Part shown: positions 1 to 64,000 of the stretch, in pieces | Layout of the letters: each line of letters begins with the position of its first letter | Numbering within the stretch: the first letter of the stretch is position 1 | Source of the DNA: a virus | DNA: 64,000 nucleotides | IMG/VR virus record: IMGVR_UViG_3300026097_000980 | Coordinates: 1-64,000 of that record | Strand: one strand, 5' to 3' | The notes under the pieces: generated by a model | The model's input: only the letters and a program-made list of their open reading frames with translations | Told to the model about the DNA's origin: nothing | Databases searched by the model: none | Program-made: the position numbers and the translations under genes

Positions 1-572
1 TTGCCAGCCAGTTTATTTTTTAATTCTTCCGCATTGCGAGCATTTCGCAAAATCTCTAAGGCACGCTGTTTGTCATTCCGAGCATCACGCATTAACTGCT
101 CAGCCGAATTCATAGCAAATGCTTCTATTTCATCATCTACGCTAAAGTAAGGCTGTGATTTATCTCTTGCGTATGCGGCTCCACGTTCAGACTTTCTGTC
201 ATAACCACGATCCTGCCTTGAACGCTCTTGATTTTTGTGTAGCAGTTCGTGGTGCAGTGTGTCCTGTATGCTTCTGATGAATTGTTTTCTGTTTTTGTTG
301 TTCCAGGTTATTTCTCGATCGGGACTGTCAAACAACAGTTCTAAGCCTATAATTCCTTCGTGGTCGTCTGCGGGCGGGTCATAAAATCCTGTGGTAATTG
401 CCATATCTGGACCCATATCATATATGGGTGAGTTTCTTATGATAACCTGAACATCCGGAAACTGATCTGCAACTATGTCTGCAACTTCTTCGTGACTTTG
501 TGTGCCAACTAACTTGCGACTGAGTGGTGCTACATTTACTTTTTGAGGTTGTGTGAGTTCTGCTATTCTCAT
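1..572 (-). CDS. Zincin-like (HExxH) metallopeptidase, 3'-partial; putative internal head protein
   Basis: Hand-translated, absent from ORF track: MRIAELTQ...TLHHELLHKNQ...DDEIEAFA; AAGG upstream of ATG; runs off window edge. Confidence 0.7.
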   Translation of the reverse strand, partial: MRIAELTQPQKVNVAPLSRKLVGTQSHEEVADIVADQFPDVQVIIRNSPIYDMGPDMAITTGFYDPPADDHEGIIGLELLFDSPDREITWNNKNRKQFIRSIQDTLHHELLHKNQERSRQDRGYDRKSERGAAYARDKSQPYFSVDDEIEAFAMNSAEQLMRDARNDKQRALEILRNARNAEELKNKLAG

Positions 573-592
573 CCTTTTAAATTCAAAGAATC

Positions 593-1666
593 TCACCGAC
601 TAATCCCCATAGCCGCATTTGAATAAGCCTGAACCTCTGCATTGCTCATATTGGGATATCTATTGGCAAAGGTTTTTCTTGCATTAGTATCACTGCCTAG
701 TCTTTTCTGCAGATCTTTCAGTTCTTTAACTTTTTTAGAATCTAGTTCGCCTTGCCATTTTACACCTTTGGCTTCTTGATTTTTTACTTTTTCAACTTCA
801 ACTTCCACCGCTCCTTCTGGGAACATATTTTCTATATCGCTTTTTAGTTGGTCAGCATCTCTTATACCGAAAACATCATAGTTCTTGGTAAGACTGCCTT
901 TGCCCGGGATTGTGATTTTGGTCTTGTAGTATTCGTATCCTGGCTTTTCTAGGCTTGATTTCTTTGCCTCTACAGGTGCTTTCTTCATTTGTATCTTGCC
1001 AAGATCCTGTTGTTGCCCCGCATCTTTTTGAACCATTGTTGAAGTCTGTTGATCCGGGAGGGGACTGGTGTTGGTGTCCATACCGAACGCTTTGGCTACA
1101 GGTGCCAATCCCATCATTACAGCAAGAGCACCAGCACCTACTCTTTGTGCTAGACTTGCTTCTTCCAGGGTGTTCAAATATTCAATGTATTCGTGTAAGT
1201 CTTCAAACTGATATTCTATACCTTCTTTCACGGCGTTCTGTTTGTATGTCTTGGCAAATATGTCAGCCTTGACCACTCCATAGTCATTAGGACCGTGCTT
1301 CACAATGTAGTCATTGCCCTTAGTATATTCCAGTTTAGCACCCCAAGATGTATTTACAACACCATCGTGATCCGCCAGTTTTGCCATCTTGACAATCTTC
1401 TTGGGTGTAGCGATGCCATTGCCTTGGTCGTCTTTTAGTTCGCGGAACTTTTCAGGTGGCATAGGATACTGTTCGCCCTTAGGACCAGTCATGATATAAT
1501 CGCCCTTTTTGTAGGACACGGGTCCTTCCAGTGTTTTCACAGTGCCGTCTTGGTCCGCTATTTCGTATTTTTCTTTGGCTGGTATTTTATATGTTTTGAA
1601 CCCGTCTTTGAACCAATCGTCTGTGATTTGGTTTGTGCTTTCCGTTAATATTTCACTTATTCTCAT
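593..1666 (-). CDS. Putative internal head protein: duplicated PGDYG-like domain plus C-terminal module paralogous to the adjacent gene
   Basis: MRISEILTE N-terminus; TLEG..SYKKGDYIMTGPKGEQYP and TSWG..EYTKGNDYIVKHGPNDYG repeats; GAGALAVMMGLAPVAKAF segment. Confidence 0.6.
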   Translation of the reverse strand: MRISEILTESTNQITDDWFKDGFKTYKIPAKEKYEIADQDGTVKTLEGPVSYKKGDYIMTGPKGEQYPMPPEKFRELKDDQGNGIATPKKIVKMAKLADHDGVVNTSWGAKLEYTKGNDYIVKHGPNDYGVVKADIFAKTYKQNAVKEGIEYQFEDLHEYIEYLNTLEEASLAQRVGAGALAVMMGLAPVAKAFGMDTNTSPLPDQQTSTMVQKDAGQQQDLGKIQMKKAPVEAKKSSLEKPGYEYYKTKITIPGKGSLTKNYDVFGIRDADQLKSDIENMFPEGAVEVEVEKVKNQEAKGVKWQGELDSKKVKELKDLQKRLGSDTNARKTFANRYPNMSNAEVQAYSNAAMGISR

Positions 1667-2094
1667 CTCATTATACGACCTTGTACATTTATGTGATAGC
1701 TTCCTATATTATACTTTTGTAATATTTTATCGTATTTTTGTTCTAGTTCTTTTGGACTTTTAGCGACATCAATACTATGATATTTTACCATAGATCCTTT
1801 GTTTGAAATTAATGTAACTTTATAAAACTTATCGCCAGGTTTTAATGAATTAGGATCAAACTTGCCACTTTTGTATTGATTTGCAGATACCTTTGACAAG
1901 TCTTGCTTACCAGCAACATCTTTCTGCACCATAGTAGATGTCTGCTTGTTAGGCAATGGATCAGTAGGAGTATCTCCGGCAAATGCTTTGCCCATAGGTG
2001 CCAATGCCATCATACCTGCTAAGGCACCTGCACCAATGTCCTTGGCACTGATCTCTTCTAGTTGCTCTTCTGTTAACATTTCACTTATTTTCAT
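1663..2094 (-). CDS. Putative internal head protein with signal-peptide-like segment
   Basis: MKISEMLTEE N-terminus; GAGALAGMMALAPMGKAFA; PLP..QTSTMVQKD shared with 593..1666. Confidence 0.6.
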   Translation of the reverse strand: MKISEMLTEEQLEEISAKDIGAGALAGMMALAPMGKAFAGDTPTDPLPNKQTSTMVQKDVAGKQDLSKVSANQYKSGKFDPNSLKPGDKFYKVTLISNKGSMVKYHSIDVAKSPKELEQKYDKILQKYNIGSYHINVQGRIMR

Positions 2095-3125
2095 TTCTTT
2101 TTCCTTTTCTTGGGAAACAGTTTTTTAACATTTTGATATTCGCCGCCCACAGGAACATCAGCGGTGGCATTCTGTTTGGTCACTATGCCAACGCCTGCGG
2201 CTTCTTCTTGAACAGTTTCTTTGAGAGTAATAACACCGCAGGCCAATCTATCTCCGGCATTGCCTGTTTTTAAACTTTCAGCATCCCCGCCTTGACCAAG
2301 ATCGTCAGGATCCGCATGCACAACAATGCCTCTGCCCACAACACTTTGCTCACCGGTTAAATCTACCCGTTCAGCAACAATCTTAACAGTAGCGGTGCCG
2401 CTATCGTCAGCAGTAATATTGCCAAGATCGCCCACATGTCCTTGGTCCAAGTCTCCATGATCCACTCCTTCGGGGTTGTAATGCGGCCCCATGCTTTCAC
2501 AGCCTTCACTCATATCGCCGAACTGATGTATGTGAAAACCGTGTTCGCCAGGCTCTAATCCTGTAATCCGTCCTGCTATAAATGTAGGACCACCCGCGGT
2601 CTGCTTGAACAGTATTGTGCCTAAAACAGTGTCCGAATGTTCTAGAACACAGTATGCTGTGACTGTGTCTTCTGCTTCGGTTATTTTATTAATGCTTTCG
2701 CATTGGCACTTGCTTGCTCTGGTTCTCGGACAGGCACTTTCTTCAAAGTTGCCTTGTATTCTTTCCTGTTCGATGTCATTATTTTTTGCGTATTCATCTA
2801 TGGCTTTTGCCAATGCAAAGTCAAGAATGGTAAGACTGTTAGTGTCGCTGGTGGTTGTTTTTACGGTGACTTCGGCAACGTCCTGAGTGACTTCTGCAAA
2901 GTGATCTAGATATTCGGAAACTCTGTTGATAAAATCCACGAACTCAACTGCTTGTCTGTGGTTCCGTGCAAAATACCGTGCTGTTAGTATTCTGTGATCC
3001 AGCATTTCCCAATCCGGCACAGTTTCGTCCTTCATGGTCATCAATGTTTCTTTGCTCATCACTGTTTCTTCGCTGGCACGACTGCGGAATTCACCTTCCG
3101 CTTCGAACAGTTGGCGAATCTTCAT
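2091..3125 (-). CDS. sodC: Cu/Zn superoxide dismutase fused to an N-terminal pterin-4a-carbinolamine dehydratase-like domain
   Basis: HGFHIH, GPHYNP, HVGDLGNI, VVHADPDDLG, GNAGDRLACGVI; N-terminal W..L...F..AVEF...SE..DH...LT.LD..LA..ID pattern. Confidence 0.9.
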   Translation of the reverse strand: MKIRQLFEAEGEFRSRASEETVMSKETLMTMKDETVPDWEMLDHRILTARYFARNHRQAVEFVDFINRVSEYLDHFAEVTQDVAEVTVKTTTSDTNSLTILDFALAKAIDEYAKNNDIEQERIQGNFEESACPRTRASKCQCESINKITEAEDTVTAYCVLEHSDTVLGTILFKQTAGGPTFIAGRITGLEPGEHGFHIHQFGDMSEGCESMGPHYNPEGVDHGDLDQGHVGDLGNITADDSGTATVKIVAERVDLTGEQSVVGRGIVVHADPDDLGQGGDAESLKTGNAGDRLACGVITLKETVQEEAAGVGIVTKQNATADVPVGGEYQNVKKLFPKKRKKK

Positions 3126-3559
3126 CAGTCTTCCTTGTCCCAGGTCAGACTCTTCTCGTCCGTTTCAATAGGACCGCCCTTTGCCCAAGTTCTGCAGGTT
3201 CTCGCGCTGTGGCACTTGAACTTGTGCATCCAGCAGTAGCCTAATACTCCGTCATCGTCGGAAGTTTCACCAGGCATACACTCTAGCATTCTTGGCGAGA
3301 TGTCAAACGCTGAACAGTTGCCACACAAACTGTTTTCAGCCGCTTCTAGAGTGGTGTCCCAAAACTCTGCAATCTCTTCCCAAAAGTCTCCAGGATAGTC
3401 GATGTTTAAAGGACCATACTGAATGTGATCCGCACGAATCGCTTCGTTGCGATTTTTAGTGTTCAGTTCTAGATCCTGTGTGGGCAGAGGACATGATTTG
3501 TCTTCCGCTTCGTCTATCTCCGTCATCCTCGCAATGAGATCTTGCAGTGTTGGTTCCAT
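3125..3559 (-). CDS. Cys-rich metal-binding phage protein (start revised to MEPTLQ)
   Basis: CGNC..F...GYCWMHKFKC...CRTW; AAGGA RBS before ATG 3559. Confidence 0.6.
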   Translation of the reverse strand: MEPTLQDLIARMTEIDEAEDKSCPLPTQDLELNTKNRNEAIRADHIQYGPLNIDYPGDFWEEIAEFWDTTLEAAENSLCGNCSAFDISPRMLECMPGETSDDDGVLGYCWMHKFKCHSARTCRTWAKGGPIETDEKSLTWDKED

Positions 3560-3567
3560 GTTATTCC

Positions 3568-6168
3568 TTACTTGTTCTTTTCGGCAGCACTCATCTTCAC
3601 ACAGTTGTCTACGGTTTTGCCACCTTTCTTTTTGGTGCCCATACGCTTGTAGCCTTTCCAGCATACTTTGCCATCAACACCTTTTTGCTTTGCTTCGTTG
3701 ATGCTTTCGTATTTTGCTTGAATCTCTTCTGGCAGGCTTACAAATCTAGGCTTGCCGCAGTCCGAACAACTCTCTGGTAGTCGATTTGGATTACGAGTAT
3801 TCGGACTTGCACGAAGACTGCCTGGTGCTCTAACACCCTTTTCTTTGGCCTTCTTGCGAGCCTTGGCTGTGTCTAACACACCAATACCAAGTCCTTTTTT
3901 GTCTGCACCCGGATCTAGATCTTTATTTTGCTGTTTTGTTTGATCGGCCTGCTTCTTCATCATGTCTGCGGCAGCACCACCTTTTACTGTGTAGCCTACA
4001 CGCTTTGAAAAGTTTCTGTCAAACTTGCTGTCTTCTTCTACGCTTTCGACTTGCATTGCCGCTTCTTTTTCTAACTTTGCTAATTCTGCTTGTAATCTTG
4101 GTACGTCTTTTATAGTAGGTGCTCCGGGTTTCCATCCCGAGCCAGGCTTTCCAGAATTTTGTTGTGCTACCTTTAATAATTTTTTAAGACCGTCTATTTT
4201 TTTATCTCTGGTTGAAACATTGACACCCATAAATGTTGGAGCATTTGGTTTACCGGTTGTTACGTCTGTGCCAGTATCTCTTTTTACAAACTTACCTAAC
4301 ATACCATCTTTGTCAAAGACGCCTTCGTTTGTTCCTACCTTGCTCATGGCAAACTTAGCCATTTTCATAAAGCCGGCTTTTGTGCTTAGTGCATCCTTCA
4401 TTTTGCTCTTGTTATCATCATTCACAGCATCATATACCTGCATGATTGCTGATGCTGTAAACATATCAACTTTGCCTTTGCCGTCTTGGAAGTTTACTGC
4501 TTGCGCAGACTTATCATCAACAATGCGCTGTAGTGCGCTCAACACATTTCCGCCGTGGCGTGATGCTGATGCTCCGGGTGCATTAACTGCTTCAGATTGT
4601 TCTTGCTCTCTTTCTTTTTTGTATCTATCTAAAATAGCTTGGTACTCTTTTTCTCTATCATCTAGGCTGTATCCTGCAATTTTTTCAAATCTCTTTGCAA
4701 TTTTTTCTCTAGGATGCATTTTCTTTTTTGCACCTTCAGTTTCGATATCTTCTTCTATGTCGACATCTATCCCTGCACGTTGCAGTGCTTTAGCAAGCTT
4801 TTTGATATTTTCATCATTTTTATCAATCGCTGCCTGTGTTTTATGACCGACAATGGCTCCGCCTATTTTTCCAAGAACGGAATCGCCCGCTGCCGCGCCT
4901 GCTAATGCTCCGCCGATGCCTTCTTCAAATTCGTCACCATTGTCATCATCGACAGTATCATGTCCTGTGCGTACTGGCCCATGCTTTTTATACAGTTCCA
5001 TTGCCATGTTCAAATACGCATTAATTTGATCCAACGGCATTGCTACCTTATCGGCAAGTTTGCCCATGTTTTCTGCTCCGTCGACAGTTCCGTACTTGGT
5101 AAGTTCACTGCCCAGTGTTGATAAGTCTCCGCTATCTTCCGGATCGGCTTTTTTTGCCGCCTGCATAAGAATTCTACCCAACTCTGCTACAAGGTTGTCA
5201 GAGCTTTCTGTAATATGTTCGATTTTCATATTCGTTCCTTTATGTTTTTCGTATCCGCGATCTGATTCTTTTTTACGGTCTTTGTAAGTTTTAGGCTTAT
5301 TAAACTTTTCCATGTTTTTAGCAACAGGATTAGTTTTATTTTTATTTTGATTTTCTTTCAATCCGGAGAGCGCCAGTCTAATATCTTCTTTGGTAATTCT
5401 AAATTTCTTACCGTCTGAATCAACTATACTGCGACCTGTTATTTGCTTGAGTAGTTTACTTAAATTTTCTATATTGTTTTCGGTTTCAATGTAATCCATC
5501 ACAGCATCTTTTATGTATTCGATCAAACTCGATCTCGAAACTATTAAGTCTGATTCGGTAACTTTTTCTGGTTCCTCTTCTGTGATACCCATTCCTTTTC
5601 TCACAGCGTTGAAAAGTTCCTCTGCATGCTCTCCAGCTCCAGTGTGCTCTGCAAATTTTTCAAGATCGTTATTTTCCGCATCGGCTCTTGCTTTGGTTGC
5701 ACTGATACCAGCAAGTCCCTGGGCATCATCTTCTCTTGCACCCGAGCTTTCAAAATCAAAAGTTTCAAAATCGTAAAAACCGTGCGGTTTTCCTTCTACT
5801 CCGTTAAACTGTTTCAGTTGTTCATACATTTTTTTACGTTCGTCGCCTCCTACAAAAGTAGCATGACGATATCCTAAGTCGTAAAGATAAGAAGCAACCT
5901 GCCACGGAGTTCTAAGATTTGAATTGTGAACTACTTTATCCGCATGTTCTGAATGTATTTTTCTAATAAAATCTATTTTGGTATCATAATCTAAAGGGTT
6001 TTTCTTTGGGTCTTGCGAATGCGAAAGAAAAATTAAGTAGTCGCCGCCTACGCTCTTCATAGTATCGAATACCTGCTTGTGACCTATCGTGGGAGGATTC
6101 ATTCTACCGAAGCAGAATGTTATATGATTATCTTTGATATCTTCGCTTATCAAATTTCTAAGGTTCAT
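3568..6168 (-). CDS. Cytidylyltransferase-like (HIGH superfamily) domain fused to many small modules; likely polyprotein
   Basis: FGRMNPPTIGH, SHSQDPKKNPL, ISATKAR; later glycine zipper GIGGALAGAAAG, CSDC and C-terminal CWKGY..NCVK. Confidence 0.75.
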   Translation of the reverse strand: MNLRNLISEDIKDNHITFCFGRMNPPTIGHKQVFDTMKSVGGDYLIFLSHSQDPKKNPLDYDTKIDFIRKIHSEHADKVVHNSNLRTPWQVASYLYDLGYRHATFVGGDERKKMYEQLKQFNGVEGKPHGFYDFETFDFESSGAREDDAQGLAGISATKARADAENNDLEKFAEHTGAGEHAEELFNAVRKGMGITEEEPEKVTESDLIVSRSSLIEYIKDAVMDYIETENNIENLSKLLKQITGRSIVDSDGKKFRITKEDIRLALSGLKENQNKNKTNPVAKNMEKFNKPKTYKDRKKESDRGYEKHKGTNMKIEHITESSDNLVAELGRILMQAAKKADPEDSGDLSTLGSELTKYGTVDGAENMGKLADKVAMPLDQINAYLNMAMELYKKHGPVRTGHDTVDDDNGDEFEEGIGGALAGAAAGDSVLGKIGGAIVGHKTQAAIDKNDENIKKLAKALQRAGIDVDIEEDIETEGAKKKMHPREKIAKRFEKIAGYSLDDREKEYQAILDRYKKEREQEQSEAVNAPGASASRHGGNVLSALQRIVDDKSAQAVNFQDGKGKVDMFTASAIMQVYDAVNDDNKSKMKDALSTKAGFMKMAKFAMSKVGTNEGVFDKDGMLGKFVKRDTGTDVTTGKPNAPTFMGVNVSTRDKKIDGLKKLLKVAQQNSGKPGSGWKPGAPTIKDVPRLQAELAKLEKEAAMQVESVEEDSKFDRNFSKRVGYTVKGGAAADMMKKQADQTKQQNKDLDPGADKKGLGIGVLDTAKARKKAKEKGVRAPGSLRASPNTRNPNRLPESCSDCGKPRFVSLPEEIQAKYESINEAKQKGVDGKVCWKGYKRMGTKKKGGKTVDNCVKMSAAEKNK

Positions 6169-6500
6169 TCGTAGGCACCACTTTTAATAATTTTTTCTTG
6201 GGTATCTGCAATCATTTTAGCAAACTCGATTAGTTTTCCTTTCGGAAAAATTTCAGCTGGATTTTCTATTTCAAATTGTTCACAATACCTTTCGACACAT
6301 CTGTTTATAGGTTTGATATAAAGTTTATAAATTTTAGGGTTACCTATATTTTGTTTGTGTTTAAGTATAGCAGGAAATAAAACTTTAGATAGTATTTCGT
6401 TATCGTTATCTATATAGAATTTTAAATCGTCGATGTAATCAACTTCGTCGTGATTTGTACCTGGATTGCCTATTGGAGACCACATTTCTTTTAATAACAT
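6165..6500 (-). CDS. Hypothetical phage protein (start revised to MLLKEMW)
   Basis: ATG immediately after upstream stop; ATGA overlap with next gene. Confidence 0.6.
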   Translation of the reverse strand: MLLKEMWSPIGNPGTNHDEVDYIDDLKFYIDNDNEILSKVLFPAILKHKQNIGNPKIYKLYIKPINRCVERYCEQFEIENPAEIFPKGKLIEFAKMIADTQEKIIKSGAYE

Positions 6501-6501
6501 A

Positions 6502-6876
6502 TTACCATTTCCTACACGACCAGTAACGAGCCTTATGGCGAGGTCCCGGGTTATCACAATTATGCCTAGCACGGAATGAACGTCTACGTGCTGGATTACT
6601 CTTTTTAATTTTCATGTCTGGGTCACCAAAGTTTACTTTTACAACATTGCCTTTGGGATTTTTTACATAGACCTTAAACTTTTTAACATCGCCACGCATT
6701 GGCTTGCCCAGTTTAACTTTACGGCCTTGATATTCTGCTTCGTCTAATTCTTCGTCTTCGTTAAACCACAATTCGCCATAGGCTTCGTAGAATTCATCAC
6801 CGTCGTAGGTTTCTTCTAACCACCGTTCAGTAATGGTGTTTTCGATTAGATACAATTTTTCCAATAGGTCCCGCAT
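6502..6876 (-). CDS. Phage protein with acidic N-terminus and basic C-terminal domain
   Basis: KVNFGDP..RRRSFRARHNC..ARYWSCRKW; TAAATA and AGGA upstream. Confidence 0.65.
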   Translation of the reverse strand: MRDLLEKLYLIENTITERWLEETYDGDEFYEAYGELWFNEDEELDEAEYQGRKVKLGKPMRGDVKKFKVYVKNPKGNVVKVNFGDPDMKIKKSNPARRRSFRARHNCDNPGPRHKARYWSCRKW

Positions 6877-6897
6877 TACTTGTTCCTAAGTTTAAAG

Positions 6898-6903
6898 TAT
6901 TTA
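6898..6903 (-). promoter_or_regulatory. Late-promoter-like TAAATA heading the internal-protein gene run
   Basis: Matches core of T4 late promoter TATAAATA; recurrent upstream of genes in this window. Confidence 0.6.
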
Positions 6904-6910
6904 GTATTTT

Positions 6911-7243
6911 TTAGAAGGTATAGCGAATTGTTGTAATACTACCGGATTGTAGATTATATGCGAGTCTAAGATATGTAAAATGCCCTGTGAAGTTTAATGA
7001 TCCTGTGCTCTCTGTTAGATCAATATCTTGAATATCAAACCAATCATCATCGCCTGGATATAAAAGTAAAGTTCCTTGGATTTTGATAAGTCCTTCGGCG
7101 TTATCGAGATTAAAAACACAGGTGTGTAACGGATTATCTTTTTTGTAGTACCCGGCTCCTGCAGATTTTTCTGTAAAGGATAACGCACTATCGATAGACA
7201 GTGAGGTAATATTTTCTGCAAGATAGTAATTTTTGTTGGGCAT
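6911..7243 (-). CDS. Hypothetical beta-rich protein (possibly structural)
   Basis: ORF; TAAATA (7248-7253) 4 nt before ATG. Confidence 0.55.
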   Translation of the reverse strand: MPNKNYYLAENITSLSIDSALSFTEKSAGAGYYKKDNPLHTCVFNLDNAEGLIKIQGTLLLYPGDDDWFDIQDIDLTESTGSLNFTGHFTYLRLAYNLQSGSITTIRYTF

Positions 7244-7246
7244 ACT

Positions 7247-7885
7247 CTATTTATCGTCTAAAATATATTCGTATACCCTTCCTAAAACAGGTGAGTTTTT
7301 CATTTTTAACATTAACAGAGTATTCTTGTCTTCTACATATATGTATCTAGGATCCCAATTAAAATTATTATGTACAAACCAATTTTCTACTGAATTAGAT
7401 ATTTTGATTCTAGGTTTTTGTAAATTTAAAAAATTCAAATAACCGTATTTTGCCTCTTTGTTGTCTTTTAACACATGAGGTTTCAAGAAAGCTTTAAAAG
7501 TATAGCGATCGTGAGGCAATTTATTTGTTAAGATAGGAATAAACCCATGCTCGCTTTGAATATCTTTTCCTGTTGGTATACTGGTATATGTGATTAATTC
7601 TTCAAATTTTTCCGTCAGTGTATTATACATAGTGACATCGTTTGTGTAGATATCGATATAATTGTGTTCTACCCTCATTTGATAATTTTCTTTTTGGAAA
7701 TTATCTAGTTCCGCTAAAAACTTTCTAATAGTCGGCATATCAGCTCGGCTATAAAAGTAAGGACTGAAATCATCACTCCTCAGTGACTCTTTGAAAACCC
7801 TAATATAACCTGCACCTATAACATAAAGATTTATTTTATAATCCCATTTGTTATAAAATTTCTTTTTGGTATACTTAACCTGCAT
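7247..7885 (-). CDS. Hypothetical protein
   Basis: 212-aa ORF overlapping clpA 3' end. Confidence 0.6.
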   Translation of the reverse strand: MQVKYTKKKFYNKWDYKINLYVIGAGYIRVFKESLRSDDFSPYFYSRADMPTIRKFLAELDNFQKENYQMRVEHNYIDIYTNDVTMYNTLTEKFEELITYTSIPTGKDIQSEHGFIPILTNKLPHDRYTFKAFLKPHVLKDNKEAKYGYLNFLNLQKPRIKISNSVENWFVHNNFNWDPRYIYVEDKNTLLMLKMKNSPVLGRVYEYILDDK

Positions 7886-10121
7886 CTATCACTGTTTCCT
7901 CGTTTAACTCTTCAACACTTATGATTGTTTCGTCGTTGACTATATCAACATTTACCTTTCCGCCGTCTGCTAACTTTCCAAAAAGAATTTCTTTACTTAC
8001 TGGCTTTTTAATTTTTTCGTCTATTAATCTTGCCAGTGGCCTAGCCCCCATCTGCGGATCAAAACCTTTATCTGCTAACCAAGAAATTGCGGTGTCTGTA
8101 AGTTCTATCGTGATATTTTGATCTACTATTTGTGTGTTCATTTCGATAATGAACTTTTTAACAATCTCTTTGATTGCTTTGGAACTTAGTTTGCTAAACT
8201 TAATGACAGAATCTAATCTATTTCTAAACTCCGGACTGAAGAATTGTTTTACTGCTTTTGTGTCTTCGCCTTCTCTTTCCAAACTGCCGAAACCAATAGT
8301 ATTCTGTTCATTGTCTGCGGCACCTAAGTTAGAAGTCATTACCAGTATACAATTCCTACCGTCTGCTGTTTTGCCATTACTACCAGTAATCATTCCGTTA
8401 TCCATAAGTTGTAATAACACACCGATCACATCAGGATGAGCTTTTTCAATCTCGTCGAGCAGTAAAATACAGTTCGGATGTTCTTGCAGTTCGGTTATAA
8501 GCTTGCCTGCATTTTCTTCATATCCGACATAACCCGGAGGCGCACCGATAAATTTTGCAACAGAATGTTTTTCCTGATATTCGCTCATATCAAACCTTAC
8601 CAGTTTAAGACTTAGCAGTTTTGCAAGTTGCTTTGCAGTTTCCGTTTTGCCGCAACCTGTCGGACCTAAGAATAAAAAGTTACCGACCGGTTTGTTAGGA
8701 ACTTTAAGTCCACTTTTAGCAATAAAAATTTTATCAAGAACTGTTTCTATTGCTTCGTCTTGCCCGAATACCTTTTCTTTTAATTTGGTTTCTAGTTTGT
8801 CTAAATTTTGATTTTCTTTTATATTAATACTTTCAACCGGCATCTTGAGCATTTTGCTAATTTCAAAATGAATTTGTTCTAAATCTACCACATTCAAATC
8901 TTCCGAATCTTTTAATTTGTATCTAGCGGACGCACAGTCGATGATATCAATCGCTTTGTCTGGAAGTTTTTTATCAGACATATACTTTATAGATAATTTA
9001 ACCGCCTGCTCTATTGCCTCGTCCGTGATTACAACATTATGAAATTCTTCGTAGTATTTCTTTAACCCGTTTAGAATTTTAATGGTATCGGCTTCGCTAG
9101 GCTCTTCGATGGAGATTCTTTGAAATCTTCTCATCAACGCTCGATCAGCTTCGAAATATTTTCTATATTCTTCCCAAGTAGTGCTGGCAACCAATTTAAT
9201 AACACCCTTAGTAAGGATAGGTTTTAAAATATTTGCAAGATCGTTAGCATTTTGACTTCCACTTCCTGCGCCATTCATCATATGAGCTTCGTCGATAAAC
9301 AGAATAACGTTTCCTATAGTTTCTAATGCTTTAAGAACAGCCTTTACTCGTTCTTCAAAATCACCTCGATACTTAGCACCTGCCAGCAATGCACTAATAT
9401 CTAACGAATACACAGTATGATCATACAAAAACTTGCTTACATTTTTTTCTAAAATTTGTTTAGCAAGTCCTTCTGCAATAGCAGTTTTACCCACACCTGG
9501 ATCGCCTACCATTAACACGTTGGCTTTATTTCGTCTAGCCAAAATCAGTTGCATTTCTTCTACTTCATCGGCTCTACCGATAACTGGATCGATTTTTCCT
9601 TGTTGTGCTTTCTTAGAAAGATTTTGACAGAATTCATCAATCACTTTATTTGCAGAGGATTTATAGGTTTGTCCTTCTTCTTCTGTATCGATGTAGGTAT
9701 CTTGAAAATATGTAAGTATTTTATTTTTAGTAATTCCTGCTTGTTTCAGAAAAATACAACTATGACTGTTTTCTTCTCCTAAAATGCTAATAATTAAATC
9801 CATAGGAGAAATTTCTTGTCTACTGCTAAACAAAGCTTGTGTGAAACAACGATTTAAAACACGATCAACTGAGTGTGTTTTTTTAGGCTTATCAAAATCT
9901 GAGCCTTTGATATTTTCTAAACCGTTTTCGATGTGGTCTTTAATAGCAGATTTAAGATCTTCTAGATAATCTGAAAATTGTGCTAACTCGTCATAAGTTT
10001 CATCGTCTAACAATATTGCATATAACAAATGATCTATTGTGACATATTGATGATTGTTTTCTATCGCAATGTCTTGACTCTTTTCAAAAATAGATTCTAC
10101 ACGGTCGCTTGGTGATATCAA
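7875..10121 (-). CDS. clpA: ATP-dependent Clp protease ATP-binding subunit ClpA
   Basis: Clp N domain, GDPGVGKT / LFIDEAH, GPTGCGKT / LLLDEIEKAH, IGF loop (NTIGFG), no ClpB middle domain. Confidence 0.93.
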   Translation of the reverse strand: MISPSDRVESIFEKSQDIAIENNHQYVTIDHLLYAILLDDETYDELAQFSDYLEDLKSAIKDHIENGLENIKGSDFDKPKKTHSVDRVLNRCFTQALFSSRQEISPMDLIISILGEENSHSCIFLKQAGITKNKILTYFQDTYIDTEEEGQTYKSSANKVIDEFCQNLSKKAQQGKIDPVIGRADEVEEMQLILARRNKANVLMVGDPGVGKTAIAEGLAKQILEKNVSKFLYDHTVYSLDISALLAGAKYRGDFEERVKAVLKALETIGNVILFIDEAHMMNGAGSGSQNANDLANILKPILTKGVIKLVASTTWEEYRKYFEADRALMRRFQRISIEEPSEADTIKILNGLKKYYEEFHNVVITDEAIEQAVKLSIKYMSDKKLPDKAIDIIDCASARYKLKDSEDLNVVDLEQIHFEISKMLKMPVESINIKENQNLDKLETKLKEKVFGQDEAIETVLDKIFIAKSGLKVPNKPVGNFLFLGPTGCGKTETAKQLAKLLSLKLVRFDMSEYQEKHSVAKFIGAPPGYVGYEENAGKLITELQEHPNCILLLDEIEKAHPDVIGVLLQLMDNGMITGSNGKTADGRNCILVMTSNLGAADNEQNTIGFGSLEREGEDTKAVKQFFSPEFRNRLDSVIKFSKLSSKAIKEIVKKFIIEMNTQIVDQNITIELTDTAISWLADKGFDPQMGARPLARLIDEKIKKPVSKEILFGKLADGGKVNVDIVNDETIISVEELNEETVIDAG

Positions 10122-10171
10122 AATTTTCTCCTAGTTGCAATATGTTATTGTAATTGAATTTTCACAGTTAA

Positions 10172-10990
10172 TCAATCTTTTAAGGATTCAATTGTCTTGA
10201 TTTTACTGTGGTCCTGTATCTTCGGTATTTTTACATTTACCTTTACCAATAAGGAACCTTTCTTTCCGTTTCTAATATTCGGTATTCCTTCGCTCCTGCA
10301 AGAAAATACAGTGTCTGGTTGTGTGCCCTTTGGTATATTGATATTTAAGGTTCTGTTATCAATTGTATTTACTGCTATTTTAGTTCCTAGTATAGCATCC
10401 CAGCAAGATATTTCTTTCCGAATAATTAAGTTATCACCTTCCCTTACAAAAATTCTATGTGGTAAAACTTGGACATGAATAATGAGGTCTCCTGGGTGCA
10501 GTCCCTGTATGCTGTTATCACCCATACCTGTGTATTTTATCTGCTGTCCGTTTTGTATTCCTGCAGGTATGTTGATGTTAACAATTTTTTTATTTCCTGT
10601 AGGCATAGCTATTTCGGCATCTAGTTCTTTACCGAATACAACATCCTCTAGTGTAATTTGCAGATTAATAGAAATATTTTTGTTTTTTCTAGGTTGACGT
10701 CCAAAGCCGAAATGATTTGAAAAAATATCTTCAAAGCCTGGCGGTACGTCATTAAATCCGAATCCGAAAGGACCTTGATTTGCTTGAGGACGATTAGGGT
10801 CTATTCCTAGATCGTACTGTTGCTTTTTCTGTGGATCGCTCAGAATATCATAAGCATTTGAAATATTTTGAAATGTTCCAGGATCTCCGCCTCGGTCGGG
10901 ATGGTGTTGCATCGCTAATTTACGATATGCTTTTTTAATTTCTTGTGTAGTTGCGTTTTTAGAAACACCTAAGATGCTATAATAATCCAT
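10172..10990 (-). CDS. dnaJ: DnaJ class B (CbpA-like) co-chaperone
   Basis: DYYSILGV..KKAYRKLA..HHPD J domain; G/F region; no Zn finger. Confidence 0.92.
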   Translation of the reverse strand: MDYYSILGVSKNATTQEIKKAYRKLAMQHHPDRGGDPGTFQNISNAYDILSDPQKKQQYDLGIDPNRPQANQGPFGFGFNDVPPGFEDIFSNHFGFGRQPRKNKNISINLQITLEDVVFGKELDAEIAMPTGNKKIVNINIPAGIQNGQQIKYTGMGDNSIQGLHPGDLIIHVQVLPHRIFVREGDNLIIRKEISCWDAILGTKIAVNTIDNRTLNINIPKGTQPDTVFSCRSEGIPNIRNGKKGSLLVKVNVKIPKIQDHSKIKTIESLKD

Positions 10991-11029
10991 ACAAATTACT
11001 TAGCATCATAGGTTTTGTTTAAAAAATTA

Positions 11030-11386
11030 TTATTTGGATGATGTGTCTTTCTTGCCTTTTTGTGCAATAGCATCAGCACCAAAGAATGCCGAAACTAATA
11101 CAGCAATTGACGCAAAGTATGTTGGTGCAATGTCAGCAATAAGTTGAGCGGCCGTATCCAGCCCGAATGCTGATGTTAGGAAAATACCAATCGGGTAAAG
11201 TAATAGTCCGAACAGTGCAAACCATGCCATTTTACGAATAGCATCGCGTTGTGCATCTGCATCTTCTAGTTCCTTACGCTTGAATTCCAAGTGCATCTCC
11301 ATTTCTTCTTTAGAAATATGTCCGTCGCCGTTTGCGTCCATACCTTCAACGCATTCTGCGTCGATTGTTTTTTTATCTTCTGCCAT
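11030..11386 (-). CDS. Putative holin-like 2-TM protein with N-terminal EF-hand
   Basis: DANGDGHISKEE loop; two hydrophobic helices; basic C-tail; next to spanins and endolysin. Confidence 0.6.
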   Translation of the reverse strand: MAEDKKTIDAECVEGMDANGDGHISKEEMEMHLEFKRKELEDADAQRDAIRKMAWFALFGLLLYPIGIFLTSAFGLDTAAQLIADIAPTYFASIAVLVSAFFGADAIAQKGKKDTSSK

Positions 11387-11419
11387 CAAATCGCTCCTTT
11401 TAAATGGTAAAAGTATTTA

Positions 11420-11839
11420 TTATTCTAGCGGAGTTTCTGAGACCACAGTATCATCTGCGTTAGGATCCACAGCATCTTCGTAGTATACGATGATCTGTGT
11501 TTGTTGATTTATATATCTACGCATTTCTGCAATATTAAGTGCAAGATTTTCGTAGTCTTTCATTGAAAGTGCCACGAACGCAACCTCGCCGTGCCGCTCT
11601 TTAAACTCCTCAAGGAAACCATCGAGAATACGTTCGTTAACAACATATACTCTTACGTCATTGAGCTGGACTGGCTTCGGTCGGCTCACTGTCGGTACTT
11701 GTGTTTTCTCCACCTTGGTTACTACTTTGATCTCCGGCTCCGGGCTGGGTATCAGACTGCAACCAGTTAGGTAAAGGGCGGTTAGTATCACCGCCAGTAT
11801 CTTCAATGATGCCGCGCCATAGTTTTGCTGTAGCGCCAT
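11420..11839 (-). CDS. Outer-membrane spanin (Rz1-like lipoprotein)
   Basis: Lipobox LTGC after hydrophobic stretch; Pro-rich; overlaps 3' end of i-spanin in another frame. Confidence 0.75.
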   Translation of the reverse strand: MALQQNYGAASLKILAVILTALYLTGCSLIPSPEPEIKVVTKVEKTQVPTVSRPKPVQLNDVRVYVVNERILDGFLEEFKERHGEVAFVALSMKDYENLALNIAEMRRYINQQTQIIVYYEDAVDPNADDTVVSETPLE

Positions 11840-12164
11840 TCATCTTCCCTTCTAAGGTTTCCGCATCTCGCAATGCGTCTTGTACTAAATCTAATCTATT
11901 CAGCTTGCTTTGCAGTTCGTCGCCATATGCTTCAGCGGCCTGTAGGTCTGCTTGCAGTTGTTGATTTAGTTCTTGAAATTTTGCCATGTCTTGTTGAAGC
12001 ATTTCTATGCTGGCTTCTGATATTTCCACGGCTGTTTCCAATTTTGCGTTATTCTCACGCAGTGTTGCTATTGTTGCTTGTGTGCTATCATAGTAATACT
12101 TGGCACCGTATGCAAAAGTACCAAGTATTCCTATTATGAATAATGCCGCATATATTTTAAGCAT
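11658..12164 (-). CDS. Inner-membrane spanin (Rz-like)
   Basis: N-terminal TM then long coiled coil; directly downstream of endolysin. Confidence 0.75.
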   Translation of the reverse strand: MLKIYAALFIIGILGTFAYGAKYYYDSTQATIATLRENNAKLETAVEISEASIEMLQQDMAKFQELNQQLQADLQAAEAYGDELQSKLNRLDLVQDALRDAETLEGKMNGATAKLWRGIIEDTGGDTNRPLPNWLQSDTQPGAGDQSSNQGGENTSTDSEPTEASPAQ

Positions 12165-12621
12165 TAATCCCTACTGAGTATTCTGTCTTGCCGTCAATGC
12201 GAGTTGCTGTTAAGCACTCTCCGCGGTTGTCACCGTCTGCAAGATATGAGACGTGAACCCAGCCACTGTCAGGGATACCTGGAGTATAAAACTCAAGGAT
12301 TAGCTGATCAAACTCTAGGTTGTCACGGATCCATTCTGCAAGCTCAGCATTTGGTACACCTGGTACTTCAATGTCAGCCGCTTCGCCTTTGCAGTGCTGT
12401 GAACGTGAACTACCACCAACCGCTTCGTTAAGTTCTGGCGAACGATAGCCACTGTTGAGAACAGTAGGACCAAAGTGATCTCTTACCTTTTGCACAACAT
12501 TTTCAAATAGTGCAACTGCGGCATCCAGGTGCTCGCCTTGTGGCGTATTGTCGATACCTTTTCTTTCTGCTGTTTGACTTTTTGTGAATTCAGCCATTGT
12601 AAAATTTTCTGATAAACGCAT
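12157..12621 (-). CDS. Endolysin, peptidase M15A family
   Basis: SGYRS..LN..VGG...SQH..G.AAD...WVHVS. Confidence 0.88.
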   Translation of the reverse strand: MRLSENFTMAEFTKSQTAERKGIDNTPQGEHLDAAVALFENVVQKVRDHFGPTVLNSGYRSPELNEAVGGSSRSQHCKGEAADIEVPGVPNAELAEWIRDNLEFDQLILEFYTPGIPDSGWVHVSYLADGDNRGECLTATRIDGKTEYSVGINA

Positions 12622-13334
12622 TATGAGCTCCTTTTTAAAAACAGTTGTTTATCTTGATTTGTAAAAACAAATCCTTCCCCTACTTTTTGTATGTTATAAT
12701 CTCCTAAAACTTTAGTTAGCCAAAACACTTCAGCCATTGCATCACTGTCAAGGCTAGGGCCTAAATTTTCAGAAAGATTACTTGATTGTTCTAGTGTTAC
12801 TTCTATACCAAACGGTTTCACAATTTTAATTTTATCGCCTTCTAAAACAAGATCATCCATTAATGTTTTATTAAAAAAGTTTTTGTATTCTTCAGTCTGT
12901 ACCTGTAACATTTTCTCTGAATATTTTTCAGAACTGTTTGGAATGATTTGTTCTATATTTTCTTTTGTGGCTACAACCTTGTTTTGATTTTTGTGGTAGG
13001 TAAAATTCCAATCTTTGGTATCTGATAACAACGACACTCCTGAAAGCATATCTAATAAATTTTCGCTAAGATTTTTGTTTCTCTGAACCTCGACAAAAAC
13101 GTTGTACCCGCCACTCGATATTTCACCACTGCTTACATCAGCATCTAAGACAAATTCATAACCTTTTTCTAAAAATTCCATTAGGTCTTTAGCAGGGTCT
13201 CTGTCTTTAACAAAAAAATTTACAACACAAACATCCTGGTCTTCCCCCATTTTTGATTGAAACATATCAATCTTTAAATCTGATGATACCAGTCCTTTAA
13301 GGTCGTGTTTTCGTAATCCTTCATTTAAATTCAT
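12621..13334 (-). CDS. Hypothetical phage protein
   Basis: 237-aa ORF in tightly coupled operon. Confidence 0.65.
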   Translation of the reverse strand: MNLNEGLRKHDLKGLVSSDLKIDMFQSKMGEDQDVCVVNFFVKDRDPAKDLMEFLEKGYEFVLDADVSSGEISSGGYNVFVEVQRNKNLSENLLDMLSGVSLLSDTKDWNFTYHKNQNKVVATKENIEQIIPNSSEKYSEKMLQVQTEEYKNFFNKTLMDDLVLEGDKIKIVKPFGIEVTLEQSSNLSENLGPSLDSDAMAEVFWLTKVLGDYNIQKVGEGFVFTNQDKQLFLKRSS

Positions 13335-13837
13335 GTTTCTAAATCCGATATTTCGTTAGACATCTCGTCTTGTGCGGGTTGTATTTTTTCGTCCGGTAAT
13401 TTGTCTTTCGGAGTGAATTCGGCGTATCTACCTTTTTGGATACTGCTCATTAGTTTCTTCGGCATAGAAATCTCTACCATCCAGACTGGAAACATATCAA
13501 TCTTTCCTTTTCTAGTACCTGGACGAATATCGTCCGGCTTACGAATTTTTCTTACTTTTTTAACTACGGATTCTGCAAATTTTACATCAATGTCGTATTG
13601 AAGCAATCTCATTCCACCTGCAGGATCTGGCATGTCTTCTTTAGGCCACATAAAAGTACATTTGACAAAATATTTACTATCATGAGGACCGGACACTAAC
13701 TCTCCGTCTTCCCAGTTATCAAATACATAAAGATTTAGTTCGTCTAGTACACGTTCAAAATCTTTTAAGATATCGAGGTAATCGTTGGAGCTGTATAAAT
13801 GTTCAATGTTAGCAATTATATCTTTGATATCGGTCAT
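13331..13837 (-). CDS. Hypothetical phage protein
   Basis: 168-aa ORF; GGAG RBS and TAAATA (13853-13858) upstream. Confidence 0.65.
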   Translation of the reverse strand: MTDIKDIIANIEHLYSSNDYLDILKDFERVLDELNLYVFDNWEDGELVSGPHDSKYFVKCTFMWPKEDMPDPAGGMRLLQYDIDVKFAESVVKKVRKIRKPDDIRPGTRKGKIDMFPVWMVEISMPKKLMSSIQKGRYAEFTPKDKLPDEKIQPAQDEMSNEISDLET

Positions 13838-13885
13838 GTTTTGTCTCCAATGTATTTATCGTTGCAATAAAACATCGGAAACTTA

Positions 13886-14212
13886 TCATCCACCGGGATT
13901 TTTGCTGAATAATTGTGTTTTTTCTGGCATTTCGGAATATTTTTCGTATTCAGGTAAAGGATCTTTTTCGTCTGTAATGTTCGGCCATTCCTGTGAAAAG
14001 TATAGATTGTGCTTATACCATTTGTCTTCTGCGTCGTCGGTTTGGTAGATTGCATCTTCAGGACATTCTGGTTCACACACTCCGCAGTCAATACATTCTT
14101 CGGGATTAATTACCAACATATTTTCGCCTTCGTAAAAGCAATCCACTGGGCATACGGAGACGCATGTGGTGTGTTTACACATAATGCATTTATCATCAAC
14201 TATATACGCCAT
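13886..14212 (-). CDS. fdxA: 7Fe ferredoxin (FdxA type)
   Basis: [21 protein letters not shown]...[12 protein letters not shown]. Confidence 0.92.
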
Positions 14213-15114
14213 TAAAACGGTCTCCGTTTGTATTTAAAATAATTATATAATTTCATATCGTAAGACTCTGCTTTTATTAATTTATCAATATCCGGTTGAT
14301 TTAGAACATCATTTATGGTCCAATACTTTTCAACTAAATTTCCTGAGTTATTCCTGTTACTTTGCTCTATGAAATCTATTCCTGCGTAATTGCAAAAATC
14401 TTTTACGTTAGCGTCAAGCTTTTCTGTAGTTGTTATCCACCAAAATTCGTTAAAAAAAGTCGAAGCTAATTCGAACCAATCAACATTCTCCGGAGGGTTC
14501 CACATCCATTCAGGCCATGTTAGAGGTACTGCTCCTTTTTCGCTAATTCCAGCATCTGGACCAAATATATATTTAGGATGTCTATACCATGTATCGTTTT
14601 CTCGTTTTAGGAAATTTTTCACTATCCATTTACATTGTATGTTATGTTCGTAATAAATGTCCTGATACCATTCCCATAAACTATCATAATCTTCAGCTGT
14701 TTTTTTCTGTCTAAATGCGTTTTCATTCATTGAAGGTGTACACAGAGAAAATTGTTCTGGATCTTGATTTAAAATTGCAATTTCGTGTCTGTAATTAAAC
14801 GAACTTAAAAGTCTCTCTATAGGATTTCTTACAAACGTAATAATTCTAGGTTCTTTATTAACTTTAAGCCATCTATGACTATTGCAAAAAGTGCTATGTC
14901 CGGTAATTAATTTTATTTTTTTTTGTTGTTCTGTGGTTCTTTTAGATAATAACGGAATATTTGCTTTAGCATATTCTAAGTCTGAAACTCCTTGAACATA
15001 ATGATAGTGAGACAAATATCGATCATTGGTTCTATCGAGAAATCCACCGCTTGAATTTTCAAAATACGTTCCACCTGTTCGGGGAATATGAAAAAAAATA
15101 TAAATTGGCTCCAT
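14212..15114 (-). CDS. Sulfotransferase-family protein
   Basis: 5'-PSB-like FHIPRTGGT and 3'-PB-like [15 protein letters not shown]; C-terminal D..LY. Confidence 0.75.
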
Positions 15115-16028
15115 TACAATCTTGCTAATTTAATAAGTGTAGCCGCAAGATTGATTTCGGGATCTGCAACCAGTGTGTGATCGACTAACCCTTGCTTAAT
15201 AATTAAGACCGCTTTATCTTGCATTTCGTTATCTCCGAAAATTTCAATATTGTCATACAACCAGCGATACACTTCTTCCATTTCCTCAGCTCGAATCTTA
15301 CCACACAGCAGTTTTCGTGCCTCTTGAATTTTGCCAGCCTTAAATAGTTCCACCATATCAAATTTCCAATCTGCTTCGCCTTCGTCTCCTTTGCTAGGTG
15401 CATGTAAAACTCCGTCAGAAACATTTTGCTGAACCATATTAATGCATTTGCGAAGATCGGGATACGCAACCTTAACATAGCTATCTAGCACATCAAGATC
15501 AAACTCTACATTTTCTTCTACAAGAATAGTTGCTACCCTTGCTGTAAATTCAGTTTGATCAATCCTTTCGATGTGAAACCCTTGGCAACGACTGTGAATA
15601 GCAGGAATAATTCTGTTTGGATAGTTACAGGTTAAAATAAATCTAGCGGTTGCGTGATATTCTTCCATTACTCCACGCAGGGCCGCTTGTGCGTTTGGCG
15701 ATAGATAATCAGCCTCATCGAGCAACACTATTTTAAAAGGACCAAACGGAATCATCTGCACAAAGTTGGTGATTTTGTCTCGAACATCGTCTACCGAGTT
15801 AGTGCGACTGGCATTAATTTCTAATACATCGTAATCTTCAATCCCCAGTTCATTTACAAGAACTTTAGCCATTGTGGTTTTACCAATACCCGCCGAGCCG
15901 CTGAATAGCAAGTGCGGAATTGAACCGTCGTTAACCCAAGATTGAATCTGTTTTCTTTGATGTTCATCTTTGAACACATAGTCTTTAATTGTTTTTGGCC
16001 TATAAGCCTCTACCCATAATGTTTTCAT
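15114..16028 (-). CDS. Clamp loader small subunit (RFC / T4 gp44-like)
   Basis: LWVEAYRP, GSAGIGKTT, EINAS, LLDEAD, SRC motifs. Confidence 0.92.
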   Translation of the reverse strand: MKTLWVEAYRPKTIKDYVFKDEHQRKQIQSWVNDGSIPHLLFSGSAGIGKTTMAKVLVNELGIEDYDVLEINASRTNSVDDVRDKITNFVQMIPFGPFKIVLLDEADYLSPNAQAALRGVMEEYHATARFILTCNYPNRIIPAIHSRCQGFHIERIDQTEFTARVATILVEENVEFDLDVLDSYVKVAYPDLRKCINMVQQNVSDGVLHAPSKGDEGEADWKFDMVELFKAGKIQEARKLLCGKIRAEEMEEVYRWLYDNIEIFGDNEMQDKAVLIIKQGLVDHTLVADPEINLAATLIKLARL

Positions 16029-16201
16029 AGTTTAGTTTCCGCTAATACAATAAGTGTTGGTTCTTTTGGAGATTCTTTTTTAATTTCTTCTTGCACAGGT
16101 TCTTCTTCTTTGAATCTGTCAAATTCTTTGTTTTCTGATAAAATACTGCTTTGCGCCCAAATTGTAAAAAGACTTGCTACAATACTAAATGCTTCTGCCA
16201 T
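16025..16201 (-). CDS. Small hypothetical protein (start MAEAF)
   Basis: AGGA RBS; directly downstream of sigma70-type promoter. Confidence 0.45.
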   Translation of the reverse strand: MAEAFSIVASLFTIWAQSSILSENKEFDRFKEEEPVQEEIKKESPKEPTLIVLAETKL

Positions 16202-16223
16202 TTTCTTTTCCTGTTTATAGTTT

Positions 16224-16252
16224 AGTATACATAATTTTTTATTTTTTGTCAA
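16224..16252 (-). promoter_or_regulatory. Sigma70-type early promoter
   Basis: TTGACA-17-TATACT. Confidence 0.75.
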
Positions 16253-16258
16253 TATAAA

Positions 16259-17293
16259 TTATTCTGTCTGAACCAGCTGTATCAAGTTTGAACTTTTAGA
16301 ACAGTTTACTTCCGGTTGGCAATGACAGAAATCTGTTTGGCACGTTGTTGGAATAATGTCAGGATTAAACTTATTCTTAAAATTATCTTCGTAAATATTA
16401 TAAAAATAATCTTTCTGATATAATAGATTACCGCATATACCTTGAATATTTCCTGTCTTTCCTATAAACAGAGTTTCTACTCCAACATTACAAGACCACC
16501 CTTTAAAATTATTATAGCCATTTATTACTAACCAATTTTCTTTAACTTTTTTAGTAAAATTTTTAAAATAGACAGTAGGACCGATGTATTTAGGTTCTTT
16601 AAGTTTTTCAACAAATAAATTGTATAATAATCCAGGATGCCTAGTTTTAGTTTCTAAAAATTTTTTTTGTTCTTCTGAATATTTTATATCAGGATGAAAA
16701 ATAGGTCTGGCATTTATAGACCATCGGTATTTGCTCTTTTTTAAAATATCAATAAGGTTTAGACATTTTTTCCAGCAGTTCGGATCCATGAGGACCAAAC
16801 ACCAAAGTGCTACTCGATTTTTATAGAGTATGTCGCCGACTTTTGAAATATGAGTCGGATCAACCGATTCGTGATGTACACTAATACTTACATGATCTAA
16901 AAATTTACTATTATGCTTCCACCATCTGATAGACCTACTTCCGTTTGTTGTAATACTGATAGAACAATTAAACTTATCTTTAATACTTTTTGAAAACGGA
17001 ATAAGATCTTTCCATAAAGTCGGTTCTCCTCCACCTATGTGAATAATAAATTTTTTCTTGTTTGCATTTTTAGAATAGTAATTTAATAGATGTTCAAAGT
17101 TAGGCAAAATTTTATCTAATTTTGGCCATTGCTGGGTTTTTCCGTTAAAATTATCAGAACAATAAAAACACTTGTAGTTACAGAAATCGCTAAGAAAAAT
17201 TTCAATGCGAAGAGTGTCTTTCGGCATATTTGATTTTATTCTAATTAGCTCATTGTTTTCGCCAGGTATTGTTTGTTTTGTGAATATATGCAT
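16259..17293 (-). CDS. Radical SAM protein with C-terminal Cys-rich (SPASM/twitch-like) domain
   Basis: CNYKCFYC, GGGEPT, TNGS, NFKGWSC...CQTDFCHC. Confidence 0.88.
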   Translation of the reverse strand: MHIFTKQTIPGENNELIRIKSNMPKDTLRIEIFLSDFCNYKCFYCSDNFNGKTQQWPKLDKILPNFEHLLNYYSKNANKKKFIIHIGGGEPTLWKDLIPFSKSIKDKFNCSISITTNGSRSIRWWKHNSKFLDHVSISVHHESVDPTHISKVGDILYKNRVALWCLVLMDPNCWKKCLNLIDILKKSKYRWSINARPIFHPDIKYSEEQKKFLETKTRHPGLLYNLFVEKLKEPKYIGPTVYFKNFTKKVKENWLVINGYNNFKGWSCNVGVETLFIGKTGNIQGICGNLLYQKDYFYNIYEDNFKNKFNPDIIPTTCQTDFCHCQPEVNCSKSSNLIQLVQTE

Positions 17294-17321
17294 CTTTATC
17301 AGGTTTTTTAGATATAAAAGA

Positions 17322-17350
17322 ATTATATATGTAATTTATGTGAATGTCAA
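17322..17350 (-). promoter_or_regulatory. Sigma70-type promoter (perfect consensus)
   Basis: TTGACA-17-TATAAT. Confidence 0.75.
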
Positions 17351-18087
17351 ACGATATTTTTCTTTATATACTTCAAGACACGCTGTCTCATTTTGTATCT
17401 CTCGAAGTATTCGTAACAGTGTTCTAAACTTAGAATCTTGTTAAAGGGATATTTAATTGCAGTAAGTAATCCAGAGTAATCAGTTTCTTTGATTTCAGGC
17501 TCTTCAAATTCTATTAGCTTTACTCTTTCTGCGGTGTTCAGCCTAAAATAAGAAAGTGCATCACCTTTTTTAATTTTAACTTCTCTAGTATTGGGTAAAA
17601 ATTTAAAAGTAGGCTTCGCCGCCGGCCTATACCATTTTCCTATGTCGAAGCTTCCGCTGAATGCTTGTGTTTTTCTCGTGAAATCGTTATCGTCATAGTA
17701 AGCAGGCAGTTGGGTTCCTATTAAACTTTTTTCAGAAAAATAAAGATACGAAAACCCTAGCTGGTGAATGCCGAATACTCCTTGCGGTGGTCCTAAAAAC
17801 TGTTTTCCAATTTCTACATCGACATCGTCAATAATTAACCCGTCTTGATTAATTTTTATGCTTATGTCTATAGGACTTTTGATAACATATGTGTTTTTGA
17901 TGTCATCCACTATAGCCGGACATTGAGAAACCGCCGGTCCGAAATAATCTTTATACTTGATGTGTTTTGCCAACTGCACCGGCTCATATAACAAAACTGG
18001 ACTGATAAAAGATCTAGGATTATTGCCTAGTTTTACAATGTCATGCATACTAGGCATAAACCTAGTCCAGTATACATTAACGGTCAT
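17347..18087 (-). CDS. Hypothetical phage protein
   Basis: 246-aa ORF; CPA..D...N.Y.IKSP and G.FDIGKWYRP motifs. Confidence 0.6.
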   Translation of the reverse strand: MTVNVYWTRFMPSMHDIVKLGNNPRSFISPVLLYEPVQLAKHIKYKDYFGPAVSQCPAIVDDIKNTYVIKSPIDISIKINQDGLIIDDVDVEIGKQFLGPPQGVFGIHQLGFSYLYFSEKSLIGTQLPAYYDDNDFTRKTQAFSGSFDIGKWYRPAAKPTFKFLPNTREVKIKKGDALSYFRLNTAERVKLIEFEEPEIKETDYSGLLTAIKYPFNKILSLEHCYEYFERYKMRQRVLKYIKKNIV

Positions 18088-18410
18088 GAAGCCATGTAAT
18101 AGTCGTCGGGGTTAGGGGCTTCGTGCGACATGCATAAAATATCTTCAATGTCTACTTTTTGTATTTTAAGACCGTCGTCGATTTCTACAGATCTAGTCCA
18201 TCTACCATGTTTTACTAAGATCCATTGCCCTACTTTAAATTCTTTTTGTTTAGGACCTACCGCATGAATTTTACACCAACGAGGTTTTATTCCATGCATT
18301 TTTCCGTTGTCGCTTGGAATAATTAATCCGTAAGATGTTACTGTGTCTTCAAAGTCCATTTCAGTAACTACGATGTTATCTTGGATGGCTTCAACAATTT
18401 TTTTAGTCAT
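18084..18410 (-). CDS. groES: Co-chaperonin GroES-like
   Basis: DNIVV...GLIIP mobile loop, AVGP, KVGQWILV, EDIL. Confidence 0.8.
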   Translation of the reverse strand: MTKKIVEAIQDNIVVTEMDFEDTVTSYGLIIPSDNGKMHGIKPRWCKIHAVGPKQKEFKVGQWILVKHGRWTRSVEIDDGLKIQKVDIEDILCMSHEAPNPDDYYMAS

Positions 18411-18612
18411 TTTCTCTAACGTCTCTCGAATTGTTTTTATAATAATCTGCTAGAATTTCTTCTCTGGTTTTAACAATCTCGCCACCTGGACCGAGCATAT
18501 CACCTCTTGCATTGACGTTCATGTTTCCAATAGCCGGAGTCTTTTCGTTTCTAAGTGCAAGTTTTTCGATATCAACTTCTTTACCGCGTAGACTTTTATA
18601 TGTTCTACCCAT
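18403..18612 (-). CDS. Small hypothetical phage protein
   Basis: 69-aa ORF, GGAG RBS, AIGNMNVNARGD.LG.GG. Confidence 0.65.
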   Translation of the reverse strand: MGRTYKSLRGKEVDIEKLALRNEKTPAIGNMNVNARGDMLGPGGEIVKTREEILADYYKNNSRDVREND

Positions 18613-19082
18613 TATATTTCTCCTTTAAAAAATTCACCTATAGGTAAATTGTATTTAATGCTGTTAATTTTGTGTAGATCTAACAAGAACAAGCAGTAAG
18701 ATGCTACACTTGACCCTCGACCTACACCCCATACTATGTTATTTTCTTTTAGAGTATCTACGATATATTTTACACATCTTAATACATCTATCATGTTATG
18801 CTTTTTATATAACTCAATTTCACCAGAGACCCTGTCAATTTCGGCTTGAGAAGAACACAATGAAAAAAGATGTTCTTCTATATCTAAATTCATAATATCG
18901 TTCGGAACGAACCAAGATTGATCTGGGACCAACTGTATGGGATCATAATCTAGATGTTTTTCTTCTATAATTTTGTTGTACTGATCCGCTACATCGTTAT
19001 CAATATCTAAAAATTCTAGGGTACTCAATCCAAATTTAGTTATACTTTTTGCGTATGTTAATTCTTGATTTTTAGTCAACAT
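18612..19082 (-). CDS. DNA polymerase III alpha (DnaE) fragment, pre-catalytic palm segment
   Basis: IVWGVGRGSSVASYCLFLL..HKINSIKYNL...FFK resembles DnaE GPGRGS..GSLVAY.L.IT..DP...L.FERF. Confidence 0.75.
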   Translation of the reverse strand: MLTKNQELTYAKSITKFGLSTLEFLDIDNDVADQYNKIIEEKHLDYDPIQLVPDQSWFVPNDIMNLDIEEHLFSLCSSQAEIDRVSGEIELYKKHNMIDVLRCVKYIVDTLKENNIVWGVGRGSSVASYCLFLLDLHKINSIKYNLPIGEFFKGEI

Positions 19083-19302
19083 TTATCAAATCATCTAAAT
19101 CTTGTTCATCGGTATTTAATTTCTGTTTCTGATATCTTAGATTTCTTTCTTCTTTATAAATGTTAATGGTATTTTCGATTTGTGTCAAGAGCTCAGGCTT
19201 CCCTAATCTATGACTAATGTAATATTTTTTAGATAGGTCGGAAAGTTTGTCGTCGAGCTCTTGATCTGTAAGTTCTGATAAGTTGCCAGTTAGCGGATGC
19301 AT
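19072..19302 (-). CDS. Small helical hypothetical protein (start MHPLTG)
   Basis: TAATG coupling to upstream gene. Confidence 0.55.
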   Translation of the reverse strand: MHPLTGNLSELTDQELDDKLSDLSKKYYISHRLGKPELLTQIENTINIYKEERNLRYQKQKLNTDEQDLDDLINVD

Positions 19303-19877
19303 TAGCTGTATTGCCCTAAGTATCTTAGAAAAATCTTGTCTGAACTGTGTTGCCAAACTTCAACAAACACAGGATCGGTCTGCGAAGATACCTGCAAAGG
19401 ATCAGGAAATCCTGAAGATTTCTTGTACTGTATACCACCAGACTCTACAAAATTGATATTAACCGACGATCCAGCTCCGTACAGTTCAAGCATAATTCTG
19501 CCTACTTTTTCGGCCTGAACTTCTGATGCAGGTAGCTCTTGGAAATTCAATGATGTGTTATTTTGAAATCTCAAAATTTGATAACTACCGTTGGTAAAAG
19601 ACACACTCAACGAAGTAACACCCTCATCTAGAACTTCTAGTTGTTCGAATACTGCATCTTTGCATCCTTGTAAAACCATATTTTCTTGAACGTTATCCGA
19701 ATAATCATTGGATACGTCCAAACGGCTGGCATTTGTTTCAAGATCTGTTATCTCTGTTTTTGCACTGTTAAGGCTTTGCTTAATAGTGTTAAAGTTATCT
19801 CTGAAAACCTGTGTATCATTGTCTTCACCTGCTACAGGAAAGTTTTCATTGATGCTCAAATAATTTATATCACTCAC
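19302..19877 (-). CDS. Putative virion structural (baseplate/tail) protein
   Basis: INENFPVAGEDNDTQ.FRDNF N-terminal motif; located in tail cluster. Confidence 0.55.
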   Translation of the reverse strand: MSDINYLSINENFPVAGEDNDTQVFRDNFNTIKQSLNSAKTEITDLETNASRLDVSNDYSDNVQENMVLQGCKDAVFEQLEVLDEGVTSLSVSFTNGSYQILRFQNNTSLNFQELPASEVQAEKVGRIMLELYGAGSSVNINFVESGGIQYKKSSGFPDPLQVSSQTDPVFVEVWQHSSDKIFLRYLGQYS

Positions 19878-22324
19878 GGTAATTTTTCTCCACGTTGCGG
19901 GAATGCAAGGTATTTATTTCCAAAGTCCCCGTCCAATACATCAATTAGATATCTATCAGACTGAAAATCTATAGATTTAAAATCAAATTCATTTTCCCTA
20001 ATTCTTGATATTATTTTTTCTGCGTTGCCTGGTTTAACATATGCAATTTCTAAACATTTTACATATCCGGGCTCGAAAGATTTGTTTGGCTGGATTGTTC
20101 TCATCCATAGCGGCAATTGATCCCTATATCTTTCACCTGACTGCTTTATTCTATCTCTCATATTTTTAATACTGTTAGGAAATATTCGTTGATGATCAGA
20201 ATCGCTGACCAAAGGAATATCACTGCTTATGTTGATAGCATCATAACTCACTAATATCTTGCTTTCAATTTGATTGGGTAGTTCGATAGTATCGCTGATA
20301 GAGATTCCATCTTTTTCAAATTCGTCTACCACTTCGACATATATTATTTCGTATAGAGTCTCTTGGGTTATTGGATCTTTTGCCACAGCAGATTTTAAAT
20401 CCCCAAATCTTAATCTTTTGTTGTAATGATTTCTTGACATTGCCTGTACATAGGTTACAGCATCAACACTTTCGATACCTCCGAACAGTAATACTCTGAT
20501 TTGCGATCTCACACCGAAATTGGGATCGTTATATCTATACAGTTCGTCAATTGGAAATATATTATTATTTGTTATAAAATTGTACCATTCTAGACGTTTT
20601 TCTTTTTCTTGTAATGCAACTAGATAAAGATTAGCAAATGTTTTATCATTTATATCAGTAACGGTTAAAAAGAATTCTTTGGTTGCTTCGCGTAATCCAG
20701 CAAAATCGATGGCTTTGGCAGTGAATCTAAATACCCTATCAAAAGTTGTATTGCCTTCGTCGAATGTAGTCGTGAATACTTTTTCGTCGTTTACAGTACT
20801 GTAAAACCTTGTCAGCCCAGGTCCGTTATCGTCTGCATACTGTTTTACTTTGCCGGTAATCAATCCAGGGCTTATCAGAGTCAACCCAGGCGGAAGTTCG
20901 CCGCTAACTATTTCGAACTTGGTTTGTGCGTTACTCTCTAGGTTATTTGCAATTATTTCTTTGTTAGAAATAGTATTCGGAACAATTGTTCCTAAATCCG
21001 AGTCGGATACAAACCGAATAGTACTTTCAATTTCACCGATTAGGTCTATGTTGAATGTTTTGTCAGCGGTAGCTACACCCTGTTGCCAGAACGACGGTTC
21101 GTCTGTGGGAATTTTTCCGTTGTGATTTTGTAATGCAATGTAAGGCAATCCGGAAAAATTAACAATGTCGTTCTGAAAGTAGTTTGCGACTAAACTCCAT
21201 GTTCCTCTAAAGTTATAGTCAATATTCGCAAGATTTACAGGAAAGTTAATGGCTCTTATTGTGAACTTATAATTTGTTTTAACCGCGCTTTGATATGGAA
21301 CAACTCCGGCAATATTACCCGTGGTGTTATCTAAAGTTAAACCCGGTGGTAAGACACTTGCTGATCCGTCGTCGTTTACATCTAGGGTTTCGTATATAAT
21401 TGTTCCAGGTAAACTCGGAGGATCATATGTTTCTAGTATTACGGTAACATAATTATTTGCTCTGACCAGCCCTAGATACGAAGCAGTGACCCAGAAAGGA
21501 ACTCTGAATGCAGAGTTGTCTGCTCTAAATAAATTTGTATCAACCTGGATTAAATTGTTATCGGCCTGTAAAAATTCCTCAGTAACTACCCAAATTCTAA
21601 AAGGCCTTCTTACTTCGTTAACTCCGTCGCTCACAGCGACTATAAATGTGTAAAATTTACTTAACCTTCTTGGAACCTGTGTATCTTCGTTGTAATCGAA
21701 CGTGACTGCATCATATAAAAAACTATCGAACCCATTGCTTTGAGCTTCGGGCTTATCTAAAGGAAGTGCATCGTATGATGCAGTATCGTATGTTCCGCTA
21801 AGGGTGTTAGAAGCAAGTACGCTGAACACGGGATCAGTGAATCCAACAATCCTTCCTGCAGAAGTAAGTTCCAGTCCCGGAGGAAGTGAGCCACCGCTGT
21901 CAATTAAGTAATAACTTAAAGTATCACCTGCGGATAGATCATTGTCAGTTGCTTCTAGTTGAAAATCTACACGGCTGTTATCTAAAACAAAATAATTATC
22001 GCCTGCACCTACTTGCAGGAACCCTTCTTCTGTTAACCACTTAGGTATGTCCGATCCTTCCACTGCAAGGCTGAAAGTTCTATCTTTTATGTCTACGGTG
22101 TCGTTTGCTCTTACAACAAATGTATATTCTGTGTATATTCTTACTTCAGCAGGAGCACCTGCAATAATACCATTGTTAAACCGAAGACCTGCTGGTAGAT
22201 CCCCTGCAATTAAGCTGTAGGTAACCACACCGTTGTCTGATTCGGCTTGGAGCGTGATTTCTATAGCTTCTCTTTCTGTTAACAGTCCGAGATCACCTTT
22301 TGGTGTAATCCAGCTCAGTGGCAT
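19874..22324 (-). CDS. Baseplate-wedge-like structural protein with Ig/cadherin-like repeats
   Basis: Repeated G.LP.GL.L...G.I.G units; tail cluster context. Confidence 0.65.
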   Translation of the reverse strand: MPLSWITPKGDLGLLTEREAIEITLQAESDNGVVTYSLIAGDLPAGLRFNNGIIAGAPAEVRIYTEYTFVVRANDTVDIKDRTFSLAVEGSDIPKWLTEEGFLQVGAGDNYFVLDNSRVDFQLEATDNDLSAGDTLSYYLIDSGGSLPPGLELTSAGRIVGFTDPVFSVLASNTLSGTYDTASYDALPLDKPEAQSNGFDSFLYDAVTFDYNEDTQVPRRLSKFYTFIVAVSDGVNEVRRPFRIWVVTEEFLQADNNLIQVDTNLFRADNSAFRVPFWVTASYLGLVRANNYVTVILETYDPPSLPGTIIYETLDVNDDGSASVLPPGLTLDNTTGNIAGVVPYQSAVKTNYKFTIRAINFPVNLANIDYNFRGTWSLVANYFQNDIVNFSGLPYIALQNHNGKIPTDEPSFWQQGVATADKTFNIDLIGEIESTIRFVSDSDLGTIVPNTISNKEIIANNLESNAQTKFEIVSGELPPGLTLISPGLITGKVKQYADDNGPGLTRFYSTVNDEKVFTTTFDEGNTTFDRVFRFTAKAIDFAGLREATKEFFLTVTDINDKTFANLYLVALQEKEKRLEWYNFITNNNIFPIDELYRYNDPNFGVRSQIRVLLFGGIESVDAVTYVQAMSRNHYNKRLRFGDLKSAVAKDPITQETLYEIIYVEVVDEFEKDGISISDTIELPNQIESKILVSYDAINISSDIPLVSDSDHQRIFPNSIKNMRDRIKQSGERYRDQLPLWMRTIQPNKSFEPGYVKCLEIAYVKPGNAEKIISRIRENEFDFKSIDFQSDRYLIDVLDGDFGNKYLAFPQRGEKLP

Positions 22325-22325
22325 A

Positions 22326-22880
22326 CTATGCTCCTGCCAGTATACCGAGATCTAAATCGATTCTACCGGGATTGTCTACTTTTCCAAAATCCACATTGTT
22401 TGAAATCAAAGAAAGCTGAGTAGGATAATCAATATCACCATCTAGCGGACCAAAATCAAATCTATTAATAATTTCATCTAGAGGAAGAATAGTATCTACA
22501 GTAATGACTGATCCCGATGCTGTGGTTTCAACATCGCTGCCGCCTTGTATAGTGACATTTAGATGGTTGTCTGCCAATACAGAACCACTCTGTGTTATTA
22601 AACTTATAAATGCATCTGGCTGAGTGCTGTTGATTGTAATACTGGTATCCGAAGCACTAAGCTGAGTTTTTGTGCCTCCTAGCAGTCTTTTAAATTGTAA
22701 ATCAGCACCATCTTTTTGGGCAAACACACCCTCGCCTGCGATTCCTAGGTTAGAAGCAGTAACAGTAAGAGCCGCACTTATTTCAGTAAAGTTTGCATTT
22801 ACTTTCTCGAATGCTGTGCGCAGGTCATCGCCTAGCCCGTCGTTTACTACATTTCCTAAATTAATTGTTTGAATTGCCAT
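22326..22880 (-). CDS. Baseplate/tail protein with T4 gp9/gp10-like N-terminus (start revised to MAIQTIN)
   Basis: INLGNVVNDGLGDDLRTAFEKVNANF; TAAATA at 22900-22905. Confidence 0.7.
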   Translation of the reverse strand: MAIQTINLGNVVNDGLGDDLRTAFEKVNANFTEISAALTVTASNLGIAGEGVFAQKDGADLQFKRLLGGTKTQLSASDTSITINSTQPDAFISLITQSGSVLADNHLNVTIQGGSDVETTASGSVITVDTILPLDEIINRFDFGPLDGDIDYPTQLSLISNNVDFGKVDNPGRIDLDLGILAGA

Positions 22881-22908
22881 TTGCACGCTCTCTTTATAGT
22901 ATTTACCG

Positions 22909-23733
22909 TTATGTCCAAGTGTCTCCTGACCAAGCAACTCTTTTCCAAATGTTTGTGACGCCGTCGTAGTCATCTGTGCAATAGTAGATATAACTGCTAT
23001 CAAAAGTAACTGCACCTTGTAGATCGCCATCTATGCCTATGCTTGTAGCGGGCGCACCTTGACTAAATCTTGTATTATTAGGTAATCCGTTTGCTTGTAT
23101 TTGACTTGCAACAATTGGTGCAAAGTCAACTAATAAATCACTTTCTGTAACTTGAACATCACTAATAACACTGTAGGGGATAGTACCGTTCACACCGTCT
23201 ACCAATAGTGTGCTGTCATCCGCAAACACACTACCTTCTAGATCGCCGTCTAAGCGATCGCCTTGTTGAATATAGTTTGATAAGTTTGGAGTATTTTGAA
23301 TTTCGCTGTAGTCAACACCTGCGGCAGTAACAACATCTTTAATATCTGTGCCACCTATTTGTAAGTTACCACCTACTATGCTTAGTGTAGTTCCACCTAA
23401 GTCAATAGTACTACCACTTAGATATATGTCCTTAAATCTTTTAGTTGAACTGCCTAGACTGTATTCTTCATTCACATTAGGAAATATGTCTCCACCTACA
23501 GTTAAGTTGCTGGTTATTGTGGTTGCTTGGTCTATAACTATAGCACTGCTGTCTGTTGTGGTAAGTGTGCTACCCGTAAATTCAAAAGCACCTAGATTAA
23601 GGGGAGCTTCATCTAATCCTAATGCAGTATATAACTCGTCGAAGTTGTCGTTGATTTTGTCAAATGCTATTCTTAACGGATCACCATTTCTAGCATTTGC
23701 CGACGTTCCTATGTTTACTGTTTGTTTTGCCAC
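22909..23733 (-). CDS. Tail fibre/baseplate protein, gp9/gp10-like N-terminus
   Basis: VNIGTSAN..NGDPLRIAFDKINDNFDELY; YSLGSSTKRF; IYYC..W C-terminal module. Confidence 0.7.
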   Translation of the reverse strand: MAKQTVNIGTSANARNGDPLRIAFDKINDNFDELYTALGLDEAPLNLGAFEFTGSTLTTTDSSAIVIDQATTITSNLTVGGDIFPNVNEEYSLGSSTKRFKDIYLSGSTIDLGGTTLSIVGGNLQIGGTDIKDVVTAAGVDYSEIQNTPNLSNYIQQGDRLDGDLEGSVFADDSTLLVDGVNGTIPYSVISDVQVTESDLLVDFAPIVASQIQANGLPNNTRFSQGAPATSIGIDGDLQGAVTFDSSYIYYCTDDYDGVTNIWKRVAWSGDTWT

Positions 23734-23743
23734 TTATCGCTCC

Positions 23744-25447
23744 TTACCACGCACCTGTTGTGCCCCAATCTTGTTTAACCCATATATCAGCAGTGCCCGG
23801 TGCCGCCCAATTTGCTATGCAATAATAAATGCTTGTCGAATCTACAGCTACCATACCTGCTCTGTCACCGTCTGCACCTGTGCTATCAGTAGGAGGTATG
23901 CTCCCGATGACTAGATTTTTGATATTAGCAGTAGCGCCACCGTATAGTGTACCGTTGACATACGAATCTAGTGTATTCAAGTCTTGCAATGCTTCAACAT
24001 CATACGATACTATTCTTGTACTGCCAATAGTACTTGTACCGTTTTCGTAGTCTCCGACAATCTTACCATCCACACCATCTACTAACAGTGTGCTGTCGTC
24101 GGCAAATACACTTCCGGAAACGTCTGTGGTGATAGCAGAATTAAGACCTATAGTAATTGTTCCATCACTGTTTCCTGTGATGTTAACATTGTTATCGTTG
24201 TTTATTACAACAGTCTGTTCAAGCGGTACATTAAATGTAGTACTGTCATCGCCTACTGCATATTTTGTATACAATACGTCTGTGTTTAAGGCAATTGTTA
24301 GATTGTCAGTTACTGCATCTGCGGTTAATGTAATTCCGGTGCCTTCTGTCAACACTAATGTATCGGTAACCGCATCGGCTAATAACGGATCCTGACCTGC
24401 AACAGCAATGGAAGTAAATCCTACTCGTGTGTTGGTAATTGTTACACTGCCGGTGCTGGAATCAACACTTATGCCGCTTCCTCCGGTTAAAGAAGTAACA
24501 CCAGTATTCGATAAGGTAACACTGCCGGTCGAACCACTTACTGAAATTCCAGTTGAGCCTGCCAACGTTGTAACACCTGTATTTGTTATTGTTAAAACAT
24601 CGCTGGCATCGTCTGTGGTTATGTTGATGCCATTGCCATTCGCAAAACTCAAGGTATCAGTTGCGCTATCAGCAACAATATCGTTTTGCCCTGCAACAGC
24701 AATAGTTCTAAAAGTAAATTGTACCACATTAGGTGCAGAGTTCGTTATGGTGATATCCCCAGTAACTGGATCCCTAGAACTTATAATAATTCCGCTACCT
24801 GCAGTGGCACTTACTATGCCGTCGTTTTGAATGGTTATACTGCCAGTGGATGAATCAACCGAAACACCTAGCCCTCCTGCTAAAGCAGTAACACCTGTAT
24901 TAGTTACAGTGATATCACCTGTCGAAGAATCAACTCCGACACCGGTTGATGCGGTGAGGGAAGTAACCCCGCTATTTGTAAAAGTTATTGTGTTTGTGGA
25001 AGCTTCTGTAGCGATACCTACACCTGTTCCTACGAGATTTAGATCATCAGCAAATCCAGTTGCTTCTACATCGTCTTGCCCCGCAACGGAAACAGTTTTA
25101 AACGAACCTTCTGCAGGATTTCTTATTAGGTCTCCATCCACGGTTGCGTTCGCTGGAAGGTTTACTGACCCAGAACCGTTTATTGATATTAAAGCACCGT
25201 CGAGACTTATATAGTCGTCAACGAACAACTTAGACCACATTTTAATTTCGCTGCCTAAATCGTATGTGGACGCTTCCTTGGGTATTAGATCAGTGGTTAA
25301 AGAAGTTAAATCCACAGGATCGGAACTGTCTGTTCCTGCAATATTCAAATAAACTTCTGTAAAGTTTGCATTGATATCATTAAATGCCTGCTCTACTGTG
25401 CTCCAAATTAACGGTGGATTGTCTGCACTTATATTCCTTCTTGCCAT
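23744..25447 (-). CDS. Repeat-rich tail fibre protein
   Basis: ~23-aa T.TN.GVT.L repeats; three F..(I/V).VAGQ repeats; shared C-terminal module. Confidence 0.7.
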   Translation of the reverse strand: MARRNISADNPPLIWSTVEQAFNDINANFTEVYLNIAGTDSSDPVDLTSLTTDLIPKEASTYDLGSEIKMWSKLFVDDYISLDGALISINGSGSVNLPANATVDGDLIRNPAEGSFKTVSVAGQDDVEATGFADDLNLVGTGVGIATEASTNTITFTNSGVTSLTASTGVGVDSSTGDITVTNTGVTALAGGLGVSVDSSTGSITIQNDGIVSATAGSGIIISSRDPVTGDITITNSAPNVVQFTFRTIAVAGQNDIVADSATDTLSFANGNGINITTDDASDVLTITNTGVTTLAGSTGISVSGSTGSVTLSNTGVTSLTGGSGISVDSSTGSVTITNTRVGFTSIAVAGQDPLLADAVTDTLVLTEGTGITLTADAVTDNLTIALNTDVLYTKYAVGDDSTTFNVPLEQTVVINNDNNVNITGNSDGTITIGLNSAITTDVSGSVFADDSTLLVDGVDGKIVGDYENGTSTIGSTRIVSYDVEALQDLNTLDSYVNGTLYGGATANIKNLVIGSIPPTDSTGADGDRAGMVAVDSTSIYYCIANWAAPGTADIWVKQDWGTTGAW

Positions 25448-28400
25448 TATGATCTTCCTACTGCAACTTCTATGATTCCAACTTCGGTGGAATCATAATC
25501 TTGTAACGCTTTACCTAAAATTGTACCTACCTTTGCGTCTAAGGTTCTTGTAGCTACGCCTTGTATTTCAGATGTTGTAAGAAGATCACCTTTTTTGATT
25601 TTACCTACAACCTTGACCGGTACCCGTCCTTGTAATGCAATTAAGTTTTTGTGTCCAGGACATCCGGAATTCATACTGTATGCAGAGCTGTCACTTACAA
25701 CACCTGCTACCGCCGAATCTGAATATTTAGATCCAACAGTGACTTCCTTTTCCCCGCCAAACACAAGCACGGTGCCCACATCATACACTGTGTCGCCTTC
25801 GTAGTATTCAGCAAGATCGGCATAAGTAGCTTCAAATCTAGAACCGGTTGACAATGACCATTGTCCTTCAACGGTTCCGGTAGTTAACACGGCACCTGTG
25901 GTTAGGCTCTGTGCTGTAACTCCTGAACAAACAATAGGAGCATTGTTGATACCGTTTTGCTTTCTAAATATGTGTGTTTCGTTATCGTAGAACGTGTTTT
26001 TGTCAGCTACGTCGCCACCGTCTGACATTGTGATTGCAACGTTTCCTAGATAACCATATATCGCAATGGCGCCCGCACTACCTCCTGTGGAGAAAGAATC
26101 AGCAAAATCTCTACTGTCTATTTGTAGCTCTTGTGCATTGATGATCTCGGCCGCAAATCCACCGGCTCCGTCACGCTTAACCAGTGTGTCTGCAACATTC
26201 AACGGGGATGAATCTACCATTTCATAGCTGTCGCCAATTCCGGTTCCCGTGTCGCCTGTGAAACTGGATACATTCTTTCTGCGTATGAATCCTGTGCTGA
26301 TAAAATTAGATTTTTTAAGAGCAAGACCTTCATTTACAATAGTTGAAAAACTCACTGCGGTCGGTGTAGCAGAAGATCCTGTGCTGTTGCCAATCACAGT
26401 ATCTGCCGCTAACTTTTGTATTTTAGAAAGTGTAACACCGTTGTCTTTTAGGGTAACAAATCCGTCAGTGACCGTAAACTGGGTATTGTCAAACGAACTT
26501 ACACCACTTGCCGCTTGCTTTTCAGCATCTGTGCCGGTAGGAGCACTTGCTCTGCCCGAAGCAAGCGTTAAATCTAATTTACTCTGTGCTATGTCTGCTG
26601 AAGAATTAATATCAGCGTCTACAATAACATCTGGCTGAATTTGGGCATCAATGGTTCCTAGTGTACTATCAACACCAAGCGCAATATCGCCCACAACTGT
26701 GGCATTAATGGTACCGTCACTGTCGCCTGTAAACACTAAAATGTCATTTGCATTAGGATCTGTAACGTCAAAGTTTGCAAAATTTTCGATAGTTAGTGAC
26801 TGTAAATTAACGCCATCAGTTGGAGCTACAGGATCGGCAACATTTGTTAAACGATTATCACCGACGTTGAGATCATTTCTCATAGCCAACTGGCCACCAA
26901 GAGCCAAGAAACCACCGCCTGCTGGGATAATTTGGGATTCTAAAACAGGACCACCGGTGTGTGTTAAACCTAATCTTTTATCGATGTAGCCTCTTACTGC
27001 ACTTTCTACAGGTACAGCATCCGCCGCGGCGTCTGCCATTGTGTCATCCACAGAGAATTCAGCAATAACCGCACCGCGTTTAAATCCTAAACCGTCTAAT
27101 TGGCTTAATGCTAACGAAGCACTGAATGTAACACTACCAGTACCTTGGTCTACTTTAAAGAAAGGTCCTACAGAGAAGTTACCAAATTGGTCAGTTGATA
27201 CAAAGAATACCCTTCCGTTGCTTCGTTCTTGAACCTGCGAAGTAGATACAGTTTCCCCATCTTCGTCTTCGTCGGTTGCGAATAACGGAGTAGCTCTAAA
27301 GTTGTTTACTGCCGGCCCGTATATTTCGTTTGGATAGTTAGTATCCGCATAAGAACCAGTACCTATTTCCAGGAAATCGTGCGAAGTTGCACGAGTAAGT
27401 GAAATACGAATAGTCAATGTGCCTTCTGATTGGGTACTAGGTACACCTAATCCTGCTTTAAGAGTCTGCGAATCTGAATAAATTACAGCACTGGTATCTA
27501 AATTATTATTCAGAGTTAACACAGTATAGTCTGGATCTGTTGAGTCAATTCCGGTAACTTGGTAAGTTATCCCGTAATAGGTAAGTTCATAAGGAACTCC
27601 TGTAATACCTGTTTGGATTCTCAACGTATCGCCGTCGTTGATATTTTCGACAGCGATTTGATTGGTCCCTTGGTCACCTATAACTTTACCAAATTCTACA
27701 CTTGTTCCAGTTCCAGTAGTTTCTACCGAAGAAGATTCAATATCAAATACCACAGAACCGTCACTGCTGCCTGTGGTTGCAACAGTGAGTGTGGTCGAAG
27801 TTGGAACATTGAGTACTGTAGGAGCAGTTCCTAGCGATCCGGTAACACTTACTGTACTTGTAGCGGGTCCCACAGTACCAGTTGCCGCACTGGCAAATGT
27901 AAAACTGTCGTTGTCGCAAGTTATAATTTCATAGGTTCCATTATACGCAACACCGCTTGAGATAACAATTTCTTGACCTGGTAAGTACGGAGGTAATTTT
28001 CTTTTAGCAAAAGTTGCTGTTGCTGTTACTCCGTCGCCGTTGAGTGTTAGATCTGTAAGATCGGCCTTGGGAATTAGCTTGTCGCCAATACTGATATTTG
28101 AAGTATCTGATAAACCGGAAATTGTGTTTCCGCTCAATGCTCCGTTTATACCTATTAAAGTGCTGTCGATCGGAGCAACTGGACTTACAGAAAACTGATT
28201 CGATGTATAGTTTTGTGTGCTCACAAAGTAATGTGTATTCAGAGAAATTCCTGGCGGAGCCGAAACCGCTGAAAACTTAACAACATCGCCTATGCGTAAC
28301 CCGTGTCCTGTAGCACTTATTACTCCCGGATTTGCAACAGACACTGTACACGCTGTAAGGCTTTCCGGCGTTTGGAACGGTTGAGAATCAAAAATGTTAA

Positions 28401-31400
28401 ATTCTATGTAGTCATAGTTGCTTCTAAGCTGTGTTAAAGCCAACCCAAATGGTATAACAGTGTGTGTTCCTGACTGCGTTGCCCCTGAAGTATCAACAGG
28501 TGTTCCGTCTAAGGTAGTAGAAATTTTGAATTGGGTATCTGTTAGTCCATCTTCTAATACATAATATACGGTGTTTCCATCTATTGGATCTGGTAAATCA
28601 CCGTCAGTTAAAAATTGGATTTGATATCCGGCCTGCTGTCTGTGTGGAACTGTGGTAGTTACAACCGCTTCTGAAGCAATAGTTATGCTTGATACTTCAA
28701 AATCATCAAAATCATATGTATCATCATAATCGGAGAAATCTAAAATACGATAAATGAAATTACTATCGTTTAATACTAATGCTGTACTGGGTCTTGTACT
28801 GACATCGACAACATCCCCAGTTAACACAACATAACTGTTCTGACGTATCGAGATTCTAACTCCGTTGCTTACTGCGGCATTCAATCCGCCAGAAGAGCTA
28901 ATATTAAGTTTACATAACTTCGTTGCTTCGTCTATCATTTCTACGGTAGACAAAGAATACCGTGTCAGCGAACCGTTTTGATTTATTTCAATTTCAGAAC
29001 CTGGTAATGGCAGATAGTCGTCGTAAATTACATACAGTTCAATGCCTTCTCTTCGGTTTTCTGTAGTAGCATCTTCGTTTACAACCGTGGCGCCTTGAGA
29101 TAATTCGTGATAAAGCGTAACTGGAACCGGTACTTCTAAAGGATCCGATCCTTCGGCTACGAGTGCGAAATTACCGTGTGCTGAACTACCACCGATGGAT
29201 CTAATCTGTCCGCCGTTTAAACTATAATAAGAAATTTCATTATAGTATGTAAACATCGACACTGCTTCCGTTAAGCCGCCGTTTGTTGCGATTAATCCAT
29301 AACCTAAATCGTTAACCTGTGTGTAGTCGTTTGAAAGCATTGATCTGTTTCCAGGCATCAATACTTCAAACAATCTTCTAAAAGAAACTGTTCCAGTTCC
29401 TGCACCTGTTAACGTAAGAGGAGAACCACCGGGTATTACACTTACAGAAAATGTAGTGTCTCCTAAGTTAGCAGTAACCACATAATATTCTTGTCCGGCT
29501 GTAATTTCAGTCGGTAAAGTTCCAGTTGAACTAAATGTAATTGTTGCACCGATATCTAATTCGTGATCGGCCGAAGTTGTAAATACTCCAGGAGAACCCG
29601 GAGTAACAGTAACATTAATATCAGCAACTGGTCCTGTGTATGGAGTTCCTTCGTCTAAAACAAATTCTGCTGTAGATCCAACCGGGCTGTATATGAAATT
29701 TCTTACATAGTTAATTCTAAAAATTCTATCGTTTACAATAAAACTTGCAGGCAACTGAGGGAATCTATCCAGTCCTGAAACCTGCATTCTGGTACCATCG
29801 CCGTCTAAGTCTTGTATAAGATTAAACTGAAGGTTACCTGTAAATCCATCTACAAACATCCCCCCTGCAAACGTTTTACTTCCTGTGGATCTAGAAAAAC
29901 TTGCAGATTCTTGACAGTAAGGAGACTTAGCAAGGATTTGTCCTTCCGGATCCAACACCATCATGAACCCGCCATGACCTTGCCCTGTGATTGCTCTGAG
30001 AATTACTGCATCGTTACACAGGAAAACATCTAACTCGTTGTTATCTTTTGGAGCGTTGGCAGCACCGGAATTACTTACAATGTCAATAATTGCATCAATT
30101 AAATCCCCTACAATTCCGTTATCGTCAGTAATAGTTCCGCCGCTCGTATATGAGTTTATTCCGTCGGCTGTTAGTGCGTTAACTGGTGTTCCTGAAGCTT
30201 CGTCAGCTGTGAGATCTTCTAATGTGTCGTATAGATACAATTTAGTAGGAGATACAACTTTTACAAAATAATCGTTTCCGTTTAATTGGAATGATCCACC
30301 GACGTCGCCGATTACAACATTTTGTCCATCGGTGAAGTTATGGTTAGTTGCAGTTACAATTTCTAAAGGAATAGTAGCAGTATCTACATTTGAAATATTT
30401 ACACTGCTTCCTCCAACCCCTGGCTCCGAAACAAACGCATTATCTACAATCTGTGGGAATGCGGCGCTTCCTAAGAACAGTTCTGTAATTGTGGTATTTT
30501 GCAGTATCAGTTGAATTAGTACATTAATTCTTTGAATTGCCGCTACTGTTTGACTCAACTGTGTTGTTATTGCAACTCTACCGCTGGCAGTATCGTTGTA
30601 CTTGAGAGCCGCAGAGATTGTTCTTGCCTGGCCACCGTATTTCAAATCGAACACCAAAGAATCTACAATTAATCCAACATCTCTTTTACATCTATCACTA
30701 TCGTATTCGAAATCTAGATCGAAAGGATCAATGGCATTCTCCACCTGATAATCGATCCATGCAACAACTTCGTTCTGGATGAACTTTTTGTTTAATCTTA
30801 TCAATTCAGCCGCCGCAGTATAATCTCCTTTGTTGTTAATTAAAGGATACACAGGCTGGGTACTGTCTGTTAGATAATGATAACCGAAAGGTTGTGTAGC
30901 AATTGTATTGCCGTCAACGGTTAGCGGTCGTTTAAATTTTTGAAAAGCCCAAGGCGAACTGCTAGGTCCTACTCTTGGTCGAACAATCGTTCTTCTAAAT
31001 TCGTTTCCTATAACAGCAACGTTTTGCGGAACTTTTAAAGGAAAATTTTCTTCGTATATTCCAGTTTCTACTAAAATAGAAATCTGAGTTTTCTTTGCAA
31101 CATCACCGTATGATATTATTTCGTCTTCCTGAAATGCTCCAGATTTGATGTCCACATCAAAAATTTCATTTCCGTCTGAATCTAGTGCGCCTTGATGTGC
31201 TAAAATTTGTGCAATAGCACCAGAAGTCTCGCCTCTTAGAAATAGTCCTTCTCTAATATCTCTGCCAGCAATTGCCGCAGGAGTATCTGTGGTTATGTCA
31301 CCCGTAAAATCAGTTCTGTTACCGTCGGTTCTAAGCAAAAATCGCGGAAGATCCACAAACAAATCAGGAGTTGAAACAAATCCGCTTCCACCGTCGGTAA

Positions 31401-32700
31401 TTGTTACCGCTGTAATTTCTCCACCTACAACAGTGGCTCTACCAAATGCACCGGTTCCTGTCCCGTCGTTCGGTGTGACACGAACAGAAACAAGTCCGTA
31501 ACCACTTCCTCCGTTTGTAACTTCGACGCTGGCTACTTTGTATGTGACATTAACCTGTGCATTTGCGCCAATACTTTCGCTATCAGAAGTAGTCGTAAGT
31601 GCAGTGCTTCCCGGAACCACCGTATATCTACCTGTGCTGATAACTCTTAAACTAATAATTTGTCCAGGATTAGTTCTGGTTGCTAGGACTTCAAATCTGG
31701 CAGCTTCTTCGAAAGTACCACCGTCTAAAGTTAAAATATCGCCTGCTCTAAAGTTTACGCCTGGGAATGTTTCACTGAGTTCGACTGTGTCTACGCTCAT
31801 AAACACTGTGCCGGCAAATCCAGTTCCGCTCGCCGGTGAAGAGTCAATGCCTGCTAAGGTTACTGGAGTAGCACCGTCGTTGAAAGTTAAAACTTTTTTG
31901 TATGGTCCTATTTCGTCAGGAGCGTCCAACAGAATTTCTTCTGCTTTTTTAAGTGCGGCTTCTAATGTTCTATAAGCGTAAGCTAACGCCCGTCCTTGCA
32001 GGTCGTCGGCAAGGTCAGGACGATCGTCCTGCCCTGAAGTTGCAACATATAAATTAACCTGGCTACCAAAAGCAGAATTATCTACATATGCCTTAGTGGC
32101 AGCAACTAACCCGTTATAAGTAGTATCATCTTCTGCGATTGGACTTCTAGATAAGACCAAAGGCCCAGTCATGACTCCAGCTGCCGGATCGGTTTGCCCG
32201 GTAATAGGATCGATAGTATCAATACCCGCAAGACTTATTTTTCTATCTGCATACGCTTTATTGATTGCTTCATGTTCGTATTGCGGAACCAGCGGAGTAT
32301 CGTCATCGCCTAAGTCAATAATTCTATACTGCCTCGCACCGGACTGCGCACTTAAATCCCCGCCTAGTTGCGGGTCGGGATCTCCTGATACCGCCGAAAA
32401 CTCTGAATTTATGGTGATTTTTGTAGGATCGGTGGTTTGATCTAACGTGATACCTACACCCGGATCGAGTGCCTTAAACACAACACCGTCTTCGGTGCTG
32501 TTAACACTTAACACAGTATTTTCGAATCCTACAAATGTATCCGGAGTATCGCTTAGACCAACGAATGTAAGTCTTTCTCCTAGACCTAACGAACTGTATA
32601 ATTCTCTAAAGTTATCATTTACCTTACGAAACGATTCACGAATGCTATCGCCTGTTCCGTCGTTGCCGACCGTACCGATATCAATAATTTTTCTTGCCAT
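25447..32700 (-). CDS. Giant (~2417 aa) tail fibre/spike with probable C-terminal intramolecular chaperone domain
   Basis: gp10-like N-terminus IDIGTVGNDGTGDSIR; YVATSG.D..G..AYRTL..A motif; CKRDVGLIVD; C-terminal ATYADLAEYY..GRVPVKV..GKAL. Confidence 0.75.
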   Translation of the reverse strand: MARKIIDIGTVGNDGTGDSIRESFRKVNDNFRELYSSLGLGERLTFVGLSDTPDTFVGFENTVLSVNSTEDGVVFKALDPGVGITLDQTTDPTKITINSEFSAVSGDPDPQLGGDLSAQSGARQYRIIDLGDDDTPLVPQYEHEAINKAYADRKISLAGIDTIDPITGQTDPAAGVMTGPLVLSRSPIAEDDTTYNGLVAATKAYVDNSAFGSQVNLYVATSGQDDRPDLADDLQGRALAYAYRTLEAALKKAEEILLDAPDEIGPYKKVLTFNDGATPVTLAGIDSSPASGTGFAGTVFMSVDTVELSETFPGVNFRAGDILTLDGGTFEEAARFEVLATRTNPGQIISLRVISTGRYTVVPGSTALTTTSDSESIGANAQVNVTYKVASVEVTNGGSGYGLVSVRVTPNDGTGTGAFGRATVVGGEITAVTITDGGSGFVSTPDLFVDLPRFLLRTDGNRTDFTGDITTDTPAAIAGRDIREGLFLRGETSGAIAQILAHQGALDSDGNEIFDVDIKSGAFQEDEIISYGDVAKKTQISILVETGIYEENFPLKVPQNVAVIGNEFRRTIVRPRVGPSSSPWAFQKFKRPLTVDGNTIATQPFGYHYLTDSTQPVYPLINNKGDYTAAAELIRLNKKFIQNEVVAWIDYQVENAIDPFDLDFEYDSDRCKRDVGLIVDSLVFDLKYGGQARTISAALKYNDTASGRVAITTQLSQTVAAIQRINVLIQLILQNTTITELFLGSAAFPQIVDNAFVSEPGVGGSSVNISNVDTATIPLEIVTATNHNFTDGQNVVIGDVGGSFQLNGNDYFVKVVSPTKLYLYDTLEDLTADEASGTPVNALTADGINSYTSGGTITDDNGIVGDLIDAIIDIVSNSGAANAPKDNNELDVFLCNDAVILRAITGQGHGGFMMVLDPEGQILAKSPYCQESASFSRSTGSKTFAGGMFVDGFTGNLQFNLIQDLDGDGTRMQVSGLDRFPQLPASFIVNDRIFRINYVRNFIYSPVGSTAEFVLDEGTPYTGPVADINVTVTPGSPGVFTTSADHELDIGATITFSSTGTLPTEITAGQEYYVVTANLGDTTFSVSVIPGGSPLTLTGAGTGTVSFRRLFEVLMPGNRSMLSNDYTQVNDLGYGLIATNGGLTEAVSMFTYYNEISYYSLNGGQIRSIGGSSAHGNFALVAEGSDPLEVPVPVTLYHELSQGATVVNEDATTENRREGIELYVIYDDYLPLPGSEIEINQNGSLTRYSLSTVEMIDEATKLCKLNISSSGGLNAAVSNGVRISIRQNSYVVLTGDVVDVSTRPSTALVLNDSNFIYRILDFSDYDDTYDFDDFEVSSITIASEAVVTTTVPHRQQAGYQIQFLTDGDLPDPIDGNTVYYVLEDGLTDTQFKISTTLDGTPVDTSGATQSGTHTVIPFGLALTQLRSNYDYIEFNIFDSQPFQTPESLTACTVSVANPGVISATGHGLRIGDVVKFSAVSAPPGISLNTHYFVSTQNYTSNQFSVSPVAPIDSTLIGINGALSGNTISGLSDTSNISIGDKLIPKADLTDLTLNGDGVTATATFAKRKLPPYLPGQEIVISSGVAYNGTYEIITCDNDSFTFASAATGTVGPATSTVSVTGSLGTAPTVLNVPTSTTLTVATTGSSDGSVVFDIESSSVETTGTGTSVEFGKVIGDQGTNQIAVENINDGDTLRIQTGITGVPYELTYYGITYQVTGIDSTDPDYTVLTLNNNLDTSAVIYSDSQTLKAGLGVPSTQSEGTLTIRISLTRATSHDFLEIGTGSYADTNYPNEIYGPAVNNFRATPLFATDEDEDGETVSTSQVQERSNGRVFFVSTDQFGNFSVGPFFKVDQGTGSVTFSASLALSQLDGLGFKRGAVIAEFSVDDTMADAAADAVPVESAVRGYIDKRLGLTHTGGPVLESQIIPAGGGFLALGGQLAMRNDLNVGDNRLTNVADPVAPTDGVNLQSLTIENFANFDVTDPNANDILVFTGDSDGTINATVVGDIALGVDSTLGTIDAQIQPDVIVDADINSSADIAQSKLDLTLASGRASAPTGTDAEKQAASGVSSFDNTQFTVTDGFVTLKDNGVTLSKIQKLAADTVIGNSTGSSATPTAVSFSTIVNEGLALKKSNFISTGFIRRKNVSSFTGDTGTGIGDSYEMVDSSPLNVADTLVKRDGAGGFAAEIINAQELQIDSRDFADSFSTGGSAGAIAIYGYLGNVAITMSDGGDVADKNTFYDNETHIFRKQNGINNAPIVCSGVTAQSLTTGAVLTTGTVEGQWSLSTGSRFEATYADLAEYYEGDTVYDVGTVLVFGGEKEVTVGSKYSDSAVAGVVSDSSAYSMNSGCPGHKNLIALQGRVPVKVVGKIKKGDLLTTSEIQGVATRTLDAKVGTILGKALQDYDSTEVGIIEVAVGRS

Positions 32701-32765
32701 GGCCAATCCTGTTTTATATGAAGTATTTATTTGAAAATTTTAAAAGCCGAATGTTAAATAAGTTT

Positions 32766-33053
32766 ATGTATTTAAAATCTGAAAATATAGTTACAGAACA
32801 TGTCAGAATTAGTAAATTAGGTAAAGAACACAGTTATTCGAGAAAAAAAACAGTGGCCTTTCTGGTTTGTGACAACTGCGGCAGTGATTTTCAACGAGAC
32901 CTAAAACACATGGACAGGAAACGATTAAACAATAATTACTTTCATGTCTGTTCTAATTGCGATGCAAAAAAGTTTGCAAGGCGCAAAGGTCTAGAAAGAA
33001 AGCAGATATGGGATATGCCAGCCAGTGCTGACATTCCCGTATCAAAATACTAA
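32766..33053 (+). CDS. Small CxxC...CxxC zinc-binding protein (start MYLKSE)
   Basis: CDNC...CSNC; TAAATA at 32755-32760, 5 nt before ATG. Confidence 0.6.
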   Translation: MYLKSENIVTEHVRISKLGKEHSYSRKKTVAFLVCDNCGSDFQRDLKHMDRKRLNNNYFHVCSNCDAKKFARRKGLERKQIWDMPASADIPVSKY

Positions 33054-33060
33054 TAATTAA

Positions 33061-33747
33061 TCAAACATTTTCTTTGTAGAACATGGTTAATAATTGTTTA
33101 ACGATATCCGATCTTACAACATCGTCTAGTGTAAATCTCACAATAGGACATGAAATTCCGTGTTTAACACACATGTCAACAAATCTTGTTAGTGCCATAC
33201 CGTTTTTTACATCTGATTGATTTGGATCTCCCATAAGAACCAGTTTTGCGTTTTCTCCTATGCGTGTAGTAAGTGCTTTTAATTCTTCTAAATCTAAGTT
33301 TTGAGCTTCGTCGACTAAAATAATAGAGTTTTCAAAACTGTTTCCTCGTATTGTTTCAAGAGGTTGAATAACAATTCTTCTTTGTCGCAAATCACATTCA
33401 AATCTACCCTTACCCATTGCTTCTTCAAGAACAGAAGTTATTGGTTTGAGCCACGGTTCTAGCTTTTCTTCAACTGTTCCTGGAAAATATCCAAGTGACT
33501 TACCAGTAGAAATATTAGGACGAGTGATAATAATTTTGCTATATTGTCCTTTTAGGTACAGTTGCGCAGTTTTCATTCCTGAACAAAAAGTTTTACCTGT
33601 GCCAGCCGGCCCGATACACACAGTCATTACACTGTGTTCAATACTATCCAGCAGATATTGTTGCGTAGAATTTTTAGGTTGTATATGAAATGCCGCACTG
33701 CTGTTTAGTTCAATAGCGAATGACTCTTTTTTATTTTTTCTAGACAT
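33061..33747 (-). CDS. phoH: PhoH-like ATPase
   Basis: GPAGTGKT, ITRP, LGYFPG, RGNSF, DEAQN, TRIG, GDPNQSD, VRS. Confidence 0.93.
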   Translation of the reverse strand: MSRKNKKESFAIELNSSAAFHIQPKNSTQQYLLDSIEHSVMTVCIGPAGTGKTFCSGMKTAQLYLKGQYSKIIITRPNISTGKSLGYFPGTVEEKLEPWLKPITSVLEEAMGKGRFECDLRQRRIVIQPLETIRGNSFENSIILVDEAQNLDLEELKALTTRIGENAKLVLMGDPNQSDVKNGMALTRFVDMCVKHGISCPIVRFTLDDVVRSDIVKQLLTMFYKENV

Positions 33748-33762
33748 AGTTTCTCCCAGGGT

Positions 33763-33802
33763 AAAAAAGAAAAAACCCCACTGGCATTTACTACCAACGG
33801 GG
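33763..33802 (-). terminator. Intrinsic terminator-like hairpin just upstream of phoH RBS
   Basis: CCCCGUUGGUA-GUAAA-UGCCAGUGGGG (11 bp, 3 G-U) followed by U-tract. Confidence 0.7.
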
Positions 33803-33838
33803 CTTATATTCTTTGTGATTGTTTTTGTACTTTAACAT
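33791..33838 (-). CDS. Putative 15-aa leader peptide MLKYKNNHKEYKPRW
   Basis: ATG 8 nt after TAAATA (33847-33852); stop lies in the terminator 5' arm. Confidence 0.3.
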   Translation of the reverse strand: MLKYKNNHKEYKPRW

Positions 33839-33877
33839 ACAAAAAATATTTACCTGAAATGTTCGATCTTATACCTG

Positions 33878-34045
33878 TTATGCTTCTTTTTTCCAAAGAG
33901 TCCAAGCACCGTAAACTACAGCAATTAGACCTGCAAATTTAGCAAGGTTAGCCGCAAAAATAGCAACTAGACCCATAACGATTAGTCCTGCACCGTCCCA
34001 GGTAGTTCTTTCTTTAAGGCGTGATGTAATCCATGATTTAACCAT
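33878..34045 (-). CDS. 55-aa two-TM membrane protein (holin-like), below ORF-track cutoff
   Basis: MVKSWITSRLKERTTWDGAGLIVMGLVAIFAANLAKFAGLIAVVYGAWTLWKKEA; AGGAG RBS; TAAATA 34065-34070. Confidence 0.75.
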   Translation of the reverse strand: MVKSWITSRLKERTTWDGAGLIVMGLVAIFAANLAKFAGLIAVVYGAWTLWKKEA

Positions 34046-34102
34046 TTTGTTTCTCCTGTGCCTATATTTATTGTAAATATTTGTCCTTAAGGAGAATAAA
34101 AC

Positions 34103-34420
34103 ATGTTTGGATTTTTAAAGAAACTTTTCGGTTCAGAAGAATCATCGCTCTATACTAAACCAGAAAGCGAAAGCAGGGTAGGCATTGACAAACCCAAAGT
34201 CACTCCTACCATTGAAGAACCAAAAGCAAAACCTGCACAGACAAAACAAGAACAGCCTAAAAAGCGTGGTCGTAAGAAAGCCGGTATTACAAAAACCGAT
34301 CTTAACAAAATGACCAAAGACGAGTTAGAAGCTTACGCTAAGAAGGAACATAAAGTTGATCTTGACAAGCGTAAGAAGAAGGCAGATCTTGTTGAGGAAG
34401 TGTTGAAGCTTGCGAAGTAA
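34103..34420 (+). CDS. Basic protein with C-terminal Rho-N/HeH-like helical motif
   Basis: DLNKMTKDELEAYAK...LDKRKKKADLV; AAGGAG RBS; TAAATA 34074-34079. Confidence 0.7.
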   Translation: MFGFLKKLFGSEESSLYTKPESESRVGIDKPKVTPTIEEPKAKPAQTKQEQPKKRGRKKAGITKTDLNKMTKDELEAYAKKEHKVDLDKRKKKADLVEEVLKLAK

Positions 34421-35426
34421 ATTCTTCGTAGAGCTTCGCGCTCGCTAAGTTTTTCATCTTTGCTTCCACCATAATGTCTGAGTATTCCCAAAACTCCTTT
34501 GCCCACGCATTACAGGCTGTATTCCACATATAGTCTGAGTGGGCACGGAGTTTTTGCTTTTTATATCCCCATTCTAACAGTTCTGACATATCTGGCTTTT
34601 TATCAGTAGGATGAAGATTAAGTAAATCTTCTCTGCTTAATGAGTAATGAATTACAGGACGAACACCGCGCCAGCTGTCTATTATACGCTTATATTGATC
34701 TGATTCGGGTGTAATGTAATGTCCTTCACGGACCCATTCATGATGTATATCCAGCACGAGGGCAAGGTCGTCGGCAAGTTCGAGGCTGGCGTCTGTTCCC
34801 CAGCACATTTCGTCGTTTTCGATTGTGATAATGTTTCGTGCTTCTGACGAGAGTCTTGGGAGGACTTCTTTGATACCTTGTGGCCCTTTTCTACCCGATA
34901 TGTGTACATTGCATTTAAAGTCTTGAAACGATCGACCGTAGCCCATCCATCGTGCCATATCAGCATGATATTCAAACTCCTCGATACTTCTATTTACTAT
35001 ATCTTCACTTTCGCTACTAAGTACAGTAAACTGACCAGGGTGAAAAGATAGACGCACGTCAAGATCGCGAGCAAGATCCCCAACCCTTGCAAACGCTCGT
35101 TCGCAATAGTCGCGCACGTCGCTACGCTTCCAAAAGTAGCTCCAACTGCGTTCAGTATAAACAGGAAGGCAATCACTCCCCAGCCGAACCATTCTAAGCC
35201 CATCGGGCAAACCTCCTACATATTCTATCAGATTGTAATAACTTTGAATGTTATGCTCCATCAACTCCCAAAGACGTTGTTCTGCATCTTCTTGAGTTTG
35301 ACGATTAAGCCATGCAACAGTTGTGCATCGAGTATTGAGTGGACGCTGAATTTCTTCTAGCACTTTCTTTTTCTGATCTTGATCAAGGTGCATGTATTTG
35401 CATGCAAAACCAATACGTTTTTTCAT
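34338..35426 (-). CDS. uvsE: UV damage repair endonuclease UvsE/UVDE
   Basis: RIGFAC, RLGSD, RLSFHPGQF, NVHISG, IENDE, LDIHH, HSDY, DIMVEAK.K. Confidence 0.92.
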   Translation of the reverse strand: MKKRIGFACKYMHLDQDQKKKVLEEIQRPLNTRCTTVAWLNRQTQEDAEQRLWELMEHNIQSYYNLIEYVGGLPDGLRMVRLGSDCLPVYTERSWSYFWKRSDVRDYCERAFARVGDLARDLDVRLSFHPGQFTVLSSESEDIVNRSIEEFEYHADMARWMGYGRSFQDFKCNVHISGRKGPQGIKEVLPRLSSEARNIITIENDEMCWGTDASLELADDLALVLDIHHEWVREGHYITPESDQYKRIIDSWRGVRPVIHYSLSREDLLNLHPTDKKPDMSELLEWGYKKQKLRAHSDYMWNTACNAWAKEFWEYSDIMVEAKMKNLASAKLYEEFTSQASTLPQQDLPSSYACQDQLYVPS

Positions 35427-35438
35427 AGCCATAACATT

Positions 35439-35467
35439 AGTTTACATTGAAAAAACAGGGTTGTCAA
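35439..35467 (-). promoter_or_regulatory. Sigma70-type promoter for uvsE
   Basis: TTGACA-17-TAAACT. Confidence 0.6.
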
Positions 35468-35993
35468 CATAACTAACCCCTATTCCTATTGTTTTTCTGC
35501 TACCGTTTACACTAAACCATCGATGTTCAGTATCGGAAGTATTACGCCAGCATATTAGTCTGTTATGTTTATACGGAAACGATAACGTTATTCCTTCGTT
35601 GTTTCTTGCTTCAAAGTAGCCACCGGGTTTCTGACCTAAGTAAAGCATCATATGATACTTTTTTTCAGGAAGATCGGTATGCCAATCTCTTGCCAGTCGC
35701 ATCTCGTGATCAACATAATCTCTAAATGCAATATGATTCAACCTTGTGGACTTTTCGTATTTGTCGTTAAAAATAATATCTAAAGTTGTAATCAGTTCTT
35801 TCTCTCGTTGAACGTAGTTTACATCGTAAAACTCTTTGAAAACACCATTAAGATCTGGATTTTTTAACTTTCCGCCTTTTACTGGAAAATTATCTCTCAT
35901 TGTGTCGGCTACTACTTGCGGAAGTACATTTTCTATAAGAATCATCGGCCACGGTAAATCAAATTTTGTGTAGGAGTTCTGTAAAATATACAT
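35442..35993 (-). CDS. 2OG-Fe(II) oxygenase-like protein
   Basis: HTD...LYL...H...R facial-triad pattern. Confidence 0.65.
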   Translation of the reverse strand: MYILQNSYTKFDLPWPMILIENVLPQVVADTMRDNFPVKGGKLKNPDLNGVFKEFYDVNYVQREKELITTLDIIFNDKYEKSTRLNHIAFRDYVDHEMRLARDWHTDLPEKKYHMMLYLGQKPGGYFEARNNEGITLSFPYKHNRLICWRNTSDTEHRWFSVNGSRKTIGIGVSYVDNPVFSM

Positions 35994-35994
35994 T

Positions 35995-36690
35995 TCAATG
36001 CCAGTTTTCGATTACAATTTTATCTTTAACTTCGTGTGGTTTAGGCTCACCGTGAAATACCAGTACAGCACAGTGTTTGTGTGGTTGGACATCATCTCTA
36101 ACAGTTTTAAAAGAACGTTTATTCGCTTTATACAGCAATTCACTGCGATCTCTAACTTCCCATTTGTAGCTCTGGATCCATTGATCCGGCCAAAAACAGA
36201 TTTGATTTTTTGCAACCTGCCATATCCAATCTTGATCTCCGTGTAATCTCTGTGCTTGTTTCTTGTCTCTTATAAAATTATCAAAGATATGGTTATGATG
36301 ACCAGCCATCCAGCTCATAATACTGCTATTGAGTACATTCCATTTAGGATTAAACTTTCGATTGAAATCGCGAATACCATAAAATCTGTCTCCGCAGTTG
36401 TCATAGAGTCTGGTAAGTGCTCCGACTATGACCACGTCCAGGTCAAAGTATAACATTCTACCTTCTAGACCTAGATTTTTATCAAATAAATGTACTTTAT
36501 GCCACCACGCTTTTTTATATTTTTGATTTTCTAAAATTAAAAGTTCAACACCTTCAATCGGAGTAGGATCGTCGGTAATACAATAAAATTTATACGGTCC
36601 GGTGATATTTCTCGAAACCATATTTCTTAATCGTTCTACATATTCTATACCGTATAACGATCCTATTCTAACACAGATAACATTTATCAT
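35995..36690 (-). CDS. Glycosyltransferase-like protein (GT-A)
   Basis: WWHK, YFDLDVVI, NSS, GDQDWI, VFHG.PKP; start MINVICV. Confidence 0.75.
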   Translation of the reverse strand: MINVICVRIGSLYGIEYVERLRNMVSRNITGPYKFYCITDDPTPIEGVELLILENQKYKKAWWHKVHLFDKNLGLEGRMLYFDLDVVIVGALTRLYDNCGDRFYGIRDFNRKFNPKWNVLNSSIMSWMAGHHNHIFDNFIRDKKQAQRLHGDQDWIWQVAKNQICFWPDQWIQSYKWEVRDRSELLYKANKRSFKTVRDDVQPHKHCAVLVFHGEPKPHEVKDKIVIENWH

Positions 36691-37274
36691 TAAATTTGTA
36701 ATCTCTTTAATGCTTCTTCGGGTGCTTCCCAATCCCAACGAGATTTCATCGGAAGTGTTTGTTCACTTGGCATTTTACGTTGGGCATCGGTCTTAGCGGT
36801 GTCTTCATCTACTTCTACCATTGCATCGTTGCGTTCGTGCTCATACACGCGAACACGTTCTACATAACAGCGACCTTGTGTAAGTTTGTAGATATAATGA
36901 TTAACATGTTCCCAAATAAACAAACTGCTCATTTCCATACTTACTCCGCTAGGTAACACTCGAAGTGTTCCTAACAATCCTCCGGTGTCTGTTAGCGAAT
37001 CTGGAATATTATTTAATCTTGGATCATCTGCTGGTAATACAGTTACATGATCGAAGTAGTATTCCAAAAATTCTTTCACAGGCTTTAACCCGCCGAACGG
37101 AACAATCCATCCATGCTTGTCAATGTCGCCTGCGAATGTAAATTCCACTGAACGATCGTAACCGTGTACCTGAGCACAGTGTCCGGGTGTACCGTCTTCG
37201 TTTGTATCAAACCATTGTGCATGGCCACATGGTAAATTTTTAAATACTTTAGTTGCTTTTACTTTTATACCCAT
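36690..37274 (-). CDS. queD: 6-carboxy-5,6,7,8-tetrahydropterin synthase / PTPS (T-fold)
   Basis: GHAQ..HCAQVHGY, FGGLK, FDH, VYEH.RN. Confidence 0.85.
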   Translation of the reverse strand: MGIKVKATKVFKNLPCGHAQWFDTNEDGTPGHCAQVHGYDRSVEFTFAGDIDKHGWIVPFGGLKPVKEFLEYYFDHVTVLPADDPRLNNIPDSLTDTGGLLGTLRVLPSGVSMEMSSLFIWEHVNHYIYKLTQGRCYVERVRVYEHERNDAMVEVDEDTAKTDAQRKMPSEQTLPMKSRWDWEAPEEALKRLQI

Positions 37275-37344
37275 CTCTTGCCTCCTGGTGAGTAAGTTTG
37301 ACAGGCGGCAGAATATTTAATGAGGGATGACGCCTAAGACCTCT
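37275..37344 (-). ncRNA. preQ1-I-like pseudoknot riboswitch candidate (5' UTR of queD)
   Basis: AGAGG-UCUUAGGCGUCAUC-CCUC-AUUAAAUAUU-CUGCCGCCUG; loop AGGCG pairs with CGCCU, which alternatively pairs with the SD region. Confidence 0.65.
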
Positions 37345-37350
37345 ACGTTA

Positions 37351-37379
37351 ATTATAAAGCATATTTAACATATTTGCAA
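37351..37379 (-). promoter_or_regulatory. Sigma70-type promoter for the queD leader
   Basis: TTGCAA-17-TATAAT; predicted +1 at or near 37344. Confidence 0.7.
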
Positions 37380-37996
37380 TAGGTATTATTAAAATCTTGT
37401 ATAGGCATAAACTCGCTGTTGCGAAACTGCCATTCTTTTGGCATATTCCAACGAGGGTGATTGACTATAATAAATTTTTTAGATTTGTACAGTTTGATTA
37501 CTTTTGATATTTGATAAGTCCAGTAGCTAGGATCAACCGGTCTAGAACCTGGATCTGCATAATTTTTGGTTCCTTTGAATAGATTGTTAACTTTGCCTCT
37601 ATTACTGTAAAGATCAAACCCTAACAAAAATATTTCATCTGCATTTATTTCTTCTTGTGCCGCTAATAACACTGCATAAGGCCCACTACCCCAGTGAAAC
37701 GGATCGTCTGGACGTTTTGAAGGAGTATAAGGAACATCTGGTACAGTATGTATTCTTTTGTCTTTCATTACTTTTCTGTAATAATGATACCATCGGTCTC
37801 TGACATAAATTTTACTGTGTTCTGCATTTAAATGATCGATAGCTTCTTCGACCATTCTTTTGTCACAGCAAACTAGATGGTCTACATAATCGTATCTGAA
37901 TATTGCATTACAGCCTATTATGGTTTCGAAGTTTAAATCTGATAAAAGGATACCTGCGCGACTTTCGCCGTTTCCGGCTACAAGAATTTGATTCAC
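37352..37996 (-). CDS. Rossmann-like protein of the MptE / sialyltransferase-like group (GTG start)
   Basis: VAGNGESR, IGCNA, GSG..A, IFLLGFD; AGAGGA RBS. Confidence 0.55.
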   Translation of the reverse strand: MNQILVAGNGESRAGILLSDLNFETIIGCNAIFRYDYVDHLVCCDKRMVEEAIDHLNAEHSKIYVRDRWYHYYRKVMKDKRIHTVPDVPYTPSKRPDDPFHWGSGPYAVLLAAQEEINADEIFLLGFDLYSNRGKVNNLFKGTKNYADPGSRPVDPSYWTYQISKVIKLYKSKKFIIVNHPRWNMPKEWQFRNSEFMPIQDFNNTYCKYVKYAL

Positions 37997-37997
37997 A

Positions 37998-38873
37998 CTA
38001 TCCTCTTTCTTTAATTTCCCCGAACGGATACCAGCTTCCAGGAGTTCCAGCTCGTAGGCAAACCCATCCGACATTTCTTCCTACACTTGGATTTGCATTC
38101 CAGATAATGTCTCCGACTGTGTGCGTTCCTGTCTTAGGTGGTGCTTCAGCATATTTGTGTAAATGATTATGAATTCTAACAGGACCGTTAACGTGAAGAT
38201 CAACATCTGGGTCTGAATTTTTAACACCAATAGCAAGTTTTCCGTTTAGGTTAACCTTGATAGGATTAGTGTTAACATTTCCTAGCTGAATATCACCGTT
38301 TGCTGAAACAGAAATTCGCGGAGTGTCGTCTGTTACAATATGAAAATCCGAACTGGCAAATGTACCTACCATTCCTGATAGATCTTCGGAAGTACCTAAC
38401 ATAACTTCCACGCCCATTTCTGCAATAGAAAGAGCCGCGTTCGGTTCGTCTGTGCCTAGTCCTAATCTGTCAACGGATGCATTGTAAAACAAATATTGAT
38501 TGATGTTTAACCCGCCGTCGACTGTGAGTCCTTTTAATCTTCCTAGTTCTCTTAGATTACTTTTGGTAATGCTATTTCCTAAGCTATCTTCTGTAACAAC
38601 AGGAACATTATTAATGCTGTAGTGTCGATCTTTTGCTAGATCTAAGTTTTCTGTACTGAAGAATCTGTCAGGTTTTGCAGATAAAACTAACTGTTTAGTA
38701 TAACCGTCGCCACTAAACAATAAACCTTTTCCGTAGTTAGGTTGTTTCTTCTTGCTTTTGAATTCAAGATGATTAAGATCTGACCAAACTACATCTGTGG
38801 CTTCTTTGTTGACACTAAGCTCAGTGAGTGCCTGGGATATAATATCAATCGGATTAGGAGTTTCTTTGCTCAT
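37998..38873 (-). CDS. Putative virion fibre-like protein
   Basis: RLGLGT..P..AL, LAIGV..P..DLHVNG, GDIIWN..P...GWVC...G.PG.W; TATAAATA upstream. Confidence 0.55.
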   Translation of the reverse strand: MSKETPNPIDIISQALTELSVNKEATDVVWSDLNHLEFKSKKKQPNYGKGLLFSGDGYTKQLVLSAKPDRFFSTENLDLAKDRHYSINNVPVVTEDSLGNSITKSNLRELGRLKGLTVDGGLNINQYLFYNASVDRLGLGTDEPNAALSIAEMGVEVMLGTSEDLSGMVGTFASSDFHIVTDDTPRISVSANGDIQLGNVNTNPIKVNLNGKLAIGVKNSDPDVDLHVNGPVRIHNHLHKYAEAPPKTGTHTVGDIIWNANPSVGRNVGWVCLRAGTPGSWYPFGEIKERG

Positions 38874-38881
38874 ACTCTTAT

Positions 38882-40063
38882 TTATAAGACTTTGAGAAGA
38901 ATTGTGTCCTCATTTAATCTGCCAGTAAGCTTGATGTCCACAGCATTGATATCATCCATAAACTTACGAAGTGCTACCTTACCTGCTGATTTAAATTCTG
39001 CAAGTTTCTCTTCGGGTTTACGCAGAGTTTTTTGTATACTCAGTGTTTCGCTAAAGTTTGTAATACTGGTTCCTTTAACACCTAACTTTGCTCCCGTATT
39101 GTAAGGGTCGTCTACGACATATTTTCCAAGTTTACGTGTCTTTGTATTGTAGACCCATAGTTCATTCGCTGTAAGCACTTTTACAGGGTCTACGGATACC
39201 AATTTAAGCGGAGCGTGTTCCTTCATATACTTTAGCTTTTCTACAATTTTTTCTGCAGGTTTAGATCTACGGGCTTTTGGCTTGCGTTGTGCCTTCTGAG
39301 ATTCTTGTAGCATAGTACATGCAGAATCTATTTCTTCATAAAACGCAATAATGTTTTTGATTGCTTTTTTGCTTAAATGTGCATATGCTTCTTTTAACTG
39401 TTCGTCGGCACCTGCAAGCACTTCTCGCATTTCTTCCAACTCGGGAAGGTGCATATCTTTGATTAGTCTTGCATGACCCGCCTTGGCTTCTGCTTTTGTT
39501 AGTATAGTTTTCGCAGAAAACTTCTTTACGTCATAATTTTCAGGATCTGCAAACAGTTTTTCTGCTTCAGTATCTAACCCATAATTCATACTGACAGCAG
39601 TTTCCCAAGTGCGTTGCTGAATAGTTTTTACAGGTGCTTCTGGCTTTGCTTCTTCAGCTTCTATAATTTTCTCACCTTTTGCAATAGCCGCGTCGACTAA
39701 ATTCTTTAGACTTTCGCTTACTGGTTTTACTGTTCCATTAGTGCCGTCGAGTGCTTCCCAATATTCTTTGTGACCAGGATGAATATCAGGCATTCCCACA
39801 TTTAAGCATTTTGCTAACACACCCGCATAATGAAGTCCGTCTGTGCCTTGGCTACGAACCGCTTTAATATCTTCCTTGGTGTACCCATTGTCTTTCATCC
39901 AGTCGTATACATCAGGCATGAGATCGGAAGCTTTTTTCTCAATACGATAATAATCCAATGCTTGTTGTCTTACACGATTATATTCTTCACCGCTTAGTTC
40001 TAGTGCGTTCTGAAACTTAGGCAACGATGTAGTTTGTTTTTTGGGGCGTGTCTTAGTGGTCAT
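38882..40063 (-). CDS. Hypothetical phage protein
   Basis: 393-aa ORF; LWVYNTKTRKL...S.QKTLRKP; TTGACT-17-TATAAA upstream. Confidence 0.7.
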   Translation of the reverse strand: MTTKTRPKKQTTSLPKFQNALELSGEEYNRVRQQALDYYRIEKKASDLMPDVYDWMKDNGYTKEDIKAVRSQGTDGLHYAGVLAKCLNVGMPDIHPGHKEYWEALDGTNGTVKPVSESLKNLVDAAIAKGEKIIEAEEAKPEAPVKTIQQRTWETAVSMNYGLDTEAEKLFADPENYDVKKFSAKTILTKAEAKAGHARLIKDMHLPELEEMREVLAGADEQLKEAYAHLSKKAIKNIIAFYEEIDSACTMLQESQKAQRKPKARRSKPAEKIVEKLKYMKEHAPLKLVSVDPVKVLTANELWVYNTKTRKLGKYVVDDPYNTGAKLGVKGTSITNFSETLSIQKTLRKPEEKLAEFKSAGKVALRKFMDDINAVDIKLTGRLNEDTILLKVL

Positions 40064-40113
40064 TTCTATTCCTGTTTAAAAACTATATAGCATTTATACT
40101 TGGAAGAATAATA

Positions 40114-40749
40114 TTAGTCAAGTACTTTGACATAATTTAGTTGAGTAGTACCATCTGCTCGTCGATTTTTGACTTTGCCCTTAACAGAATACGGCATGCC
40201 GTTCTCTAGACTTTCGCGATACCAAAAGTCCATGATCTTGTTTTCTGTGCGAGCCGTAATGCGGAACTTGTCATAGTAAACTGAATAGCGACAGGCTTCG
40301 ACAATAATCTCTCCGCGGAAGTTGTCTGTTTCAACTACAGTAGACGCTCGCTTCTTCTGGTCAATCTCACGCTTCTCTTGATCCACGCGATAAACTTTAG
40401 GAAGACAACTAACAATACTGCATTCGTATTGTGTTCTGTATGAGATTTCATCGTTGGAAATAACTGTCAACACAGTTTGCTGAAAGTCGTTGAGTTTGCC
40501 CGCAAGCTGAAGCATTACATAGCCGCGGAAGTGTGTGAGCATTTCTTTAGCGGTGGTACGATCAGTATCAGTGACTGTGAGTGGATCAACGCCACGACAG
40601 TGATCCATAACCATATACTTGTTTGCTCTGCGTAATAATTTATGTTCAGAGGCGTCGCCATACTCGGGATGCTTAACATAGCCACCGTTGACGCGATCAG
40701 CGGCGATTGCTACAGCCAGTGCTTCGAGTGTTGGAAAAGTTTGTGACAT
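40114..40749 (-). CDS. Hypothetical early protein (possible C-terminal OB-like fold)
   Basis: GGAG RBS; TTGACA-17-TAACAT at 40782-40810; KGKVK...TQLNYVK terminus. Confidence 0.6.
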   Translation of the reverse strand: MSQTFPTLEALAVAIAADRVNGGYVKHPEYGDASEHKLLRRANKYMVMDHCRGVDPLTVTDTDRTTAKEMLTHFRGYVMLQLAGKLNDFQQTVLTVISNDEISYRTQYECSIVSCLPKVYRVDQEKREIDQKKRASTVVETDNFRGEIIVEACRYSVYYDKFRITARTENKIMDFWYRESLENGMPYSVKGKVKNRRADGTTQLNYVKVLD

Positions 40750-40784
40750 TGTTCGCTCCAATGGTTAACCTAACTTTTATTATG

Positions 40785-41534
40785 TTAACTTCTATGGGAG
40801 TATTTGTCAACCAAAACAGAATTAGACTCTATATGATCGGCAAGATATTGAGCCAAAAACAATTGTCCGTCGTGATTAAAATGTTTGCAATATCCTTTGT
40901 TGAATCCGTTACTTTCTAAAAAGTCGCAAGAGTTTTGATCGTCCCCAAAAGAAATCCAACGGCGATTGTTTAGTTGTTTTCCGTATGTTGATTCGAAATT
41001 AATGTTATCTAACGCACAAAAGAAGTAATAATCAATGCCGCGATCTTTTAAAAAACTTTCAAACATAATTAATTGCTGTTGAAATATTTCTTTTTCAAAA
41101 TCGTAACAATGGGAATATTTGTAATACAGCGTCATGAAGTCTTTGAGTGATTTCTGTTGTGTGTCCCCATCGTGCGGGTTCGTAGCCAATACCCAATGTC
41201 CGAATTTTTTCTCGGTGCCAGACACACCACCTCCCAGAAGACCTTTTGGTGTTCTATCAAAGAAACTGTGATGCCAGGTAAATTCGTTTCTAGTGTGTGT
41301 AGTCCAAGCAATAATAACAGGACCTGAAAATTTAGGATTGTTTATAAGATATTCTAGTGTTGTTCGGATAATTCTTTTATTACTGGCTCCGCCAAGACTT
41401 AAATTAATAACCTTTTTTGCGTTAAGAATATTTCCTAGTTTTGATGCCCAAGATCTTTTTAGTTTACTAGATCGAAACCAATCGTTTTCGTAATCGCCGG
41501 CGGTATGAGAACACCCATTTACTAAAAGATTCAT
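40785..41534 (-). CDS. SGNH/GDSL-like protein
   Basis: NGCSHT, NLS.GG.SN, C-terminal HF..G. Confidence 0.65.
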   Translation of the reverse strand: MNLLVNGCSHTAGDYENDWFRSSKLKRSWASKLGNILNAKKVINLSLGGASNKRIIRTTLEYLINNPKFSGPVIIAWTTHTRNEFTWHHSFFDRTPKGLLGGGVSGTEKKFGHWVLATNPHDGDTQQKSLKDFMTLYYKYSHCYDFEKEIFQQQLIMFESFLKDRGIDYYFFCALDNINFESTYGKQLNNRRWISFGDDQNSCDFLESNGFNKGYCKHFNHDGQLFLAQYLADHIESNSVLVDKYSHRS

Positions 41535-41605
41535 TGCGTTCTGCTTTCTAAACGGCTGGAAATATTTTTTAGCATACTAACTCCTACCTTCTTGCCGAAT
41601 ATATT

Positions 41606-42835
41606 TTAAGCCGCTTTAGCTTCAACGTCTCGCTCGTAGATAACTGTTTGTCCGAAAGGCGACTGTGCATGTTCGTTGCCTTTTACAATAAACAGTGTAT
41701 CGCAATAGTCTTCGTCACCCCACTCTCCCCACGGGTATCCGTCAGTGAACATAATCAGCTTCTTAGGCTGGATGTCATTTTCTTTCATGTATTCCCAATT
41801 TACCATGAAGTCGGTGCCGCCACCGCCCATAGGTTCGTAGTTCAACATGTCGTCACCGTCATCGTGGCTGAAACTCTGATGATTGTACACTTCGGTGTCG
41901 AAGCACCAGATGTCAACTTTATAGTCTTCATACTGATCCATGATGCCTTTGATCTCTGACAAGAATGTGGTAGCATCCGCATCTGAAATGGAACCTGACA
42001 TATCAATAGCAACACAAACGTCGATAGTTTCGTCGTTTCGCATGCCTGGTAAAATTGCACCAGTGTGCCAACTTTTCCGATTAGGAAAACTGAAAGAATA
42101 GTCGTTGCGAATAATGCTTTGAATATTCATACGTAACACTTCACGCCAATCCATTTTCGGTTCAGTTAGATCTTTAATCATGCGCTGAATTTGTCCAGGT
42201 ACTTTTCCAGCACCTGCCGCCTGAGCACTTTGAATCATTGCTTCCTTGATTTCATCGCGGATTTGTTGCGCTTCTTCTTTAGAAATTGCTGGGCGACCCT
42301 TACCGTCTTTTCCTTCATTTTTTCCTTTACCGTTATCACTTTCTGTTTCACCTTCTTTAAGGTGTTCGTCCAGGACATCTCCTAACTGCTCTAACAGTTC
42401 TTCCATTGAAATTTTTTCAGCTTGTTCGAATAGATCGTCGTAGATTTCTTCCCAAGCCCAGCCGCGATATTTATGATCTTGGCAGATTTCAACTTCGGTG
42501 ATTTTGTCTCCGATTTTTTCATCTACAAGAATTTGATTCACAGCGTAATCTTGTGCAATATTGCTTAACATACGATCACGTGATCCTACACGCGAAATAT
42601 GATCAAAAATGCAATGACAAATTTCGTGACCAAATAGGAATTCTAATTTTTTTACAGATAGTTTTTCGACAAACTCTGTACTATAATAAAAATTACGACC
42701 GTCTGTAGCGGCAGTCGGACACCAATCGGAACTTTCAATCAGCTTCATCCGTGTTGCCATATTACCAAAAAATGGAGCTTTTAATAAAAGACCAACGCGA
42801 GCAGTTGTAAGTTTTTCAATGATAGGATCTTGCAT
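41606..42835 (-). CDS. HExxH metallopeptidase-like + VWA domain protein
   Basis: TAATDG, HEICH, MIDAS DMSGS, GGGTDF, FTDG. Confidence 0.88.
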   Translation of the reverse strand: MQDPIIEKLTTARVGLLLKAPFFGNMATRMKLIESSDWCPTAATDGRNFYYSTEFVEKLSVKKLEFLFGHEICHCIFDHISRVGSRDRMLSNIAQDYAVNQILVDEKIGDKITEVEICQDHKYRGWAWEEIYDDLFEQAEKISMEELLEQLGDVLDEHLKEGETESDNGKGKNEGKDGKGRPAISKEEAQQIRDEIKEAMIQSAQAAGAGKVPGQIQRMIKDLTEPKMDWREVLRMNIQSIIRNDYSFSFPNRKSWHTGAILPGMRNDETIDVCVAIDMSGSISDADATTFLSEIKGIMDQYEDYKVDIWCFDTEVYNHQSFSHDDGDDMLNYEPMGGGGTDFMVNWEYMKENDIQPKKLIMFTDGYPWGEWGDEDYCDTLFIVKGNEHAQSPFGQTVIYERDVEAKAA

Positions 42836-42865
42836 GAATTCCCCCTAATTTCACACTATACATAT

Positions 42866-42894
42866 AGTATATATTCGCTGTTTATATTTGTCAA
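42866..42894 (-). promoter_or_regulatory. Sigma70-type promoter for VWA gene
   Basis: TTGACA-17-TATACT. Confidence 0.75.
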
Positions 42895-42896
42895 TC

Positions 42897-42924
42897 AAAA
42901 GAATGGCGGGCGCGATGCCCGCCA
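42897..42924 (-). terminator. Intrinsic terminator after the MoxR-like gene
   Basis: UGGCGGGC..GCCCGCCA stem then UUCUUUU. Confidence 0.8.
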
Positions 42925-42945
42925 CTTGAGCAAGGAGCAGGGGGT

Positions 42946-44019
42946 TTACTCCATTGCGCTCAAGACATACTTGCCAAAACGCTCGTGGAACTCGTCAAAG
43001 CTTTTTAACTTCGATGCGTCGAGCGGCAAATTATAGTTAGTGAGTGCAGTTTTTGCCCCCATTACCACAAGTTCTGTAGGAAAGTTATCCATCATATAAC
43101 GGAAGAAGTTATCAGCCATGTCATTCCAGCCTTTAACTTCTTTATCTGCACGATCTTTAAGCTCGTAGCACAAAGATACCGTTAGCGAATACATTGCAGA
43201 AATTTCACTAACTTTTAAGTCTTTGGTTTTTCCGTCCAGGATATCATCCGGCTTTGGTAGCTTGCTGGCGACTTTTCGATGCGCCATAAACTTCACAGCA
43301 AGTCCGTCTCCGATCGCACCTGAAACTAACGTAGTTAGTGTTTCGTTGTCAACTTCTTCATCTTGCAGAAGATCGCTGACAAAGCTCCACGAACGTGGTG
43401 TAGCAAAACTCTTGCTAGAACCTTTTGGATCGAAGTCGTACAGGTCTTGTTTAGCAAAACCTACATAACCAACAACTTCTGGATGAACATTATTTAGAGT
43501 AGCCCAATCCTGCCAATCTTCAAAATCCACTTTCATTTCAACGTGAACGAATCGGTTAGCCAACGGTGCTGGCATGCGGAATGTTACGCCTTTATCGCCA
43601 TCGCGGTTGCCTGCCGCAACAATGTCAACTCCGTCGGGCAGTTTATATGTGCCAACTCGGCGGTTAAGGATCAGCTGATATGCCGCCGCTTGTACAGCAG
43701 GTGGCGCTGAGTTTAACTCGTCTAAGAAAATAATAGCAGTGCTATTCGGATCAGTAGGAAGTTCCGCAGGCGGAGCCCAAGTCATTGTGTTTGCGTTTGA
43801 ATCAAAGTATGGAATACCTTTGATGTCTGTTGGCTCCCAAAGTGCAAGGCGAACATCGATTACTTCACGCCCGGTATTATCACCGATTTGTGCCACAATC
43901 TCTGACTTGCCAATGCCCGGCGGTCCCCAAAGGAACACTGGACGGCGAACTTTAATTGCAAAATGAATTGCTTTCATTGTAGCTTTAGGACCAACTTGTC
44001 GAATATTTGCGTCTGACAT
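42946..44019 (-). CDS. MoxR-like AAA+ ATPase
   Basis: GPPGIGKS, FLDELN, AAGN, LANRF, TPRSW; adjacent VWA partner. Confidence 0.88.
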   Translation of the reverse strand: MSDANIRQVGPKATMKAIHFAIKVRRPVFLWGPPGIGKSEIVAQIGDNTGREVIDVRLALWEPTDIKGIPYFDSNANTMTWAPPAELPTDPNSTAIIFLDELNSAPPAVQAAAYQLILNRRVGTYKLPDGVDIVAAGNRDGDKGVTFRMPAPLANRFVHVEMKVDFEDWQDWATLNNVHPEVVGYVGFAKQDLYDFDPKGSSKSFATPRSWSFVSDLLQDEEVDNETLTTLVSGAIGDGLAVKFMAHRKVASKLPKPDDILDGKTKDLKVSEISAMYSLTVSLCYELKDRADKEVKGWNDMADNFFRYMMDNFPTELVVMGAKTALTNYNLPLDASKLKSFDEFHERFGKYVLSAME

Positions 44020-44048
44020 AAAACCCCCTTTGTTGTCAACGTTCTATT

Positions 44049-44077
44049 ATAATAGTGTCATTGATCTTCGTTGTCAA
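44049..44077 (-). promoter_or_regulatory. Sigma70-type promoter for AAA gene
   Basis: TTGACA-17-TATTAT. Confidence 0.7.
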
Positions 44078-44558
44078 CCACTATCCAGCCAATTTTCTTT
44101 AGATCTTCTCGAATTTCGTCAGTGACTACACTTTCGGCAACATAACCGATCTTTGTGCCACCGTCTTCTACCGGATCACTCATTATTCCTGAGCAATACC
44201 AATCTATATAGTCGCCCTCGCCTCTAATCTCTGCGACAATGCCTCCTGCACTGCGCCACGAACAACTCCATGTTTGATTTTTTAAGATAGGAATTACATC
44301 TAATTTTTGAAATTCGTTATTACAAAAAGCCGCATATAGATTCTGTGCATATAACGTAGAAGTCTGCACCTTGTCGGTGAACCATTCTGCGGTCATTATA
44401 TCCCACTCGAGATTGTTTTCACGCTGAGCGTCGTTATCAAAACGATGCTGGTGTAGATTGTCAAACCCTTCATACATTTTTATGTGATCCGGATTAGGGT
44501 CCTCGCCACTGCGTTCACAGCGATTGAGATATCGTTGTAGATTAGTTTTTCCAGACAT
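44058..44558 (-). CDS. Hypothetical phage protein (start MSGKTN)
   Basis: YAQNLYAA.CNN, WSCSWR.AGGIVA, GDYIDWYCSG. Confidence 0.65.
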   Translation of the reverse strand: MSGKTNLQRYLNRCERSGEDPNPDHIKMYEGFDNLHQHRFDNDAQRENNLEWDIMTAEWFTDKVQTSTLYAQNLYAAFCNNEFQKLDVIPILKNQTWSCSWRSAGGIVAEIRGEGDYIDWYCSGIMSDPVEDGGTKIGYVAESVVTDEIREDLKKIGWIVVDNEDQ

Positions 44559-45276
44559 CGGCGAAGTATCCTTTACCGTTGGTGTCTCCACCCCAGTTGT
44601 CAACTTCTTCGCCGTCGTATTCGATAGAAGTCACAGTGTCTTCTCCGTTAAGGTATTCAACTACATAGATCTTTAGTTTGCGTGGATCAAAAGCACCTGT
44701 AGTATGTACAACACCTTCGAAGAAACATCCTTTTTCTGATGAATACATTTGAGCGATGTATTCTGCTTCAGGGTGTTCGTCGCAACAACTGTATTCGTTG
44801 ATCTCAGTGTATTCCTCACCGCTTTCTTCGTACACACGATCGACAAGCTCTTGTAGATCCTCATTGGCAATGACTTCTTCTAGTACCGACCCGCCATATT
44901 CGTCGTCCTCTACTTCTTCTACGGTGATGTATGCGTAATCATAATTTACACCATATGTATGCTCAAATTCTGTAGGAGCTTCGTACCAAGGACTGTGGAG
45001 AACTTCATCGCCATCTTCCCATTTTAGGAAATCTGCTTCAGGTGGAACATCTTCAATTTCATCAAAGTCGAAGTCACCATCTTCAGCACTTACCATATAG
45101 TGTACGAGATCGCCGTCACCGTTTTCTTCTTTTACAGCCTTCCAAAAGTCATGTGCTTCCTTGCTGATACTCATGTAGGCTCCTTCGCCGCCATACCCAC
45201 TAATCGAAATACGATAGTATCGATCCGGACGCTTGATTGCGTCTACCAGTTCTTCTTTTTCTTGATCAGTTGCCAT
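44542..45276 (-). CDS. Highly acidic hypothetical protein
   Basis: D/E-rich 244 aa; GYGGE; SSEKG.FF. Confidence 0.65.
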   Translation of the reverse strand: MATDQEKEELVDAIKRPDRYYRISISGYGGEGAYMSISKEAHDFWKAVKEENGDGDLVHYMVSAEDGDFDFDEIEDVPPEADFLKWEDGDEVLHSPWYEAPTEFEHTYGVNYDYAYITVEEVEDDEYGGSVLEEVIANEDLQELVDRVYEESGEEYTEINEYSCCDEHPEAEYIAQMYSSEKGCFFEGVVHTTGAFDPRKLKIYVVEYLNGEDTVTSIEYDGEEVDNWGGDTNGKGYFADVWKN

Positions 45277-45475
45277 TTTTTATTTCCTCTTTATAGACGC
45301 GGCGTAGCCACCATTTGTATTTGTTAAAATAAATTCCTAGATCGTAGTCACAAGGCTTACCTGTGTAATCGTATACTTCACTTTTATGCTCTAACCACTT
45401 GTTATTCAACCAGGCACGAAAACCTTTTACCGTTTTCATATAATCTCCCGCAGTAGTAAATTTAAGATCGTTCAT
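45266..45475 (-). CDS. Small hypothetical protein
   Basis: GGAG RBS before MNDLKF. Confidence 0.55.
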   Translation of the reverse strand: MNDLKFTTAGDYMKTVKGFRAWLNNKWLEHKSEVYDYTGKPCDYDLGIYFNKYKWWLRRVYKEEIKNGN

Positions 45476-45477
45476 TG

Positions 45478-46182
45478 TTAACTCCACAACGATGTGTAGT
45501 ATTTGCCAAACAAGCGGAAACCGTTCTGCTTGCGATCCATGTAGGCTTGCCAACCTTCGCGATCCCACTCGCTGGTATCGTTAGGGCCGCGATCCATTCG
45601 AAAGTATTTGGCATCTTCTTCAGCAACTTCATTACTGTCTTCGTCAACAGGTGTCCACTCTATATCGTGTGTACCACTCCAGAACTTGCCTTCTGCTTCG
45701 TCATAATCTTTTGTGTGTTCTGAGAACGCCCAAATCATTTCGTCTAATACCCAATCCCAACGCTTGAAGAACAGCGCATCGGTGGTGCCATCTGTCTTAT
45801 ACTGTTCTACTTCCAGTTTGCCCGGTCGCAGATTTTCTGGCACATCTTCTGGATCAACATTGGGAGCACCCTGCTTATTGCGTTTGAGATCTATCAGCAT
45901 TGGCAATACGATGTGTGCCAGTGTGTCGTCAGCGTTCCAAGTATCCCACGGATCAAGTTTTACGTTTACACGGCGACGGTCCTGCCAACTTTGATACTGT
46001 TGAGCCAACCATATATGACCGCGGCCCAACCAAGTATCCGCATACCATTCTCCGGCATTGTGGACCCACTCTGGACTATCTGGCAATCCATATTCATCTT
46101 CGGTTTTTGCCCAGAAGAAAATCTTTTCCATTAACTGATATGGCCCAAACCAGGTTGGATATTTTTTAATCTTTACTTTCAT
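45478..46182 (-). CDS. Hypothetical Trp-rich phage protein
   Basis: WDTWN.D.TLA.IVLPML...RWDWVLDEMIWAF...GF.LFGKYY. Confidence 0.7.
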   Translation of the reverse strand: MKVKIKKYPTWFGPYQLMEKIFFWAKTEDEYGLPDSPEWVHNAGEWYADTWLGRGHIWLAQQYQSWQDRRRVNVKLDPWDTWNADDTLAHIVLPMLIDLKRNKQGAPNVDPEDVPENLRPGKLEVEQYKTDGTTDALFFKRWDWVLDEMIWAFSEHTKDYDEAEGKFWSGTHDIEWTPVDEDSNEVAEEDAKYFRMDRGPNDTSEWDREGWQAYMDRKQNGFRLFGKYYTSLWS

Positions 46183-46414
46183 TTGATTGTATCCAGTCTT
46201 TAAATTCTACACAGAATTCTTTGCCGTGTAAATCATTTTCAAAATAAAATGTGTGTTGATAAACATCCGTATAAGATTCCATGCTCCACTGCCACCTTTC
46301 GCAGTGTTTCCTGCACCAATCTTTACATTGTATGTCCAAGTCACTGTGAATGTCAACCTGATATGCATGTGGTTTCCAGCGATTTTTGTATTCAAAAATT
46401 TCCTGAGGCGTCAT
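46166..46414 (-). CDS. Small hypothetical protein
   Basis: 82-aa ORF coupled to neighbours. Confidence 0.6.
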   Translation of the reverse strand: MTPQEIFEYKNRWKPHAYQVDIHSDLDIQCKDWCRKHCERWQWSMESYTDVYQHTFYFENDLHGKEFCVEFKDWIQSNESKD

Positions 46415-46557
46415 GTTTTTTCCTGCAATTCGGATATATCTACAGTTTCATCTTTATTGTTCATTTGAAGATTCTGTACTTGTTCTTCAAGTTTTACAAC
46501 TTTTTGTTGCAATTTACGGATCATTTCTCTAAGTTTAAAATAATCTTGATCAGACAT
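46411..46557 (-). CDS. Small coiled-coil protein (start MSDQDY)
   Basis: GAGGAG RBS; overlaps thyX stop. Confidence 0.5.
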   Translation of the reverse strand: MSDQDYFKLREMIRKLQQKVVKLEEQVQNLQMNNKDETVDISELQEKT

Positions 46558-47236
46558 TATCAATATACTCCTCGGCCAACGGAAAGATTTCTGTAATGAC
46601 CTGTGCAACTGCGTTGGCAATTTCCATGTGTTCTTTTTGTGTGCCATTAGCCGCACGTAATTCAATATAGTGGATCCAACTACGCAGTGTACCGTTCATG
46701 TACATTCGACTAACAGTTAACCCTTCAGGAAGAACAGCGCGAGCTTGTTCTTTGGCAATACCATTTTCAATTGCCCATTTATACGCCCGGCGAGCTTCGA
46801 TGATAACACGCTCTTGTGCTAACGCCCATTCTGTTTTTAATTCTGTATCGTATCGACTGTCTTCGTCTAATTCGATTGAGTTCTGACGGTTTTGCTTGTC
46901 TTGCAATCGAGCTTCTCGAATTTCAAAGTCTAGGTCCTTTGTCGGATCAGCATACCGTTGGCTGAACTCTTGGAAACTGAAACTGCGATGTCGTAGAATC
47001 TGTCTAGCAATATCACGAGTTGTCTCAATCTCTAGGCAAGCAGACACCATTTCAAACGGCGACCAATGTTTATGTTTTGCCAAGTAGTTGAGTAGGCGAG
47101 CAGAGGTCTCTGAATTATTCTGATTTGATGGATTAGATACTCGAGCCGCGTAGGCAATAAGATCCTGTACATCATCTATTCCTTCTTGTAAAAATTCTTT
47201 GCTGGGTTGTGAATAACTTACTAATTTAACTTTCAA
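46550..47236 (-). CDS. thyX: Flavin-dependent thymidylate synthase
   Basis: H.SPFE, RHRSFSFQEFSQRY, AR.VLP. Confidence 0.95.
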   Translation of the reverse strand: MKVKLVSYSQPSKEFLQEGIDDVQDLIAYAARVSNPSNQNNSETSARLLNYLAKHKHWSPFEMVSACLEIETTRDIARQILRHRSFSFQEFSQRYADPTKDLDFEIREARLQDKQNRQNSIELDEDSRYDTELKTEWALAQERVIIEARRAYKWAIENGIAKEQARAVLPEGLTVSRMYMNGTLRSWIHYIELRAANGTQKEHMEIANAVAQVITEIFPLAEEYIDNV

Positions 47237-47534
47237 GATCTGCCTCCTTTACAAATACGCCGTCTATCATTTTTCCCTTTCGATCTTTGATATCATTCCA
47301 TGCACAGTCAAGGCATTCTGCAATAGAAAGATTGTTTCTTTCGGCAATGTTAATCAAAACAACCATCATGTCGCCTATATCATCTTTGATATCTTTGCCT
47401 TTACAGATATTATCAGATAGTTCGCCTGCTTCTTGAATCAGTTTCATGTATTGATCTTTATCAGTAGCACCGTCAATTAAATTACGATCGTGATGCCATT
47501 GTCTGATGTAGTCTATGTATTGTTGTACGTTCAT
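47226..47534 (-). CDS. MazG-like NTP pyrophosphohydrolase
   Basis: KLIQEAGEL...DDIGD..VVL...IKDRKG. Confidence 0.8.
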   Translation of the reverse strand: MNVQQYIDYIRQWHHDRNLIDGATDKDQYMKLIQEAGELSDNICKGKDIKDDIGDMMVVLINIAERNNLSIAECLDCAWNDIKDRKGKMIDGVFVKEADLES

Positions 47535-48094
47535 TATTTCTCCGTTATAATATCAAAATTCACAGCGCACCTAGGGTTTTTTATAGGTATACCTCCACTA
47601 TGTAATGTTAATCCGTCAAAAATTACCAATCTTCCTTTTTTAGGAGAGACTGTTTTTATAATTTGTTCTTTTTTGTTATAAAACACTGTGTCACCTTCGG
47701 AATCATTCACATAGTATAACACAACTGTATGATCGAAGTCAAAATCTGTATGAGGATCCATTGTCGTTCTTTCGGTTTCATATGGCATTATAAGGAAAAT
47801 TCTTCCTAGGATTATTTGTTGTAATGATTTATTAATTTTATTGCAAGCGATTCTAGGCAATATTGAAAAATTTTCAAGATGCTGGGATTGTTGTGTGCTT
47901 GACTTCAAAACATGGGTGAAGCTTATAGGATCGCGATCTTCTTCTTTTCCGGTTGATTCATATTTTACCTTAAAATCTATTGTAGGAAAAATTTCCCCTT
48001 CGTCGGATCTTCCAAAAACCTGCATACAAAAATAGTTTTGGAGATATTCGGGAACAGCGTCATCAAAAACTTTTATTTTATCAAAACTATTCAC
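47534..48094 (-). CDS. 2OG-Fe(II) oxygenase
   Basis: PHTD, LYYVNDSEGDT, FDG..LH, R..VNF. Confidence 0.8.
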   Translation of the reverse strand: MNSFDKIKVFDDAVPEYLQNYFCMQVFGRSDEGEIFPTIDFKVKYESTGKEEDRDPISFTHVLKSSTQQSQHLENFSILPRIACNKINKSLQQIILGRIFLIMPYETERTTMDPHTDFDFDHTVVLYYVNDSEGDTVFYNKKEQIIKTVSPKKGRLVIFDGLTLHSGGIPIKNPRCAVNFDIITEK

Positions 48095-48473
48095 GGTTTA
48101 ATGCGTCCCAAACTTTTTCTTTTTGTAAAAGTTCTTGTTCGAGCTTACGATATTCGTCTCCAATTTTTTTAAGTTGGTTCCATTTTTCTTCTAATTCCGG
48201 ACTAGGTTGCAGTATGTTCAATCTTTCTTCTACCCGAGCCATAAACTCCTTAAGGCTTTGCTCTCCCATTTTGATATCACCGTCGTTGTGGATCTTGATA
48301 TCACCTTGACTTACATCAATACCTGGATTGAAAGTGTTGAAATCGATGTTGCTGAAATCAAAACTGTAGTCGTCGGACACCGTAATGGTATCAACCGAGT
48401 CTACAGCAAACGTGTCTGTTGTATATTGTATTCCTGACACATCCAGTGTTATTGTATTATCATCGTCGTTCAT
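48087..48473 (-). CDS. Hypothetical protein
   Basis: AGAGG RBS; acidic N-terminus, coiled-coil C-terminus. Confidence 0.6.
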   Translation of the reverse strand: MNDDDNTITLDVSGIQYTTDTFAVDSVDTITVSDDYSFDFSNIDFNTFNPGIDVSQGDIKIHNDGDIKMGEQSLKEFMARVEERLNILQPSPELEEKWNQLKKIGDEYRKLEQELLQKEKVWDALNRE

Positions 48474-48488
48474 GTTCTACCTCTTGTA

Positions 48489-48603
48489 TGGTGTGGTCGG
48501 TAGGGTTCGAACCTACAAGTATCTGAGGCTACACCTTCGATACCGTCCCGCATCCTACAGTGTAGGAATTTTGGAGCTTTGCCAAAAATTTGCTCACGAC
48601 CAC
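48489..48603 (-). tRNA. Non-canonical tRNA-like RNA (115 nt, encoded CCA, anticodon not assignable)
   Basis: Acceptor GUGGUCG/CGACCAC + ACCA; D arm AGC..UGG..GCU; T arm GUAGG-UUCGAAC-CCUAC; aberrant anticodon arm; long variable arm. Confidence 0.8.
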
Positions 48604-48649
48604 ATACTATATTATAGCCTTTTTACAGTTCAGTCAACTAACTCCTGAT

Positions 48650-48655
48650 TAAATA
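48650..48655 (+). promoter_or_regulatory. Late-promoter-like TAAATA heading the radical-SAM island
   Basis: Same hexamer as before structural genes; 21 nt before ATG 48677. Confidence 0.55.
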
Positions 48656-48676
48656 CTTTGTTCGCAAAGGTGTCCA

Positions 48677-49381
48677 ATGAGAATAGTAGCTTTCGGTGAT
48701 AGTTTTACAAATGGCCTTATAAAATTACCTAAAAGATACACACAAGAAGAATCTCATCAAAACAGTTTTGTAAACAAAATGTTTCAGTCTAGTAAAATAT
48801 TTACTGATTATTCAAATTTAGCCGACAACGGTTGTGGTAATAGACAGATAGCATCTAAGATTTATAAATGTTTACTTGAAAAGAAAATCAGCAAGAACGA
48901 TTTTGTATTTATTGGATGGTCTAGTTTGACTAGAACAGCATTATGGGACAACGAATATTATAAAACTCCTGATAACAATGTTGTTGATTATAAACAGTTG
49001 ATTTATGATACAGAATCTAGTATACTTAGTACACACATGATACTGAAATTACAAGGAATCCGACACTGCATGATACAAGCGTTTCATGATTATTCAAGCC
49101 AGACAGACATAAAATATCTGCTAGAAAAGAATATCAATTTCCCGTGTTGGATAAATTTTCAAAAAAACAATAACACCCTTATGGATATATGTATGTTGAG
49201 ATATTTGAGCGAGGCAAAGTTCAAAGATATCAAAAATCATCATAAAGAAAAATATGTTCAGCATACAAAATACCTTGCAGAATGTTATCATCCTAACGAT
49301 GCAGGGCATAGATTAATAGCAGAAACACTGAGACCCATTGCGGAAATATATGCTACTACAGATAAAAGTTTAGAGTATTAA
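48677..49381 (+). CDS. SGNH/GDSL-like protein
   Basis: FGDSFT, NLA..G.GN, HPN..GH. Confidence 0.75.
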   Translation: MRIVAFGDSFTNGLIKLPKRYTQEESHQNSFVNKMFQSSKIFTDYSNLADNGCGNRQIASKIYKCLLEKKISKNDFVFIGWSSLTRTALWDNEYYKTPDNNVVDYKQLIYDTESSILSTHMILKLQGIRHCMIQAFHDYSSQTDIKYLLEKNINFPCWINFQKNNNTLMDICMLRYLSEAKFKDIKNHHKEKYVQHTKYLAECYHPNDAGHRLIAETLRPIAEIYATTDKSLEY

Positions 49382-49389
49382 GGATAGAA

Positions 49390-51381
49390 ATGCAAAGATA
49401 CAAAAAAGAAATTGCCAGAGTAACATTAGTCGAACCCGAATCCGGCGACTACTTAGATCTTTACTTCAGGCTTTATGACATTTCTATCACAAACAAATGG
49501 ATTCATAATTTTAAACAACTAAAATCAGGACCGCATAGCTTCAGAGAAAAAAATGTATTTCTAAGGTCTTACAATCGTAGCCTATTGGATGATATTAACG
49601 AGTGTATAGAAAAAATTAATAACTTTTATGACAGACCTTTAGAATCTATAAACAATCTAACCGAAGAATCGTTAAACTATCTACACGAATGTTATGAAAT
49701 TTACGGTAAAAGACTAAATGAACATTTAGAAAAAAGATGGTGGGATAGCGCATACAAAAAGATTTCCGTAAACGACCCGGAAGCAATGGTCTGGCCTGGT
49801 AGATCATTTAACGAAGATATGCATTTTTCGTTTATCAAATTAAATGAACTCATTCATAAATCGGAATTTGCCGACGAAAGACGTTCTCCAGGAGCAATTG
49901 TTCTCGGCAGTTTCAATAAAAGAACAGACCATATTCTAGAAAGAGACGATTATTTAACAATAACTCCTTTTCTGAATTTCGGAGATTTCTGTCTTGGTTA
50001 CAATACTCTCGGAAAAAATCTTCAACACATAATATTAGATAATGACGAAGATGCTGTGGCCAGAAATGCAATTGTTCCGCAACAAACATGGTCCGATGAG
50101 TTTTATATCCATCTAAAGTCCGACGAAACAAAACCTGATCATCTAATAGGTTATAAAGAAATGTGGGACAATTTAAAAATCAAAGGATTCCAGTTCGGCA
50201 ACTTTATTGCTAATAAAGAAGGATATATCAAACTAGGGGAAATGATCCCTGAGCAAAGAGCGAAACTCTACAAAAACGATCACACTCTTATTGATTTTAA
50301 AAAATACACAGACCTACAAGATATAACATTGATTTCAACCGATGAATACAAAACAGGAGTTCGTTTCCCGGAGTTCAAGAAACCTTATAAGAAACAAGGA
50401 AAAGAGATCGTAGCTGTAGATACTGATAATGTTGTAATGATTACATGGATATTAAATAATATTTGCACCTACAGTTGTAGATATTGTCCTCCAAATTTAC
50501 ACAACGGAAAAAACTACAGATACGAGTGGGAAGATATAGAGCCATTTGTGTCCCATTTACTTAAATTTTATCGAGGAAAGAACATTGAATTTAATTTAAG
50601 TGGTGGCGAACCGACACTTAGTCCCTTTTTTCCTATGCTGGTTAAAAAAATTTACGATAGCGGAGCGTATGTAGGTATAACCACAAATCTCGCAAGAAGT
50701 ACTAGATTTATAAAAGATAATTTTAAATATTTGAAATTTGCGTGTTGTAGCTTCCATCCTTATTACGAATTTCAAGACGAAAAATATAAAGAGTTTTTAG
50801 AGAAAATTAAGGAATGTGCAAACCATTGCCATACAACAGTCCGGGTTATGATGGACCCGTTACACTGGGATCAAACAGTGGAATTTGTAGAAACTCTAAA
50901 AAAATTAAAGTGCTGTAAAGTAGAAGTAGTATATATTGATAATCAGTACGGCAGTACACACAAACAGCTGATTGACATAAGTTATACGCCAGCCCAAATA
51001 GAATATATCAAAAACTTCGAACCTTTTCAAAAATTTGATGCAAAATGGAGTAAATCTGAATTATGGTCGCCAATGCCTACGAAAGGTGATGTAATTTTTT
51101 CCGACGGTTCTAGAGAAGAGTTGGGAACTGCACAAAAATATATTAATAACGGTCAGGCAAACTTTTTCAATTACTCGTGCGATATAGGTAAGAATAGTTT
51201 GTTTATTGGCCCAAATGGTGAGGTCAGAAAAGGAAATTGTTTGGTCGGAGGAAAAATTGGAACTGTTGAGAATTGGAGAGGAATAGACTGGAACGATCTC
51301 AAGCAATCAATAATTTGTAATTCATTGTGCTGCCATTGCGGCGCAGATGTTGTAATCTCCAAAAGGAAACGCAATGCGTAA
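49390..51381 (+). CDS. Radical SAM protein with ~340-aa N-terminal extra domain
   Basis: CTYSCRYC, SGGEPT, SFH, C-terminal CNSLCCHC.AD. Confidence 0.85.
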   Translation: MQRYKKEIARVTLVEPESGDYLDLYFRLYDISITNKWIHNFKQLKSGPHSFREKNVFLRSYNRSLLDDINECIEKINNFYDRPLESINNLTEESLNYLHECYEIYGKRLNEHLEKRWWDSAYKKISVNDPEAMVWPGRSFNEDMHFSFIKLNELIHKSEFADERRSPGAIVLGSFNKRTDHILERDDYLTITPFLNFGDFCLGYNTLGKNLQHIILDNDEDAVARNAIVPQQTWSDEFYIHLKSDETKPDHLIGYKEMWDNLKIKGFQFGNFIANKEGYIKLGEMIPEQRAKLYKNDHTLIDFKKYTDLQDITLISTDEYKTGVRFPEFKKPYKKQGKEIVAVDTDNVVMITWILNNICTYSCRYCPPNLHNGKNYRYEWEDIEPFVSHLLKFYRGKNIEFNLSGGEPTLSPFFPMLVKKIYDSGAYVGITTNLARSTRFIKDNFKYLKFACCSFHPYYEFQDEKYKEFLEKIKECANHCHTTVRVMMDPLHWDQTVEFVETLKKLKCCKVEVVYIDNQYGSTHKQLIDISYTPAQIEYIKNFEPFQKFDAKWSKSELWSPMPTKGDVIFSDGSREELGTAQKYINNGQANFFNYSCDIGKNSLFIGPNGEVRKGNCLVGGKIGTVENWRGIDWNDLKQSIICNSLCCHCGADVVISKRKRNA

Positions 51382-52078
51382 AATTTTAAATTTTGGTTGT
51401 AGTCATACCAACGGTGCAGAGATTGACGAACCGTGGTCGGGAGAAAGACCCGATCTAGCTTATGGCGCTGTTCTTTCAAAGATGATAGATTACAAAGTCG
51501 AGCAGATATGCGGGAATGGTTGGAGTAACCAATGGATAATTAAAAATGCGTTCAATGCGTGTTTAGAATACATTGATAATAAAGATAAGCCGTTTATTCT
51601 CGTCGGATGGACATCAGTTGAACGAATGCCGTTGCAGTTTGCTGGTCAAGGCACAGTTTATCATGCAACAACAAATTTACCCCCAGAACCTAAATATTAT
51701 CCTGTTAGGAATTATGAAAGAATACACAGTACACTTTGGGGTTCTTCTGTTAACAAACCTGAAATGACTGAAATGCGATTATCTAATATATTAGGGTTCC
51801 AATCTTGGTTGAAAGAACATAATTTTCCATTTTTATTTTTCTGGGCCGTTAATAGTGCTGATACTAAAGTGCTAGAAAAATATAGCATGTGTTTTGATCC
51901 TTGTAGATTTTATGAACCAATTCAACACGATGAGTCTTACTGGAGATACTATCTTAATAATTACTATGATAAGTCTAAAAGATGGGCAAAACATGCACCT
52001 GCGGAGTTCCATAGGCACTGGGCACATAAGCTTTATACGTATATTTGCAAACACAAGTTGCTGGATCTAAATGTTTAG
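51374..52078 (+). CDS. SGNH/GDSL-like protein
   Basis: FGCSHT, G.SN, VGWTS..R, C-terminal H..H. Confidence 0.65.
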   Translation: MRKILNFGCSHTNGAEIDEPWSGERPDLAYGAVLSKMIDYKVEQICGNGWSNQWIIKNAFNACLEYIDNKDKPFILVGWTSVERMPLQFAGQGTVYHATTNLPPEPKYYPVRNYERIHSTLWGSSVNKPEMTEMRLSNILGFQSWLKEHNFPFLFFWAVNSADTKVLEKYSMCFDPCRFYEPIQHDESYWRYYLNNYYDKSKRWAKHAPAEFHRHWAHKLYTYICKHKLLDLNV

Positions 52079-53567
52079 CATATCGAAAGGAACATTAAAT
52101 TTAGATCATCCTGCTTGTAAAAGCCAGATTGATTTCTTTGCGGGACAAAATTTTAACAAAGTGAATATTGATAACTTTTGTTCAGGCCACTACGATCATA
52201 GAATTGCCAAGCACTTTTATTTTTCAGTCCACCCGGCAGATCTCCCAATTACAGTTCTTGTATACGGAGAACAAATCCTAAATATACATCCCGGAACTTC
52301 TAGGGTGCTTGCATATTATCTATCTGATAAGAAAAAAATTCCTGCAATATTTTTACAGGTTGGTAGCATGAAAGAATTAGAATTTGCAGAAAATGTTCAA
52401 TCTATTACTGAAAAAAACGAACTTACCTTGGTCAATCAAAACGACAAGCCGAATAAACATTTTTGGCAAATAAATGTTATTGACCAAGAATACTATAAAA
52501 AGATCGAAAACGAAAAACAATTATCAAAAAAGTTTAAAGAGTTTTTTTATAGTTGTTTAGATCAAAACTCTGTAGATACTTTAAAAAAAGAATATCTAAA
52601 AAATAATCAGAAAAAATTCTGGAAACTGTGTTCACAAATTGCTAGAGAAAATTTTAACAAAAAGTTAGCAATTAAACCTCAAAGAACCGGAGCGTGGCAA
52701 TACAACAGTGATTTTCATTGGAATGTATTTTTTAAAAACTATGATGTTTTTTTGGTAGAGATGTTACCGAATGCAATGAGTGAATTCATAGCCCATCCTA
52801 ATGAGATAGAAAGTCAAAGTCGCTGGATTAAAAAATACAAAGATACTGAAAGAAAATTTCCTGAAATTTTTATAAACTACGAGCTAGACGAGTTTGTCAA
52901 AGATTACACAGAAATTTACGATTGTTTAAAATCGGAAAATCATAAAATAGCCGATTTGGTAGACAACAAGCTCTGGATGAACTGTAAAGGATATGAATAT
53001 ATAAAAACCATACAAAGTGTTTATAAACATGGTGGCATTAATTATAGTTCTAGCATACTAACAAACATCTGCGGAGAACGAAACTTTAAGTATCATCCTG
53101 GAAGGCATTTATCGTTTGCCAAGCGATTTATAGGACAACCGGATATTCATTTTCTAACAATTAAAAAGCAGGATCGCGAATGGTTAGATCAGTATGACAA
53201 AGTTAAAATTATAACCCAAATAGAAACCAAGAACCAAATTTTAGAAAACATGCCTAAAGAAATGACAGATGTCAGCACATGGCTTCAGGGAACTTTTCCT
53301 GTATATACGTGGCCGTTTGTGAACGGAGAAATTAAACTGCCTACTACTGAATGGGGAGATTTAAAAGATGACTGCGGCTATACTGTGATAACTAAATCTG
53401 GAAAAGAAGAAAATATGAAAGTGTTTACTGAATACGCAAAAATTTTAAAAAACACTGATTTACAGAATCTGTATAAAGGAAAAAAGAAAAACCATAAAAA
53501 GCTAAATGAAAGATATCTGGGGTTCCTGTTGAACAATCAAGAAGGTGACGAATTTGAAAAAGGTTAA
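52071..53567 (+). CDS. Hypothetical protein with two HPG-R motifs (ParB/Srx-like?)
   Basis: IHPGTSR and YHPGRH. Confidence 0.55.
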   Translation: MFSISKGTLNLDHPACKSQIDFFAGQNFNKVNIDNFCSGHYDHRIAKHFYFSVHPADLPITVLVYGEQILNIHPGTSRVLAYYLSDKKKIPAIFLQVGSMKELEFAENVQSITEKNELTLVNQNDKPNKHFWQINVIDQEYYKKIENEKQLSKKFKEFFYSCLDQNSVDTLKKEYLKNNQKKFWKLCSQIARENFNKKLAIKPQRTGAWQYNSDFHWNVFFKNYDVFLVEMLPNAMSEFIAHPNEIESQSRWIKKYKDTERKFPEIFINYELDEFVKDYTEIYDCLKSENHKIADLVDNKLWMNCKGYEYIKTIQSVYKHGGINYSSSILTNICGERNFKYHPGRHLSFAKRFIGQPDIHFLTIKKQDREWLDQYDKVKIITQIETKNQILENMPKEMTDVSTWLQGTFPVYTWPFVNGEIKLPTTEWGDLKDDCGYTVITKSGKEENMKVFTEYAKILKNTDLQNLYKGKKKNHKKLNERYLGFLLNNQEGDEFEKG

Positions 53568-54519
53568 GTTTGAAAGGGTTAACTTAGAATTAGTCGGCGG
53601 CTGCAATTATACCTGCCAGATGTGTCCTCAAAGTACCGGCAGAGGAAAAGAGTGGACTAAAAAACTGCCTTTCGAATTATTCGAAAATATTTTAGATCAA
53701 TTAGACGGTAATCCATTAATTGGACTACACGGTTCAGGAGAACCTACATTGATTAAAGATCTTCCTAGATACGTTGAAATCTGTAAAAAAAGAAATTATA
53801 AAGTGTTCATTAATACCAACGGTTTTAAATTGCACGGAAAATTTATGGAAGACGTAATTAATGCAGGAATAGATTGGATAAGGTTTAGTGTTGTAGGATA
53901 TAATTCTGAGACTTATAAAGATTGGATGGCGGTAGACAACTTTAATAAAATTGTAGAAAACACCATAGAGACTTCCGAGTATATCAAAATAGTTAATTCG
54001 CACTGCAAACTTTTAAGTTATCATTTAATACTTGACTCTAACAACATAGATTATGAGATTGATCAATATAGAAAAAACTATATAGAGAAAACCGGTACAC
54101 ACGGGTACATATGGAAAATGCATAACTGGAGTGGTAATTACCAGCCGTTATATTTAAGAGATCCGGCAAAGCGTAAAACCTGCGGCAGACCGTGGGCACC
54201 TGATATCACAATCAGGGCCGGAGGCATAGATAAGTTACACGGTGCTGTTGTTCCTTGTTGTCAAACAATGGGTCCTCCTAACGAAGCAAAAAGTGTTCTC
54301 GGACACGTTGAAACTGAAACAATTGACGAAATATGGAACGGACAATTATATCAAGAACTGCGTGATGCACATTCCAAAGGTAATTTTGATTCAATTGACT
54401 ATTGTAAAGACTGCGATCTTTTATATCAAGAAGATGAAAGTTTAATATGGAGTAATGCACCGGGAGCTTTTGACGGCAAGTTAATAGGAACTGACGTAAA
54501 TCTAAAGGATTTTATATGA
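53545..54519 (+). CDS. Radical SAM/SPASM protein (start may be TTG 53554)
   Basis: CNYTCQMC, GSGEPT, CGRPW..VPCC..CKDC. Confidence 0.88.
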   Translation: MTNLKKVKFERVNLELVGGCNYTCQMCPQSTGRGKEWTKKLPFELFENILDQLDGNPLIGLHGSGEPTLIKDLPRYVEICKKRNYKVFINTNGFKLHGKFMEDVINAGIDWIRFSVVGYNSETYKDWMAVDNFNKIVENTIETSEYIKIVNSHCKLLSYHLILDSNNIDYEIDQYRKNYIEKTGTHGYIWKMHNWSGNYQPLYLRDPAKRKTCGRPWAPDITIRAGGIDKLHGAVVPCCQTMGPPNEAKSVLGHVETETIDEIWNGQLYQELRDAHSKGNFDSIDYCKDCDLLYQEDESLIWSNAPGAFDGKLIGTDVNLKDFI

Positions 54520-55517
54520 CAGATTTTTCAAAAATTCCTTTTGAAGATATAATCAAAGTCGGACAGAGAACATTGCTAGATCGTCCATTATTTACTGTTA
54601 GTTGGATTCTTGGTAGATTCTGCAACTACAATTGTAGTTACTGCTGGCCATATGCCAGAAGCTCAACTCCGGATCATTTCGATCTCGATGTTTATCTAAA
54701 AGGAATTGACGAAATTAAACGGCAAGCGAGAAAGAACGGATTCACTGAATTTCACTTTAGTTTTAGTGGAGGTGAGCCCACTGCATACAAACAGTTTAAT
54801 AAAGTGCTAAAACATTATTCTGAAGATGCAGACCCTGAATACCAAAGCTTGCACATGACCACAAACCTTTCTCCTGCAAAAAAATGGTGGGAGAAGTTTG
54901 TAACAGACACATATAAATTACAGAGAAAAAGTATAACAGCAAGTTTTCATGCCGAACATGCAGATGAAACAGAGTTCGGTGATAAATGTCTTATGCTTAT
55001 GGATGCAGGAGTATTTGTAACTATAAATCAAGTTATGGTTCCTGAACTGTTTGACGAATATTATGAAAGATGCCAACGGTTTTTTGCTAGAGGAATCAAT
55101 GTAACGTTAAAGCCTCAAAGCGATCCAACAGCAAGTTATATAGTAGGCGGATATACAGAATATCAGAGAAAGATACTGCAAGAAAATTTTCCGCAAAAAA
55201 TTCCATCGAAATATAAGAGTGATATACCTCTATTACAAATCGAGTTAGAAGATAAATTTTCTAATAAGTTTTACTTAGATCAAGCAGAACGATTTAACGC
55301 TTTTGATTTTAATAAATTCCAAGGTTGGTCTTGTAATTCTGGTTATCAAAGCTGTATAATTAGAAGTAATGAAGTAAAAAGAAGCTATTCATGTCACGAT
55401 GAATCGTTAGGAACACTGACAGACGGATTTGAGTTGTTTGCTAATTCAAAAGTTTGTATTACTCCGTCGTGTGTTAGCAGTGCAGATAGTAAAATACCTA
55501 AGGTTAAACATGTATAA
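54516..55517 (+). CDS. Radical SAM protein
   Basis: CNYNCSYC, SGGEPT, SFH, NKFQGWSC. Confidence 0.88.
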   Translation: MTDFSKIPFEDIIKVGQRTLLDRPLFTVSWILGRFCNYNCSYCWPYARSSTPDHFDLDVYLKGIDEIKRQARKNGFTEFHFSFSGGEPTAYKQFNKVLKHYSEDADPEYQSLHMTTNLSPAKKWWEKFVTDTYKLQRKSITASFHAEHADETEFGDKCLMLMDAGVFVTINQVMVPELFDEYYERCQRFFARGINVTLKPQSDPTASYIVGGYTEYQRKILQENFPQKIPSKYKSDIPLLQIELEDKFSNKFYLDQAERFNAFDFNKFQGWSCNSGYQSCIIRSNEVKRSYSCHDESLGTLTDGFELFANSKVCITPSCVSSADSKIPKVKHV

Positions 55518-56499
55518 ACTAAATGAAATTAAAGAAATACATTTAGAAACAACATCTAAGTGTCAAGCAAGATGTCCTATGTGTCCTCGCCGTTTAAATG
55601 GAGGATCTATTAATCCATTAATAACGCTAGATGAAATTTATCTGGACGATTTTAAAAAATGGTTTCCGGTACATTTTCTTCAAAATTTAGACCGACTGTT
55701 TATGTGTGGAAATCTAGGTGATCCGGTTGTTGCTCAAGATACACTTGAAATTTTTCAATACTTAAGAGAGATTAATCCGGATATTCAATTGAGCATGCAT
55801 ACTAACGGAAGCGCAAGAACCAAAGACTGGTGGCACAAATTAGCACTTGCTGATGTTGAAGTAACCTTTGGCATCGACGGGCTAGAGGATACACACAGTC
55901 TTTACCGCATAAACACAGACTGGGCTACTATTATTAAGAATGCACAATCTTTCATTGATGCAGGCGGGAAAGCAAATTGGCACATGTTAGTGTTTAAACA
56001 TAACGAACATCAGATTGAAAACTGCAAGCAATTAAGTTTAGAGTATGGATTCAAATACTTTAGTATAAAACACACCAGTAGGTTTAAAGAAAATAAGTTG
56101 CACGTGATAGACGATGCTGGTAAAACTGCTTATAAAATTTATCCTACCCAAAAAAGTCTAGACATGATACCTAAGGTAACACAATTCTATACCGATCAAA
56201 GTCCGTGTATTAAGTGTAAGGCTAAACAACAAAAACAAATTTATGTTTCAGCAAACGGAAATATAGCTCCGTGTTGTTGGCTAGATATGCAATACAAATT
56301 ACATATACAAGATACCAGGATAGACTATATGGATAAAATAGAACAGTTTCCTAACCTTAGAGAAATGTCAATTGAAGATATATTTTCCTCTGATTATTTT
56401 AAAAGCATTGAAAAAACTTGGGCAGATGATCCGTTGTTAGAATGTTCAAAACAATGCGGTAGTTTCGATAAATTACAGGAGCAATTCGTTGAAAGTTGA
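55510..56499 (+). CDS. Radical SAM/SPASM-like protein (start MYKLNE)
   Basis: CQARCPMC, GNLGDP, TNGS, PCC, CSKQC. Confidence 0.88.
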   Translation: MYKLNEIKEIHLETTSKCQARCPMCPRRLNGGSINPLITLDEIYLDDFKKWFPVHFLQNLDRLFMCGNLGDPVVAQDTLEIFQYLREINPDIQLSMHTNGSARTKDWWHKLALADVEVTFGIDGLEDTHSLYRINTDWATIIKNAQSFIDAGGKANWHMLVFKHNEHQIENCKQLSLEYGFKYFSIKHTSRFKENKLHVIDDAGKTAYKIYPTQKSLDMIPKVTQFYTDQSPCIKCKAKQQKQIYVSANGNIAPCCWLDMQYKLHIQDTRIDYMDKIEQFPNLREMSIEDIFSSDYFKSIEKTWADDPLLECSKQCGSFDKLQEQFVES

Positions 56500-57094
56500 T
56501 ATACAAGATGTTCTGTTTTGGATGGACGCTATTCGTAACAGCGATGATCGTTATCGCACACTTGAAAGTTTTTGGAAAGGGCAGGTTAATAGTAAAATTT
56601 GGCTGATTGAAAATCTGCAGAAATTTCAAGATCAGAAATGGGAACACATTGTTATTCACGGTGGCTGGAACGGTGTATTAGCCAGCCTTATTTTCAACAG
56701 CGGCATAGAAGTAGATAGAATAACCAGTGTTGATATAGACCCCGGCTGTGAAGAAACAGCATACACTATTAACAAGAGATACGAAATGACGGGCAGATTT
56801 CGTGCGGTAACCGCTGATATGTGCAAATACTCTGAACCTGCTGATGTTATCATTAACACCAGCTGTGAACATATTACTCAACCACAGTATTATGATTGGC
56901 TACACAACCAAAACGATGACAGTCTTTATGTTTTACAAAGTAATAACTATTTTGATTTGAATGAGCATATAAACTGTAGTGAAGATTTAGTACAGTTTGT
57001 TCAAAAGTCCAAACTTCGGGTTGTATTTTCAGATAGATTACAACTGCCTAAATACGACCGTTACATGATTATAGGAAAGAAAAATGACAGATAA
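56489..57094 (+). CDS. Class I SAM-dependent methyltransferase-like protein
   Basis: IHGGWNG, SVDID, ADM, INTSCEH. Confidence 0.7.
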   Translation: MKVDIQDVLFWMDAIRNSDDRYRTLESFWKGQVNSKIWLIENLQKFQDQKWEHIVIHGGWNGVLASLIFNSGIEVDRITSVDIDPGCEETAYTINKRYEMTGRFRAVTADMCKYSEPADVIINTSCEHITQPQYYDWLHNQNDDSLYVLQSNNYFDLNEHINCSEDLVQFVQKSKLRVVFSDRLQLPKYDRYMIIGKKNDR

Positions 57095-58496
57095 ATTTTG
57101 GTATAACCCTAAGGACACTGAGTTAGGAAAATATCAAAGAGAAATAGAAAGTGTAGCCGGAACACCTTCATTTTGTATATTGCCGTGGATACATTTTGCA
57201 ACCCGTCCGAATGGTGATATGAGATTATGCTGTTCTGCAAATGCAAGTGGAGCAGGCAATGATCATGAAGTAGGACTTGTAAGAATGGAACATGGCCGCC
57301 CTGCTAACTTCGGGCGAGAAACTCCTATGGAAGCATGGAATAATGAATACATGCGCAGTGTGCGCACCACAATGCTTAACGGAGAAATACCTAACAGTTG
57401 CCGCAAATGTTTTGAAGAAGAAAAAGTGGGTGTTGTTAGCAAACGTATATGGGAAACTGGAACTTGGCACAGAGATGGGGTAGATATTCCAGAACTTATT
57501 AGACAAACAACCGAAGACGGCATCGTTCCTGAAGAACTGGTATATTTAGATCTACGACTAGGGCATACCTGCAATATTAAATGTGTTATGTGTTCACCTC
57601 ATGACAGTTCTCGCTGGGTTAAAGATTGGGAACAACTTATTCCAGTTTTACAAGTTGACAATGTAAAACAACAGATGCAGTGGGATCGATCCGAGTTTAA
57701 CAACAAGTGGCACGAGAAAGATACATTTTGGGAAGAAATGTATCGTCAAATACCAAATCTAAAACAGGTATATTTTGCCGGCGGTGAACCTCTAATGATC
57801 AAAGAACACAAAGAGTTCATTGAAGAAATAGTACGTCAGGGATATCAAGACAAGATTTTGTTAAGATATAACTCCAATGGACTATTAGTAGATGAAGATT
57901 TAATTAAGTTATGGAGCAAGTTTAAAAAGGTTAAGTTTGCAGTAAGTATGGATGCAGTTTATGAAAGAGATGAATATATACGCTATCCTACAGATTGGAA
58001 TACTGTTGAAAAAACTCTGAGATTGTTAGACGATACTCCGGATAATATACAAACAAGTTTAGCAACAGCAATACAAATATTCAATGTAAAACACCTACCT
58101 GACTTTATGAAGTGGAAGGTAGAAAGCGGATTTAAAAAACTTAATCTAGGTAACGTACCTGGCGGAGTACAAATGGGCGGCGGCTTAGTAAACATGCATT
58201 TATTGTACATTCCTACATTCTTAAGCATACAAATACTACCAAAAGAAGACAAGCAAGAAGTTCGAGAACTGTATATGGATTTTAAAGACTGGCTCTGGAA
58301 AAACTATAGACAGGATGACGATTTCTGGAAAGTCAATCCTTATGGATGGCGTAGATGGGAAGCAGTAATGAACCATATGGATGCAACTGACAATAGCGAT
58401 CAACTACCAGGATTTAAAGAATATGTGAATAAATTAGATGCTATCCGCGGACTGAATGCAAAATCAGTGTTTCCGGAAATTGCTCATCTTCTCTAA
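57084..58496 (+). CDS. Radical SAM protein with N-terminal twitch/SPASM-like domain
   Basis: CILPW..LCC..CRKC precedes CNIKCVMC, AGGEPL. Confidence 0.88.
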   Translation: MTDKFWYNPKDTELGKYQREIESVAGTPSFCILPWIHFATRPNGDMRLCCSANASGAGNDHEVGLVRMEHGRPANFGRETPMEAWNNEYMRSVRTTMLNGEIPNSCRKCFEEEKVGVVSKRIWETGTWHRDGVDIPELIRQTTEDGIVPEELVYLDLRLGHTCNIKCVMCSPHDSSRWVKDWEQLIPVLQVDNVKQQMQWDRSEFNNKWHEKDTFWEEMYRQIPNLKQVYFAGGEPLMIKEHKEFIEEIVRQGYQDKILLRYNSNGLLVDEDLIKLWSKFKKVKFAVSMDAVYERDEYIRYPTDWNTVEKTLRLLDDTPDNIQTSLATAIQIFNVKHLPDFMKWKVESGFKKLNLGNVPGGVQMGGGLVNMHLLYIPTFLSIQILPKEDKQEVRELYMDFKDWLWKNYRQDDDFWKVNPYGWRRWEAVMNHMDATDNSDQLPGFKEYVNKLDAIRGLNAKSVFPEIAHLL

Positions 58497-59542
58497 ACAA
58501 GCGTTTGAAAAACTTCCCAATCTTTTGCCTTTGGCACACACATTCCGCAACCGCATCTATCATTAGGACAAACAATTGTTTTATCTTTGTGTTCATGTGC
58601 ATACTGTAAGATTGCGTCAGTGTCACTGAGATTTCCTATGGGGCCCCGACCTTCCGAGTGCAGTGCTTTACAAGTTTGGTGATGATAAACTTCGCCAGTC
58701 TGCTGATCTATATGTAAAAAGTAACGATTAACACTGCAAAACCACCCTTTGAAATGAGTATCGATATGGGTAATGTCTTGCCACTGGCCGTTTTTTATAC
58801 CTTTCATACACCTACCTCCACAGCAGGTTCGTCCTAATTCAGTGCCCTGCTTATCAGTTTCATTGGGCGCCGAGATTCCTAGGTAATTAAAATACCATAC
58901 TTGCTGTTCTGGAGAGTAATCATGGCTGGTTCTGCGAGGTGTACCGTCGGTGTCTAAAAACCATCCTTGTCTTGATATGTTACCGTCACCGATCGGTCGG
59001 GGCTGATGCTTTATACCTAGTTCTTTTAACTCGTTACATACCTCTACACATTCATCAAAATAATCAACATGCATCATTACGTTGACTTGTAACCAAATAC
59101 CTTTTTGATATAATAGTCTTATATTTTCCAAAACCTGTTTCTTCAGTTTATCATCTGCTTCGGCATGATAACTCACAGTTACGCCTTCAAATATTTCTGC
59201 AATTCTTTCTGTGTTCTTCGGATGCCACGCTCCGTTAGTAGTTAAACTTAACCTAAACCTGTCTTCGTTATTCTTAATGTATTCAGCAAAATCCCAAAAC
59301 GCAGGATTAACGGTGGGCTCACCTCCAGTAAAATTAATATTCACTAAATGACTATATATCTTAGTGTATTCTTTTACGAACTCAAATGTTTTCATTAGTG
59401 TTTCGTAAGGCTGTGGCTTACTATAATTATCGTGTCTTGTCGCTTCGCAGTATGAGCAATCATAATTACAACGTCTTCCCGTGTCCCAGGTAACCATAAT
59501 TCTTTCTGGATTAGTCAAATCAACCGCATCTATCTTAATCAT
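58493..59542 (-). CDS. Radical SAM protein (start MIKIDAV)
   Basis: CNYDCSYC, TGGEPT, SYH, FKGWFC, CPNDRCGCGMC. Confidence 0.88.
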   Translation of the reverse strand: MIKIDAVDLTNPERIMVTWDTGRRCNYDCSYCEATRHDNYSKPQPYETLMKTFEFVKEYTKIYSHLVNINFTGGEPTVNPAFWDFAEYIKNNEDRFRLSLTTNGAWHPKNTERIAEIFEGVTVSYHAEADDKLKKQVLENIRLLYQKGIWLQVNVMMHVDYFDECVEVCNELKELGIKHQPRPIGDGNISRQGWFLDTDGTPRRTSHDYSPEQQVWYFNYLGISAPNETDKQGTELGRTCCGGRCMKGIKNGQWQDITHIDTHFKGWFCSVNRYFLHIDQQTGEVYHHQTCKALHSEGRGPIGNLSDTDAILQYAHEHKDKTIVCPNDRCGCGMCVPKAKDWEVFQTLV

Positions 59543-60425
59543 GGGTTTCCTTTGAAAGTGGAATATCGGCCGCACATGTGCACCAATTTCTAGTGCAAAC
59601 TATCCATTCTCTAGGTGGCTCAAAACTGCCGTTATAAATATTTCCCAAGCTACCGCCCACTCTGCAAGTAGCGCGATGTACTTCGCCATCCCAGTTAATC
59701 ATCAAGCTTTCAATACCAGCAGAGCACTTCCACCCATTAAATCGATTTAGATGATTTTTAATTATATCGTTGGCATGATAAGTTTTACCCGTATCGTCTA
59801 CACAGTTAGGACGAACTGTAGAGTTTGTAGAAAGTATCCACTCTAAATCATTGCCTTCGTATCTTAAGTCGTCAAACGTGTCGTGATCGCCTTGTGTCCA
59901 CCGTATTCTTCTAACAGCCACGGGTATGTTTTCTTCGTCAAGTTCTTCGTATGCTCGTTTAACAAGATCCATGTGTTCATGATGAGCCATTAAATTAACC
60001 TGAATAGGTTTACCGAACCATTTGCCTACCATGATAATGTTTTGTAAAGAACGTCTCCAGAGATTGTTATCGAAGTGTAAACTGAATACATAATGATTAA
60101 CAGGTTGTTCGCAATACCATCTGCCATCACGAGTTCCGTTTGTTGTTATGTTTATCCAGTCAACTCTTTGATTTAAGTGATCTAACAGTTCTTCGATATT
60201 AGGGTGAACACAAGGCTCTCCACCAGTAAGGCTAACGCGAATAGGTTTGTCTAATTCACAGAGCGCATCAACGGCATCGGTCAACAATTTAATATTTGTG
60301 TGAGGAGAAACATTGTCGTGAATTTCCGAAGGACAGTATGCACAGTCTAAGTTACAACGTTTTCCAATATTCCATTCTACTTTGATAGAATTTTGATGAT
60401 CATAGATACTGGTAAGGCTACGCAT
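59535..60425 (-). CDS. Radical SAM protein
   Basis: CNLDCAYC, TGGEPC, SLH, FNGWKC, CTRNWCTCAAD. Confidence 0.88.
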   Translation of the reverse strand: MRSLTSIYDHQNSIKVEWNIGKRCNLDCAYCPSEIHDNVSPHTNIKLLTDAVDALCELDKPIRVSLTGGEPCVHPNIEELLDHLNQRVDWINITTNGTRDGRWYCEQPVNHYVFSLHFDNNLWRRSLQNIIMVGKWFGKPIQVNLMAHHEHMDLVKRAYEELDEENIPVAVRRIRWTQGDHDTFDDLRYEGNDLEWILSTNSTVRPNCVDDTGKTYHANDIIKNHLNRFNGWKCSAGIESLMINWDGEVHRATCRVGGSLGNIYNGSFEPPREWIVCTRNWCTCAADIPLSKETHD

Positions 60426-61686
60426 ATTTTTTAAACTCTGGATTGATACTAAAAAAATCTTGATTTCGGGTTACATCTAATTTAAGATTAAAATCTATGC
60501 AATCTTGCCAATATTCACTTAAATCATTTGCCTGTAAAAAGTTTATATTATCTTGTATTTGTTGAAGTGTTACCTGCTCTAATAGTTTATGTTGTTGTAC
60601 CAAAGGATATTCTAATACTTCAGTTTTCATTTCCTCTAATCTGTCTACAATTCTTTGTTTTAGTTCTTGTGGTAATGTTTGAGCACTTAATGATCTAGGA
60701 TAATTTACTCGGTGAGAGTAAAACACAATACCCATTTCGTTTATAAAGTAATCGATAACTTTATCAATCTGCATAATATTGTTTGATTGCACAGTAAATG
60801 CACCTACCACTCTACTAACATTAGGAAACGATTTAAATACCTTTATGTTTTCTTCTATTTCCGAAAACTTGCCATTGCCTCTAATATATTCATAAACATC
60901 GTGTATTCCGTCTATGCTTACGTTTACAGCAATGCTTTTAAACTTAGGCCAATAATCGTGTATTGTGCGTCCACCTTTGATGCCTAGTGTTGTTCCGTTA
61001 GTAGCGTATTTTAATTCTATCTGATCGCCATACTGTGCCAGTTTATCGAGAATCTTATAATGATATGGATCCATTAAAGGCTCCCCTCCTGCAAATTCTA
61101 CTCGTCTAAAATACGGCAATAGTTTTTCGAACGAGTCCCACCAGTTATCTGAGTTATCAAAAGGCCCAATATATTGACCCGGAGTGTCAACTAATGCATC
61201 TACTGTGGGAATAAGATAGTTATTTTCTTTTTCGTAATGACTTCTTATCGCTCCCCAATCTTTCCAGCTGGTACTATCGAGAGGGTTACACATGCGACAT
61301 TTTAAATTGCAAAGATTATTAAGCTTAATTTCCATAGTAGGAAATTCAAACGGCATTGTGTAATCGTCGTTTAAAGCGTTTAGTGCGTCTGGGTATAAGT
61401 TGATACGTGCTTCGGGTATAACGCCCGCTGTGTGACGCTGTCGTAAGCTTTCGACACCCTGATCCTCTAGGTCAAAGCACGGTTTACATACATCTGGACG
61501 TTCGCCATTTAGTACCTGCCTGCGAACTTCTCGCATAGTTTCGTTATTCCATGCTTGTTCTAAACTTTCTTTTTGGATCCAGCCGACGGGTTGGCTACGG
61601 CAGCATACTTTGATAGCACCGTCTTCTCGTGTAGCAAGACCTGTAAAAGGATGCATGCAGAATGTGCAACTATCTTTTATATTCAC
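60418..61686 (-). CDS. Radical SAM protein with N-terminal twitch/SPASM-like domain
   Basis: CMHPF..VCC..CKPC precedes CNLKCRMC, AGGEPL; TAAATA 61691-61696. Confidence 0.88.
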   Translation of the reverse strand: MNIKDSCTFCMHPFTGLATREDGAIKVCCRSQPVGWIQKESLEQAWNNETMREVRRQVLNGERPDVCKPCFDLEDQGVESLRQRHTAGVIPEARINLYPDALNALNDDYTMPFEFPTMEIKLNNLCNLKCRMCNPLDSTSWKDWGAIRSHYEKENNYLIPTVDALVDTPGQYIGPFDNSDNWWDSFEKLLPYFRRVEFAGGEPLMDPYHYKILDKLAQYGDQIELKYATNGTTLGIKGGRTIHDYWPKFKSIAVNVSIDGIHDVYEYIRGNGKFSEIEENIKVFKSFPNVSRVVGAFTVQSNNIMQIDKVIDYFINEMGIVFYSHRVNYPRSLSAQTLPQELKQRIVDRLEEMKTEVLEYPLVQQHKLLEQVTLQQIQDNINFLQANDLSEYWQDCIDFNLKLDVTRNQDFFSINPEFKKYA

Positions 61687-61724
61687 AAATTATTTAGTAC
61701 CTGTATTGTTAGATAAGTACGTTT

Positions 61725-62402
61725 ATGATAACACCAGCTGGCTATGTTTGCAACAAAGAAAAGATTGAAAAATTATGCACTTTGTTAGACAATCTGGATT
61801 TTCCACTCTGTTTAAACGAACCATCAGGAAACTTTTTTTATGATCCTTGGATTATTAAAGAAGAATTTAAAAATACAATTTTTAATGAAGTACTGTCGAC
61901 ACTAGAAACTACAACAGGACAAGCAAGAATTTTAAAATTAGAAGCAGGTAGATGTTATAATGTCCATGCAGATATTGATGATAGGTATCATCTAAATTTA
62001 TCTGGAGAAGTTAGTTATCTTGTAGATGTTGATAATGAGCAAATGTTTAGAATGTATACAGACGGAATTTGGTATCAAATGAATGCAGGTAAGAGACACA
62101 GTGCTATAAATTTCGGGAGGGGATATAGGTATCAACTTGTGGTGCGTCATGTATTACATAATCCTGTGTTAAACGATCCTGTCAATGTAAAGATAATTTC
62201 GCATGAACCTACTACAGATGATACTAGATATGTATTTGATAACTATATTAGTTCCTGGTTAAATGAAAGTTGTAAACAACAAAAGATAATGAACTTCGAA
62301 CCTAATGTTAACGAAGTAAAATTCAGTACGGAAAGAAATCACATTGATAGTCTTAAAAAAATTTTACCAGAAACCTTGGAGATGATTTTATATGATCAAT
62401 AA
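61725..62402 (+). CDS. 2OG-Fe(II) oxygenase (Asp/Asn hydroxylase-like)
   Basis: HAD.DDRYH...HSA.N.G...R; TAAGTA 61714-61719. Confidence 0.7.
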   Translation: MITPAGYVCNKEKIEKLCTLLDNLDFPLCLNEPSGNFFYDPWIIKEEFKNTIFNEVLSTLETTTGQARILKLEAGRCYNVHADIDDRYHLNLSGEVSYLVDVDNEQMFRMYTDGIWYQMNAGKRHSAINFGRGYRYQLVVRHVLHNPVLNDPVNVKIISHEPTTDDTRYVFDNYISSWLNESCKQQKIMNFEPNVNEVKFSTERNHIDSLKKILPETLEMILYDQ

Positions 62403-63081
62403 TACAGGCTGGGAGTATGTTCGAAAGTATGTTGACAAAGGTGATAGATTTCAACTTAGCTCGACAAATGTTCTCTATACACCTACAATAAATCCGGAAA
62501 AAACTATGATGTGTATGCATTATATAGTAGACACAAACTATATGATCGGAAGTTGTGTTCCTAGAACAGATGAAATGCTACAATATTGGTTTGAAAGAGA
62601 ATTAGGATATCTCGAATTATTTCAGGGAAAGTCCTGGTGTCCTAACATTTACGATGTAGATTATGAAAACAAAAAAATATTAATAGAATATAATAAAGAG
62701 AGTTTAAATTTTCCAGTCTATGTCGAGGAAAGATCTTTGGATAAAGAATATCCTAATTGGAAAGCAGATCTCTTTAATATTATTAATGAGGTTTATCAAT
62801 TAGGATATTATAAAGCATCAATTTATCCACACTGTTTCTTTTATACAAACGAAGGAAAAATGAAAATGATTGACTACTATGCAACTGTTCCAAGAGACGA
62901 TTCTCTTATTCACAAAAGCATTATCGAACCTATTATAGGAGTCGACTCTGAGCAACGATTTATAGAAGTTAAAAACGGAGAATATTTTGAAATGGCAAAT
63001 CACTTTAAAAACTCTCTTAAAACCTGGATCAAGTGGCCCGGAGATCCTCTTCCGGAATTTTGTGAAAAGATTTTTCAGTAA
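62392..63081 (+). CDS. Protein-kinase-like fold protein (atypical)
   Basis: FERE..YL, P.IYD, ILIEY, KMIDYY in DFG-like position; catalytic-loop Asp not evident. Confidence 0.5.
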   Translation: MINNTGWEYVRKYVDKGDRFQLSSTNVLYTPTINPEKTMMCMHYIVDTNYMIGSCVPRTDEMLQYWFERELGYLELFQGKSWCPNIYDVDYENKKILIEYNKESLNFPVYVEERSLDKEYPNWKADLFNIINEVYQLGYYKASIYPHCFFYTNEGKMKMIDYYATVPRDDSLIHKSIIEPIIGVDSEQRFIEVKNGEYFEMANHFKNSLKTWIKWPGDPLPEFCEKIFQ

Positions 63082-63105
63082 GTTAACGATAAGGGTGTGA
63101 GTATA

Positions 63106-63651
63106 ATGCAAAATTATGTTAATGCTGATTTTTTTAAATTTGAATATGATTGGTCAGGCCTGCTTGATAGTATAAAAGATTTTGAGGGTGTTCCAAATAC
63201 TCCAGATCCAAGTATTTGGAAAATGGAAATTCCTGCTTACAGCGAAATTAAAAAAACTTGGGAAGAAGCTAATTATCCTGATAGTCATATAAAATGGATT
63301 AATTTTTACCCCGGGCAACATTACACAGAAGAACTAGATAAGTTATTGTGCAATCACTTTAACATAGGATATAGAAGATCGTGGATAAGCAAAATAGAAC
63401 CAGGTTATAGTGCTCCGTGGCACTGGGACGTAGAAGACGATCCGGAAGACTACGATGGACCTTTACGTTTGAGTATTTTTATAAATGATTGTGAACCCGG
63501 ACATATTTTCATATTAGGCAAAGAAGATGTTTTTTATAATATGAAATCAGGAGATGGAATTTTTTGGAAAAGATTTAACGAATATCATATTGGCATGAAT
63601 GCCGGCTTAACTTCTAAATATATGTATCATTTAAAAGCAAAAATTATTTAA
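63106..63651 (+). CDS. 2OG-Fe(II) oxygenase-like protein
   Basis: PG..APWHWD...H.G.N.G...K. Confidence 0.7.
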   Translation: MQNYVNADFFKFEYDWSGLLDSIKDFEGVPNTPDPSIWKMEIPAYSEIKKTWEEANYPDSHIKWINFYPGQHYTEELDKLLCNHFNIGYRRSWISKIEPGYSAPWHWDVEDDPEDYDGPLRLSIFINDCEPGHIFILGKEDVFYNMKSGDGIFWKRFNEYHIGMNAGLTSKYMYHLKAKII

Positions 63652-64000
63652 CACTTCTCCATTTTTTATATCTTACATCGTTTATTTCATCTACAAATAT
63701 TAGAGGAATATCAAAATCCGCCTTCAAAATCCAATCTATAGTTTGCACAATTTTGATAGGATCTATTTTTACATCTTCTTCAGGCCCGTACCTTTGAAAT
63801 CCGCTGGTAATAATATGTGTGGTTTTAATTTTCTCTGAAGCAAGACTCCAACTGGTATTTCGTATGTCCAGTTTTTCTTGATGAGTTACAGGATCTACCC
63901 ACGCAAATTCTTCAAACTCTAATACACTGCCGATTGTTATGATATGCCCTTGCGTCCATACGTCAGCAACATCTCGTATTACTCGTTCTTGAAACCCATA
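63644..64000 (-). CDS. SDR-like protein, 5'-partial
   Basis: Hand-translated ...GHIITIGS...HQEK...IKTTHII.SG...IVQTIDWIL...; HxxxK where YxxxK is expected. Confidence 0.45.
   Translation of the reverse strand, partial: YGFQERVIRDVADVWTQGHIITIGSVLEFEEFAWVDPVTHQEKLDIRNTSWSLASEKIKTTHIITSGFQRYGPEEDVKIDPIKIVQTIDWILKADFDIPLIFVDEINDVRYKKWRSVK

Follow-up and report, generated by a model that had tools for sequence, protein, structure and literature searches.

A Candidate Holin Family with an EF-Hand Loop in the Lysis Cassettes of Aquatic Phages

The lysis cassette in the window (the window is the whole stretch of DNA that was analyzed, 64,000 nucleotides corresponding to positions 1 to 64,000 of IMG/VR record IMGVR_UViG_3300026097_000980) ends with a gene for a 118-aa protein that combines an EF-hand loop with two transmembrane (TM) helices. 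We consider it probable that this protein is the holin of the cassette, with the topology of a class II holin, or else a core subunit of the holin system, and that its N-terminus senses Ca2+. The gating of such a holin by Ca2+ is put forward more tentatively. The protein belongs to a very large unannotated family, which forms 5,964 clusters when grouped at 90% identity and 374 when grouped at 50%, with at least 593 loci in IMG/VR. Hosts of the cultured members are Pelagibacter, OM43, Roseobacter, and Limnohabitans; all of these members are labelled "hypothetical protein".

Results

The Lysis Cassette and the 118-aa Gene

A sequence-only reading of this DNA had described a cassette composed of an M15 endolysin, an i-spanin, an overlapping o-spanin, and a two-TM protein with an EF loop. 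Every one of these elements was recovered on the minus strand, in the following arrangement:

12157..12621, minus strand: endolysin, zinc peptidase M15 (Peptidase_M15_3), 154 aa, soluble (PF08291, phrog_894)
11658..12164, minus strand: i-spanin of 168 aa, with a TM helix at the N-terminus and then a periplasmic coiled coil (PHROG and sequence)
11420..11839, minus strand: o-spanin, a lipoprotein of 139 aa with the lipobox LTGC (phrog_812 and sequence)
11414..11420, minus strand: ATAAATA, T4-late-promoter-like motif, putative promoter, located between the o-spanin stop and the start of the EF gene, which are 33 nt apart
11030..11386, minus strand: candidate holin gene, 118-aa protein with an EF loop and two TM helices (ATG at 11386, stop at 11030)
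11303..11338, minus strand: 12-residue EF-hand loop, residues 17-28 (Pfam EF-hand_5, family conservation)
11159..11230, minus strand: TM helix 1, about residues 53-76 (hydropathy, conservation, AF2 helix)
11063..11131, minus strand: TM helix 2, about residues 86-108, rich in small residues (hydropathy, column counts)
11033..11062, minus strand: basic C-terminal tail QKGKKDTSSK (sequence)

The endolysin matches PF08291 (Peptidase_M15_3) at 2.5e-23 and the endolysin family phrog_894 at 4.6e-43. The i-spanin has matches to the Rz-like spanins phrog_739 and phrog_89 (1.8e-6 and 6e-5, respectively), and the o-spanin, which begins in a different reading frame within the 3' part of the i-spanin gene, matches the Rz-like spanin phrog_812 at 6.6e-16. 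Direct reading of the endolysin sequence revealed no hydrophobic run at the N-terminus, hence neither a signal nor a SAR sequence, in agreement with what had been claimed for it; lacking an export signal, this endolysin needs a hole-forming holin. The 118-aa gene follows the endolysin, i-spanin, and o-spanin genes as the last of the cassette and has a Shine-Dalgarno sequence (AAGGAG, 11399-11394) 7 nt before its ATG.

The contig from which the window is taken is 155 kb long, with a CheckV completeness estimate of 42%. At about 125 kb, it encodes other small membrane proteins with weak holin-like matches. The sequencing runs listed are all of DNA and are labelled soil, which is possibly the source sample, saltern, and marine.

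The TAAATA that had been described as the gene's own is present at 11419-11414, within ATAAATA and 28 nt before the ATG of the 118-aa gene. ATAAATA is rarer in the window than expected (10 copies versus 25.9); nine of the ten copies are on the minus strand, and five sit at most 28 nt upstream of a start. The motif is, however, no trait of the family, as TAAATA was found upstream in just 7 of 69 related loci.

Predicted Topology

Holins are small phage-encoded membrane proteins that have one or more TM helices and a C-terminus carrying charge. The protein shares these features: it is 118 aa long, has two hydropathy peaks, and ends in the basic tail listed above. The alignment of the family places the conserved core in the TM hairpin and not in the soluble head. 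TM helix 1 contains the near-invariant residues M53, W55, L58, G60, Y64, and P65, and TM helix 2 has a small-xxx-small pattern at positions 95, 99, and 103. In the AF2 model (mean pLDDT 84), the protein is a helical hairpin, in which the EF loop is followed by a single helix (residues 26-73) that covers the exit helix of the EF-hand and TM helix 1 without a break. The entering helix comprises only residues 10-13 and is short compared to that of a classical EF-hand.

The family means for lysine plus arginine are 4.2 in the N-flank, 0.7 in the loop between the TM helices, and 3.1 in the C-tail, and a positive-inside charge pattern is seen in 90% of 106 members. From this distribution, both ends are predicted to be cytoplasmic (N-in/C-in, the class II holin topology), which would place the EF loop in the cytoplasm. 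The N-terminal head that carries the loop has about 52 residues and is net acidic (-7).

Conservation of the EF-Hand Loop

The loop of the window protein, DANGDGHISKEE, has ligands at positions 1, 3, 5, and 12, a glycine at position 6, and a hydrophobic residue at position 8; the individual residues are D1, N3, D5, G6, I8, S9, and E12. The Pfam scores are below the gathering cut-offs, both for EF-hand_5 (22.6 bits, E 7e-5, with a cut-off of 25.9) and for EF-hand_1 (16.8 bits, with a cut-off of 25.4). EF-hand_5 matches at E<0.01 were obtained for 13 of 40 family members. A PROSITE-style EF-loop pattern was compared against shuffled proteins: among the 228 ORFs of the 155-kb contig, it has a single occurrence, where 0.32 occurrences are expected, and this is not significant by itself.

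We judge the loop to be real because it is conserved in homologs. It is present in all eight sequences of the first alignment, which contained the window protein and seven homologs from cultured phages, and also in the CRP-1 and CRP-9 proteins. In the larger family alignment, 112-121 sequences have a residue in each EF column. Position 1 is D in 101/116, position 3 is N or D in 103/117, position 5 is D, N, or S in 102/114, position 6 is G in 91/112, position 8 is I, V, or L in 114/121, and position 12 is E in 100/113. Lack of conservation of the loop residues had been named beforehand as an outcome that would count against calcium-gated lysis by an EF-hand holin; instead, these six positions are conserved in about 81-94% of the members that carry the segment, and the non-ligand positions 2, 7, and 10 vary freely across the family. 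Conservation at exactly the Ca2+-ligand positions argues for metal binding. Single EF-hands normally act in pairs, via the hydrophobic residue at loop position 8. The homolog P0142 contains two EF loops, 29 residues apart, which is the normal spacing of an EF pair; each of the other chains has a single loop at most.

Between about a third and 40% of the family representatives lack the EF loop. Part of these are demonstrably complete genes, while other apparently loop-less rows of the tree are frameshifted or truncated database entries. Presence of the loop is scattered on the tree, and at least six changes are forced, as counted on a poorly resolved tree of 78 columns. Given that complete members do without it, the loop is an accessory module and cannot be essential for the core function.

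These many complete but loop-less members would also be compatible with a holin in which the EF-like loop is only structural or serves dimerization, or in which it is periplasmic and always occupied by Ca2+, so that no signaling takes place. Many homologs, CRP-1 and CRP-9 included, have just 4-6 residues ahead of the loop and thus no entering helix, and the net acidic head fits a periplasmic location in that an acidic head can favor export in short tails. The selective conservation of the Ca2+-ligand positions and the charge distribution that predicts both ends inside argue in the other direction, and we regard a non-signaling loop as unlikely.

Comparison to Known Families

No holin family in Pfam, PHROG, or NCBIfam matches the 118-aa family, and the same three collections contain no exclusion family that matches the 118-aa protein. 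In NCBIfam, nothing rose above noise: XopAW, matched through the EF loop, and VC0807 both stayed below the threshold. No solved structure was found to be related to the protein by sequence; Foldseek searches against PDB and BFVD yielded nothing beyond EF-hand entries without significance and a single unnamed homolog, and ESM Atlas returned matches only to its own unnamed viral clusters. A few members carry the JGI label "FtsH-binding integral membrane protein", which no family match supports.

PF07332 (Phage_holin_3_6; putative Holin-X, holin superfamily III) resembles the family in its length of about 115 aa and its two TM helices. Sub-threshold matches to PF07332 were seen in 3 of 40 members (best E 1.8e-4), and the window protein has no PF07332 match in Pfam. 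An hhalign comparison against 20 actinobacterial PF07332 proteins gave a probability of 0.2% and an E of 0.28, and membership in Phage_holin_3_6 was rejected. Of 61 genomes sampled from one bacterial order, 57 contain PF07332, which is therefore largely chromosomal.

The 118-aa protein resembles class II holins, such as the pinholin S21-68 of phage 21, and the two-TM holin-like protein LysF1a of mycobacteriophages (PMC13056207), in that it is small, has two TM helices, and is encoded within a lysis cassette. It also has the predicted N-in/C-in topology, a basic cytoplasmic C-tail, and a TM helix 2 rich in small residues. No sequence relation to S21-68 or LysF1a was detected; these two proteins have no counterpart to the predicted cytoplasmic EF-loop head. 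In contrast to class II holins, the 118-aa protein has no charge-changing dual-start motif, and because its partner endolysin is soluble, large holes would be needed rather than the pinholes of S21-68. A second parallel is provided by the T4 holin T and its antiholins RI and RIII (PMC11413866), where a soluble domain takes up a signal that resets lysis timing, as we propose here, and where the lysis genes of T4-like genomes are likewise dispersed. The signal to T arrives via separate proteins and not through a built-in metal-binding loop; moreover, T has one TM helix plus a large periplasmic domain and shows no homology to the 118-aa protein.

With canonical EF-hand or DxDxDG loops (calmodulin, polcalcins, and the dockerin-type "F-hand"), the protein shares the full 12-residue loop and the exit helix, and its weak fold matches are to EF-hand proteins only. 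Unlike these canonical proteins, it has a single loop, a short or missing entering helix, and an exit helix that is fused to a TM helix.

Among the titles and abstracts listed, we found no description of an EF-hand holin, with most of the titles pointing to endolysins, and nothing was found in the literature that links phage HTVC008M with a holin. The gene is not discussed in the paper on HMO-2011-type roseophages (PMC9038755). Pelagimyophage Melnitz carries a gene of the EF family; its published genome analysis, which did not find a holin, suggested that a curli pore takes the place of one (PMC9004378).

Genomic Contexts of the Family

In every cultured member that is not T4-like, the gene adjoins endolysin, spanin, or holin genes. 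Phages CRP-1 and CRP-9 have abutting genes in the order EF gene, endolysin, u-spanin, and CRP-345 has the order EF gene, u-spanin, endolysin. In these three phages, the cassette opens with the EF gene, which abuts the lysis gene that follows or overlaps with it; judged by gene order, this is the holin position of a three-gene cassette. The gene directly follows the lysozyme gene in CRP-207, directly precedes GTA_holin_3TM and a glycoside hydrolase in CRP-701 and CRP-810, and is located two genes before an L-Ala-D-Glu peptidase in Limnohabitans phage DC31. It thus lies within a lysis cassette in the window and in CRP-1, -9, -207, -345, -701, -810, and DC31, and the family recurs in such cassettes with four unrelated endolysin types. 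This recurrent location supports the earlier description of the protein as holin-like, and in some phages, the gene has the only holin slot. The T4-like genomes do not conform to this description: there the gene is scattered, away from lysis genes, either in a baseplate-hub operon (gp26-gp51-EF-gp29-like) or among nucleotide-metabolism genes.

Linkage of a spanin gene with the EF gene was found in 11 of 80 close relatives in IMG/VR and the whole synteny in 5-7; in 11 related loci, the i-spanin and o-spanin genes are kept as a pair ahead of the EF gene. Starting from the window-type M15 endolysin, an EF gene was found within 3 kb in just 6 of 80 loci. In syntenic relatives without the EF gene, the slot before DnaJ is filled by a different two-TM protein of 105-111 aa (phrog_10198), a non-homologous replacement that is typical of holin slots. 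A profile search of genome contigs recovered only 20 loci, all on aquatic MAG contigs with inconsistent taxonomy. These loci are probably mis-binned phage DNA and therefore give no information on hosts or prophages.

A recognized holin is encoded beside the EF gene in CRP-701 and CRP-810, and the EF protein of these phages may therefore be its partner or its antiholin. GTA_holin_3TM (PF11351) shares the cassette and the Rhodobacterales hosts with the EF gene in both phages; it is unrelated in sequence, is named for three TM helices, and has no EF loop. The EF gene directly upstream of this holin and the endolysin reproduces the classic order of antiholin, holin, and endolysin. In this view, the protein would be an antiholin or holin regulator and not the hole-former, that is, a Ca2+-responsive membrane protein whose binding to a separate holin holds that holin back or sets it free. 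The separate holin would be GTA_holin_3TM in some phages (the contig of the window has no copy of it), the phrog_32327 protein, or a holin encoded elsewhere in the genome. The phrog_32327 protein, a tail-anchored membrane protein, recurs beside the EF gene in DC31, CRP-701, CRP-1, and L166; this recurring neighbor hints at a multi-part system. The window's own contig likewise has a gene for a phrog_32327 protein, at about 90.6 kb. The further small membrane proteins with weak holin-like matches in that contig, and a loop that is dispensable in many members, as a regulatory add-on might be, would fit as well. However, the annotated cassettes of CRP-9, CRP-345, and the window contain no second membrane protein other than spanins, the soluble endolysins of all three need a hole, and the conserved core of the family is the hairpin and not the soluble head. 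A regulatory role in place of hole formation is, in our estimate, unlikely.

Near-identical copies of the gene (76-98% identity) are found in at least three unrelated contexts: after spanin genes, in the baseplate-hub operon, and among nucleotide-metabolism genes. This shows the gene to move as an autonomous unit, and it could be a moron, a mobile accessory gene for a membrane protein that has no part in the execution of lysis and tends to land by lysis cassettes. Its product might serve in superinfection exclusion or immunity, or might form a small channel acting on the ion or Ca2+ balance of the host. Exclusion genes beside lysis genes are known in other phages, and in the window, the gene is the last of its cassette and has a promoter-like motif of its own. 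Against this, the gene leads the cassette in CRP-1, CRP-9, and CRP-345 with no gap to the next lysis gene, and the searches revealed no match to an exclusion family. Scattered lysis genes are normal in T4-like phages, so the T4-like contexts are uninformative on this point. We hold a moron to be quite improbable.

A membrane anchor or assembly factor of the tail or baseplate hub of T4-like phages, reused elsewhere, is very improbable: HTVC008M, Melnitz, and some 20 loci in IMG/VR share the conserved order gp26-like, gp51-like, EF gene, gp29-like, and the database protein P0121 reads as a fusion of a gp51-like protein with the EF protein, but this fusion may be a gene-calling or sequencing artefact, the gene of the window lineage is outside any tail module, and podovirus-type roseophages (HMO-2011 type; PMC9038755) and other non-T4-like phages always have it in lysis cassettes instead of tail modules.

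Discussion

A Possible Role for Calcium in Lysis

If the 118-aa protein is a holin, as we favor, it would be made late and would build up harmlessly in the energized inner membrane. Triggering would consist of oligomerization via the small-residue-rich TM helix 2 and lead to holes that let the soluble M15 endolysin pass; the spanins would then disrupt the outer membrane.

The EF loop would be an accessory sensor in this process. Free Ca2+ in the bacterial cytoplasm is sub-micromolar, and seawater contains about 10 mM; a cytoplasmic loop would therefore remain unoccupied for as long as the membrane is tight and efflux works. Entry of Ca2+ would neutralize the acidic heads and pair them, and because the helix of the loop is continuous with TM helix 1, pairing of the heads would act directly on the membrane helices. 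As we infer the direction of the effect, triggering would be sharpened or advanced. The first leak might come from the holin's own nascent holes, loss of the membrane potential, a superinfecting phage, or damage to the host. It is possible, though we would not call it likely, that the holin is gated by Ca2+ in this way, with a cytoplasmic head that reads the gradient between seawater and cytoplasm and with a leak that leads through head pairing to all-or-none triggering or to lysis inhibition.

Implications for Aquatic Phages

How long a phage infection cycle lasts is determined by the holin. Holin timing is known to depend on the concentration of the holin itself, the membrane potential, and, in T-even phages, dedicated antiholins. 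A built-in Ca2+ sensor, if true, would add a new kind of input in the form of an ion gradient, and in seawater this gradient is very large. This ionic input to lysis timing would be common to thousands of aquatic phage lineages, including the pelagimyophages of SAR11 and OM43, for which we know of no holin. SAR11, OM43, and the roseobacters are the most numerous heterotrophs of the ocean, and the family described here is abundant and unannotated in their phages.

The hypothesis is directly testable, as cultured pairs of phage and host exist (CRP-1 and CRP-9 on Rhodobacteraceae FZCC0023, and DC31 on Limnohabitans), and the natural loop-less homologs can be used as controls. Even if the loop were mere decoration on an otherwise ordinary holin, aquatic phages would have gained a name for a major holin family that had been missing. 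If the loop does sense calcium, the timing of lysis in many marine phages may respond to it.

The Lysis Cassette

The window comes from a 155.5-kb IMG/VR viral contig (G000; completeness estimated by CheckV at 42%), of which it forms the first 64 kb. Its lysis cassette consists of four co-directional genes on the minus strand, the last of which encodes the 118-aa EF-2TM protein.

Genes and features of the lysis cassette in the window
12621-12157, minus: endolysin, 154 aa; PF08291 Peptidase_M15_3 (2.5e-23), phrog_894 (4.6e-43)
12164-11658, minus: i-spanin, 168 aa; N-terminal TM helix and coiled coil; Rz-like spanin PHROGs
11839-11420, minus: o-spanin, 139 aa; lipobox LTGC; phrog_812 (6.6e-16); start codon lies within the i-spanin gene, in a different frame
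11386 (ATG) to 11030, minus: EF-2TM ORF, 118 aa; follows the o-spanin after a 33-nt gap holding ATAAATA and AAGGAG
11338-11303, minus: EF loop DANGDGHISKEE, residues 17-28 of the 118-aa product
About residues 53-76 and 86-108 of the same product, minus: two hydrophobic segments
C-terminal tail of the same product, minus: QKGKKDTSSK

The M15 endolysin, i-spanin, and overlapping o-spanin described in the sequence-only reading were recovered in place with Pfam or PHROG matches; the two-TM protein with its N-terminal 12-residue EF loop is likewise present as described. The endolysin has a hydrophilic N-terminus and thus, as had been read, no signal (or SAR) sequence. Directly downstream of the cassette (7875-10990, minus) lie genes for a 748-aa AAA+ chaperone of ClpA/B type and for a complete DnaJ, with both J domain and C-terminal domain; this placement is kept in the related IMG/VR contigs L023, L026-L028, L053, and L059.

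The TAAATA reported upstream of the EF-2TM gene is present as ATAAATA in the 33-nt gap. This motif is strongly depleted in the window, with 10 copies against 25.9 expected; none of 100 shuffles had fewer than 10. All but one of the copies fall on the minus strand, where most genes are encoded. Five precede gene starts by 5-28 nt, among them the starts of the EF-2TM gene and of the gene at 13837 that opens the structural/lysis run. Examples of sites are 7248-7254, 11414-11420, 13853-13859, 32724-32730, and 38879-38885. The pattern fits a T4-late-type promoter element that is avoided elsewhere. The motif precedes the EF-2TM gene in 7 of 69 related loci and is thus no family trait.

Comparison with Known Holins

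Searches of the window protein against Pfam, PHROG, and NCBIfam matched no holin family, and sequence and structure searches found no related solved structure or annotated viral model. Three of 40 members had sub-threshold matches to Phage_holin_3_6 (PF07332); membership in that family was rejected, a profile-profile comparison against 20 PF07332 proteins giving a probability of 0.2%. In a full-text literature search, no paper among the matches listed had "holin" and "EF-hand" together in its title or abstract.

By architecture, the nearest known kind is the class II holin, with which the protein shares two TM helices, an N-in/C-in topology (predicted here), and a basic C-tail; however, it differs in its large, predicted cytoplasmic head with the EF loop and in its soluble endolysin partner. 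By logic, the nearest is the T4 holin T, whose soluble domains receive timing signals. These signals arrive via separate antiholin proteins, unlike in a protein with a built-in EF loop.

Conservation of the EF Loop

A search pattern for EF loops in the style of PROSITE matched once in the 228 ORFs of the contig, against 0.32 matches expected by shuffling, and Pfam EF-hand_5 scored 22.6 bits on the window protein, below its 25.9-bit cut-off. By itself, this single occurrence is no better than chance; we judge the loop to be more than chance because it is conserved in homologs. Relatives of the protein number 5,964 when clustered at 90% identity and 374 when clustered at 50%. Residues were counted in an alignment of the best 150 of the 50%-level representatives, in which 112-121 sequences had a residue in each loop column.

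Conservation of EF loop positions
Position 1: D, 101/116
Position 3: N/D, 103/117
Position 5: D/N/S, 102/114
Position 6: G, 91/112
Position 8: I/V/L, 114/121
Position 12: E, 100/113

Positions 2, 7, and 10 are freely variable in the same alignment. Ligand and structural positions are kept while these three are free, which points to selection for metal binding. The check on homologs thus bore out the conservation of the loop residues, and given the conserved ligand positions the loop likely binds Ca2+.

All eight sequences of the first alignment (the window protein and seven cultured-phage homologs) carry the loop, as do those of the roseophages CRP-1 and CRP-9. The database protein P0142 (146 aa) is the sole family member seen with two loops, DKNGDGIIYDRD and DLNGDGKISQEE; these are separated by 29 residues, as the two hands of an ordinary EF pair are, and the same TM hairpin lies C-terminal to them.

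No loop is visible in 59 of the 150 representatives, some of which are truncated or frameshifted entries and others complete. Among the complete ones, P0222 has no room for a loop, since its gene begins only 2 nt after the end of the preceding gene, which encodes 1,665 aa. Loop presence and absence are scattered on the core-only tree, with at least six changes forced by well-supported branches. Because the scattered absences include complete genes, the loop is a conserved yet dispensable accessory on a family core of a charged helix and a TM hairpin.

Topology and Predicted Structure

The AlphaFold2 model (40-sequence alignment, mean pLDDT 84) has a short helix (10-13), the loop, and an unbroken helix (26-73) that a tight turn connects to a further helix (77-116). 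Helix 26-73 unites the EF exit helix and TM1, so a metal-induced change in the loop would act on a membrane-crossing helix. Across 106 members, the 15 residues that precede TM1 hold a mean of 4.2 K+R and the C-tail 3.1, against 0.7 for the inter-TM loop; 90% of the members show this pattern. The positive-inside rule then predicts a cytoplasmic location for the two ends and for the EF loop (N-in/C-in). Small residues are abundant in TM2 at positions 95, 99, and 103; helices rich in small residues are common among oligomerising membrane helices.

Genomic Context of the Homologs

Cultured homologs, all annotated as hypothetical proteins, come from phages of Pelagibacter (HTVC008M), OM43 (Melnitz), Roseobacter (CRP-1, -9, -207, -345, -701, and -810), and Limnohabitans (DC31). 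In every non-T4-like cultured case the gene lies within a lysis cassette.

Position of the EF-2TM gene in cultured phages
CRP-1, CRP-9: EF-2TM, soluble endolysin, u-spanin (lipobox and C-terminal TM), as abutting genes
CRP-345: EF-2TM, u-spanin, endolysin
CRP-207: straight after the lysozyme
CRP-701, CRP-810: immediately followed by GTA_holin_3TM and glycoside hydrolase genes
DC31: two genes ahead of an L-Ala-D-Glu peptidase

From these orders, EF-2TM neighbours four unrelated endolysin types. Apart from spanins, the cassettes of CRP-9, CRP-345, and the window encode no other membrane protein. The CRP-207 "putative lysozyme" (L003:2399-2980), directly upstream of the homolog, is hydrophobic near its N-terminus (residues 17-35) and may be a signal-anchor-release endolysin; if so, the EF protein there need only depolarise the membrane.

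Linkage to the spanins is kept in 11 of 80 close IMG/VR relatives (76-98% identity), with full synteny (M15 endolysin, DnaJ, Clp) in 5-7 of these. Where syntenic relatives lack the EF-2TM gene, the slot just before DnaJ is filled by a two-TM protein of unrelated sequence (105-111 aa; phrog_10198, a PHROG of unknown function; L211:5442-5759, L198:5411-5746, L186:4149-4481). Non-homologous replacement is typical of holin slots, and the phrog_10198 protein looks like such a replacement.

Other contexts are found outside cassettes. The gene lies between gp51-like and gp29-like baseplate-hub genes in about 20 of the 80 relatives and in HTVC008M and Melnitz, among nucleotide-metabolism genes in about 20 more, and after a collagen-like fibre gene in one T4-like lineage. 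Since lysis genes are dispersed in T4-like phages, these contexts are uninformative, not contradictory. In the database protein P0121 (162 aa), a gp51-like baseplate-hub assembly catalyst appears joined to EF-2TM, whether through a genuine pelagimyophage fusion or through the merging of two genes by the gene caller. The Melnitz genome paper reported no holin and put forward a curli pore instead (PMC9004378).

Proteins 76-98% identical to that of the window (L016-L018, L023-L102) are found in three or more unrelated settings: some follow spanins, some lie in the baseplate-hub operon of T4-like phages, and some accompany nucleotide-metabolism/AMG genes beside an HNH endonuclease. Near-identical copies in unrelated settings show that the gene moves between genomes as an autonomous unit and indicate frequent horizontal movement among marine phages. 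The gene is within 3 kb of this M15 endolysin in only 6 of 80 endolysin loci.

Role of the EF-2TM Protein

The sequence-only reading had proposed a holin-like protein that times lysis or lysis inhibition through Ca2+. Its holin-like part gains from the placement in lysis cassettes, and its EF-hand part from the conservation of the loop; the 118-aa protein is probably a holin or core holin subunit. The remaining odds are divided between some other membrane function and a role as antiholin or regulator, the latter being rather improbable. An antiholin role or a multi-part system is kept in play by a recurrent neighbour and by other weakly holin-like proteins of the contig. The neighbour belongs to phrog_32327, a PHROG of unknown function, and is a tail-anchored membrane protein (141-160 aa). 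It adjoins the EF-2TM gene in DC31 (L007:2475-2957), CRP-701 (L005:2252-2728), CRP-1 (L104:1060-1521), and the IMG/VR locus L166 (4360-4803), and may act together with the EF protein. In the window's contig it is encoded ~80 kb from EF-2TM (L230:2051-2476, G000 about 90,550-90,975, minus), where it adjoins a 206-aa TM coiled-coil protein. Two adjacent minus-strand genes outside the window (G000 about 124.7-125.4 kb) are possible further holin-type genes of this phage. They encode a 107-aa two-TM protein (L022:1462-1785; weak PF07332 match, E 0.015) and a coiled-coil protein of 80 aa that ends in a TM segment (L022:1124-1366; weak XhlA-like "hemolysin" match, phrog_1193, E 0.0018).

As a holin, the protein would be made late and build up in the inner membrane, its oligomerisation would release the M15 endolysin, and the spanins would complete lysis. 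Ca2+ is sub-micromolar in the bacterial cytoplasm and about 10 mM in seawater, so a cytoplasmic EF loop would fill only once the membrane leaks. The N-terminal head has a net charge of -7. Filling could neutralise these acidic heads and pair them through loop position 8, which might either reinforce triggering by positive feedback or inhibit it. Control of lysis timing by Ca2+ is a tentative proposal, less likely than not. EF-2TM appears to be a holin-like family with a built-in EF-hand, one that is large, ecologically prominent, and unannotated.

Follow-up and report, generated by a model that had tools for sequence, protein, structure and literature searches.

What kind of RNA lies between the promoter and the queD-like gene of this uncultured phage, and how might it control the gene? 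The locus is found on the minus strand of the window, the 64,000-nucleotide stretch analysed here (positions 1 to 64,000 of IMG/VR record IMGVR_UViG_3300026097_000980). The leader, as read from the window sequence, is 77 bases long. The initial annotation took it for a phage preQ1-I-like riboswitch wired as a translational ON switch. Judged by sequence comparison, the queD leader is a member of a large and so far uncatalogued family of cis-regulatory RNA pseudoknots, absent from Rfam 15.

The best sigma-70-like site of the scanned 2 kb (36500-38500) is TTGCAA-17-TATAAT, with a match of 10/12. The ORF upstream (37352-38074) ends in a TAA stop (37354-37352) that falls within the TATAAT of this site. 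Transcription is predicted to begin at an inferred position of about 37344, adjoining P1, and this start is well supported by the sequence. The elements of the leader and gene are as follows.

37374..37379, minus strand: -35-like hexamer TTGCAA, 10/12 sigma-70 match together with the -10 hexamer
37351..37356, minus strand: -10 hexamer TATAAT, with a spacer of 17 bases to TTGCAA
37340..37343, minus strand: P1 5′ strand GAGG, pairing with 37322-37325
37336..37339, minus strand: L1, UCUU; in the family the first base is variable, followed by a conserved C and U
37328..37335, minus strand: P2 5′ strand AGGCG-U-CA; the first five bases pair, the U faces C as a mismatch, and the last two form C-G and A-U
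37335-37331 with 37307-37303, minus strand: P2 core, AGGCG paired with CGCCU
37326..37327, minus strand: L2, a U and the invariant C37326, the C lying directly 5′ of the P1 3′ strand
37322..37325, minus strand: P1 3′ strand CCUC
37311..37321, minus strand: L3, A UUAAAUA UUC, an A-rich part with an invariant A.A.A followed by a conserved YUC
37303..37310, minus strand: P2 3′ strand UG-C-CGCCU
37300..37305, minus strand: CCUGUC, the last P2 bases plus GUC, which pairs with GAUGGG (37275-37270) over the start codon
37290..37300, minus strand: conserved linker CAAACUUACUC, with CUU and CUC as possible partners of AAG and GAG in the ribosome-binding region
37270..37287, minus strand: ribosome-binding region, comprising CAGGAGGCA (37287-37279), the Shine-Dalgarno (SD) sequence GGAGG (37285-37281), ATG (37274-37272) and GAUGGG (37275-37270)
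36690..37274, minus strand: queD-like gene of the PTPS/QueD family, 194 aa, with a Cx3HGY motif

The promoter, its predicted start and P1 (GAGG/CCUC, with U37339 directly after the 5′ strand and C37326 directly before the 3′ strand) all lie where the initial annotation placed them, as do the AGGCG and CGCCU strands of P2. The gene product matches PF01242 (E 2e-15) and phrog_2389 (E 9e-31), which bears out its identification as PTPS/QueD-like. Its score lies below the NCBIfam QueD cut-off (30 vs 89 bits).

Folded as a single sequence, the leader is no better than chance (MFE -18.8 vs shuffles -17.65 +/- 3.0, z -0.38). The window alone shows nothing beyond chance; the decisive evidence on the leader comes from comparison with its relatives, which were reached by three independent routes. 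A QueD protein search in IMG/VR (route Q) gave 39 loci, 30 of which contain the leader. Route A used a pattern on the 3′ half only, from the end of L3 to the conserved CAAACUURCUC; more than 118 contigs matched and 80 were fetched. The full element is present in 79 of these 80, and a QueD-like ORF follows it in the 71 loci with a callable complete start and ORF; in the loci beyond these 71 the ORF was not called or is cut at the contig end. Identity of these proteins to the one in the window is often as low as 28-38%. Route B used a pattern on the GAGG-type core with UCCG, which matched at least 120 further contigs. All 80 of the loci fetched carry the element (the parser accepted 79, and the one exception, L231, has a P2 strand of 6 bases as its sole difference) and all 80 have a QueD homologue after it, with quite different downstream platforms.

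Across the three routes the element is found in 189 of 200 fetched phage loci, as about 140 distinct sequences. In the searches run, all true matches are immediately followed by a QueD-like gene, in each case from an uncultured phage, and the associated QueD proteins are often just 28-40% identical. The 155.5-kb record that contains the window holds a single copy. In one locus (L094, IMGVR_UViG_3300005805_001180) the 3′ half of the leader is kept and the P1 5′ strand is lost, which may represent a decayed or recombined copy. The predicted promoter is also recurrent in the family: a sigma-70 site of at least 10/12 precedes the element in 71 of 147 distinct upstream regions, 26 of them perfect, vs 1/147 in shuffled controls. 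The -10 hexamer mostly ends 7-9 bases ahead of the first G of P1.

A DNA search of cultured phages returned no match to the leader, and the leader is missing from seven cultured relatives with a QueD-like gene (pf16, RHph_I1_18, ACP17, X1, R26L, Phosso and Moby). That these phages manage queD with no such leader counts against the proposed riboswitch. Among cellular genome contigs, the 3′-half pattern, which covers the main platform type only, gave 36 matches vs about 50 expected by chance on our own estimate, and none had P1 or the CCCNC element upstream. A scan of the whole window with all 4227 Rfam families yielded none that reaches its gathering score; a weak RpsF-leader match to the opposite strand is attributed to chance, as is one to sR16. 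The motif is not described in the literature searched, where the Seurat genome note merely cites a review.

Both helices of the pseudoknot are maintained by compensating changes. Within the sets collected without a P1 constraint, P1 occurs in five such forms (GAGG/CCUC, GUGG/CCAC, GCGG/CCGC, UCGG/CCGA and GUCG/CGAC), and family-wide it contains 4-5 pairs. In alignment A1, 98.9% of cells pair vs 88.2% in shuffles (0/500 as high) and 35-59% when the partners are slid. P2 was scored in a fixed register with no fitting, the five bases before UCNNC being set against the five bases after YUCYGN. Its 63 strand combinations form a mean of 3.73 pairs of 5 vs 2.21 +/- 0.16 for permuted partners (0/2000 as high), and slid registers give 1.3-2.4. 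Each of the three inner pairs occurs as four or five pair types. The covariation check proposed for phage queD leaders therefore comes out in favour of P1 and P2 alike, beyond every permutation or shuffle, and the pseudoknot is real by this measure. An alternative partner for the P1 5′ strand, CUUACU, was rejected, as P1 varies with no matching changes there.

P2 extends further than was first drawn. L2 position 3 pairs with the fourth base of YUCYGN in every distinct sequence, 80 of which have A-U and 59 G-C; this R-Y pair adjoins an invariant C-G pair. The count on alignment A1 is in agreement (98.9% paired vs 88.2% in shuffles, 0/500), with a covariation score of 0.286 vs 0.086. A mutual-information scan ranks exactly these P2-extension contacts at the top. 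As drawn from the aligned sequences, P2 is a helix of 7-8 layers. Five variable pairs come first and are followed by the U.C mismatch, the invariant C-G and the covarying R-Y. Because the helix extends into the supposed L2, that loop is left with two bases, the second being the invariant C37326, which stacks against P1. An earlier reservation, that the linker is longer than canonical, is resolved by the two further P2 pairs, which account for the length. A second reservation had been the presence of a late-promoter-like TAAATA hexamer. This stretch is the conserved A-rich part of L3 and not a promoter; a T4-type late promoter inside L3 was rejected, as TATAAATA occurs in just 11 distinct leaders and the window has ATTAAATA. 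Within L3, the form AUAUAAA (not UUAAAUA) accompanies a C-G second pair of P1 in 31 of 32 distinct sequences. This link, also returned by the mutual-information scan, may reflect either a minor-groove triple between L3 and P1 or shared ancestry.

A chance resemblance with no functional RNA behind it, which would suit the shuffle-like fold of the single sequence, is already refuted by the covariation of P1, P2 and the P2 extension beyond every permutation and shuffle run, and is given practically no weight.

The resemblance to preQ1-I (RF00522) is one of layout. Like the preQ1-I aptamers of B. subtilis queC, T. tengcongensis and E. coli yhhQ (types I-III), the leader forms a small H-type pseudoknot, with a P1 of about 5 pairs closing with G-C and a loop-to-tail P2; both helices covary. 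It also shares an unpaired C 5′ of the P1 3′ strand, an A-rich L3 starting (U)AUAAA, and a link to the 7-deazaguanine pathway. In preQ1-I, a highly conserved L2 cytidine next to the P1 3′ strand serves as the specificity base (PMC10622847). The equivalent position is occupied here: C37326 is invariant in 25 leaders collected by QueD homology and in 79 of 80 route A loci, where the pattern left out that half.

Three other features of the class are absent. The conserved L1 uridine right after P1, which reads the ligand edge in preQ1-I (PMC10622847), has no counterpart beside P1 in the leader family, as the first L1 base is A in 82, U in 40 and C in 17 of 139 sequences; the next two bases (C, U) are conserved. 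Whereas preQ1-I has 4-5 conserved adenines directly before the P2 3′ strand (PMC10622847), the leader has YUC instead of this poly-A tract, with the A.A.A pattern at least three bases further 5′. The class is further characterised by a short P2, the 3′ strand of which contains or abuts the SD (PMC10622847), and by action as an OFF switch. In the leader family the 7-8 layers of P2 absorb most of ‘L2’, and the SD starts a median of 16 bases beyond P2. The P2 3′ strand, acting as an anti-start or anti-SD strand, would give ON and not OFF regulation. Unlike preQ1-I, the family has been found in phage contigs only and on queD-like genes only.

The covariance model agrees with this separation. The Rfam cmsearch, which had been suggested as a check, does not place the leader in RF00522: the score is 8.4 bits (E 7.5-8.1) vs a threshold of 39 bits, and the match ranks sixth of seven chance-level matches in its genome. 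In the records of five relatives the sole match has 12.9 bits vs the same threshold. The consensus aligns over model positions 6-32 only, covering P1, the loop end UC and AUAAA.

An ordinary preQ1-I riboswitch that binds preQ1 or preQ0 and represses queD is therefore a poor account of the locus. It can draw on the RF00522 consensus, to which P1, the C preceding the P1 3′ strand and the first part of L3, AUAAA, can be aligned, and on a gene from a preQ0 pathway family. Against it stand the scores of the window and the five relatives, a first L1 base that may be A, U or C, YUC rather than adenines before P2, and a P2 of 7-8 layers, not 3-4 pairs. The usual OFF mechanism is also unavailable, because the SD, a median of 16 bases past P2, is not part of it. 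This explanation is considered very improbable. The likeness noted in the initial annotation holds for the layout and for a pseudoknot on a queD-like gene, but of the three features that contact the ligand, two are lacking. The leader family resembles the preQ1-I fold and is probably descended from it or convergent on it, yet is no member of the class.

The next question is how the pseudoknot could act on translation. In the window the P2 3′ strand has a second possible partner in the ribosome-binding region, and the two folds are mutually exclusive, as had been suggested. The 3′ strand UGCCGCCUG (37310-37302) pairs 8/9 with CAGGAGGCA (37287-37279) on the minus strand, at -11.0 kcal/mol. This anti-SD helix exists in the window as claimed but is not conserved; it recurs only in L033. 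It was rejected as a family feature, as it depends on the P2 of the window itself and the P2 3′ strands of other members misfit the SD.

The feature shared more widely is pairing over the start codon. In 51 of the 55 main-group combinations of strand and start codon, a run of 4-7 contiguous pairs can form between the P2 3′ end with its RUC and the G, the AUG and codon 2. In the window this start-codon helix is CCUGUC/GAUGGG, with 7 contiguous pairs. Together with CUU/AAG and CUC/GAG over the SD, the start-codon hairpin reaches -9.0 kcal/mol in all. The alternatives in the window (-9 to -11 kcal/mol) are thus similar in energy to the predicted P1 (-3.4 kcal/mol) plus P2 (-7.7 kcal/mol) duplexes. 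The short CUU/AAG and CUC/GAG helices show no compensating changes. Two strictly linked haplotypes are seen, CUUACUC with GGAGGCAAGAG and CUUGCUC with GGAGACUAGAG; they were rejected as support for a helix, as the changes are non-compensatory in any helix drawn. In other subgroups, the P2 3′ strand includes part of an anti-SD segment (ACUCC or CCUC) or is immediately preceded by CUCC. Most subgroups thus have bases common to P2 and an anti-start or anti-SD helix.

The accessibility of the ribosome-binding site (RBS) was estimated from nested-fold thermodynamics, which cannot model the knot itself. The unpaired probabilities of the RBS obtained in this way are as follows.

Free fold: main group 0.32; other subgroups 0.47; window 0.18
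P2 3′ strand blocked: main group 0.42; other subgroups 0.58; window 0.51
Equal-sized control blocks: main group 0.33; other subgroups 0.49-0.51; window 0.25-0.31
After shuffling of the c+b′ strand: main group 0.34; other subgroups 0.50

Blocking of the P2 3′ strand raises the RBS value by more than 0.1 in 67 of 139 sequences. The best partner of the RBS uses at least three bases of the P2 3′ strand in 64/139 sequences, made up of 47/83 in the main group and 17/56 in the other subgroups. Shuffling of the c+b′ strand leaves RBS pairing almost the same (0.32 vs 0.34 in the main group). This counts against the ON reading, though the test is a weak one that reflects composition: a pyrimidine-rich strand pairs with the purine-rich RBS in almost any order. 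In these nested-fold calculations, the effect of blocking the P2 3′ strand is specific but modest. The ON logic put forward earlier is plausible as the best reading of these folds, clear in the window and with moderate support across the family.

The same aptamer could instead act with OFF or some other logic, by stacking of the start-codon helix on P2 or through control of RNA decay. Feedback repression is usual for biosynthetic genes, and ON control of such a gene by the end product of its own pathway would be odd. In the subgroup with CUCC just 5′ of the P2 3′ strand, moreover, the two helices share no bases. The competing helices do share 2-4 bases in the main group and in two other subgroups, and no terminator is present. 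If the fold is preQ1-I-like, the segment 5′ of the P2 3′ strand would lie at the P1/P2 junction and could not form an A-form helix as well. On balance, OFF or other logic is regarded as improbable.

Whether a small molecule is sensed at all is a further question. A real knot could function with no such ligand, as an mRNA stabiliser, as a constitutive or temperature-dependent tuner of translation, or as the operator of a phage or host protein. The predicted transcript begins with the element, which is in keeping with these roles, as is the modest size of the family-wide thermodynamic switch effect. However, the invariant unpaired C at the P1/P2 junction, with invariant pyrimidines around it, looks like a ligand pocket. 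The element is also tied to one enzyme family across very different phages and platforms, a pattern characteristic of metabolite riboswitches; a general stability element would not be expected to show it. A ligand-free role is accordingly judged unlikely, though of the alternatives to a ligand-sensing ON switch it keeps the most weight.

The genes around the motif bear on the identity of a ligand. No other 7-deazaguanine gene is located near queD in the window, and searches for TGT/DpdA, QueC, FolE, pf16-type QueE and GTP cyclohydrolase gave nothing in the 155.5-kb record, which is estimated to represent about 42% of the genome. Among 188 motif loci, a QueE homologue is found on the same strand in 46 and downstream of the motif in 38 of these 46 (overall median +848 bases). 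FolE is nearby in 23 of the 188, and QueC and DpdA are near none of them, these counts being taken from short flanks with few query proteins. From the neighbour-gene counts, the regulated unit would be queD or queD-queE, which would end at CPH4 or CDG and not at preQ1. A ligand other than preQ1 is a serious possibility because the unit would end at CPH4 or CDG, the logic appears to be ON and the pocket is changed.

Other features of the genes were recorded alongside. In bacterial QueD the motif is Cx3HGH. The Cx3HGY form is present in 180 of 182 leader-linked QueD-like proteins and in 7/7 cultured phages that have no leader (taken together, the QueD ORFs of the window, L008-L246, L047, L048 and L333-L337), and HGY in place of HGH was for this reason rejected as a marker of the leader. 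After queD, at 34338-36738 on the minus strand, are a glycosyltransferase-like ORF (phrog_1962), a weak endonuclease V-like ORF and a UvdE UV-endonuclease (PF03851). Eight adjacent Radical_SAM ORFs, four of which also have SPASM, lie at 49390-61686 and, in the longer record, up to about 68.9 kb, with another match at 16859-17194. The 155-kb record has 11 radical-SAM matches, a density unusual for a phage.

The favoured account is that the leader is probably a riboswitch-like pseudoknot aptamer with a fold related to that of preQ1-I, which responds to a guanine-faced ligand and acts as a translational ON switch for queD. The knot would form the aptamer, with a 7-deazaguanine, pterin or purine held at the P1/P2 junction through the invariant C. 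In the ligand-free state, the P2 3′ strand would pair with the start-codon and SD region. Stabilisation of the knot by the ligand would then release the ribosome-binding site and turn on translation of queD, and the queE that follows queD in about a quarter of the loci may be switched on with it. A more specific version can be offered tentatively, as a possibility of clearly lower standing: a phage-only riboswitch class with the preQ1-I fold, a rebuilt pocket and a ligand other than preQ1, giving feed-forward ON control of queD(-queE). In such a pocket, pyrimidines would substitute for the uridine of L1 and the adenines of L3. Candidate ligands are dihydroneopterin triphosphate (the substrate of QueD), another pterin, CDG or preQ0, and guanine.

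Several known systems provide points of comparison. The preQ1-II and preQ1-III riboswitches are likewise pseudoknotted aptamers of the same pathway with translational control. They are OFF switches that sequester the SD, and they differ from the leader in their larger, distinct folds, which gave no match in the Rfam scans. The logic proposed here is closer to that of the add adenine riboswitch of Vibrio vulnificus, a bacterial purine riboswitch that acts as a translational ON switch. In both, the bound aptamer would keep back a strand which, when free, covers the SD and start codon, and a single pyrimidine in a pocket lined with pyrimidines would recognise the ligand by Watson-Crick pairing. 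The add aptamer is unlike the leader in being a three-way junction, with no sequence likeness.

To our knowledge, reported phage riboswitches are copies of bacterial classes. Riboswitches have been called rare in phages, and the copies of the glutamine riboswitch in marine myophages provide a precedent in T4-like aquatic phages (PMC9004378). These represent a known bacterial class that was borrowed, whereas the scan made gave no bacterial counterpart of the leader family.

More than 180 phage contigs, drawn from two pattern scans and the QueD-homology search, share this strongly covarying pseudoknot of 45 bases. Its small size puts the core within immediate reach of in-line probing, ITC and crystallography, and the leader is a compact candidate ON switch for synthetic biology. 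If a ligand is bound, the family would constitute a new class or subclass within the preQ1-I fold, one in which the pocket is altered and regulation runs the other way. If this is true, phages would be controlling 7-deazaguanine or pterin metabolism in the course of infection through direct sensing of a metabolite.

Follow-up and report, generated by a model that had tools for sequence, protein, structure and literature searches.

A structurally conserved viral RNA family resembling tRNA-Leu and probably unable to decode

Among the RNAs in print, the tRNA-like stable RNAs of phages T5 and T4 come nearest to the element described here. RNA1 of phage T5 is annotated as misc_RNA rna1, a 'tRNA-like stable RNA with unknown functions' (GenBank AY543070), and T5 RNA2 is considered alongside it, while species 1 RNA of phage T4 (rnaC) is a small stable RNA whose role is still called unknown (PMC3014915). 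Phages also answer tRNA-cutting immunity with tRNAs of their own (PMC10264068, PMC11555353). Outside these RNAs, a tRNA-like domain with acceptor stem, T arm and CCA, and with no anticodon, is found in tmRNA, where the synthetase that charges it does not read the anticodon. In the RNA called YrlA, a partner of Ro60, the ends lie on the anticodon side and the acceptor-like stem is closed. YrlA and bacterial Y RNAs (PMC4201824) share with the present RNA a tRNA-like module that comprises D and T arms; they are present in some phages, and mimicry is their presumed mode of action. In a 2023 catalogue of structured RNAs from viruses, tRNA-like candidates are mentioned in general terms only (PMC10690425), a 2026 preprint on bacterial tRNA mimics deals, judging by its abstract, with other RNAs, and a full-text search of the literature retrieved no paper on the RNA family presented here.

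The RNA is encoded on the minus strand of a stretch of viral DNA of 64,000 nt (positions 1 to 64,000 of IMG/VR record IMGVR_UViG_3300026097_000980), which is referred to as the window; the source record as a whole comprises 155.5 kb and was assessed by CheckV as 42% complete. An earlier reading of the window made from its letters alone (the sequence-only reading) had described a tRNA-like acceptor stem with A73 and encoded CCA, D and T arms, a hairpin and a long arm between them, a TTGACT-17-TAATAT promoter and the absence of a G3-U70 pair, and all of these were recovered at the same place and on the same strand (Table 1). The minimum-energy fold of the 115-nt RNA corresponds exactly to the layout of acceptor stem, D arm, two closed helices and T arm. 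The acceptor stem (GUGGUCG/CGACCAC) forms seven of seven Watson-Crick pairs with G3-C70 at pair 3-70, U8 is present, and the D arm (GAGC/GCUC) carries a GG loop. Thus, the window RNA has the 7-bp acceptor stem, the discriminator, the UUCRANY T loop and the D arm with G18G19 of a canonical tRNA, and the canonical anticodon arm with a 5-bp stem, a 7-nt loop, U33 and a purine at position 37 is missing from it. The anticodon stem-loop is replaced by the two closed helices, of which the first (arm 1) has 6 bp and a 3-nt loop and the second (arm 2) ends in a GUA triloop on a U-G closing pair, with UAG in the anticodon frame. Since both arms are closed and there is no anticodon loop, an RNA in this form cannot read codons.

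Table 1. Features of the tRNA-like RNA and of its immediate surroundings in the window.
Feature	Position in window	Strand	Remarks
Whole tRNA-Leu mimic, G1 to CCA	48489..48603	-	115 nt; minimum-energy fold; model R1
Acceptor stem, 5' strand GUGGUCG, RNA positions 1-7	48597..48603	-	pairs with 48493-48499
D arm, RNA positions 10-29; stem AGC/GCU, loop AAAUUUUUGGCAAA, tRNA-Leu type	48575..48594	-	
Arm 1, RNA positions 30-57, in anticodon-arm position; CC/GG base, UCCUAC-ACU-GUAGGA	48547..48574	-	fold
Arm 2, RNA positions 60-86, in variable-arm position; GGUAUC/GAUACU, GA/CA internal loop, AGGU/GCCU, GUA triloop	48518..48544	-	fold
T arm GUAGG-UUCGAAC-CCUAC, RNA positions 88-104	48500..48516	-	
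Acceptor stem, 3' strand CGACCAC, with discriminator A (48492) and CCA (48491-48489)	48489..48499	-	
-35 hexamer TTGACT of the RNA's own promoter	48632..48637	-	
-10 hexamer TAATAT, 17-nt spacer	48609..48614	-	overlapped by TATAAT at 48611-48616
Downstream ORF, 128 aa, no known family	48087..48473	-	start 15 nt after CCA; AAGAGG 3-8 nt after CCA

Homologues were detected on at least 119 viral contigs by a scan for a 24-nt motif comprising parts of the T arm and acceptor stem, and full-length relatives were found by nhmmer in loci retrieved via the nearby thyX gene. The motif scan and the thyX-anchored loci yielded at least 126 copies with at least 52 distinct sequences of 99-115 nt, and the family overall comprises at least 67 distinct sequences in the same length range, originating from lakes, sea and salterns. 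One copy per genome was found in each of the four genomes scanned. Contigs from marine plankton and from salterns have only the RNA block in common with the window, the flanks diverging at 48488-48490, and one 113-nt marine contig spans 48490-48603 with the pairs 37-51, 38-50 and 63-83 changed on both sides.

A covariance model of the family with a hand-given structure (R1), under which the window copy scores 73.9 bits (E ~1e-16), was used to align 55 members. In this alignment 97.7% of the cells are paired, and 15 pairs are changed on both sides, in 121 cells. The sequence-only reading had looked to covariation among homologues to tell a functional RNA from one whose middle region decays at random. 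Compensatory changes were found in all helices, i.e. in both middle arms, the acceptor stem and the T stem; the observed values were reached in 0 of 500 shuffles, and the covariation score amounted to 0.259 as compared to at most 0.057 in a control with slid partners. Random decay of the middle region was not seen, as both middle arms covary. As selection of the first set of homologues had relied on the 3' motif, a second, synteny-only set of 80 loci was built by alignment of the downstream 128-aa protein, with the RNA sequence left unused. For this protein a search for close relatives was empty and the alignment-based search was productive; in a protein atlas it is represented by viral hypothetical proteins only. 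The RNA was present in 37 of the 80 loci, always upstream of the homologue of the 128-aa protein and on the same strand, and these copies showed acceptor compensations from G1-C72 to A-U, from U2-A71 to C-G and from U5-A68 to C-G (three times) as well as one T-stem pair with a compensatory change. Conservation and compensatory changes together indicate that the element is neither a chance structure nor a decaying gene. Its absence from about half of the related loci and from a complete relative genome of 524 kb, in which no copy was found, indicates that it is dispensable.

In all members a 7-bp acceptor stem is followed by U8 and by a short D stem whose loop contains GG; a T arm is likewise common to all, as is A73, which is invariant in all 67 distinct members, and CCA is nearly always encoded (in all but about four of them); the T loop of the relatives reads UUCGAAN or UUCAAAU. 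Arm 1 follows directly on the D stem, comprises 9-11 bp across the family with strong covariation and has unconserved caps, namely GNRA tetraloops in the commonest group, CYCAUAG, CUAG, U5 and, in the window, ACU. Arm 2 stops one nucleotide short of the T stem; its outer helix of about 5 bp and its inner helix of 3-5 bp are separated by an internal loop, and the inner helix carries an N-U-A triloop. As modelled, the topology is that of a class II tRNA whose anticodon arm is a capped rod. With class II tRNA-Leu the RNA has in common the 7-bp acceptor stem, A73, CCA, U8, a D loop of the type RAA..GG.A.A, the T loop and the presence of two arms between D and T arms. It differs from class II tRNA-Leu in the lack of a 5-bp stem with a 7-nt loop, in the capped rod of 9-11 bp after the D arm, in the second arm of about 11 bp with an internal loop, and in the leucine anticodon letters that lie sealed at the tip of this T-arm-adjacent arm.

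RNA1 of T5 resembles the present RNA in being encoded by a phage, within or close to a set of tRNA genes, and in its acceptor-like stem, its T arm and a D loop of the same Leu type (CCG-GAAUUGGUAGAC-GGG); the anticodon stem-loop is likewise replaced by a long structured insert, and the position of the variable arm is taken by a long hairpin. In contrast to the present RNA, RNA1 is 144 nt long, has no encoded CCA, no UAG/UAA tip and arms that are unrelated in sequence, and lies inside a row of RNA genes, no annotated promoter being located directly upstream. The 3' 95 nt of T4 species 1 RNA likewise comprise an acceptor stem and a T arm (CCGGG-UUCGAAU-CCCGG) preceded by a hairpin of 10 bp; there is no anticodon loop, and the RNA is located in the tRNA region, whereas a 5' extension of about 45 nt, the lack of a Leu-type D loop and the lack of an encoded CCA set it apart. 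Under R1 the scores of T5 RNA1 (16.6 bits, partial), T5 RNA2 (19 bits) and T4 rnaC (18.7 bits) fall within the range of ordinary, unrelated tRNAs, and the likeness is therefore one of kind and not of demonstrated homology. The real tRNAs with top scores under this model include the tRNA-Leu of T4 (34.9 bits), of L104 (33.9 bits) and of T5 (31.5 bits); tRNA-His of T5 reaches 34.5 bits owing to its acceptor stem. Being short, single-copy, equipped with an encoded CCA and preceded by a promoter that E. coli polymerase should read, the present family is a cleaner case than the stable RNAs of T4 and T5.

An identity as tmRNA was rejected on the basis of G3-C70, the length of 115 nt with no reading frame and the separate tmRNA elsewhere in the record. 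Besides the missing G3-U70, to which the relative L241 is an exception, the RNA is unlike tmRNA in that it has no coding part, no pseudoknots and a full D stem, and the tmRNA mode of ARAGORN gave nothing for the window RNA other than a nonsense call at relaxed threshold. An identity as YrlA or another Y RNA was rejected as well: none of the five genomes carrying the RNA, one of them complete, has a match to TROVE, which is matched in control genomes; the RNA ends at the acceptor stem with CCA, and no match to Rfam was obtained.

Standard tools do not recognise the family. ARAGORN in default mode called neither a tRNA nor a tmRNA at the window locus and returned only forced pseudo-calls under relaxed settings, as the sequence-only reading had expected; the reading as an intron-containing or split tRNA (option -i) was discarded, as it gave only low-score pseudo-calls. 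Among the relatives, a forced call was obtained for the 99-nt forms only, as tRNA-Pro. Elsewhere in the same record 11 ordinary tRNAs and one tmRNA were identified by ARAGORN. No Rfam family matched the window RNA even at E<=10, and the best relative reached 26.5 bits under the Rfam tRNA model RF00005 as compared to the threshold of 29. Searches by blastn against cultured phages, with the locus and with one relative, yielded no homologue, just T-arm matches to tRNA-Tyr genes. An exact match to the 24-nt 3' motif was absent from 185,579 prokaryote species, each represented by one genome; hence, the search gave no host tRNA with this sequence. For annotation it is relevant that the entire family is missed by tRNA finders and Rfam.

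The tip of arm 2 was analysed in 65 distinct members, in which the triplet in the anticodon frame is UAG (54 members) or UAA (11 members); two 99-nt forms have AAG and ACG at this place. The tip is closed by 3-5 pairs in all 65 members. Position 32 pairs with position 36 as C-G in 53 members, as U-A in 11 and as U-G once, in the window, so that C32-G36 and U32-A36 covary. Position 33 is not U in 30 members, position 37 is a pyrimidine in 22, and the would-be 5-bp anticodon stem has at most three pairs in 49. Variation of the tip from GUC-UUA-GAC to GAC-UUA-GUC or GCU-GUA-AGC keeps the closed form and breaks the open 7-nt loop. Judged from these sequences, a canonical anticodon loop is needed by none of the family members and is impossible for most, and the leucine anticodon letters survive in arm 2 in sealed form. 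Arm 2 may descend from the anticodon arm of a tRNA-Leu that acquired arm 1 as an insertion, or else U-A-R has been kept for another reason. The same record encodes a 77-nt tRNA whose anticodon is UAG and which combines a D loop of the Leu type with a short variable loop; a tRNA of this kind could have given rise to the family.

The assignment to leucine starts from the D loop. Its Leu-type motif was present in 6 of 7 tRNA-Leu and in 2 of 72 other tRNAs among 79 distinct phage tRNAs. Two forms of the D arm occur in the family: AGU-GGAAUUGGCAGA-CCU, which parallels tRNA-Leu with GUG-GAAUUGGUAGA-CAC, and the window type AGC-AAAUUGGCAAA-GCU, which parallels T4 tRNA-Leu with GUC-AAAUUGGUAAA-GGC. 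The placement of G18G19 matters for charging by E. coli LeuRS, and the window D loop has three extra U before G18G19 relative to the relatives, which counts against charging; one marine variant lacks four of the U residues of the window. Leucine identity in E. coli is made up of A73, A15-U48, G18G19, A20a and contacts between D and T loops, the anticodon and the long arm are not part of it, and tRNA-Leu from which both of these arms, that of the anticodon and the variable one, have been removed can still be charged (PMC9976931). Of this identity set, A73, U8-A14, A15-U48, G18G19, A20a and U54, U55, C56 and A58 of the T loop occur in the window and are conserved across the family, U8, A14, A15, G18G19, A20a, U48, the T loop UUCGAAN and the invariant A73 matching the set for E. 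coli LeuRS. As all anticodon-independent determinants of LeuRS are present and conserved, charging by LeuRS is plausible, and we consider the odds of the RNA being leucylated by this enzyme to be about even. The proposal of the sequence-only reading, a non-decoding tRNA mimic with Leu-like identity, is supported by the Leu-type D loop, A73, the LeuRS determinants and the missing anticodon loop. The T stem is invariant in G49-C65, U50-A64 and A51-U63, the last being the weakest pair for EF-Tu (Table 2 of PMC3239215), and the T-stem sum for EF-Tu is +0.7 kcal/mol relative to the reference, i.e. 0.6-0.9 kcal/mol weaker than in the phage's own two tRNA-Leu. As a weak hint, such a T stem would fit a role away from the ribosome.

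Promoter motifs were compared in 58 distinct upstream sequences. The -10 hexamer of the relatives is TATAAT in 36 and TATACT in 19 cases and ends 6 nt before G1 in 53 of the 58 sequences; a TTGnnn -35 hexamer with a 17-nt spacer was found in 50. From a promoter of this sigma-70 type the transcript should start at or next to G1, and the geometry implies that the 5' end is set by transcription initiation and not by RNase P, which holds also for the 99-nt forms. No terminator was found between the window RNA and the ORF of 128 aa.

The explanation favoured here, with a probability of about 0.5, is a small trans-acting and non-decoding mimic of tRNA-Leu, which may plausibly be charged and might serve as a decoy for a tRNA-Leu-reading factor of the host. 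Its core, a functional non-decoding mimic of tRNA-Leu that acts via the tRNA shape, we regard as highly probable. On the ground of the observed structure, the selection on this structure, the Leu-type frame, the promoter geometry and the single copy per genome, the following course is proposed. Host RNA polymerase would initiate at G1 from the sigma-70-type promoter, which would render a cut by RNase P unnecessary, and the 3' side would be trimmed by host nucleases to the encoded CCA. The resulting RNA, presumably stable, would fold into the L-shape of a tRNA with a normal stack of acceptor stem and T arm and an elbow of D loop and T loop, with the long capped helix of arm 1 at the position of the anticodon and with arm 2 ending in a sealed triloop that bears the leucine anticodon letters U34-A35-R36. 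It would be unable to read codons, yet it would offer the features that are gripped by tRNA-handling proteins, including the anticodon-independent determinants of LeuRS, and would be recognised by tRNA enzymes, LeuRS above all. To some factor it would still resemble tRNA-Leu(UAG/UAA) while being kept off the ribosome.

As to the purpose of such an RNA, our tentative first choice is a bait or pseudo-substrate for a host reader of tRNA-Leu, for example a tRNA-directed defence nuclease or toxin, which would be occupied with translation left undisturbed. This choice is ranked before a donor of leucine, a leader acting in cis, a true decoding tRNA and a functionless sequence, in descending order, because the sealed U34-A35-R36 tip is explained neither by a pure carrier nor by a stabiliser of a 5' end. 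The decoy role already suggested by the sequence-only reading is a possible one, to which the conserved sealed UAG/UAA tip, a feature absent from that reading, adds a little. In the papers searched, neither a bacterial nuclease or defence specific for tRNA-Leu nor a report of such a decoy was found. More speculatively, and with a lower likelihood than a bait in general, a leucylated mimic that is uncleavable by virtue of its sealed tip may soak up an undescribed host immune enzyme directed against tRNA-Leu or against charged tRNA ends generally, and would then be an RNA-only anti-defence factor made from a disabled tRNA; in a bolder variant, the charged mimic would give leucine to a modification pathway of the phage. 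If the RNA is a decoy, an RNA-only strategy would be added to the known phage answers, i.e. replacement tRNAs and tRNA repair. The conserved parts point to one enzyme system, the frame of LeuRS and tRNA-Leu, and to one odd motif, the sealed tip, which makes the RNA directly testable for charging, binding partners and counter-defence.

The first alternative to a tRNA-Leu mimic acting as bait is a dedicated leucyl carrier, which would be charged by LeuRS and serve a transferase of the phage or of its host as donor for a non-ribosomal reaction on a peptide, a protein, the cell wall or DNA, possibly within a radical-SAM island; we consider it rather improbable. Lacking an anticodon, a carrier would stay away from the ribosome. 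The determinants for LeuRS are intact, EF-Tu has a weak 51-63 pair to bind, and phage Mu Mom, by which DNA is modified using Gly-tRNA, provides a precedent (PMC13219725). In the commonest lineage the block around the RNA forms one syntenic module, in which a divergent radical-SAM gene starts 63 nt upstream of the RNA in most loci and in which the RNA is followed on its own strand, in this order, by a late-promoter-like ATAAGTA, an Hc1-like gene of 64 aa, the homologue of the 128-aa ORF, sometimes a 2OG oxygenase gene, and thyX; a truncated AMP-binding enzyme is the divergent neighbour in two loci. However, loci that have the homologue of the 128-aa ORF and no RNA also lack Hc1, ThyX and other genes of the module nearby, and the co-occurrence of RNA and radical-SAM gene is therefore silent on function, as it does not separate function from shared descent. 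Moreover, the divergent neighbour varies between a GDSL-like gene in the window, a metallophosphatase and a 2OG oxygenase in addition to those named above, and the 99-nt subfamily sits in tRNA arrays at least about 16 kb from radical-SAM genes, the distance to the nearest one being about 16 kb in a complete genome of 364 kb. Scans of the neighbouring genes with Pfam, NCBIfam and PHROGs identified radical SAM/SPASM, GDSL-like, DUF6071, 2OG oxygenase, MazG and ThyX proteins, and no FemAB-, GNAT- or LanB-type enzyme or other enzyme known to use aminoacyl-tRNA was among them. Neither an L/F-transferase nor a CCA-adding enzyme nor TROVE/Ro60 was detected in the five whole genomes carrying the RNA, and PTH2 occurs in just one of these, 28 kb from the RNA. 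A carrier would also leave the conservation of the UAG/UAA tip unexplained. The more specific idea of the sequence-only reading, an aminoacyl donor for the enzyme island that starts divergently next to the RNA, is not supported, given the gap of about 6 kb of other genes between RNA and radical-SAM gene in the window, the changing neighbours, the location of the 99-nt forms in tRNA arrays and the lack of an enzyme using aminoacyl-tRNA among the scanned neighbours.

An action in cis, which we judge to be unlikely, would make the RNA the 5' leader of an early downstream transcript, in which either the closed acceptor stem together with the 5' triphosphate protects the end of the mRNA or a tRNA-like 3' cut matures it. 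The short distance of 15 nt between CCA and the start codon in the window, with no terminator after the RNA, is compatible with a leader, and so is the succession of the same genes (Hc1-like, 128-aa homologue and ThyX) on the same strand in the relatives. Against this, a stabilising hairpin has no need of an invariant A73, CCA, the T loop, G18G19 or a Leu-type D loop. Furthermore, the ATAAGTA of the relatives lies between the RNA and the next gene as a separate late-promoter-like element, the 99-nt forms precede tRNA genes and not an mRNA, and in the window's own phage the Hc1-like gene is located 82 kb from the RNA.

That the RNA is a real decoding tRNA-Leu(UAG/UAA), in which arm 1 is an extra domain either tolerated on the ribosome or removed and in which arm 2 opens to a 7-nt loop, is in our view very unlikely. 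The tip spells a leucine anticodon in 65 of the 67 members and AAG, also a leucine anticodon, in one more; 11 of the 65 can be drawn as GCCGU-CUUAGAC-ACAGC with U33, A37 and four of five stem pairs, and the 77-nt UAG tRNA of the same phage is a possible ancestor. With the changes from U31-A37 to A31-U37 and from C32-G36 to U32-A36, however, the closed form is retained and the open one is lost; just two of five pairs of an 'anticodon stem' are present in about half of the common subgroup, and family members score below the threshold of the Rfam tRNA model. In the window the loop, if opened, would read UG-UAG-CC, with G33 and C37, on two of five stem pairs, and decoding is therefore not credible there. 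Arm 1 is held by compensatory changes, as expected for a part of the mature RNA, and does not reach the length of a group I or II intron. Self-splicing introns of these groups have about 200 nt or more; a tRNA containing one was accordingly discarded as a candidate, since the insert has about 28 nt and taking it out does not yield a canonical loop in the window.

A decaying tRNA pseudogene or chance cloverleaf with no function, to which the rejection by standard tRNA finders might point, can practically be dismissed in view of at least 119 contigs from lakes, sea and salterns, the compensation of every helix and the promoter at a fixed distance.

The locus of the mimic, a 115-nt tRNA-Leu-like RNA gene with an encoded CCA end and no anticodon loop, was compared (window 48380-48720) with the DNA contigs of the sequencing runs X2, X4, X7 and X9. 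Near-identical copies were found in marine-plankton, marine and saltern metagenomes, and the summed contig depth over the 3′ half of the mimic, to which many different contigs contributed, reached up to 680. In contrast to these copies, the IMG/VR relatives of the mimic are, by our impression, presumably mostly lake-derived.

In the relatives, the motif ATAAGTA is kept 10-20 nt past the CCA of the mimic (e.g. L008:1759-1800, a locus of a related viral contig) and looks like a late promoter. It is followed by AAGGAAA and then by a 64-aa Hc1-like (histone H1-like) gene matching PF07432 with an E value of 2.5e-14. At the same spot after the CCA in the window, neither the ATAAGTA motif nor the Hc1-like gene is present.

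Features at the mimic locus, in related loci and elsewhere in the phage record (G000:C1, the whole 155.5-kb record; its three features lie outside the window)
Feature	Location	Strand	Remark
Divergent island, at least 8 radical SAM genes	window 48677-64000		
Truncated AMP-binding (adenylate-forming) enzyme, 242 aa	L095:657-1385	+	PF00501 positions 170-377
Mimic family member with C2-G71 and G3-U70	L241:2080-2190	+	
93-nt gene with long extra arm, called tRNA-Ile(UAU)	L120:3715-3807	-	Inside the tRNA array of a relative
77-nt tRNA, anticodon UAG	G000:C1:81754-81830	-	Leu-type D loop, short variable loop
Weak tRNA-Lys(UUU)-like gene	G000:C1:87149-87228	-	Adjoins tRNA cluster
Two-piece (circularly permuted) tmRNA, tag ANDETFALAA	G000:C1:112017-112419	-	ARAGORN

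On the other side of the mimic promoter, four of the radical SAM genes of the divergent island have a SPASM-domain match. Among the remaining genes are DUF6071, one GDSL-like gene and several without a family; the gene content of the island varies among relatives. In two loci the divergent neighbour is the truncated AMP-binding enzyme, and the placement of such a gene beside a CCA-ended RNA is suggestive, though this arrangement is rare.

The variant family member of L241 carries the alanine identity pair G3-U70, and its 3′ end is ACAA, not ACCA. The tRNA with anticodon UAG is a class-I-shaped tRNA-Leu, and the mimic may descend from a tRNA of this type. The tRNA-Lys(UUU)-like gene, for which ARAGORN made no call at default settings, has a T arm (GTAGGTTCGAGTCCTAC) near that of the mimic and may be a pseudogene, because its stems are poor.

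Follow-up and report, generated by a model that had tools for sequence, protein, structure and literature searches.

What would a phage do with an island of radical SAM enzymes? The question is raised by the window, a 64,000-nt stretch of an IMG/VR record, whose last 15 kb are packed with enzyme genes. The source is an uncultured aquatic jumbo (giant) phage, of whose genome the 155-kb record represents 42%. An earlier note on the window had described a 15-kb island; its start at 48.65 kb holds, but the window ends inside the island, which runs on to ~77.5 kb of the record, giving a total length of ~29 kb. Judged by sequence, it is best described as a conserved, uncharacterised enzyme set rather than a group of housekeeping genes. 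Our best explanation, held tentatively, is that enzymes of a host-recognition region, expressed late, tailor a sugar or glycan, with substrate and timing as its conjectural parts.

Enzyme content of the island

The eight ORFs of the window reported to carry CxxxCxxC motifs all qualify as radical SAM enzymes, defined here by this motif and a Pfam PF04055 score above the cut-off (34-57 bits against 29.5). The 663-aa enzyme of family A at 49390-51381 (+) combines a 340-aa N-terminal domain of unassigned kind, a radical SAM core (34.4 bits, residues 354-500) and a C-terminal SPASM/twitch-like Cys motif. Its paralogues across its full C-terminal half are 54516-55517 (+, 333 aa, 46 bits) and, on the minus strand, the variable member 58493-59575 (360 aa, 56.3 bits) and 59535-60425 (296 aa, 41.4 bits). 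SPASM domains mark 53545-54519 (+, 324 aa; PF04055 56.9 bits, C-terminal PF13186 44.7 bits) and 55507-56499 (+, 330 aa; PF04055 34 bits, SPASM 31.5 bits, phrog_21308 at 1e-27). An N-terminal twitch characterises 57084-58496 (+, 470 aa) and 60418-61686 (-, 422 aa), which score 391 and 334 bits with NF033640 (cut-off 170). This function-less subfamily is the only NCBIfam model passed, and no member reaches the cut-off for QueE, NrdG or MoaA, as the earlier note had expected, or for any other named enzyme. Nor does any member reach the cut-off of a characterised sugar-modifying radical SAM family, the matches to BtrN and BlsE reflecting only the generic core.

The remaining genes of the window are largely enzymes as well, with overlapping start and stop codons as previously described. 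Two SGNH proteins had been proposed. One, 51374-52078 (+, 234 aa), has an SGNH-like N-terminus (FGCSHTNG) and is a DUF6071 protein above the cut-off (PF19547, 35.6 bits); the other, 48677-49381 (+, 234 aa), displays the SGNH/GDSL motifs FGDSFTNG ... DAGH but stays below the Lipase_GDSL cut-off (17.8 bits). The supposed SDR-like ORF, 52071-53567 (+, 498 aa, function unassigned), is a near-orphan with one other cluster only among 5.8 billion sequences (68% identity); it lacks Pfam or PHROG matches, and a sub-threshold Epimerase score (16.7 bits) is all that is left of the proposed affinity. In contrast, the methyltransferase-like 56489-57094 (+, 201 aa, AF2 pLDDT 90.8) does fold as a class I SAM-dependent methyltransferase, and is akin to methyltransferases of small molecules and oligosaccharides, among them DnrK and NodS (Foldseek E 5e-11; PhzM is also matched).

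The two proposed 2-oxoglutarate oxygenases keep a conserved HxD...H triad. In the Asp/Asn-hydroxylase-like cupin 61725-62402 (+, 225 aa) it is H81-x-D83...H125, conserved in 30 sequences, and its ESM Atlas structure matches viral clusters (TM 0.94), some members of which carry PF05118. In the cupin-like 63097-63651 (+, 184 aa, without Pfam match), a paralogue of 64182-64706 and 64706-65221, it is H109-x-D111...H164. Between them, 62392-63081 (+, 229 aa, AF2 pLDDT 89.9), a paralogue of 69171-69860, has the protein-kinase-like fold suggested before, with Foldseek matches to Bud32, RIO and WbdD (E ~1e-6) and to CurKC kinases; the catalytic Asp and the beta3 Lys normally present, however, are not conserved, and only Y29, E70 and K141 are invariant. 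The last gene, a 181-aa minus-strand ORF without assigned function (63644-64189), is represented by its 3' part (63644-64000).

Beyond the window, two radical SAM genes, ~6 more oxygenases and two fibre-like genes follow. The whole island thereby comprises ten radical SAM enzymes (two with N-terminal twitch, two Pfam-SPASM, four 'family A' SPASM/twitch-like, one that binds B12 and one bearing a Tes/HMPTM-type zinc ribbon), some ten cupin oxygenases of the Fe(II)/2-oxoglutarate type, the two esterase-like SGNH proteins, the class I methyltransferase along with another methyltransferase-like protein, and two each of atypical kinase-fold and fibre-like proteins. Of the fibre-like proteins, 73640-74977 has an Mtd_N-like N-terminus, and 70989-71558 shares 40% identity with its C-terminal domain. 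Another fibre gene, encoding a tail fibre of 2419 aa, is located 16 kb upstream.

Promoter-like motifs and timing

The sequence bears out all three motif positions given earlier. TAAATA at 48650-48655 (+) precedes the first gene of the plus-strand operon by 27 nt and is kept as TGATTAAATA in the relative L172. A 39-nt divergent control region (61691-61719) holds TAAGTA on the plus strand (61714-61719) and the complement of TAAATA at 61691-61696, so that this copy reads on the minus strand; the pair is kept in L030, L073 and L049. The occurrence of TAAATA upstream of genes is beyond chance: 30% of all copies fall within the 60 nt ahead of genes, a space that accounts for 4.4% of the sequence, against 4-9% for 13 other hexamers of equal composition and without overlap with it (ATAAAT, which does overlap, reaches 18%). 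TAAATA also stands ahead of the 2419-aa tail-fibre gene and of the lysis cassette, in places likewise kept in relatives.

The motif resembles the T4 late promoter, TATAAATA, and L049 carries precisely this sequence. Transcription of the island's units seems to start at TAAATA promoters of T4-late-like type. We call their expression late solely because of this analogy, and a gp55-like sigma factor was not found in the 155 kb (42% of the genome).

Relatives and sugar genes

The N-terminal-twitch enzyme 57084 has an 80-92% identical copy in 160 viral contigs, 80 of which were compared for gene content. The same gene set recurs across these 80 contigs, which confirms the expected co-occurrence in relatives. 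The genes 54516, 55429, 56489, 57084, 59535 and 60418 are each found in 76-80 loci, and 61725, 62392, 63097, 65795, 69171, 69838, 71555 and 72248 in many. In detail, 60418-61686 is present in 80/80 (median identity 71%), 56489-57094 in 79, 54516-55517 in 78, 59535-60425 in 76 (median 52%) and 55507-56499 in 76, a count that may include paralogue cross-matches. About one in three related loci has a true orthologue of 58493-59575 (50-72% identity), and 53545-54519 is present in 7/80.

A core of four genes (54516, 55429, 56489 and 57084), encoding two SPASM-type enzymes, the class I methyltransferase and the N-twitch enzyme, is also present in chromosomes of Bdellovibrionota, which are predatory bacteria, at 31-54% identity (46-54% for 54516-55517, 36-45% for 55507-56499). 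There, the methyltransferase corresponds to the C-terminal domain of larger proteins (271-454 aa). In a tree, the 57084 enzyme is sister to a Bdellovibrionota clade.

In phages and bacteria alike, these enzymes are accompanied by sugar genes. Six related phage loci, where radical SAM genes account for 49 of 147 ORFs, also contain a UDP-Glc/GDP-Man dehydrogenase, an NAD epimerase, an aminotransferase, a PfkB kinase and a Man-6-P-isomerase-type cupin. Four phage lineages have a nucleotide-sugar 6-dehydrogenase upstream of the core. It immediately precedes the core on the same strand, its stop overlapping the next start in L034 and 18 nt intervening in L030; the other two lineages are L025 and L072. 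A divergent GT2-like family with a DxD motif ('VDGD'; >6,398 homologues, some with Pfam GT2 matches) adjoins the core in 58/80 phage loci and in eight bacterial loci (seven Bdellovibrionota and the cyanobacterial L155). Between or directly beside the core members of Bdellovibrionota there is a NodU/CmcH carbamoyltransferase (L094) or two GT2 genes (L102). Three whole genomes have GT2 genes within or adjoining their N-twitch arrays; a single 24-kb array of one of them (4.1 Mb) contains 4 of its 20 GT2 genes. SIS and GH114 are further sugar genes of these contexts.

This context is that of relatives and bacteria. In the 155 kb of the phage itself (42% of the genome), searches for GT2, GT1/4, GT8 and the DxD family are all negative, so that no glycosyltransferase is recognisable, and a nucleotide-sugar dehydrogenase is absent as well. 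Because the same enzymes stand next to sugar-building genes in relatives and in predatory bacteria, an unusual sugar decoration is most likely what the island edits. The earlier note had listed virion proteins or glycans, packaged DNA and a small metabolite as targets; the context favours sugars or glycans and points away from DNA or a RiPP. The observations of that note are confirmed, and its interpretation is partly supported.

A sugar would accordingly be tailored as a nucleotide-sugar or within a glycan, with virion fibres or the envelope of the infected cell as possible destinations. The radical SAM enzymes might perform oxygen-independent C-H chemistry on it (epimerisation, dehydrogenation, deoxygenation, decarboxylation or C-methylation), while the methyltransferase would methylate it, the cupins hydroxylate it, and the SGNH proteins attach acyl groups or take them off. 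We infer substrate, individual reactions, target and timing alike.

Competing explanations and cassette exchange

SPASM/twitch enzymes and Asp/Asn hydroxylases are known chiefly from peptide and protein modification. The island could act on proteins directly, with SPASM/twitch enzymes installing cross-links, epimerised residues or formylglycine-type changes and cupins hydroxylating residues of fibre or host proteins, without a dedicated short precursor. SPASM/twitch domains or Cys motifs in 8/8 enzymes of the window, HxD...H in at least four island cupin families (PF05118 Asp/Asn hydroxylase-like), the likeness of the kinase-fold proteins to the kinase domain of lanthipeptide synthetases, the fibre-like genes within the island and the motif of late type are in line with this. 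We nevertheless consider it unlikely. No precursor peptide gene is seen in the island, as noted before, and the gene packing leaves no room for one; no enzyme has an RRE-type leader-binding domain ahead of its core; shared N-terminal tags or collagen-like repeats are absent from the 155 kb; a RiPP cyclopropyl synthase, nearest among solved structures, is matched over the generic core only; and the contexts are UGDH, GT2, carbamoyltransferase, SIS and GH114 rather than peptidases or exporters. Remodelling of lipids or lipid A, or synthesis of a diffusible antibiotic-like or cofactor-like small molecule, appears rather improbable. It would suit 68082-69143, with its HMPTM zinc ribbon and a first part matching the tetraether lipid synthase Tes (98 bits), and the B12-radical SAM enzyme 66598-68082, nearest to PhpK and to ladderane-lipid and hopanoid enzymes, but all these matches are far below the family cut-offs. 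SGNH proteins are frequently lipases or acyl-esterases, PF05118 also covers the lipid A hydroxylase LpxO, and an LPG-synthase-type membrane protein adjoins one bacterial array. The recurrent partners, however, are GT2-like proteins and the nucleotide-sugar dehydrogenase, and Pfam tallies lack acyl-carrier, polyketide, NRPS or export genes. Hypermodification of phage DNA or nucleotides is very improbable, even though known thymidine hypermodification pathways involve kinase-fold proteins and radical SAM enzymes, relatives possess QueC, and viperin-type models are the weak best match of several members. These matches (24-54 bits) fall far short of the 180-bit cut-off, the kinase-fold proteins, in which the catalytic Asp is missing, are no P-loop 5-hmdU kinases, the island has no DNA glycosylase, transferase or DpdA-type gene, and its neighbours are fibre and sugar genes, not replication genes. 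A small molecule has a published parallel in cyanophage S-SCSM2R, whose trio of radical SAM, aminotransferase and amidinotransferase was interpreted as 'antibiotic synthesis' genes (PMC12801897).

The island may also serve no single pathway, being a hyperplastic dump of independent accessory enzymes gained and lost as cassettes. The close relative L172 (68-85% identical) keeps the first operon (48677-57094), while 57084-61686 and the right-hand genes are missing from it, which indicates that the island is made of swappable cassettes; with a whole cassette lost, its genes need not form one pathway. Furthermore, 48677-53567 is absent from 80/80 loci (a homologue of 48677-49381 occurs only in L172/L173, at 76% identity), gene order and orientation are shuffled between lineages, and the tree requires at least nine switches between phages and bacteria. 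Against such a dump stand six to fourteen families that stay together through these rearrangements, the core kept across the phage-bacterium divide, the translational coupling of the genes and the high identity of 57084 across 160 loci, and we find it doubtful. The single pathway of the earlier note is probably not a fixed one. Islands of a similar kind, without assigned function, are already in the literature. Multi-radical-SAM modules of phages are described there as interchangeable and non-essential (PMC2853527, PMC7029224), as a collection of independent enzymes would be; in favour of sugar tailoring, host-recognition clusters of pelagimyophages bring together fibres, glycosyltransferases and radical SAM cassettes (PMC7029224).

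Radical SAM enzymes and associated proteins of the island

The eight CxxxCxxC radical-SAM ORFs that the earlier note had recognised by eye between 49.4 and 61.7 kb all score above the Pfam PF04055 cut-off. Together with two genes located beyond the window, one for a B12-binding radical SAM enzyme (66598-68082) and one whose radical SAM product bears an HMPTM/Tes-type zinc ribbon (68082-69143), they reach 34-59 bits against a cut-off of 29.5 bits, and all display the CxxxCxxC motif. Two of the eight, 57084-58496 (+) and 60418-61686 (-), are full-length members of NF033640 (N_Twi_rSAM) with 391 and 334 bits, respectively (cut-off 170), and the alignment of 57084 covers positions 2-397 of 398. 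As is characteristic of this family, their twitch Fe-S domain lies N-terminal to the catalytic core: conserved N-terminal cysteines precede CN.KC..C in both enzymes, and the SPASM profile PF13186 (cut-off 21.5 bits) likewise matches their N-termini (24.1 bits in 57084, 30.7 bits in 60418). NF033640 has no assigned reaction, and membership therefore says nothing on function. The eight remaining radical SAM genes score 20-62 bits with NF033640, below its cut-off. SPASM domains are C-terminal in 53545 (44.7 bits) and in the core gene 55507, also named 55429 (31.5 bits), and the radical SAM motif of these C-terminal-SPASM types begins 20-40 residues from the N-terminus. A paralogous group (54516, 58493, 59535 and the C-terminal half of 49390) shows a C-terminal SPASM/twitch-like cysteine pattern by eye, to which no Pfam profile matches.

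The impression that none of these proteins resembles QueE, NrdG or MoaA is borne out by best scores of 18-98 bits against NCBIfam equivalog cut-offs of 131-850. No radical SAM member exceeds the NCBIfam cut-off of the named enzymes, which besides these three included viperin, anSME, PqqE, Tes, PhpK, BlsE and others. Searches for shared N-terminal tags and collagen-like repeats found none. An intein or intron in homologues of 57084 was considered and rejected, the longer DNA matches being a weak match to the adjacent paralogue joined on. The whole record holds 11 radical SAM matches; the eleventh gene, 16259-17293 (-), lies outside the island, is of phrog_13987/1802 type and has a weak QueE-like match.

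Several other proteins of the island hold up as first described. The methyltransferase-like protein 56489-57094 has a class I methyltransferase fold (pLDDT 90.8; Foldseek E 5e-11 to DnrK, NodS and PhzM) with conserved G58-G59-W60-x-G62 and D82-x-D84, and by fold and motifs is a predicted class I SAM-dependent methyltransferase. The kinase-like ORF 62392-63081 has a protein-kinase-like fold (pLDDT 89.9), in a family whose only invariant residues are Y29, E70 (alphaC-type) and K141; a conserved catalytic Asp or beta3 Lys is lacking, and the Asp of the DFG position is Asn in the subfamily of its paralogue 69171-69860, the second kinase-fold protein of the island. Both presumed 2OG-oxygenases, the Asp/Asn-hydroxylase-like cupin 61725-62402 and 63097-63651, keep HxD...H, an iron triad conserved throughout the families of 61725, 63097, 65795 and 71555. 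Neither 61725 nor 65795 has a Pfam match, PF05118 being borne by their ESM Atlas neighbours. Of the two SGNH-like proteins, 48677-49381 has the GDS and DxxH (DAGH) motifs with a sub-threshold GDSL score (17.8 bits, cut-off 23.6), and 51374-52078 passes DUF6071 (35.6 bits, cut-off 27) with GCSH where GDSL is expected. For the SDR-like ORF, nothing stronger was found than an Epimerase match of 16.7 bits within 52071-53567, a protein whose homologue search returned one further cluster only. Overlapping starts and stops are indeed seen in the island genes; intergenic gaps within the island are at most 40 nt, promoter regions excepted, and a RiPP precursor was again not seen.

The enzyme-rich stretch spans 48.65 to ~77.5 kb of a linear IMG/VR record of 155,508 bp with a completeness of 42% (CheckV). 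Because homologues of the island protein 72248 sit on contigs of 345-358 kb, the phage is probably a jumbo phage with a genome of ~350 kb. Upstream of the island, the window encodes a tail-fibre protein of 2419 aa (25447-32706) as well as a Lon-like protease and a cytidylyltransferase fusion protein. An N-terminal cytidylyltransferase domain (PHROG 3041/395; PF01467 24.8 bits) is borne by the 866-aa protein 3568-6168 (-), 43 kb from the island, which could make an activated sugar or alditol. Beyond the window the island continues with two cupin paralogues (64182-64706, 64706-65221), a hydroxylase-like protein recognised through ESM Atlas (65795-66610), two PF05118 hydroxylases (70394-70987, at 22.2 bits slightly under the cut-off of 22.6; 71555-72208, 56.2 bits), a methyltransferase-like protein of 466 aa (72248-73648), for which a homologue search returned unnamed proteins only, a fibre-like protein with an Mtd_N-type N-terminus (73640-74977) and two 2OG-FeII_Oxy_5 proteins (75017-75580, 76876-77502). 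The last 200 residues of the fibre-like protein, its C-terminal part, recur as a copy of 40% identity in a 189-aa ORF (70989-71558), which may be a spare receptor-binding tip. Directly beyond the island, 78234-78941 (-) encodes an SdhB/FrdB-like iron-sulfur protein (Fer2_3 E 2.6e-29 plus a 4Fe-4S dicluster); a flavoprotein partner was not noticed nearby.

A late-type motif ahead of the island genes

The TAAATA copies reported at 48650-48655 (+) and 61691-61696 (-), as well as TAAGTA at 61714-61719 (+), are present at these positions, and the same TAAATA/TAAGTA pair flanks the next divergent junction (69143-69171). Over the whole record, 30% of TAAATA copies lie at most 60 nt upstream of a gene and in its orientation, a placement that makes up 4.4% of the sequence. 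When hexamers of the same composition are placed by the same test, the overlapping ATAAAT reaches 18% and 13 others 4-9%. In all, it stands ahead of 47 genes, among which are the giant fibre gene and the lysis cassette. Relatives keep it at homologous sites: L172, a contig of a close relative, has TGATTAAATA, and in the related phage locus L049 the T4 late consensus is complete (TATAAATA). Taken together, this placement and conservation support TAAATA, by analogy, as a putative T4-late-like promoter. Searches of the record for T4 gp55 and Gp23 gave no match, which is uninformative in a 42% fragment; a sigma-70 and terminator scan of 46-64 kb scored about as many sites as in shuffled sequence, none of them a clear one between genes.

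In at least 14 genes TAAATA/TAAGTA stands 9-13 nt ahead of the start codon. Such short spacings occur in the window at 60418-61725 and elsewhere in the record at 69143-69171, 72208-72248, 95853-97553 and 105845-107647; in L049, the full TATAAATA lies 5 nt ahead of the ATG. If the motif is a T4-type late -10 element, the mRNAs of these genes would be leaderless or nearly so. The first island operon is preceded by a 204-nt gap (48489-48640 within it), and both gap and sequence are kept in L172.

Cassettes and sugar genes in phages and Bdellovibrionota

The earlier note had proposed gene-neighbourhood conservation in related phages as a check. The same families indeed recur, with varying order and orientation. 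A scan of IMG/VR yielded 160 loci with a homologue of 57084 (80-92% identical), 80 of which were compared for gene content. The genes 54516, 55429, 56489, 57084, 59535 and 60418 are each found in 76-80 of these 80 loci, and 61725, 62392, 63097, 65795, 69171, 69838, 71555 and 72248 recur in many of them; radical SAM genes account for 49 of the 147 ORFs in six related loci. By contrast, no homologue of 48677-53567 occurs in any of the 80 loci. Homologues of this stretch were found only in L172 and L173, two contigs of one closer relative. Left flank, promoter and the operon from 48677 to 56489 are conserved in both at 61-85% identity; 57084-61686 and the genes to the right of it are absent. The island is thus a mosaic of cassettes, and the loss of a cassette in a close relative is newly demonstrated here. 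Cultured phages offer little for comparison: the island has no megablast match among 50,697 cultured phage records, and tblastn of three core enzymes returned remote matches only (22-29% identity), in RsoM2USA, Vibrio K566/K567, Campylobacter CP220, F379 and CP21, and Pelagibacter phage Mosig.

Sugar genes accompany the core of 54516, 55507, 56489 and 57084 in relatives. In four phage lineages (L034, L030, L025 and L072), the core is immediately preceded by a co-oriented gene for a UDP-glucose/GDP-mannose 6-dehydrogenase; the stop of this gene overlaps the next start in L034, and in L030 there are 18 nt between it and the core. Genes of NAD epimerase, aminotransferase, PfkB kinase and Man-6-P-isomerase type are also present in relatives. 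Next to the core, 58 of 80 phage loci and eight bacterial loci (seven Bdellovibrionota and the cyanobacterial L155) encode a protein of a family with a conserved 'VDGD' DxD motif. These proteins (e.g., L033:6704-7384) share 'AKRVHGV...VDGD...YGNGG.K...FRE.VK' in the family alignment A8, are mostly tandem-fused (~530 aa) and have more than 6,398 metagenomic homologues, of which 7 of the 120 listed bear a precomputed GT2-type Pfam assignment (PF00535 or PF13641). We read the family, from its sequence, as putative divergent GT2-like transferases. Profile searches of PDB sequences with this family and with those of 56489 and 72248 gave nothing significant.

The 155-kb record itself (42% complete) was negative for GT2, GT1/4, GT8, the DxD family and nucleotide-sugar dehydrogenase. 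It is a new observation that this phage, within a record of that completeness, lacks the transferase and the dehydrogenase that go with the core elsewhere: the DxD gene, a core neighbour in the next-closest relative L013, is missing in this lineage, and the orphan-like 48677-53567 is present instead. A hidden glycosyltransferase was also sought and none identified: aligned by hhalign, the DxD family showed no relation to 52071, to the N-terminal domain of 49390 or to the 72248 family.

Among bacteria, the N-twitch profile, run against a single genome of each GTDB species, matched at least 78 loci, and the matches listed, contigs of 0.5-3 Mb included, are overwhelmingly Bdellovibrionota. Above its cut-off, NF033640 was detected in 26 of 121 sampled Bdellovibrionota genomes and in none of 14 controls. 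The core genes 54516, 55429, 56489 and 57084 co-occur there at 31-54% identity. This sharing of a four-gene core by phages and Bdellovibrionota, with expansion of the family in the latter, is likewise new. At least 17 N-twitch copies reside on one Bdellovibrionota chromosome of 1.9 Mb, and tandem arrays of 5-7 paralogues each are found in G002, the genome of locus L129 (C1:792-803 kb and 1068-1092 kb), in G001 (C3:27-47 kb) and in G003 (C25:29-53 kb). Sugar genes occur here too. A NodU/CmcH carbamoyltransferase gene lies between core genes in two loci (L094 and L095), and in L102 two GT2 genes directly follow the core and are succeeded by further N-twitch genes. The 124 ORFs of eight bacterial loci comprise 40 radical SAM, four GT2, two carbamoyltransferase, two GH114 and two SIS genes. 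GT2 genes lie inside or beside N-twitch arrays in three whole genomes, and in one genome of 4.1 Mb a single 24-kb array holds 4 of 20 GT2 genes. In a midpoint-rooted tree by the quick method FastTree, with a biased bacterial sample drawn from the matches listed only, the phage 57084 clade is sister to a Bdellovibrionota clade and nested within the wider Bdellovibrionota diversity, and at least nine switches between phage and bacterium are needed.

Substrate, role and comparison with known systems

Because of these sugar-gene contexts in phage relatives and in bacteria, we favour a sugar or glycan as the substrate over a peptide, DNA or lipid; and given the fibre-like genes and the late-type motif, we would place its role in the part of the phage that serves host recognition. 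The main weakness of a sugar substrate is that the record contains no recognisable glycosyltransferase or nucleotide-sugar enzyme. Modification of proteins keeps real weight: it would suit the SPASM/twitch enzymes, the cupins of Asp/Asn-hydroxylase type, whose iron triads are intact, and a kinase fold that is also found in lanthipeptide synthetases. RiPP maturases (e.g., cyclopropyl synthase 8VPO, SkfB and YydG) have the SPASM/twitch architecture in common with these enzymes, and among solved structures the N-twitch profile matches 8VPO best (E 5e-10). However, the island differs from RiPP systems in having no precursor peptide, peptidase, exporter or apparent RRE domain, and in a gene context of sugar genes.

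A lipid or small-molecule product likewise keeps weight, given the Tes-like and the B12 radical SAM enzymes, the SGNH proteins and the relatives of LpxO type. That the enzymes do not form a single pathway at all is supported by the loss of a cassette in the close relative. Hypermodification of DNA is the least supported of these explanations. Sugar tailoring has parallels in natural-product pathways, where BtrN and BlsE, and further DesII, AprD4 and GenK, are radical SAM enzymes of this kind. The logic we propose is alike, i.e., twitch/SPASM or B12 radical SAM enzymes acting on a sugar beside methyltransferases, dehydrogenases and glycosyltransferases, and there are weak profile matches to BtrN and cytosylglucuronate decarboxylase. 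The similarity goes no further, however, than the core common to the superfamily (E 1e-4 to 1e-5; 19 bits with the BlsE model of NCBIfam, cut-off 400), and the phage N-twitch family differs in its N-terminal auxiliary domain.

The mosaic structure of the island matches both the published host recognition cluster (HRC) of pelagimyophages and cyanomyophages (PMC7029224) and the swappable module of Campylobacter phages CP220 and CPt10 (PMC2853527). The HRC is a GT8-rich region between VrlC and gp14 in T4-like genomes of ~150 kb (Zaragoza-Solas et al. 2020, PMC7029224). Tail-fibre genes stand among accessory enzymes in this large, non-syntenic island of big aquatic myophages (PMC7029224); the present island likewise has fibre-like genes, gains and loses cassettes and shows late-type signals. 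In contrast to the HRC, our record covers a part of a phage that is much larger (42% at 155 kb; relatives on 345-358-kb contigs), Gp23, GT8, GT2 and GT4 were not found in these 155 kb of 42% completeness, and radical SAM and cupin genes are far more numerous. The group II phages CP220 and CPt10 possess 11-12 radical SAM genes, a swappable five-gene module among them, and these genes were judged non-essential (Timms et al. 2010, PMC2853527). A CP220 protein shares 29% identity with our 55429, and a CP21 protein 23% with 54516. This homology is remote only, and the Campylobacter phages differ in lacking an N-twitch orthologue, in modules that carry a glycine amidinotransferase, not seen in this island, and in a microaerophilic gut host and habitat.

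A wider and distinctly tentative idea, which we hold to be rather improbable as a whole, is that aquatic jumbo phages and predatory Bdellovibrionota share an undescribed radical-SAM sugar-editing toolkit, make novel sugars for their own surface and swap the cassettes between them. Its core would consist of the N-twitch enzyme, SPASM-type enzymes and the methyltransferase, in 10-17 or more copies per genome, and would produce sugars new to glycobiology through oxygen-independent C-H chemistry. The edited sugars, shown on phage fibres or the predator envelope, would serve recognition or evasion of host or prey, and exchange of cassettes between phage and bacterium would diversify the sugar coat.

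Radical SAM enzymes of families without a known reaction make up a third of the genes in these islands, and the families are abundant (more than 200 metagenomic homologues for 72248, more than 6,000 for the DxD family). If these enzymes edit sugars, they would represent a large untapped C-H functionalising chemistry, and the recognition of hosts by phages in oceans and lakes would have a further layer, so far unstudied. That Bdellovibrionota share these genes is also of practical value: the phages are uncultured, and Bdellovibrionota carry N-twitch copies (up to 17 or more per genome) beside glycosyltransferases. Some members of this group are culturable and genetically tractable.

The N-twitch genes of three other bacterial assemblies, a Flavobacteriaceae MAG (L148), a Pelagibacterales MAG (L153) and a Fischerella MAG (L155), group with the phage copies in the tree, and these may be either mis-binned phage contigs or hints at hosts. 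The dehydrogenase of L148 is 58-60% identical to the phage one.
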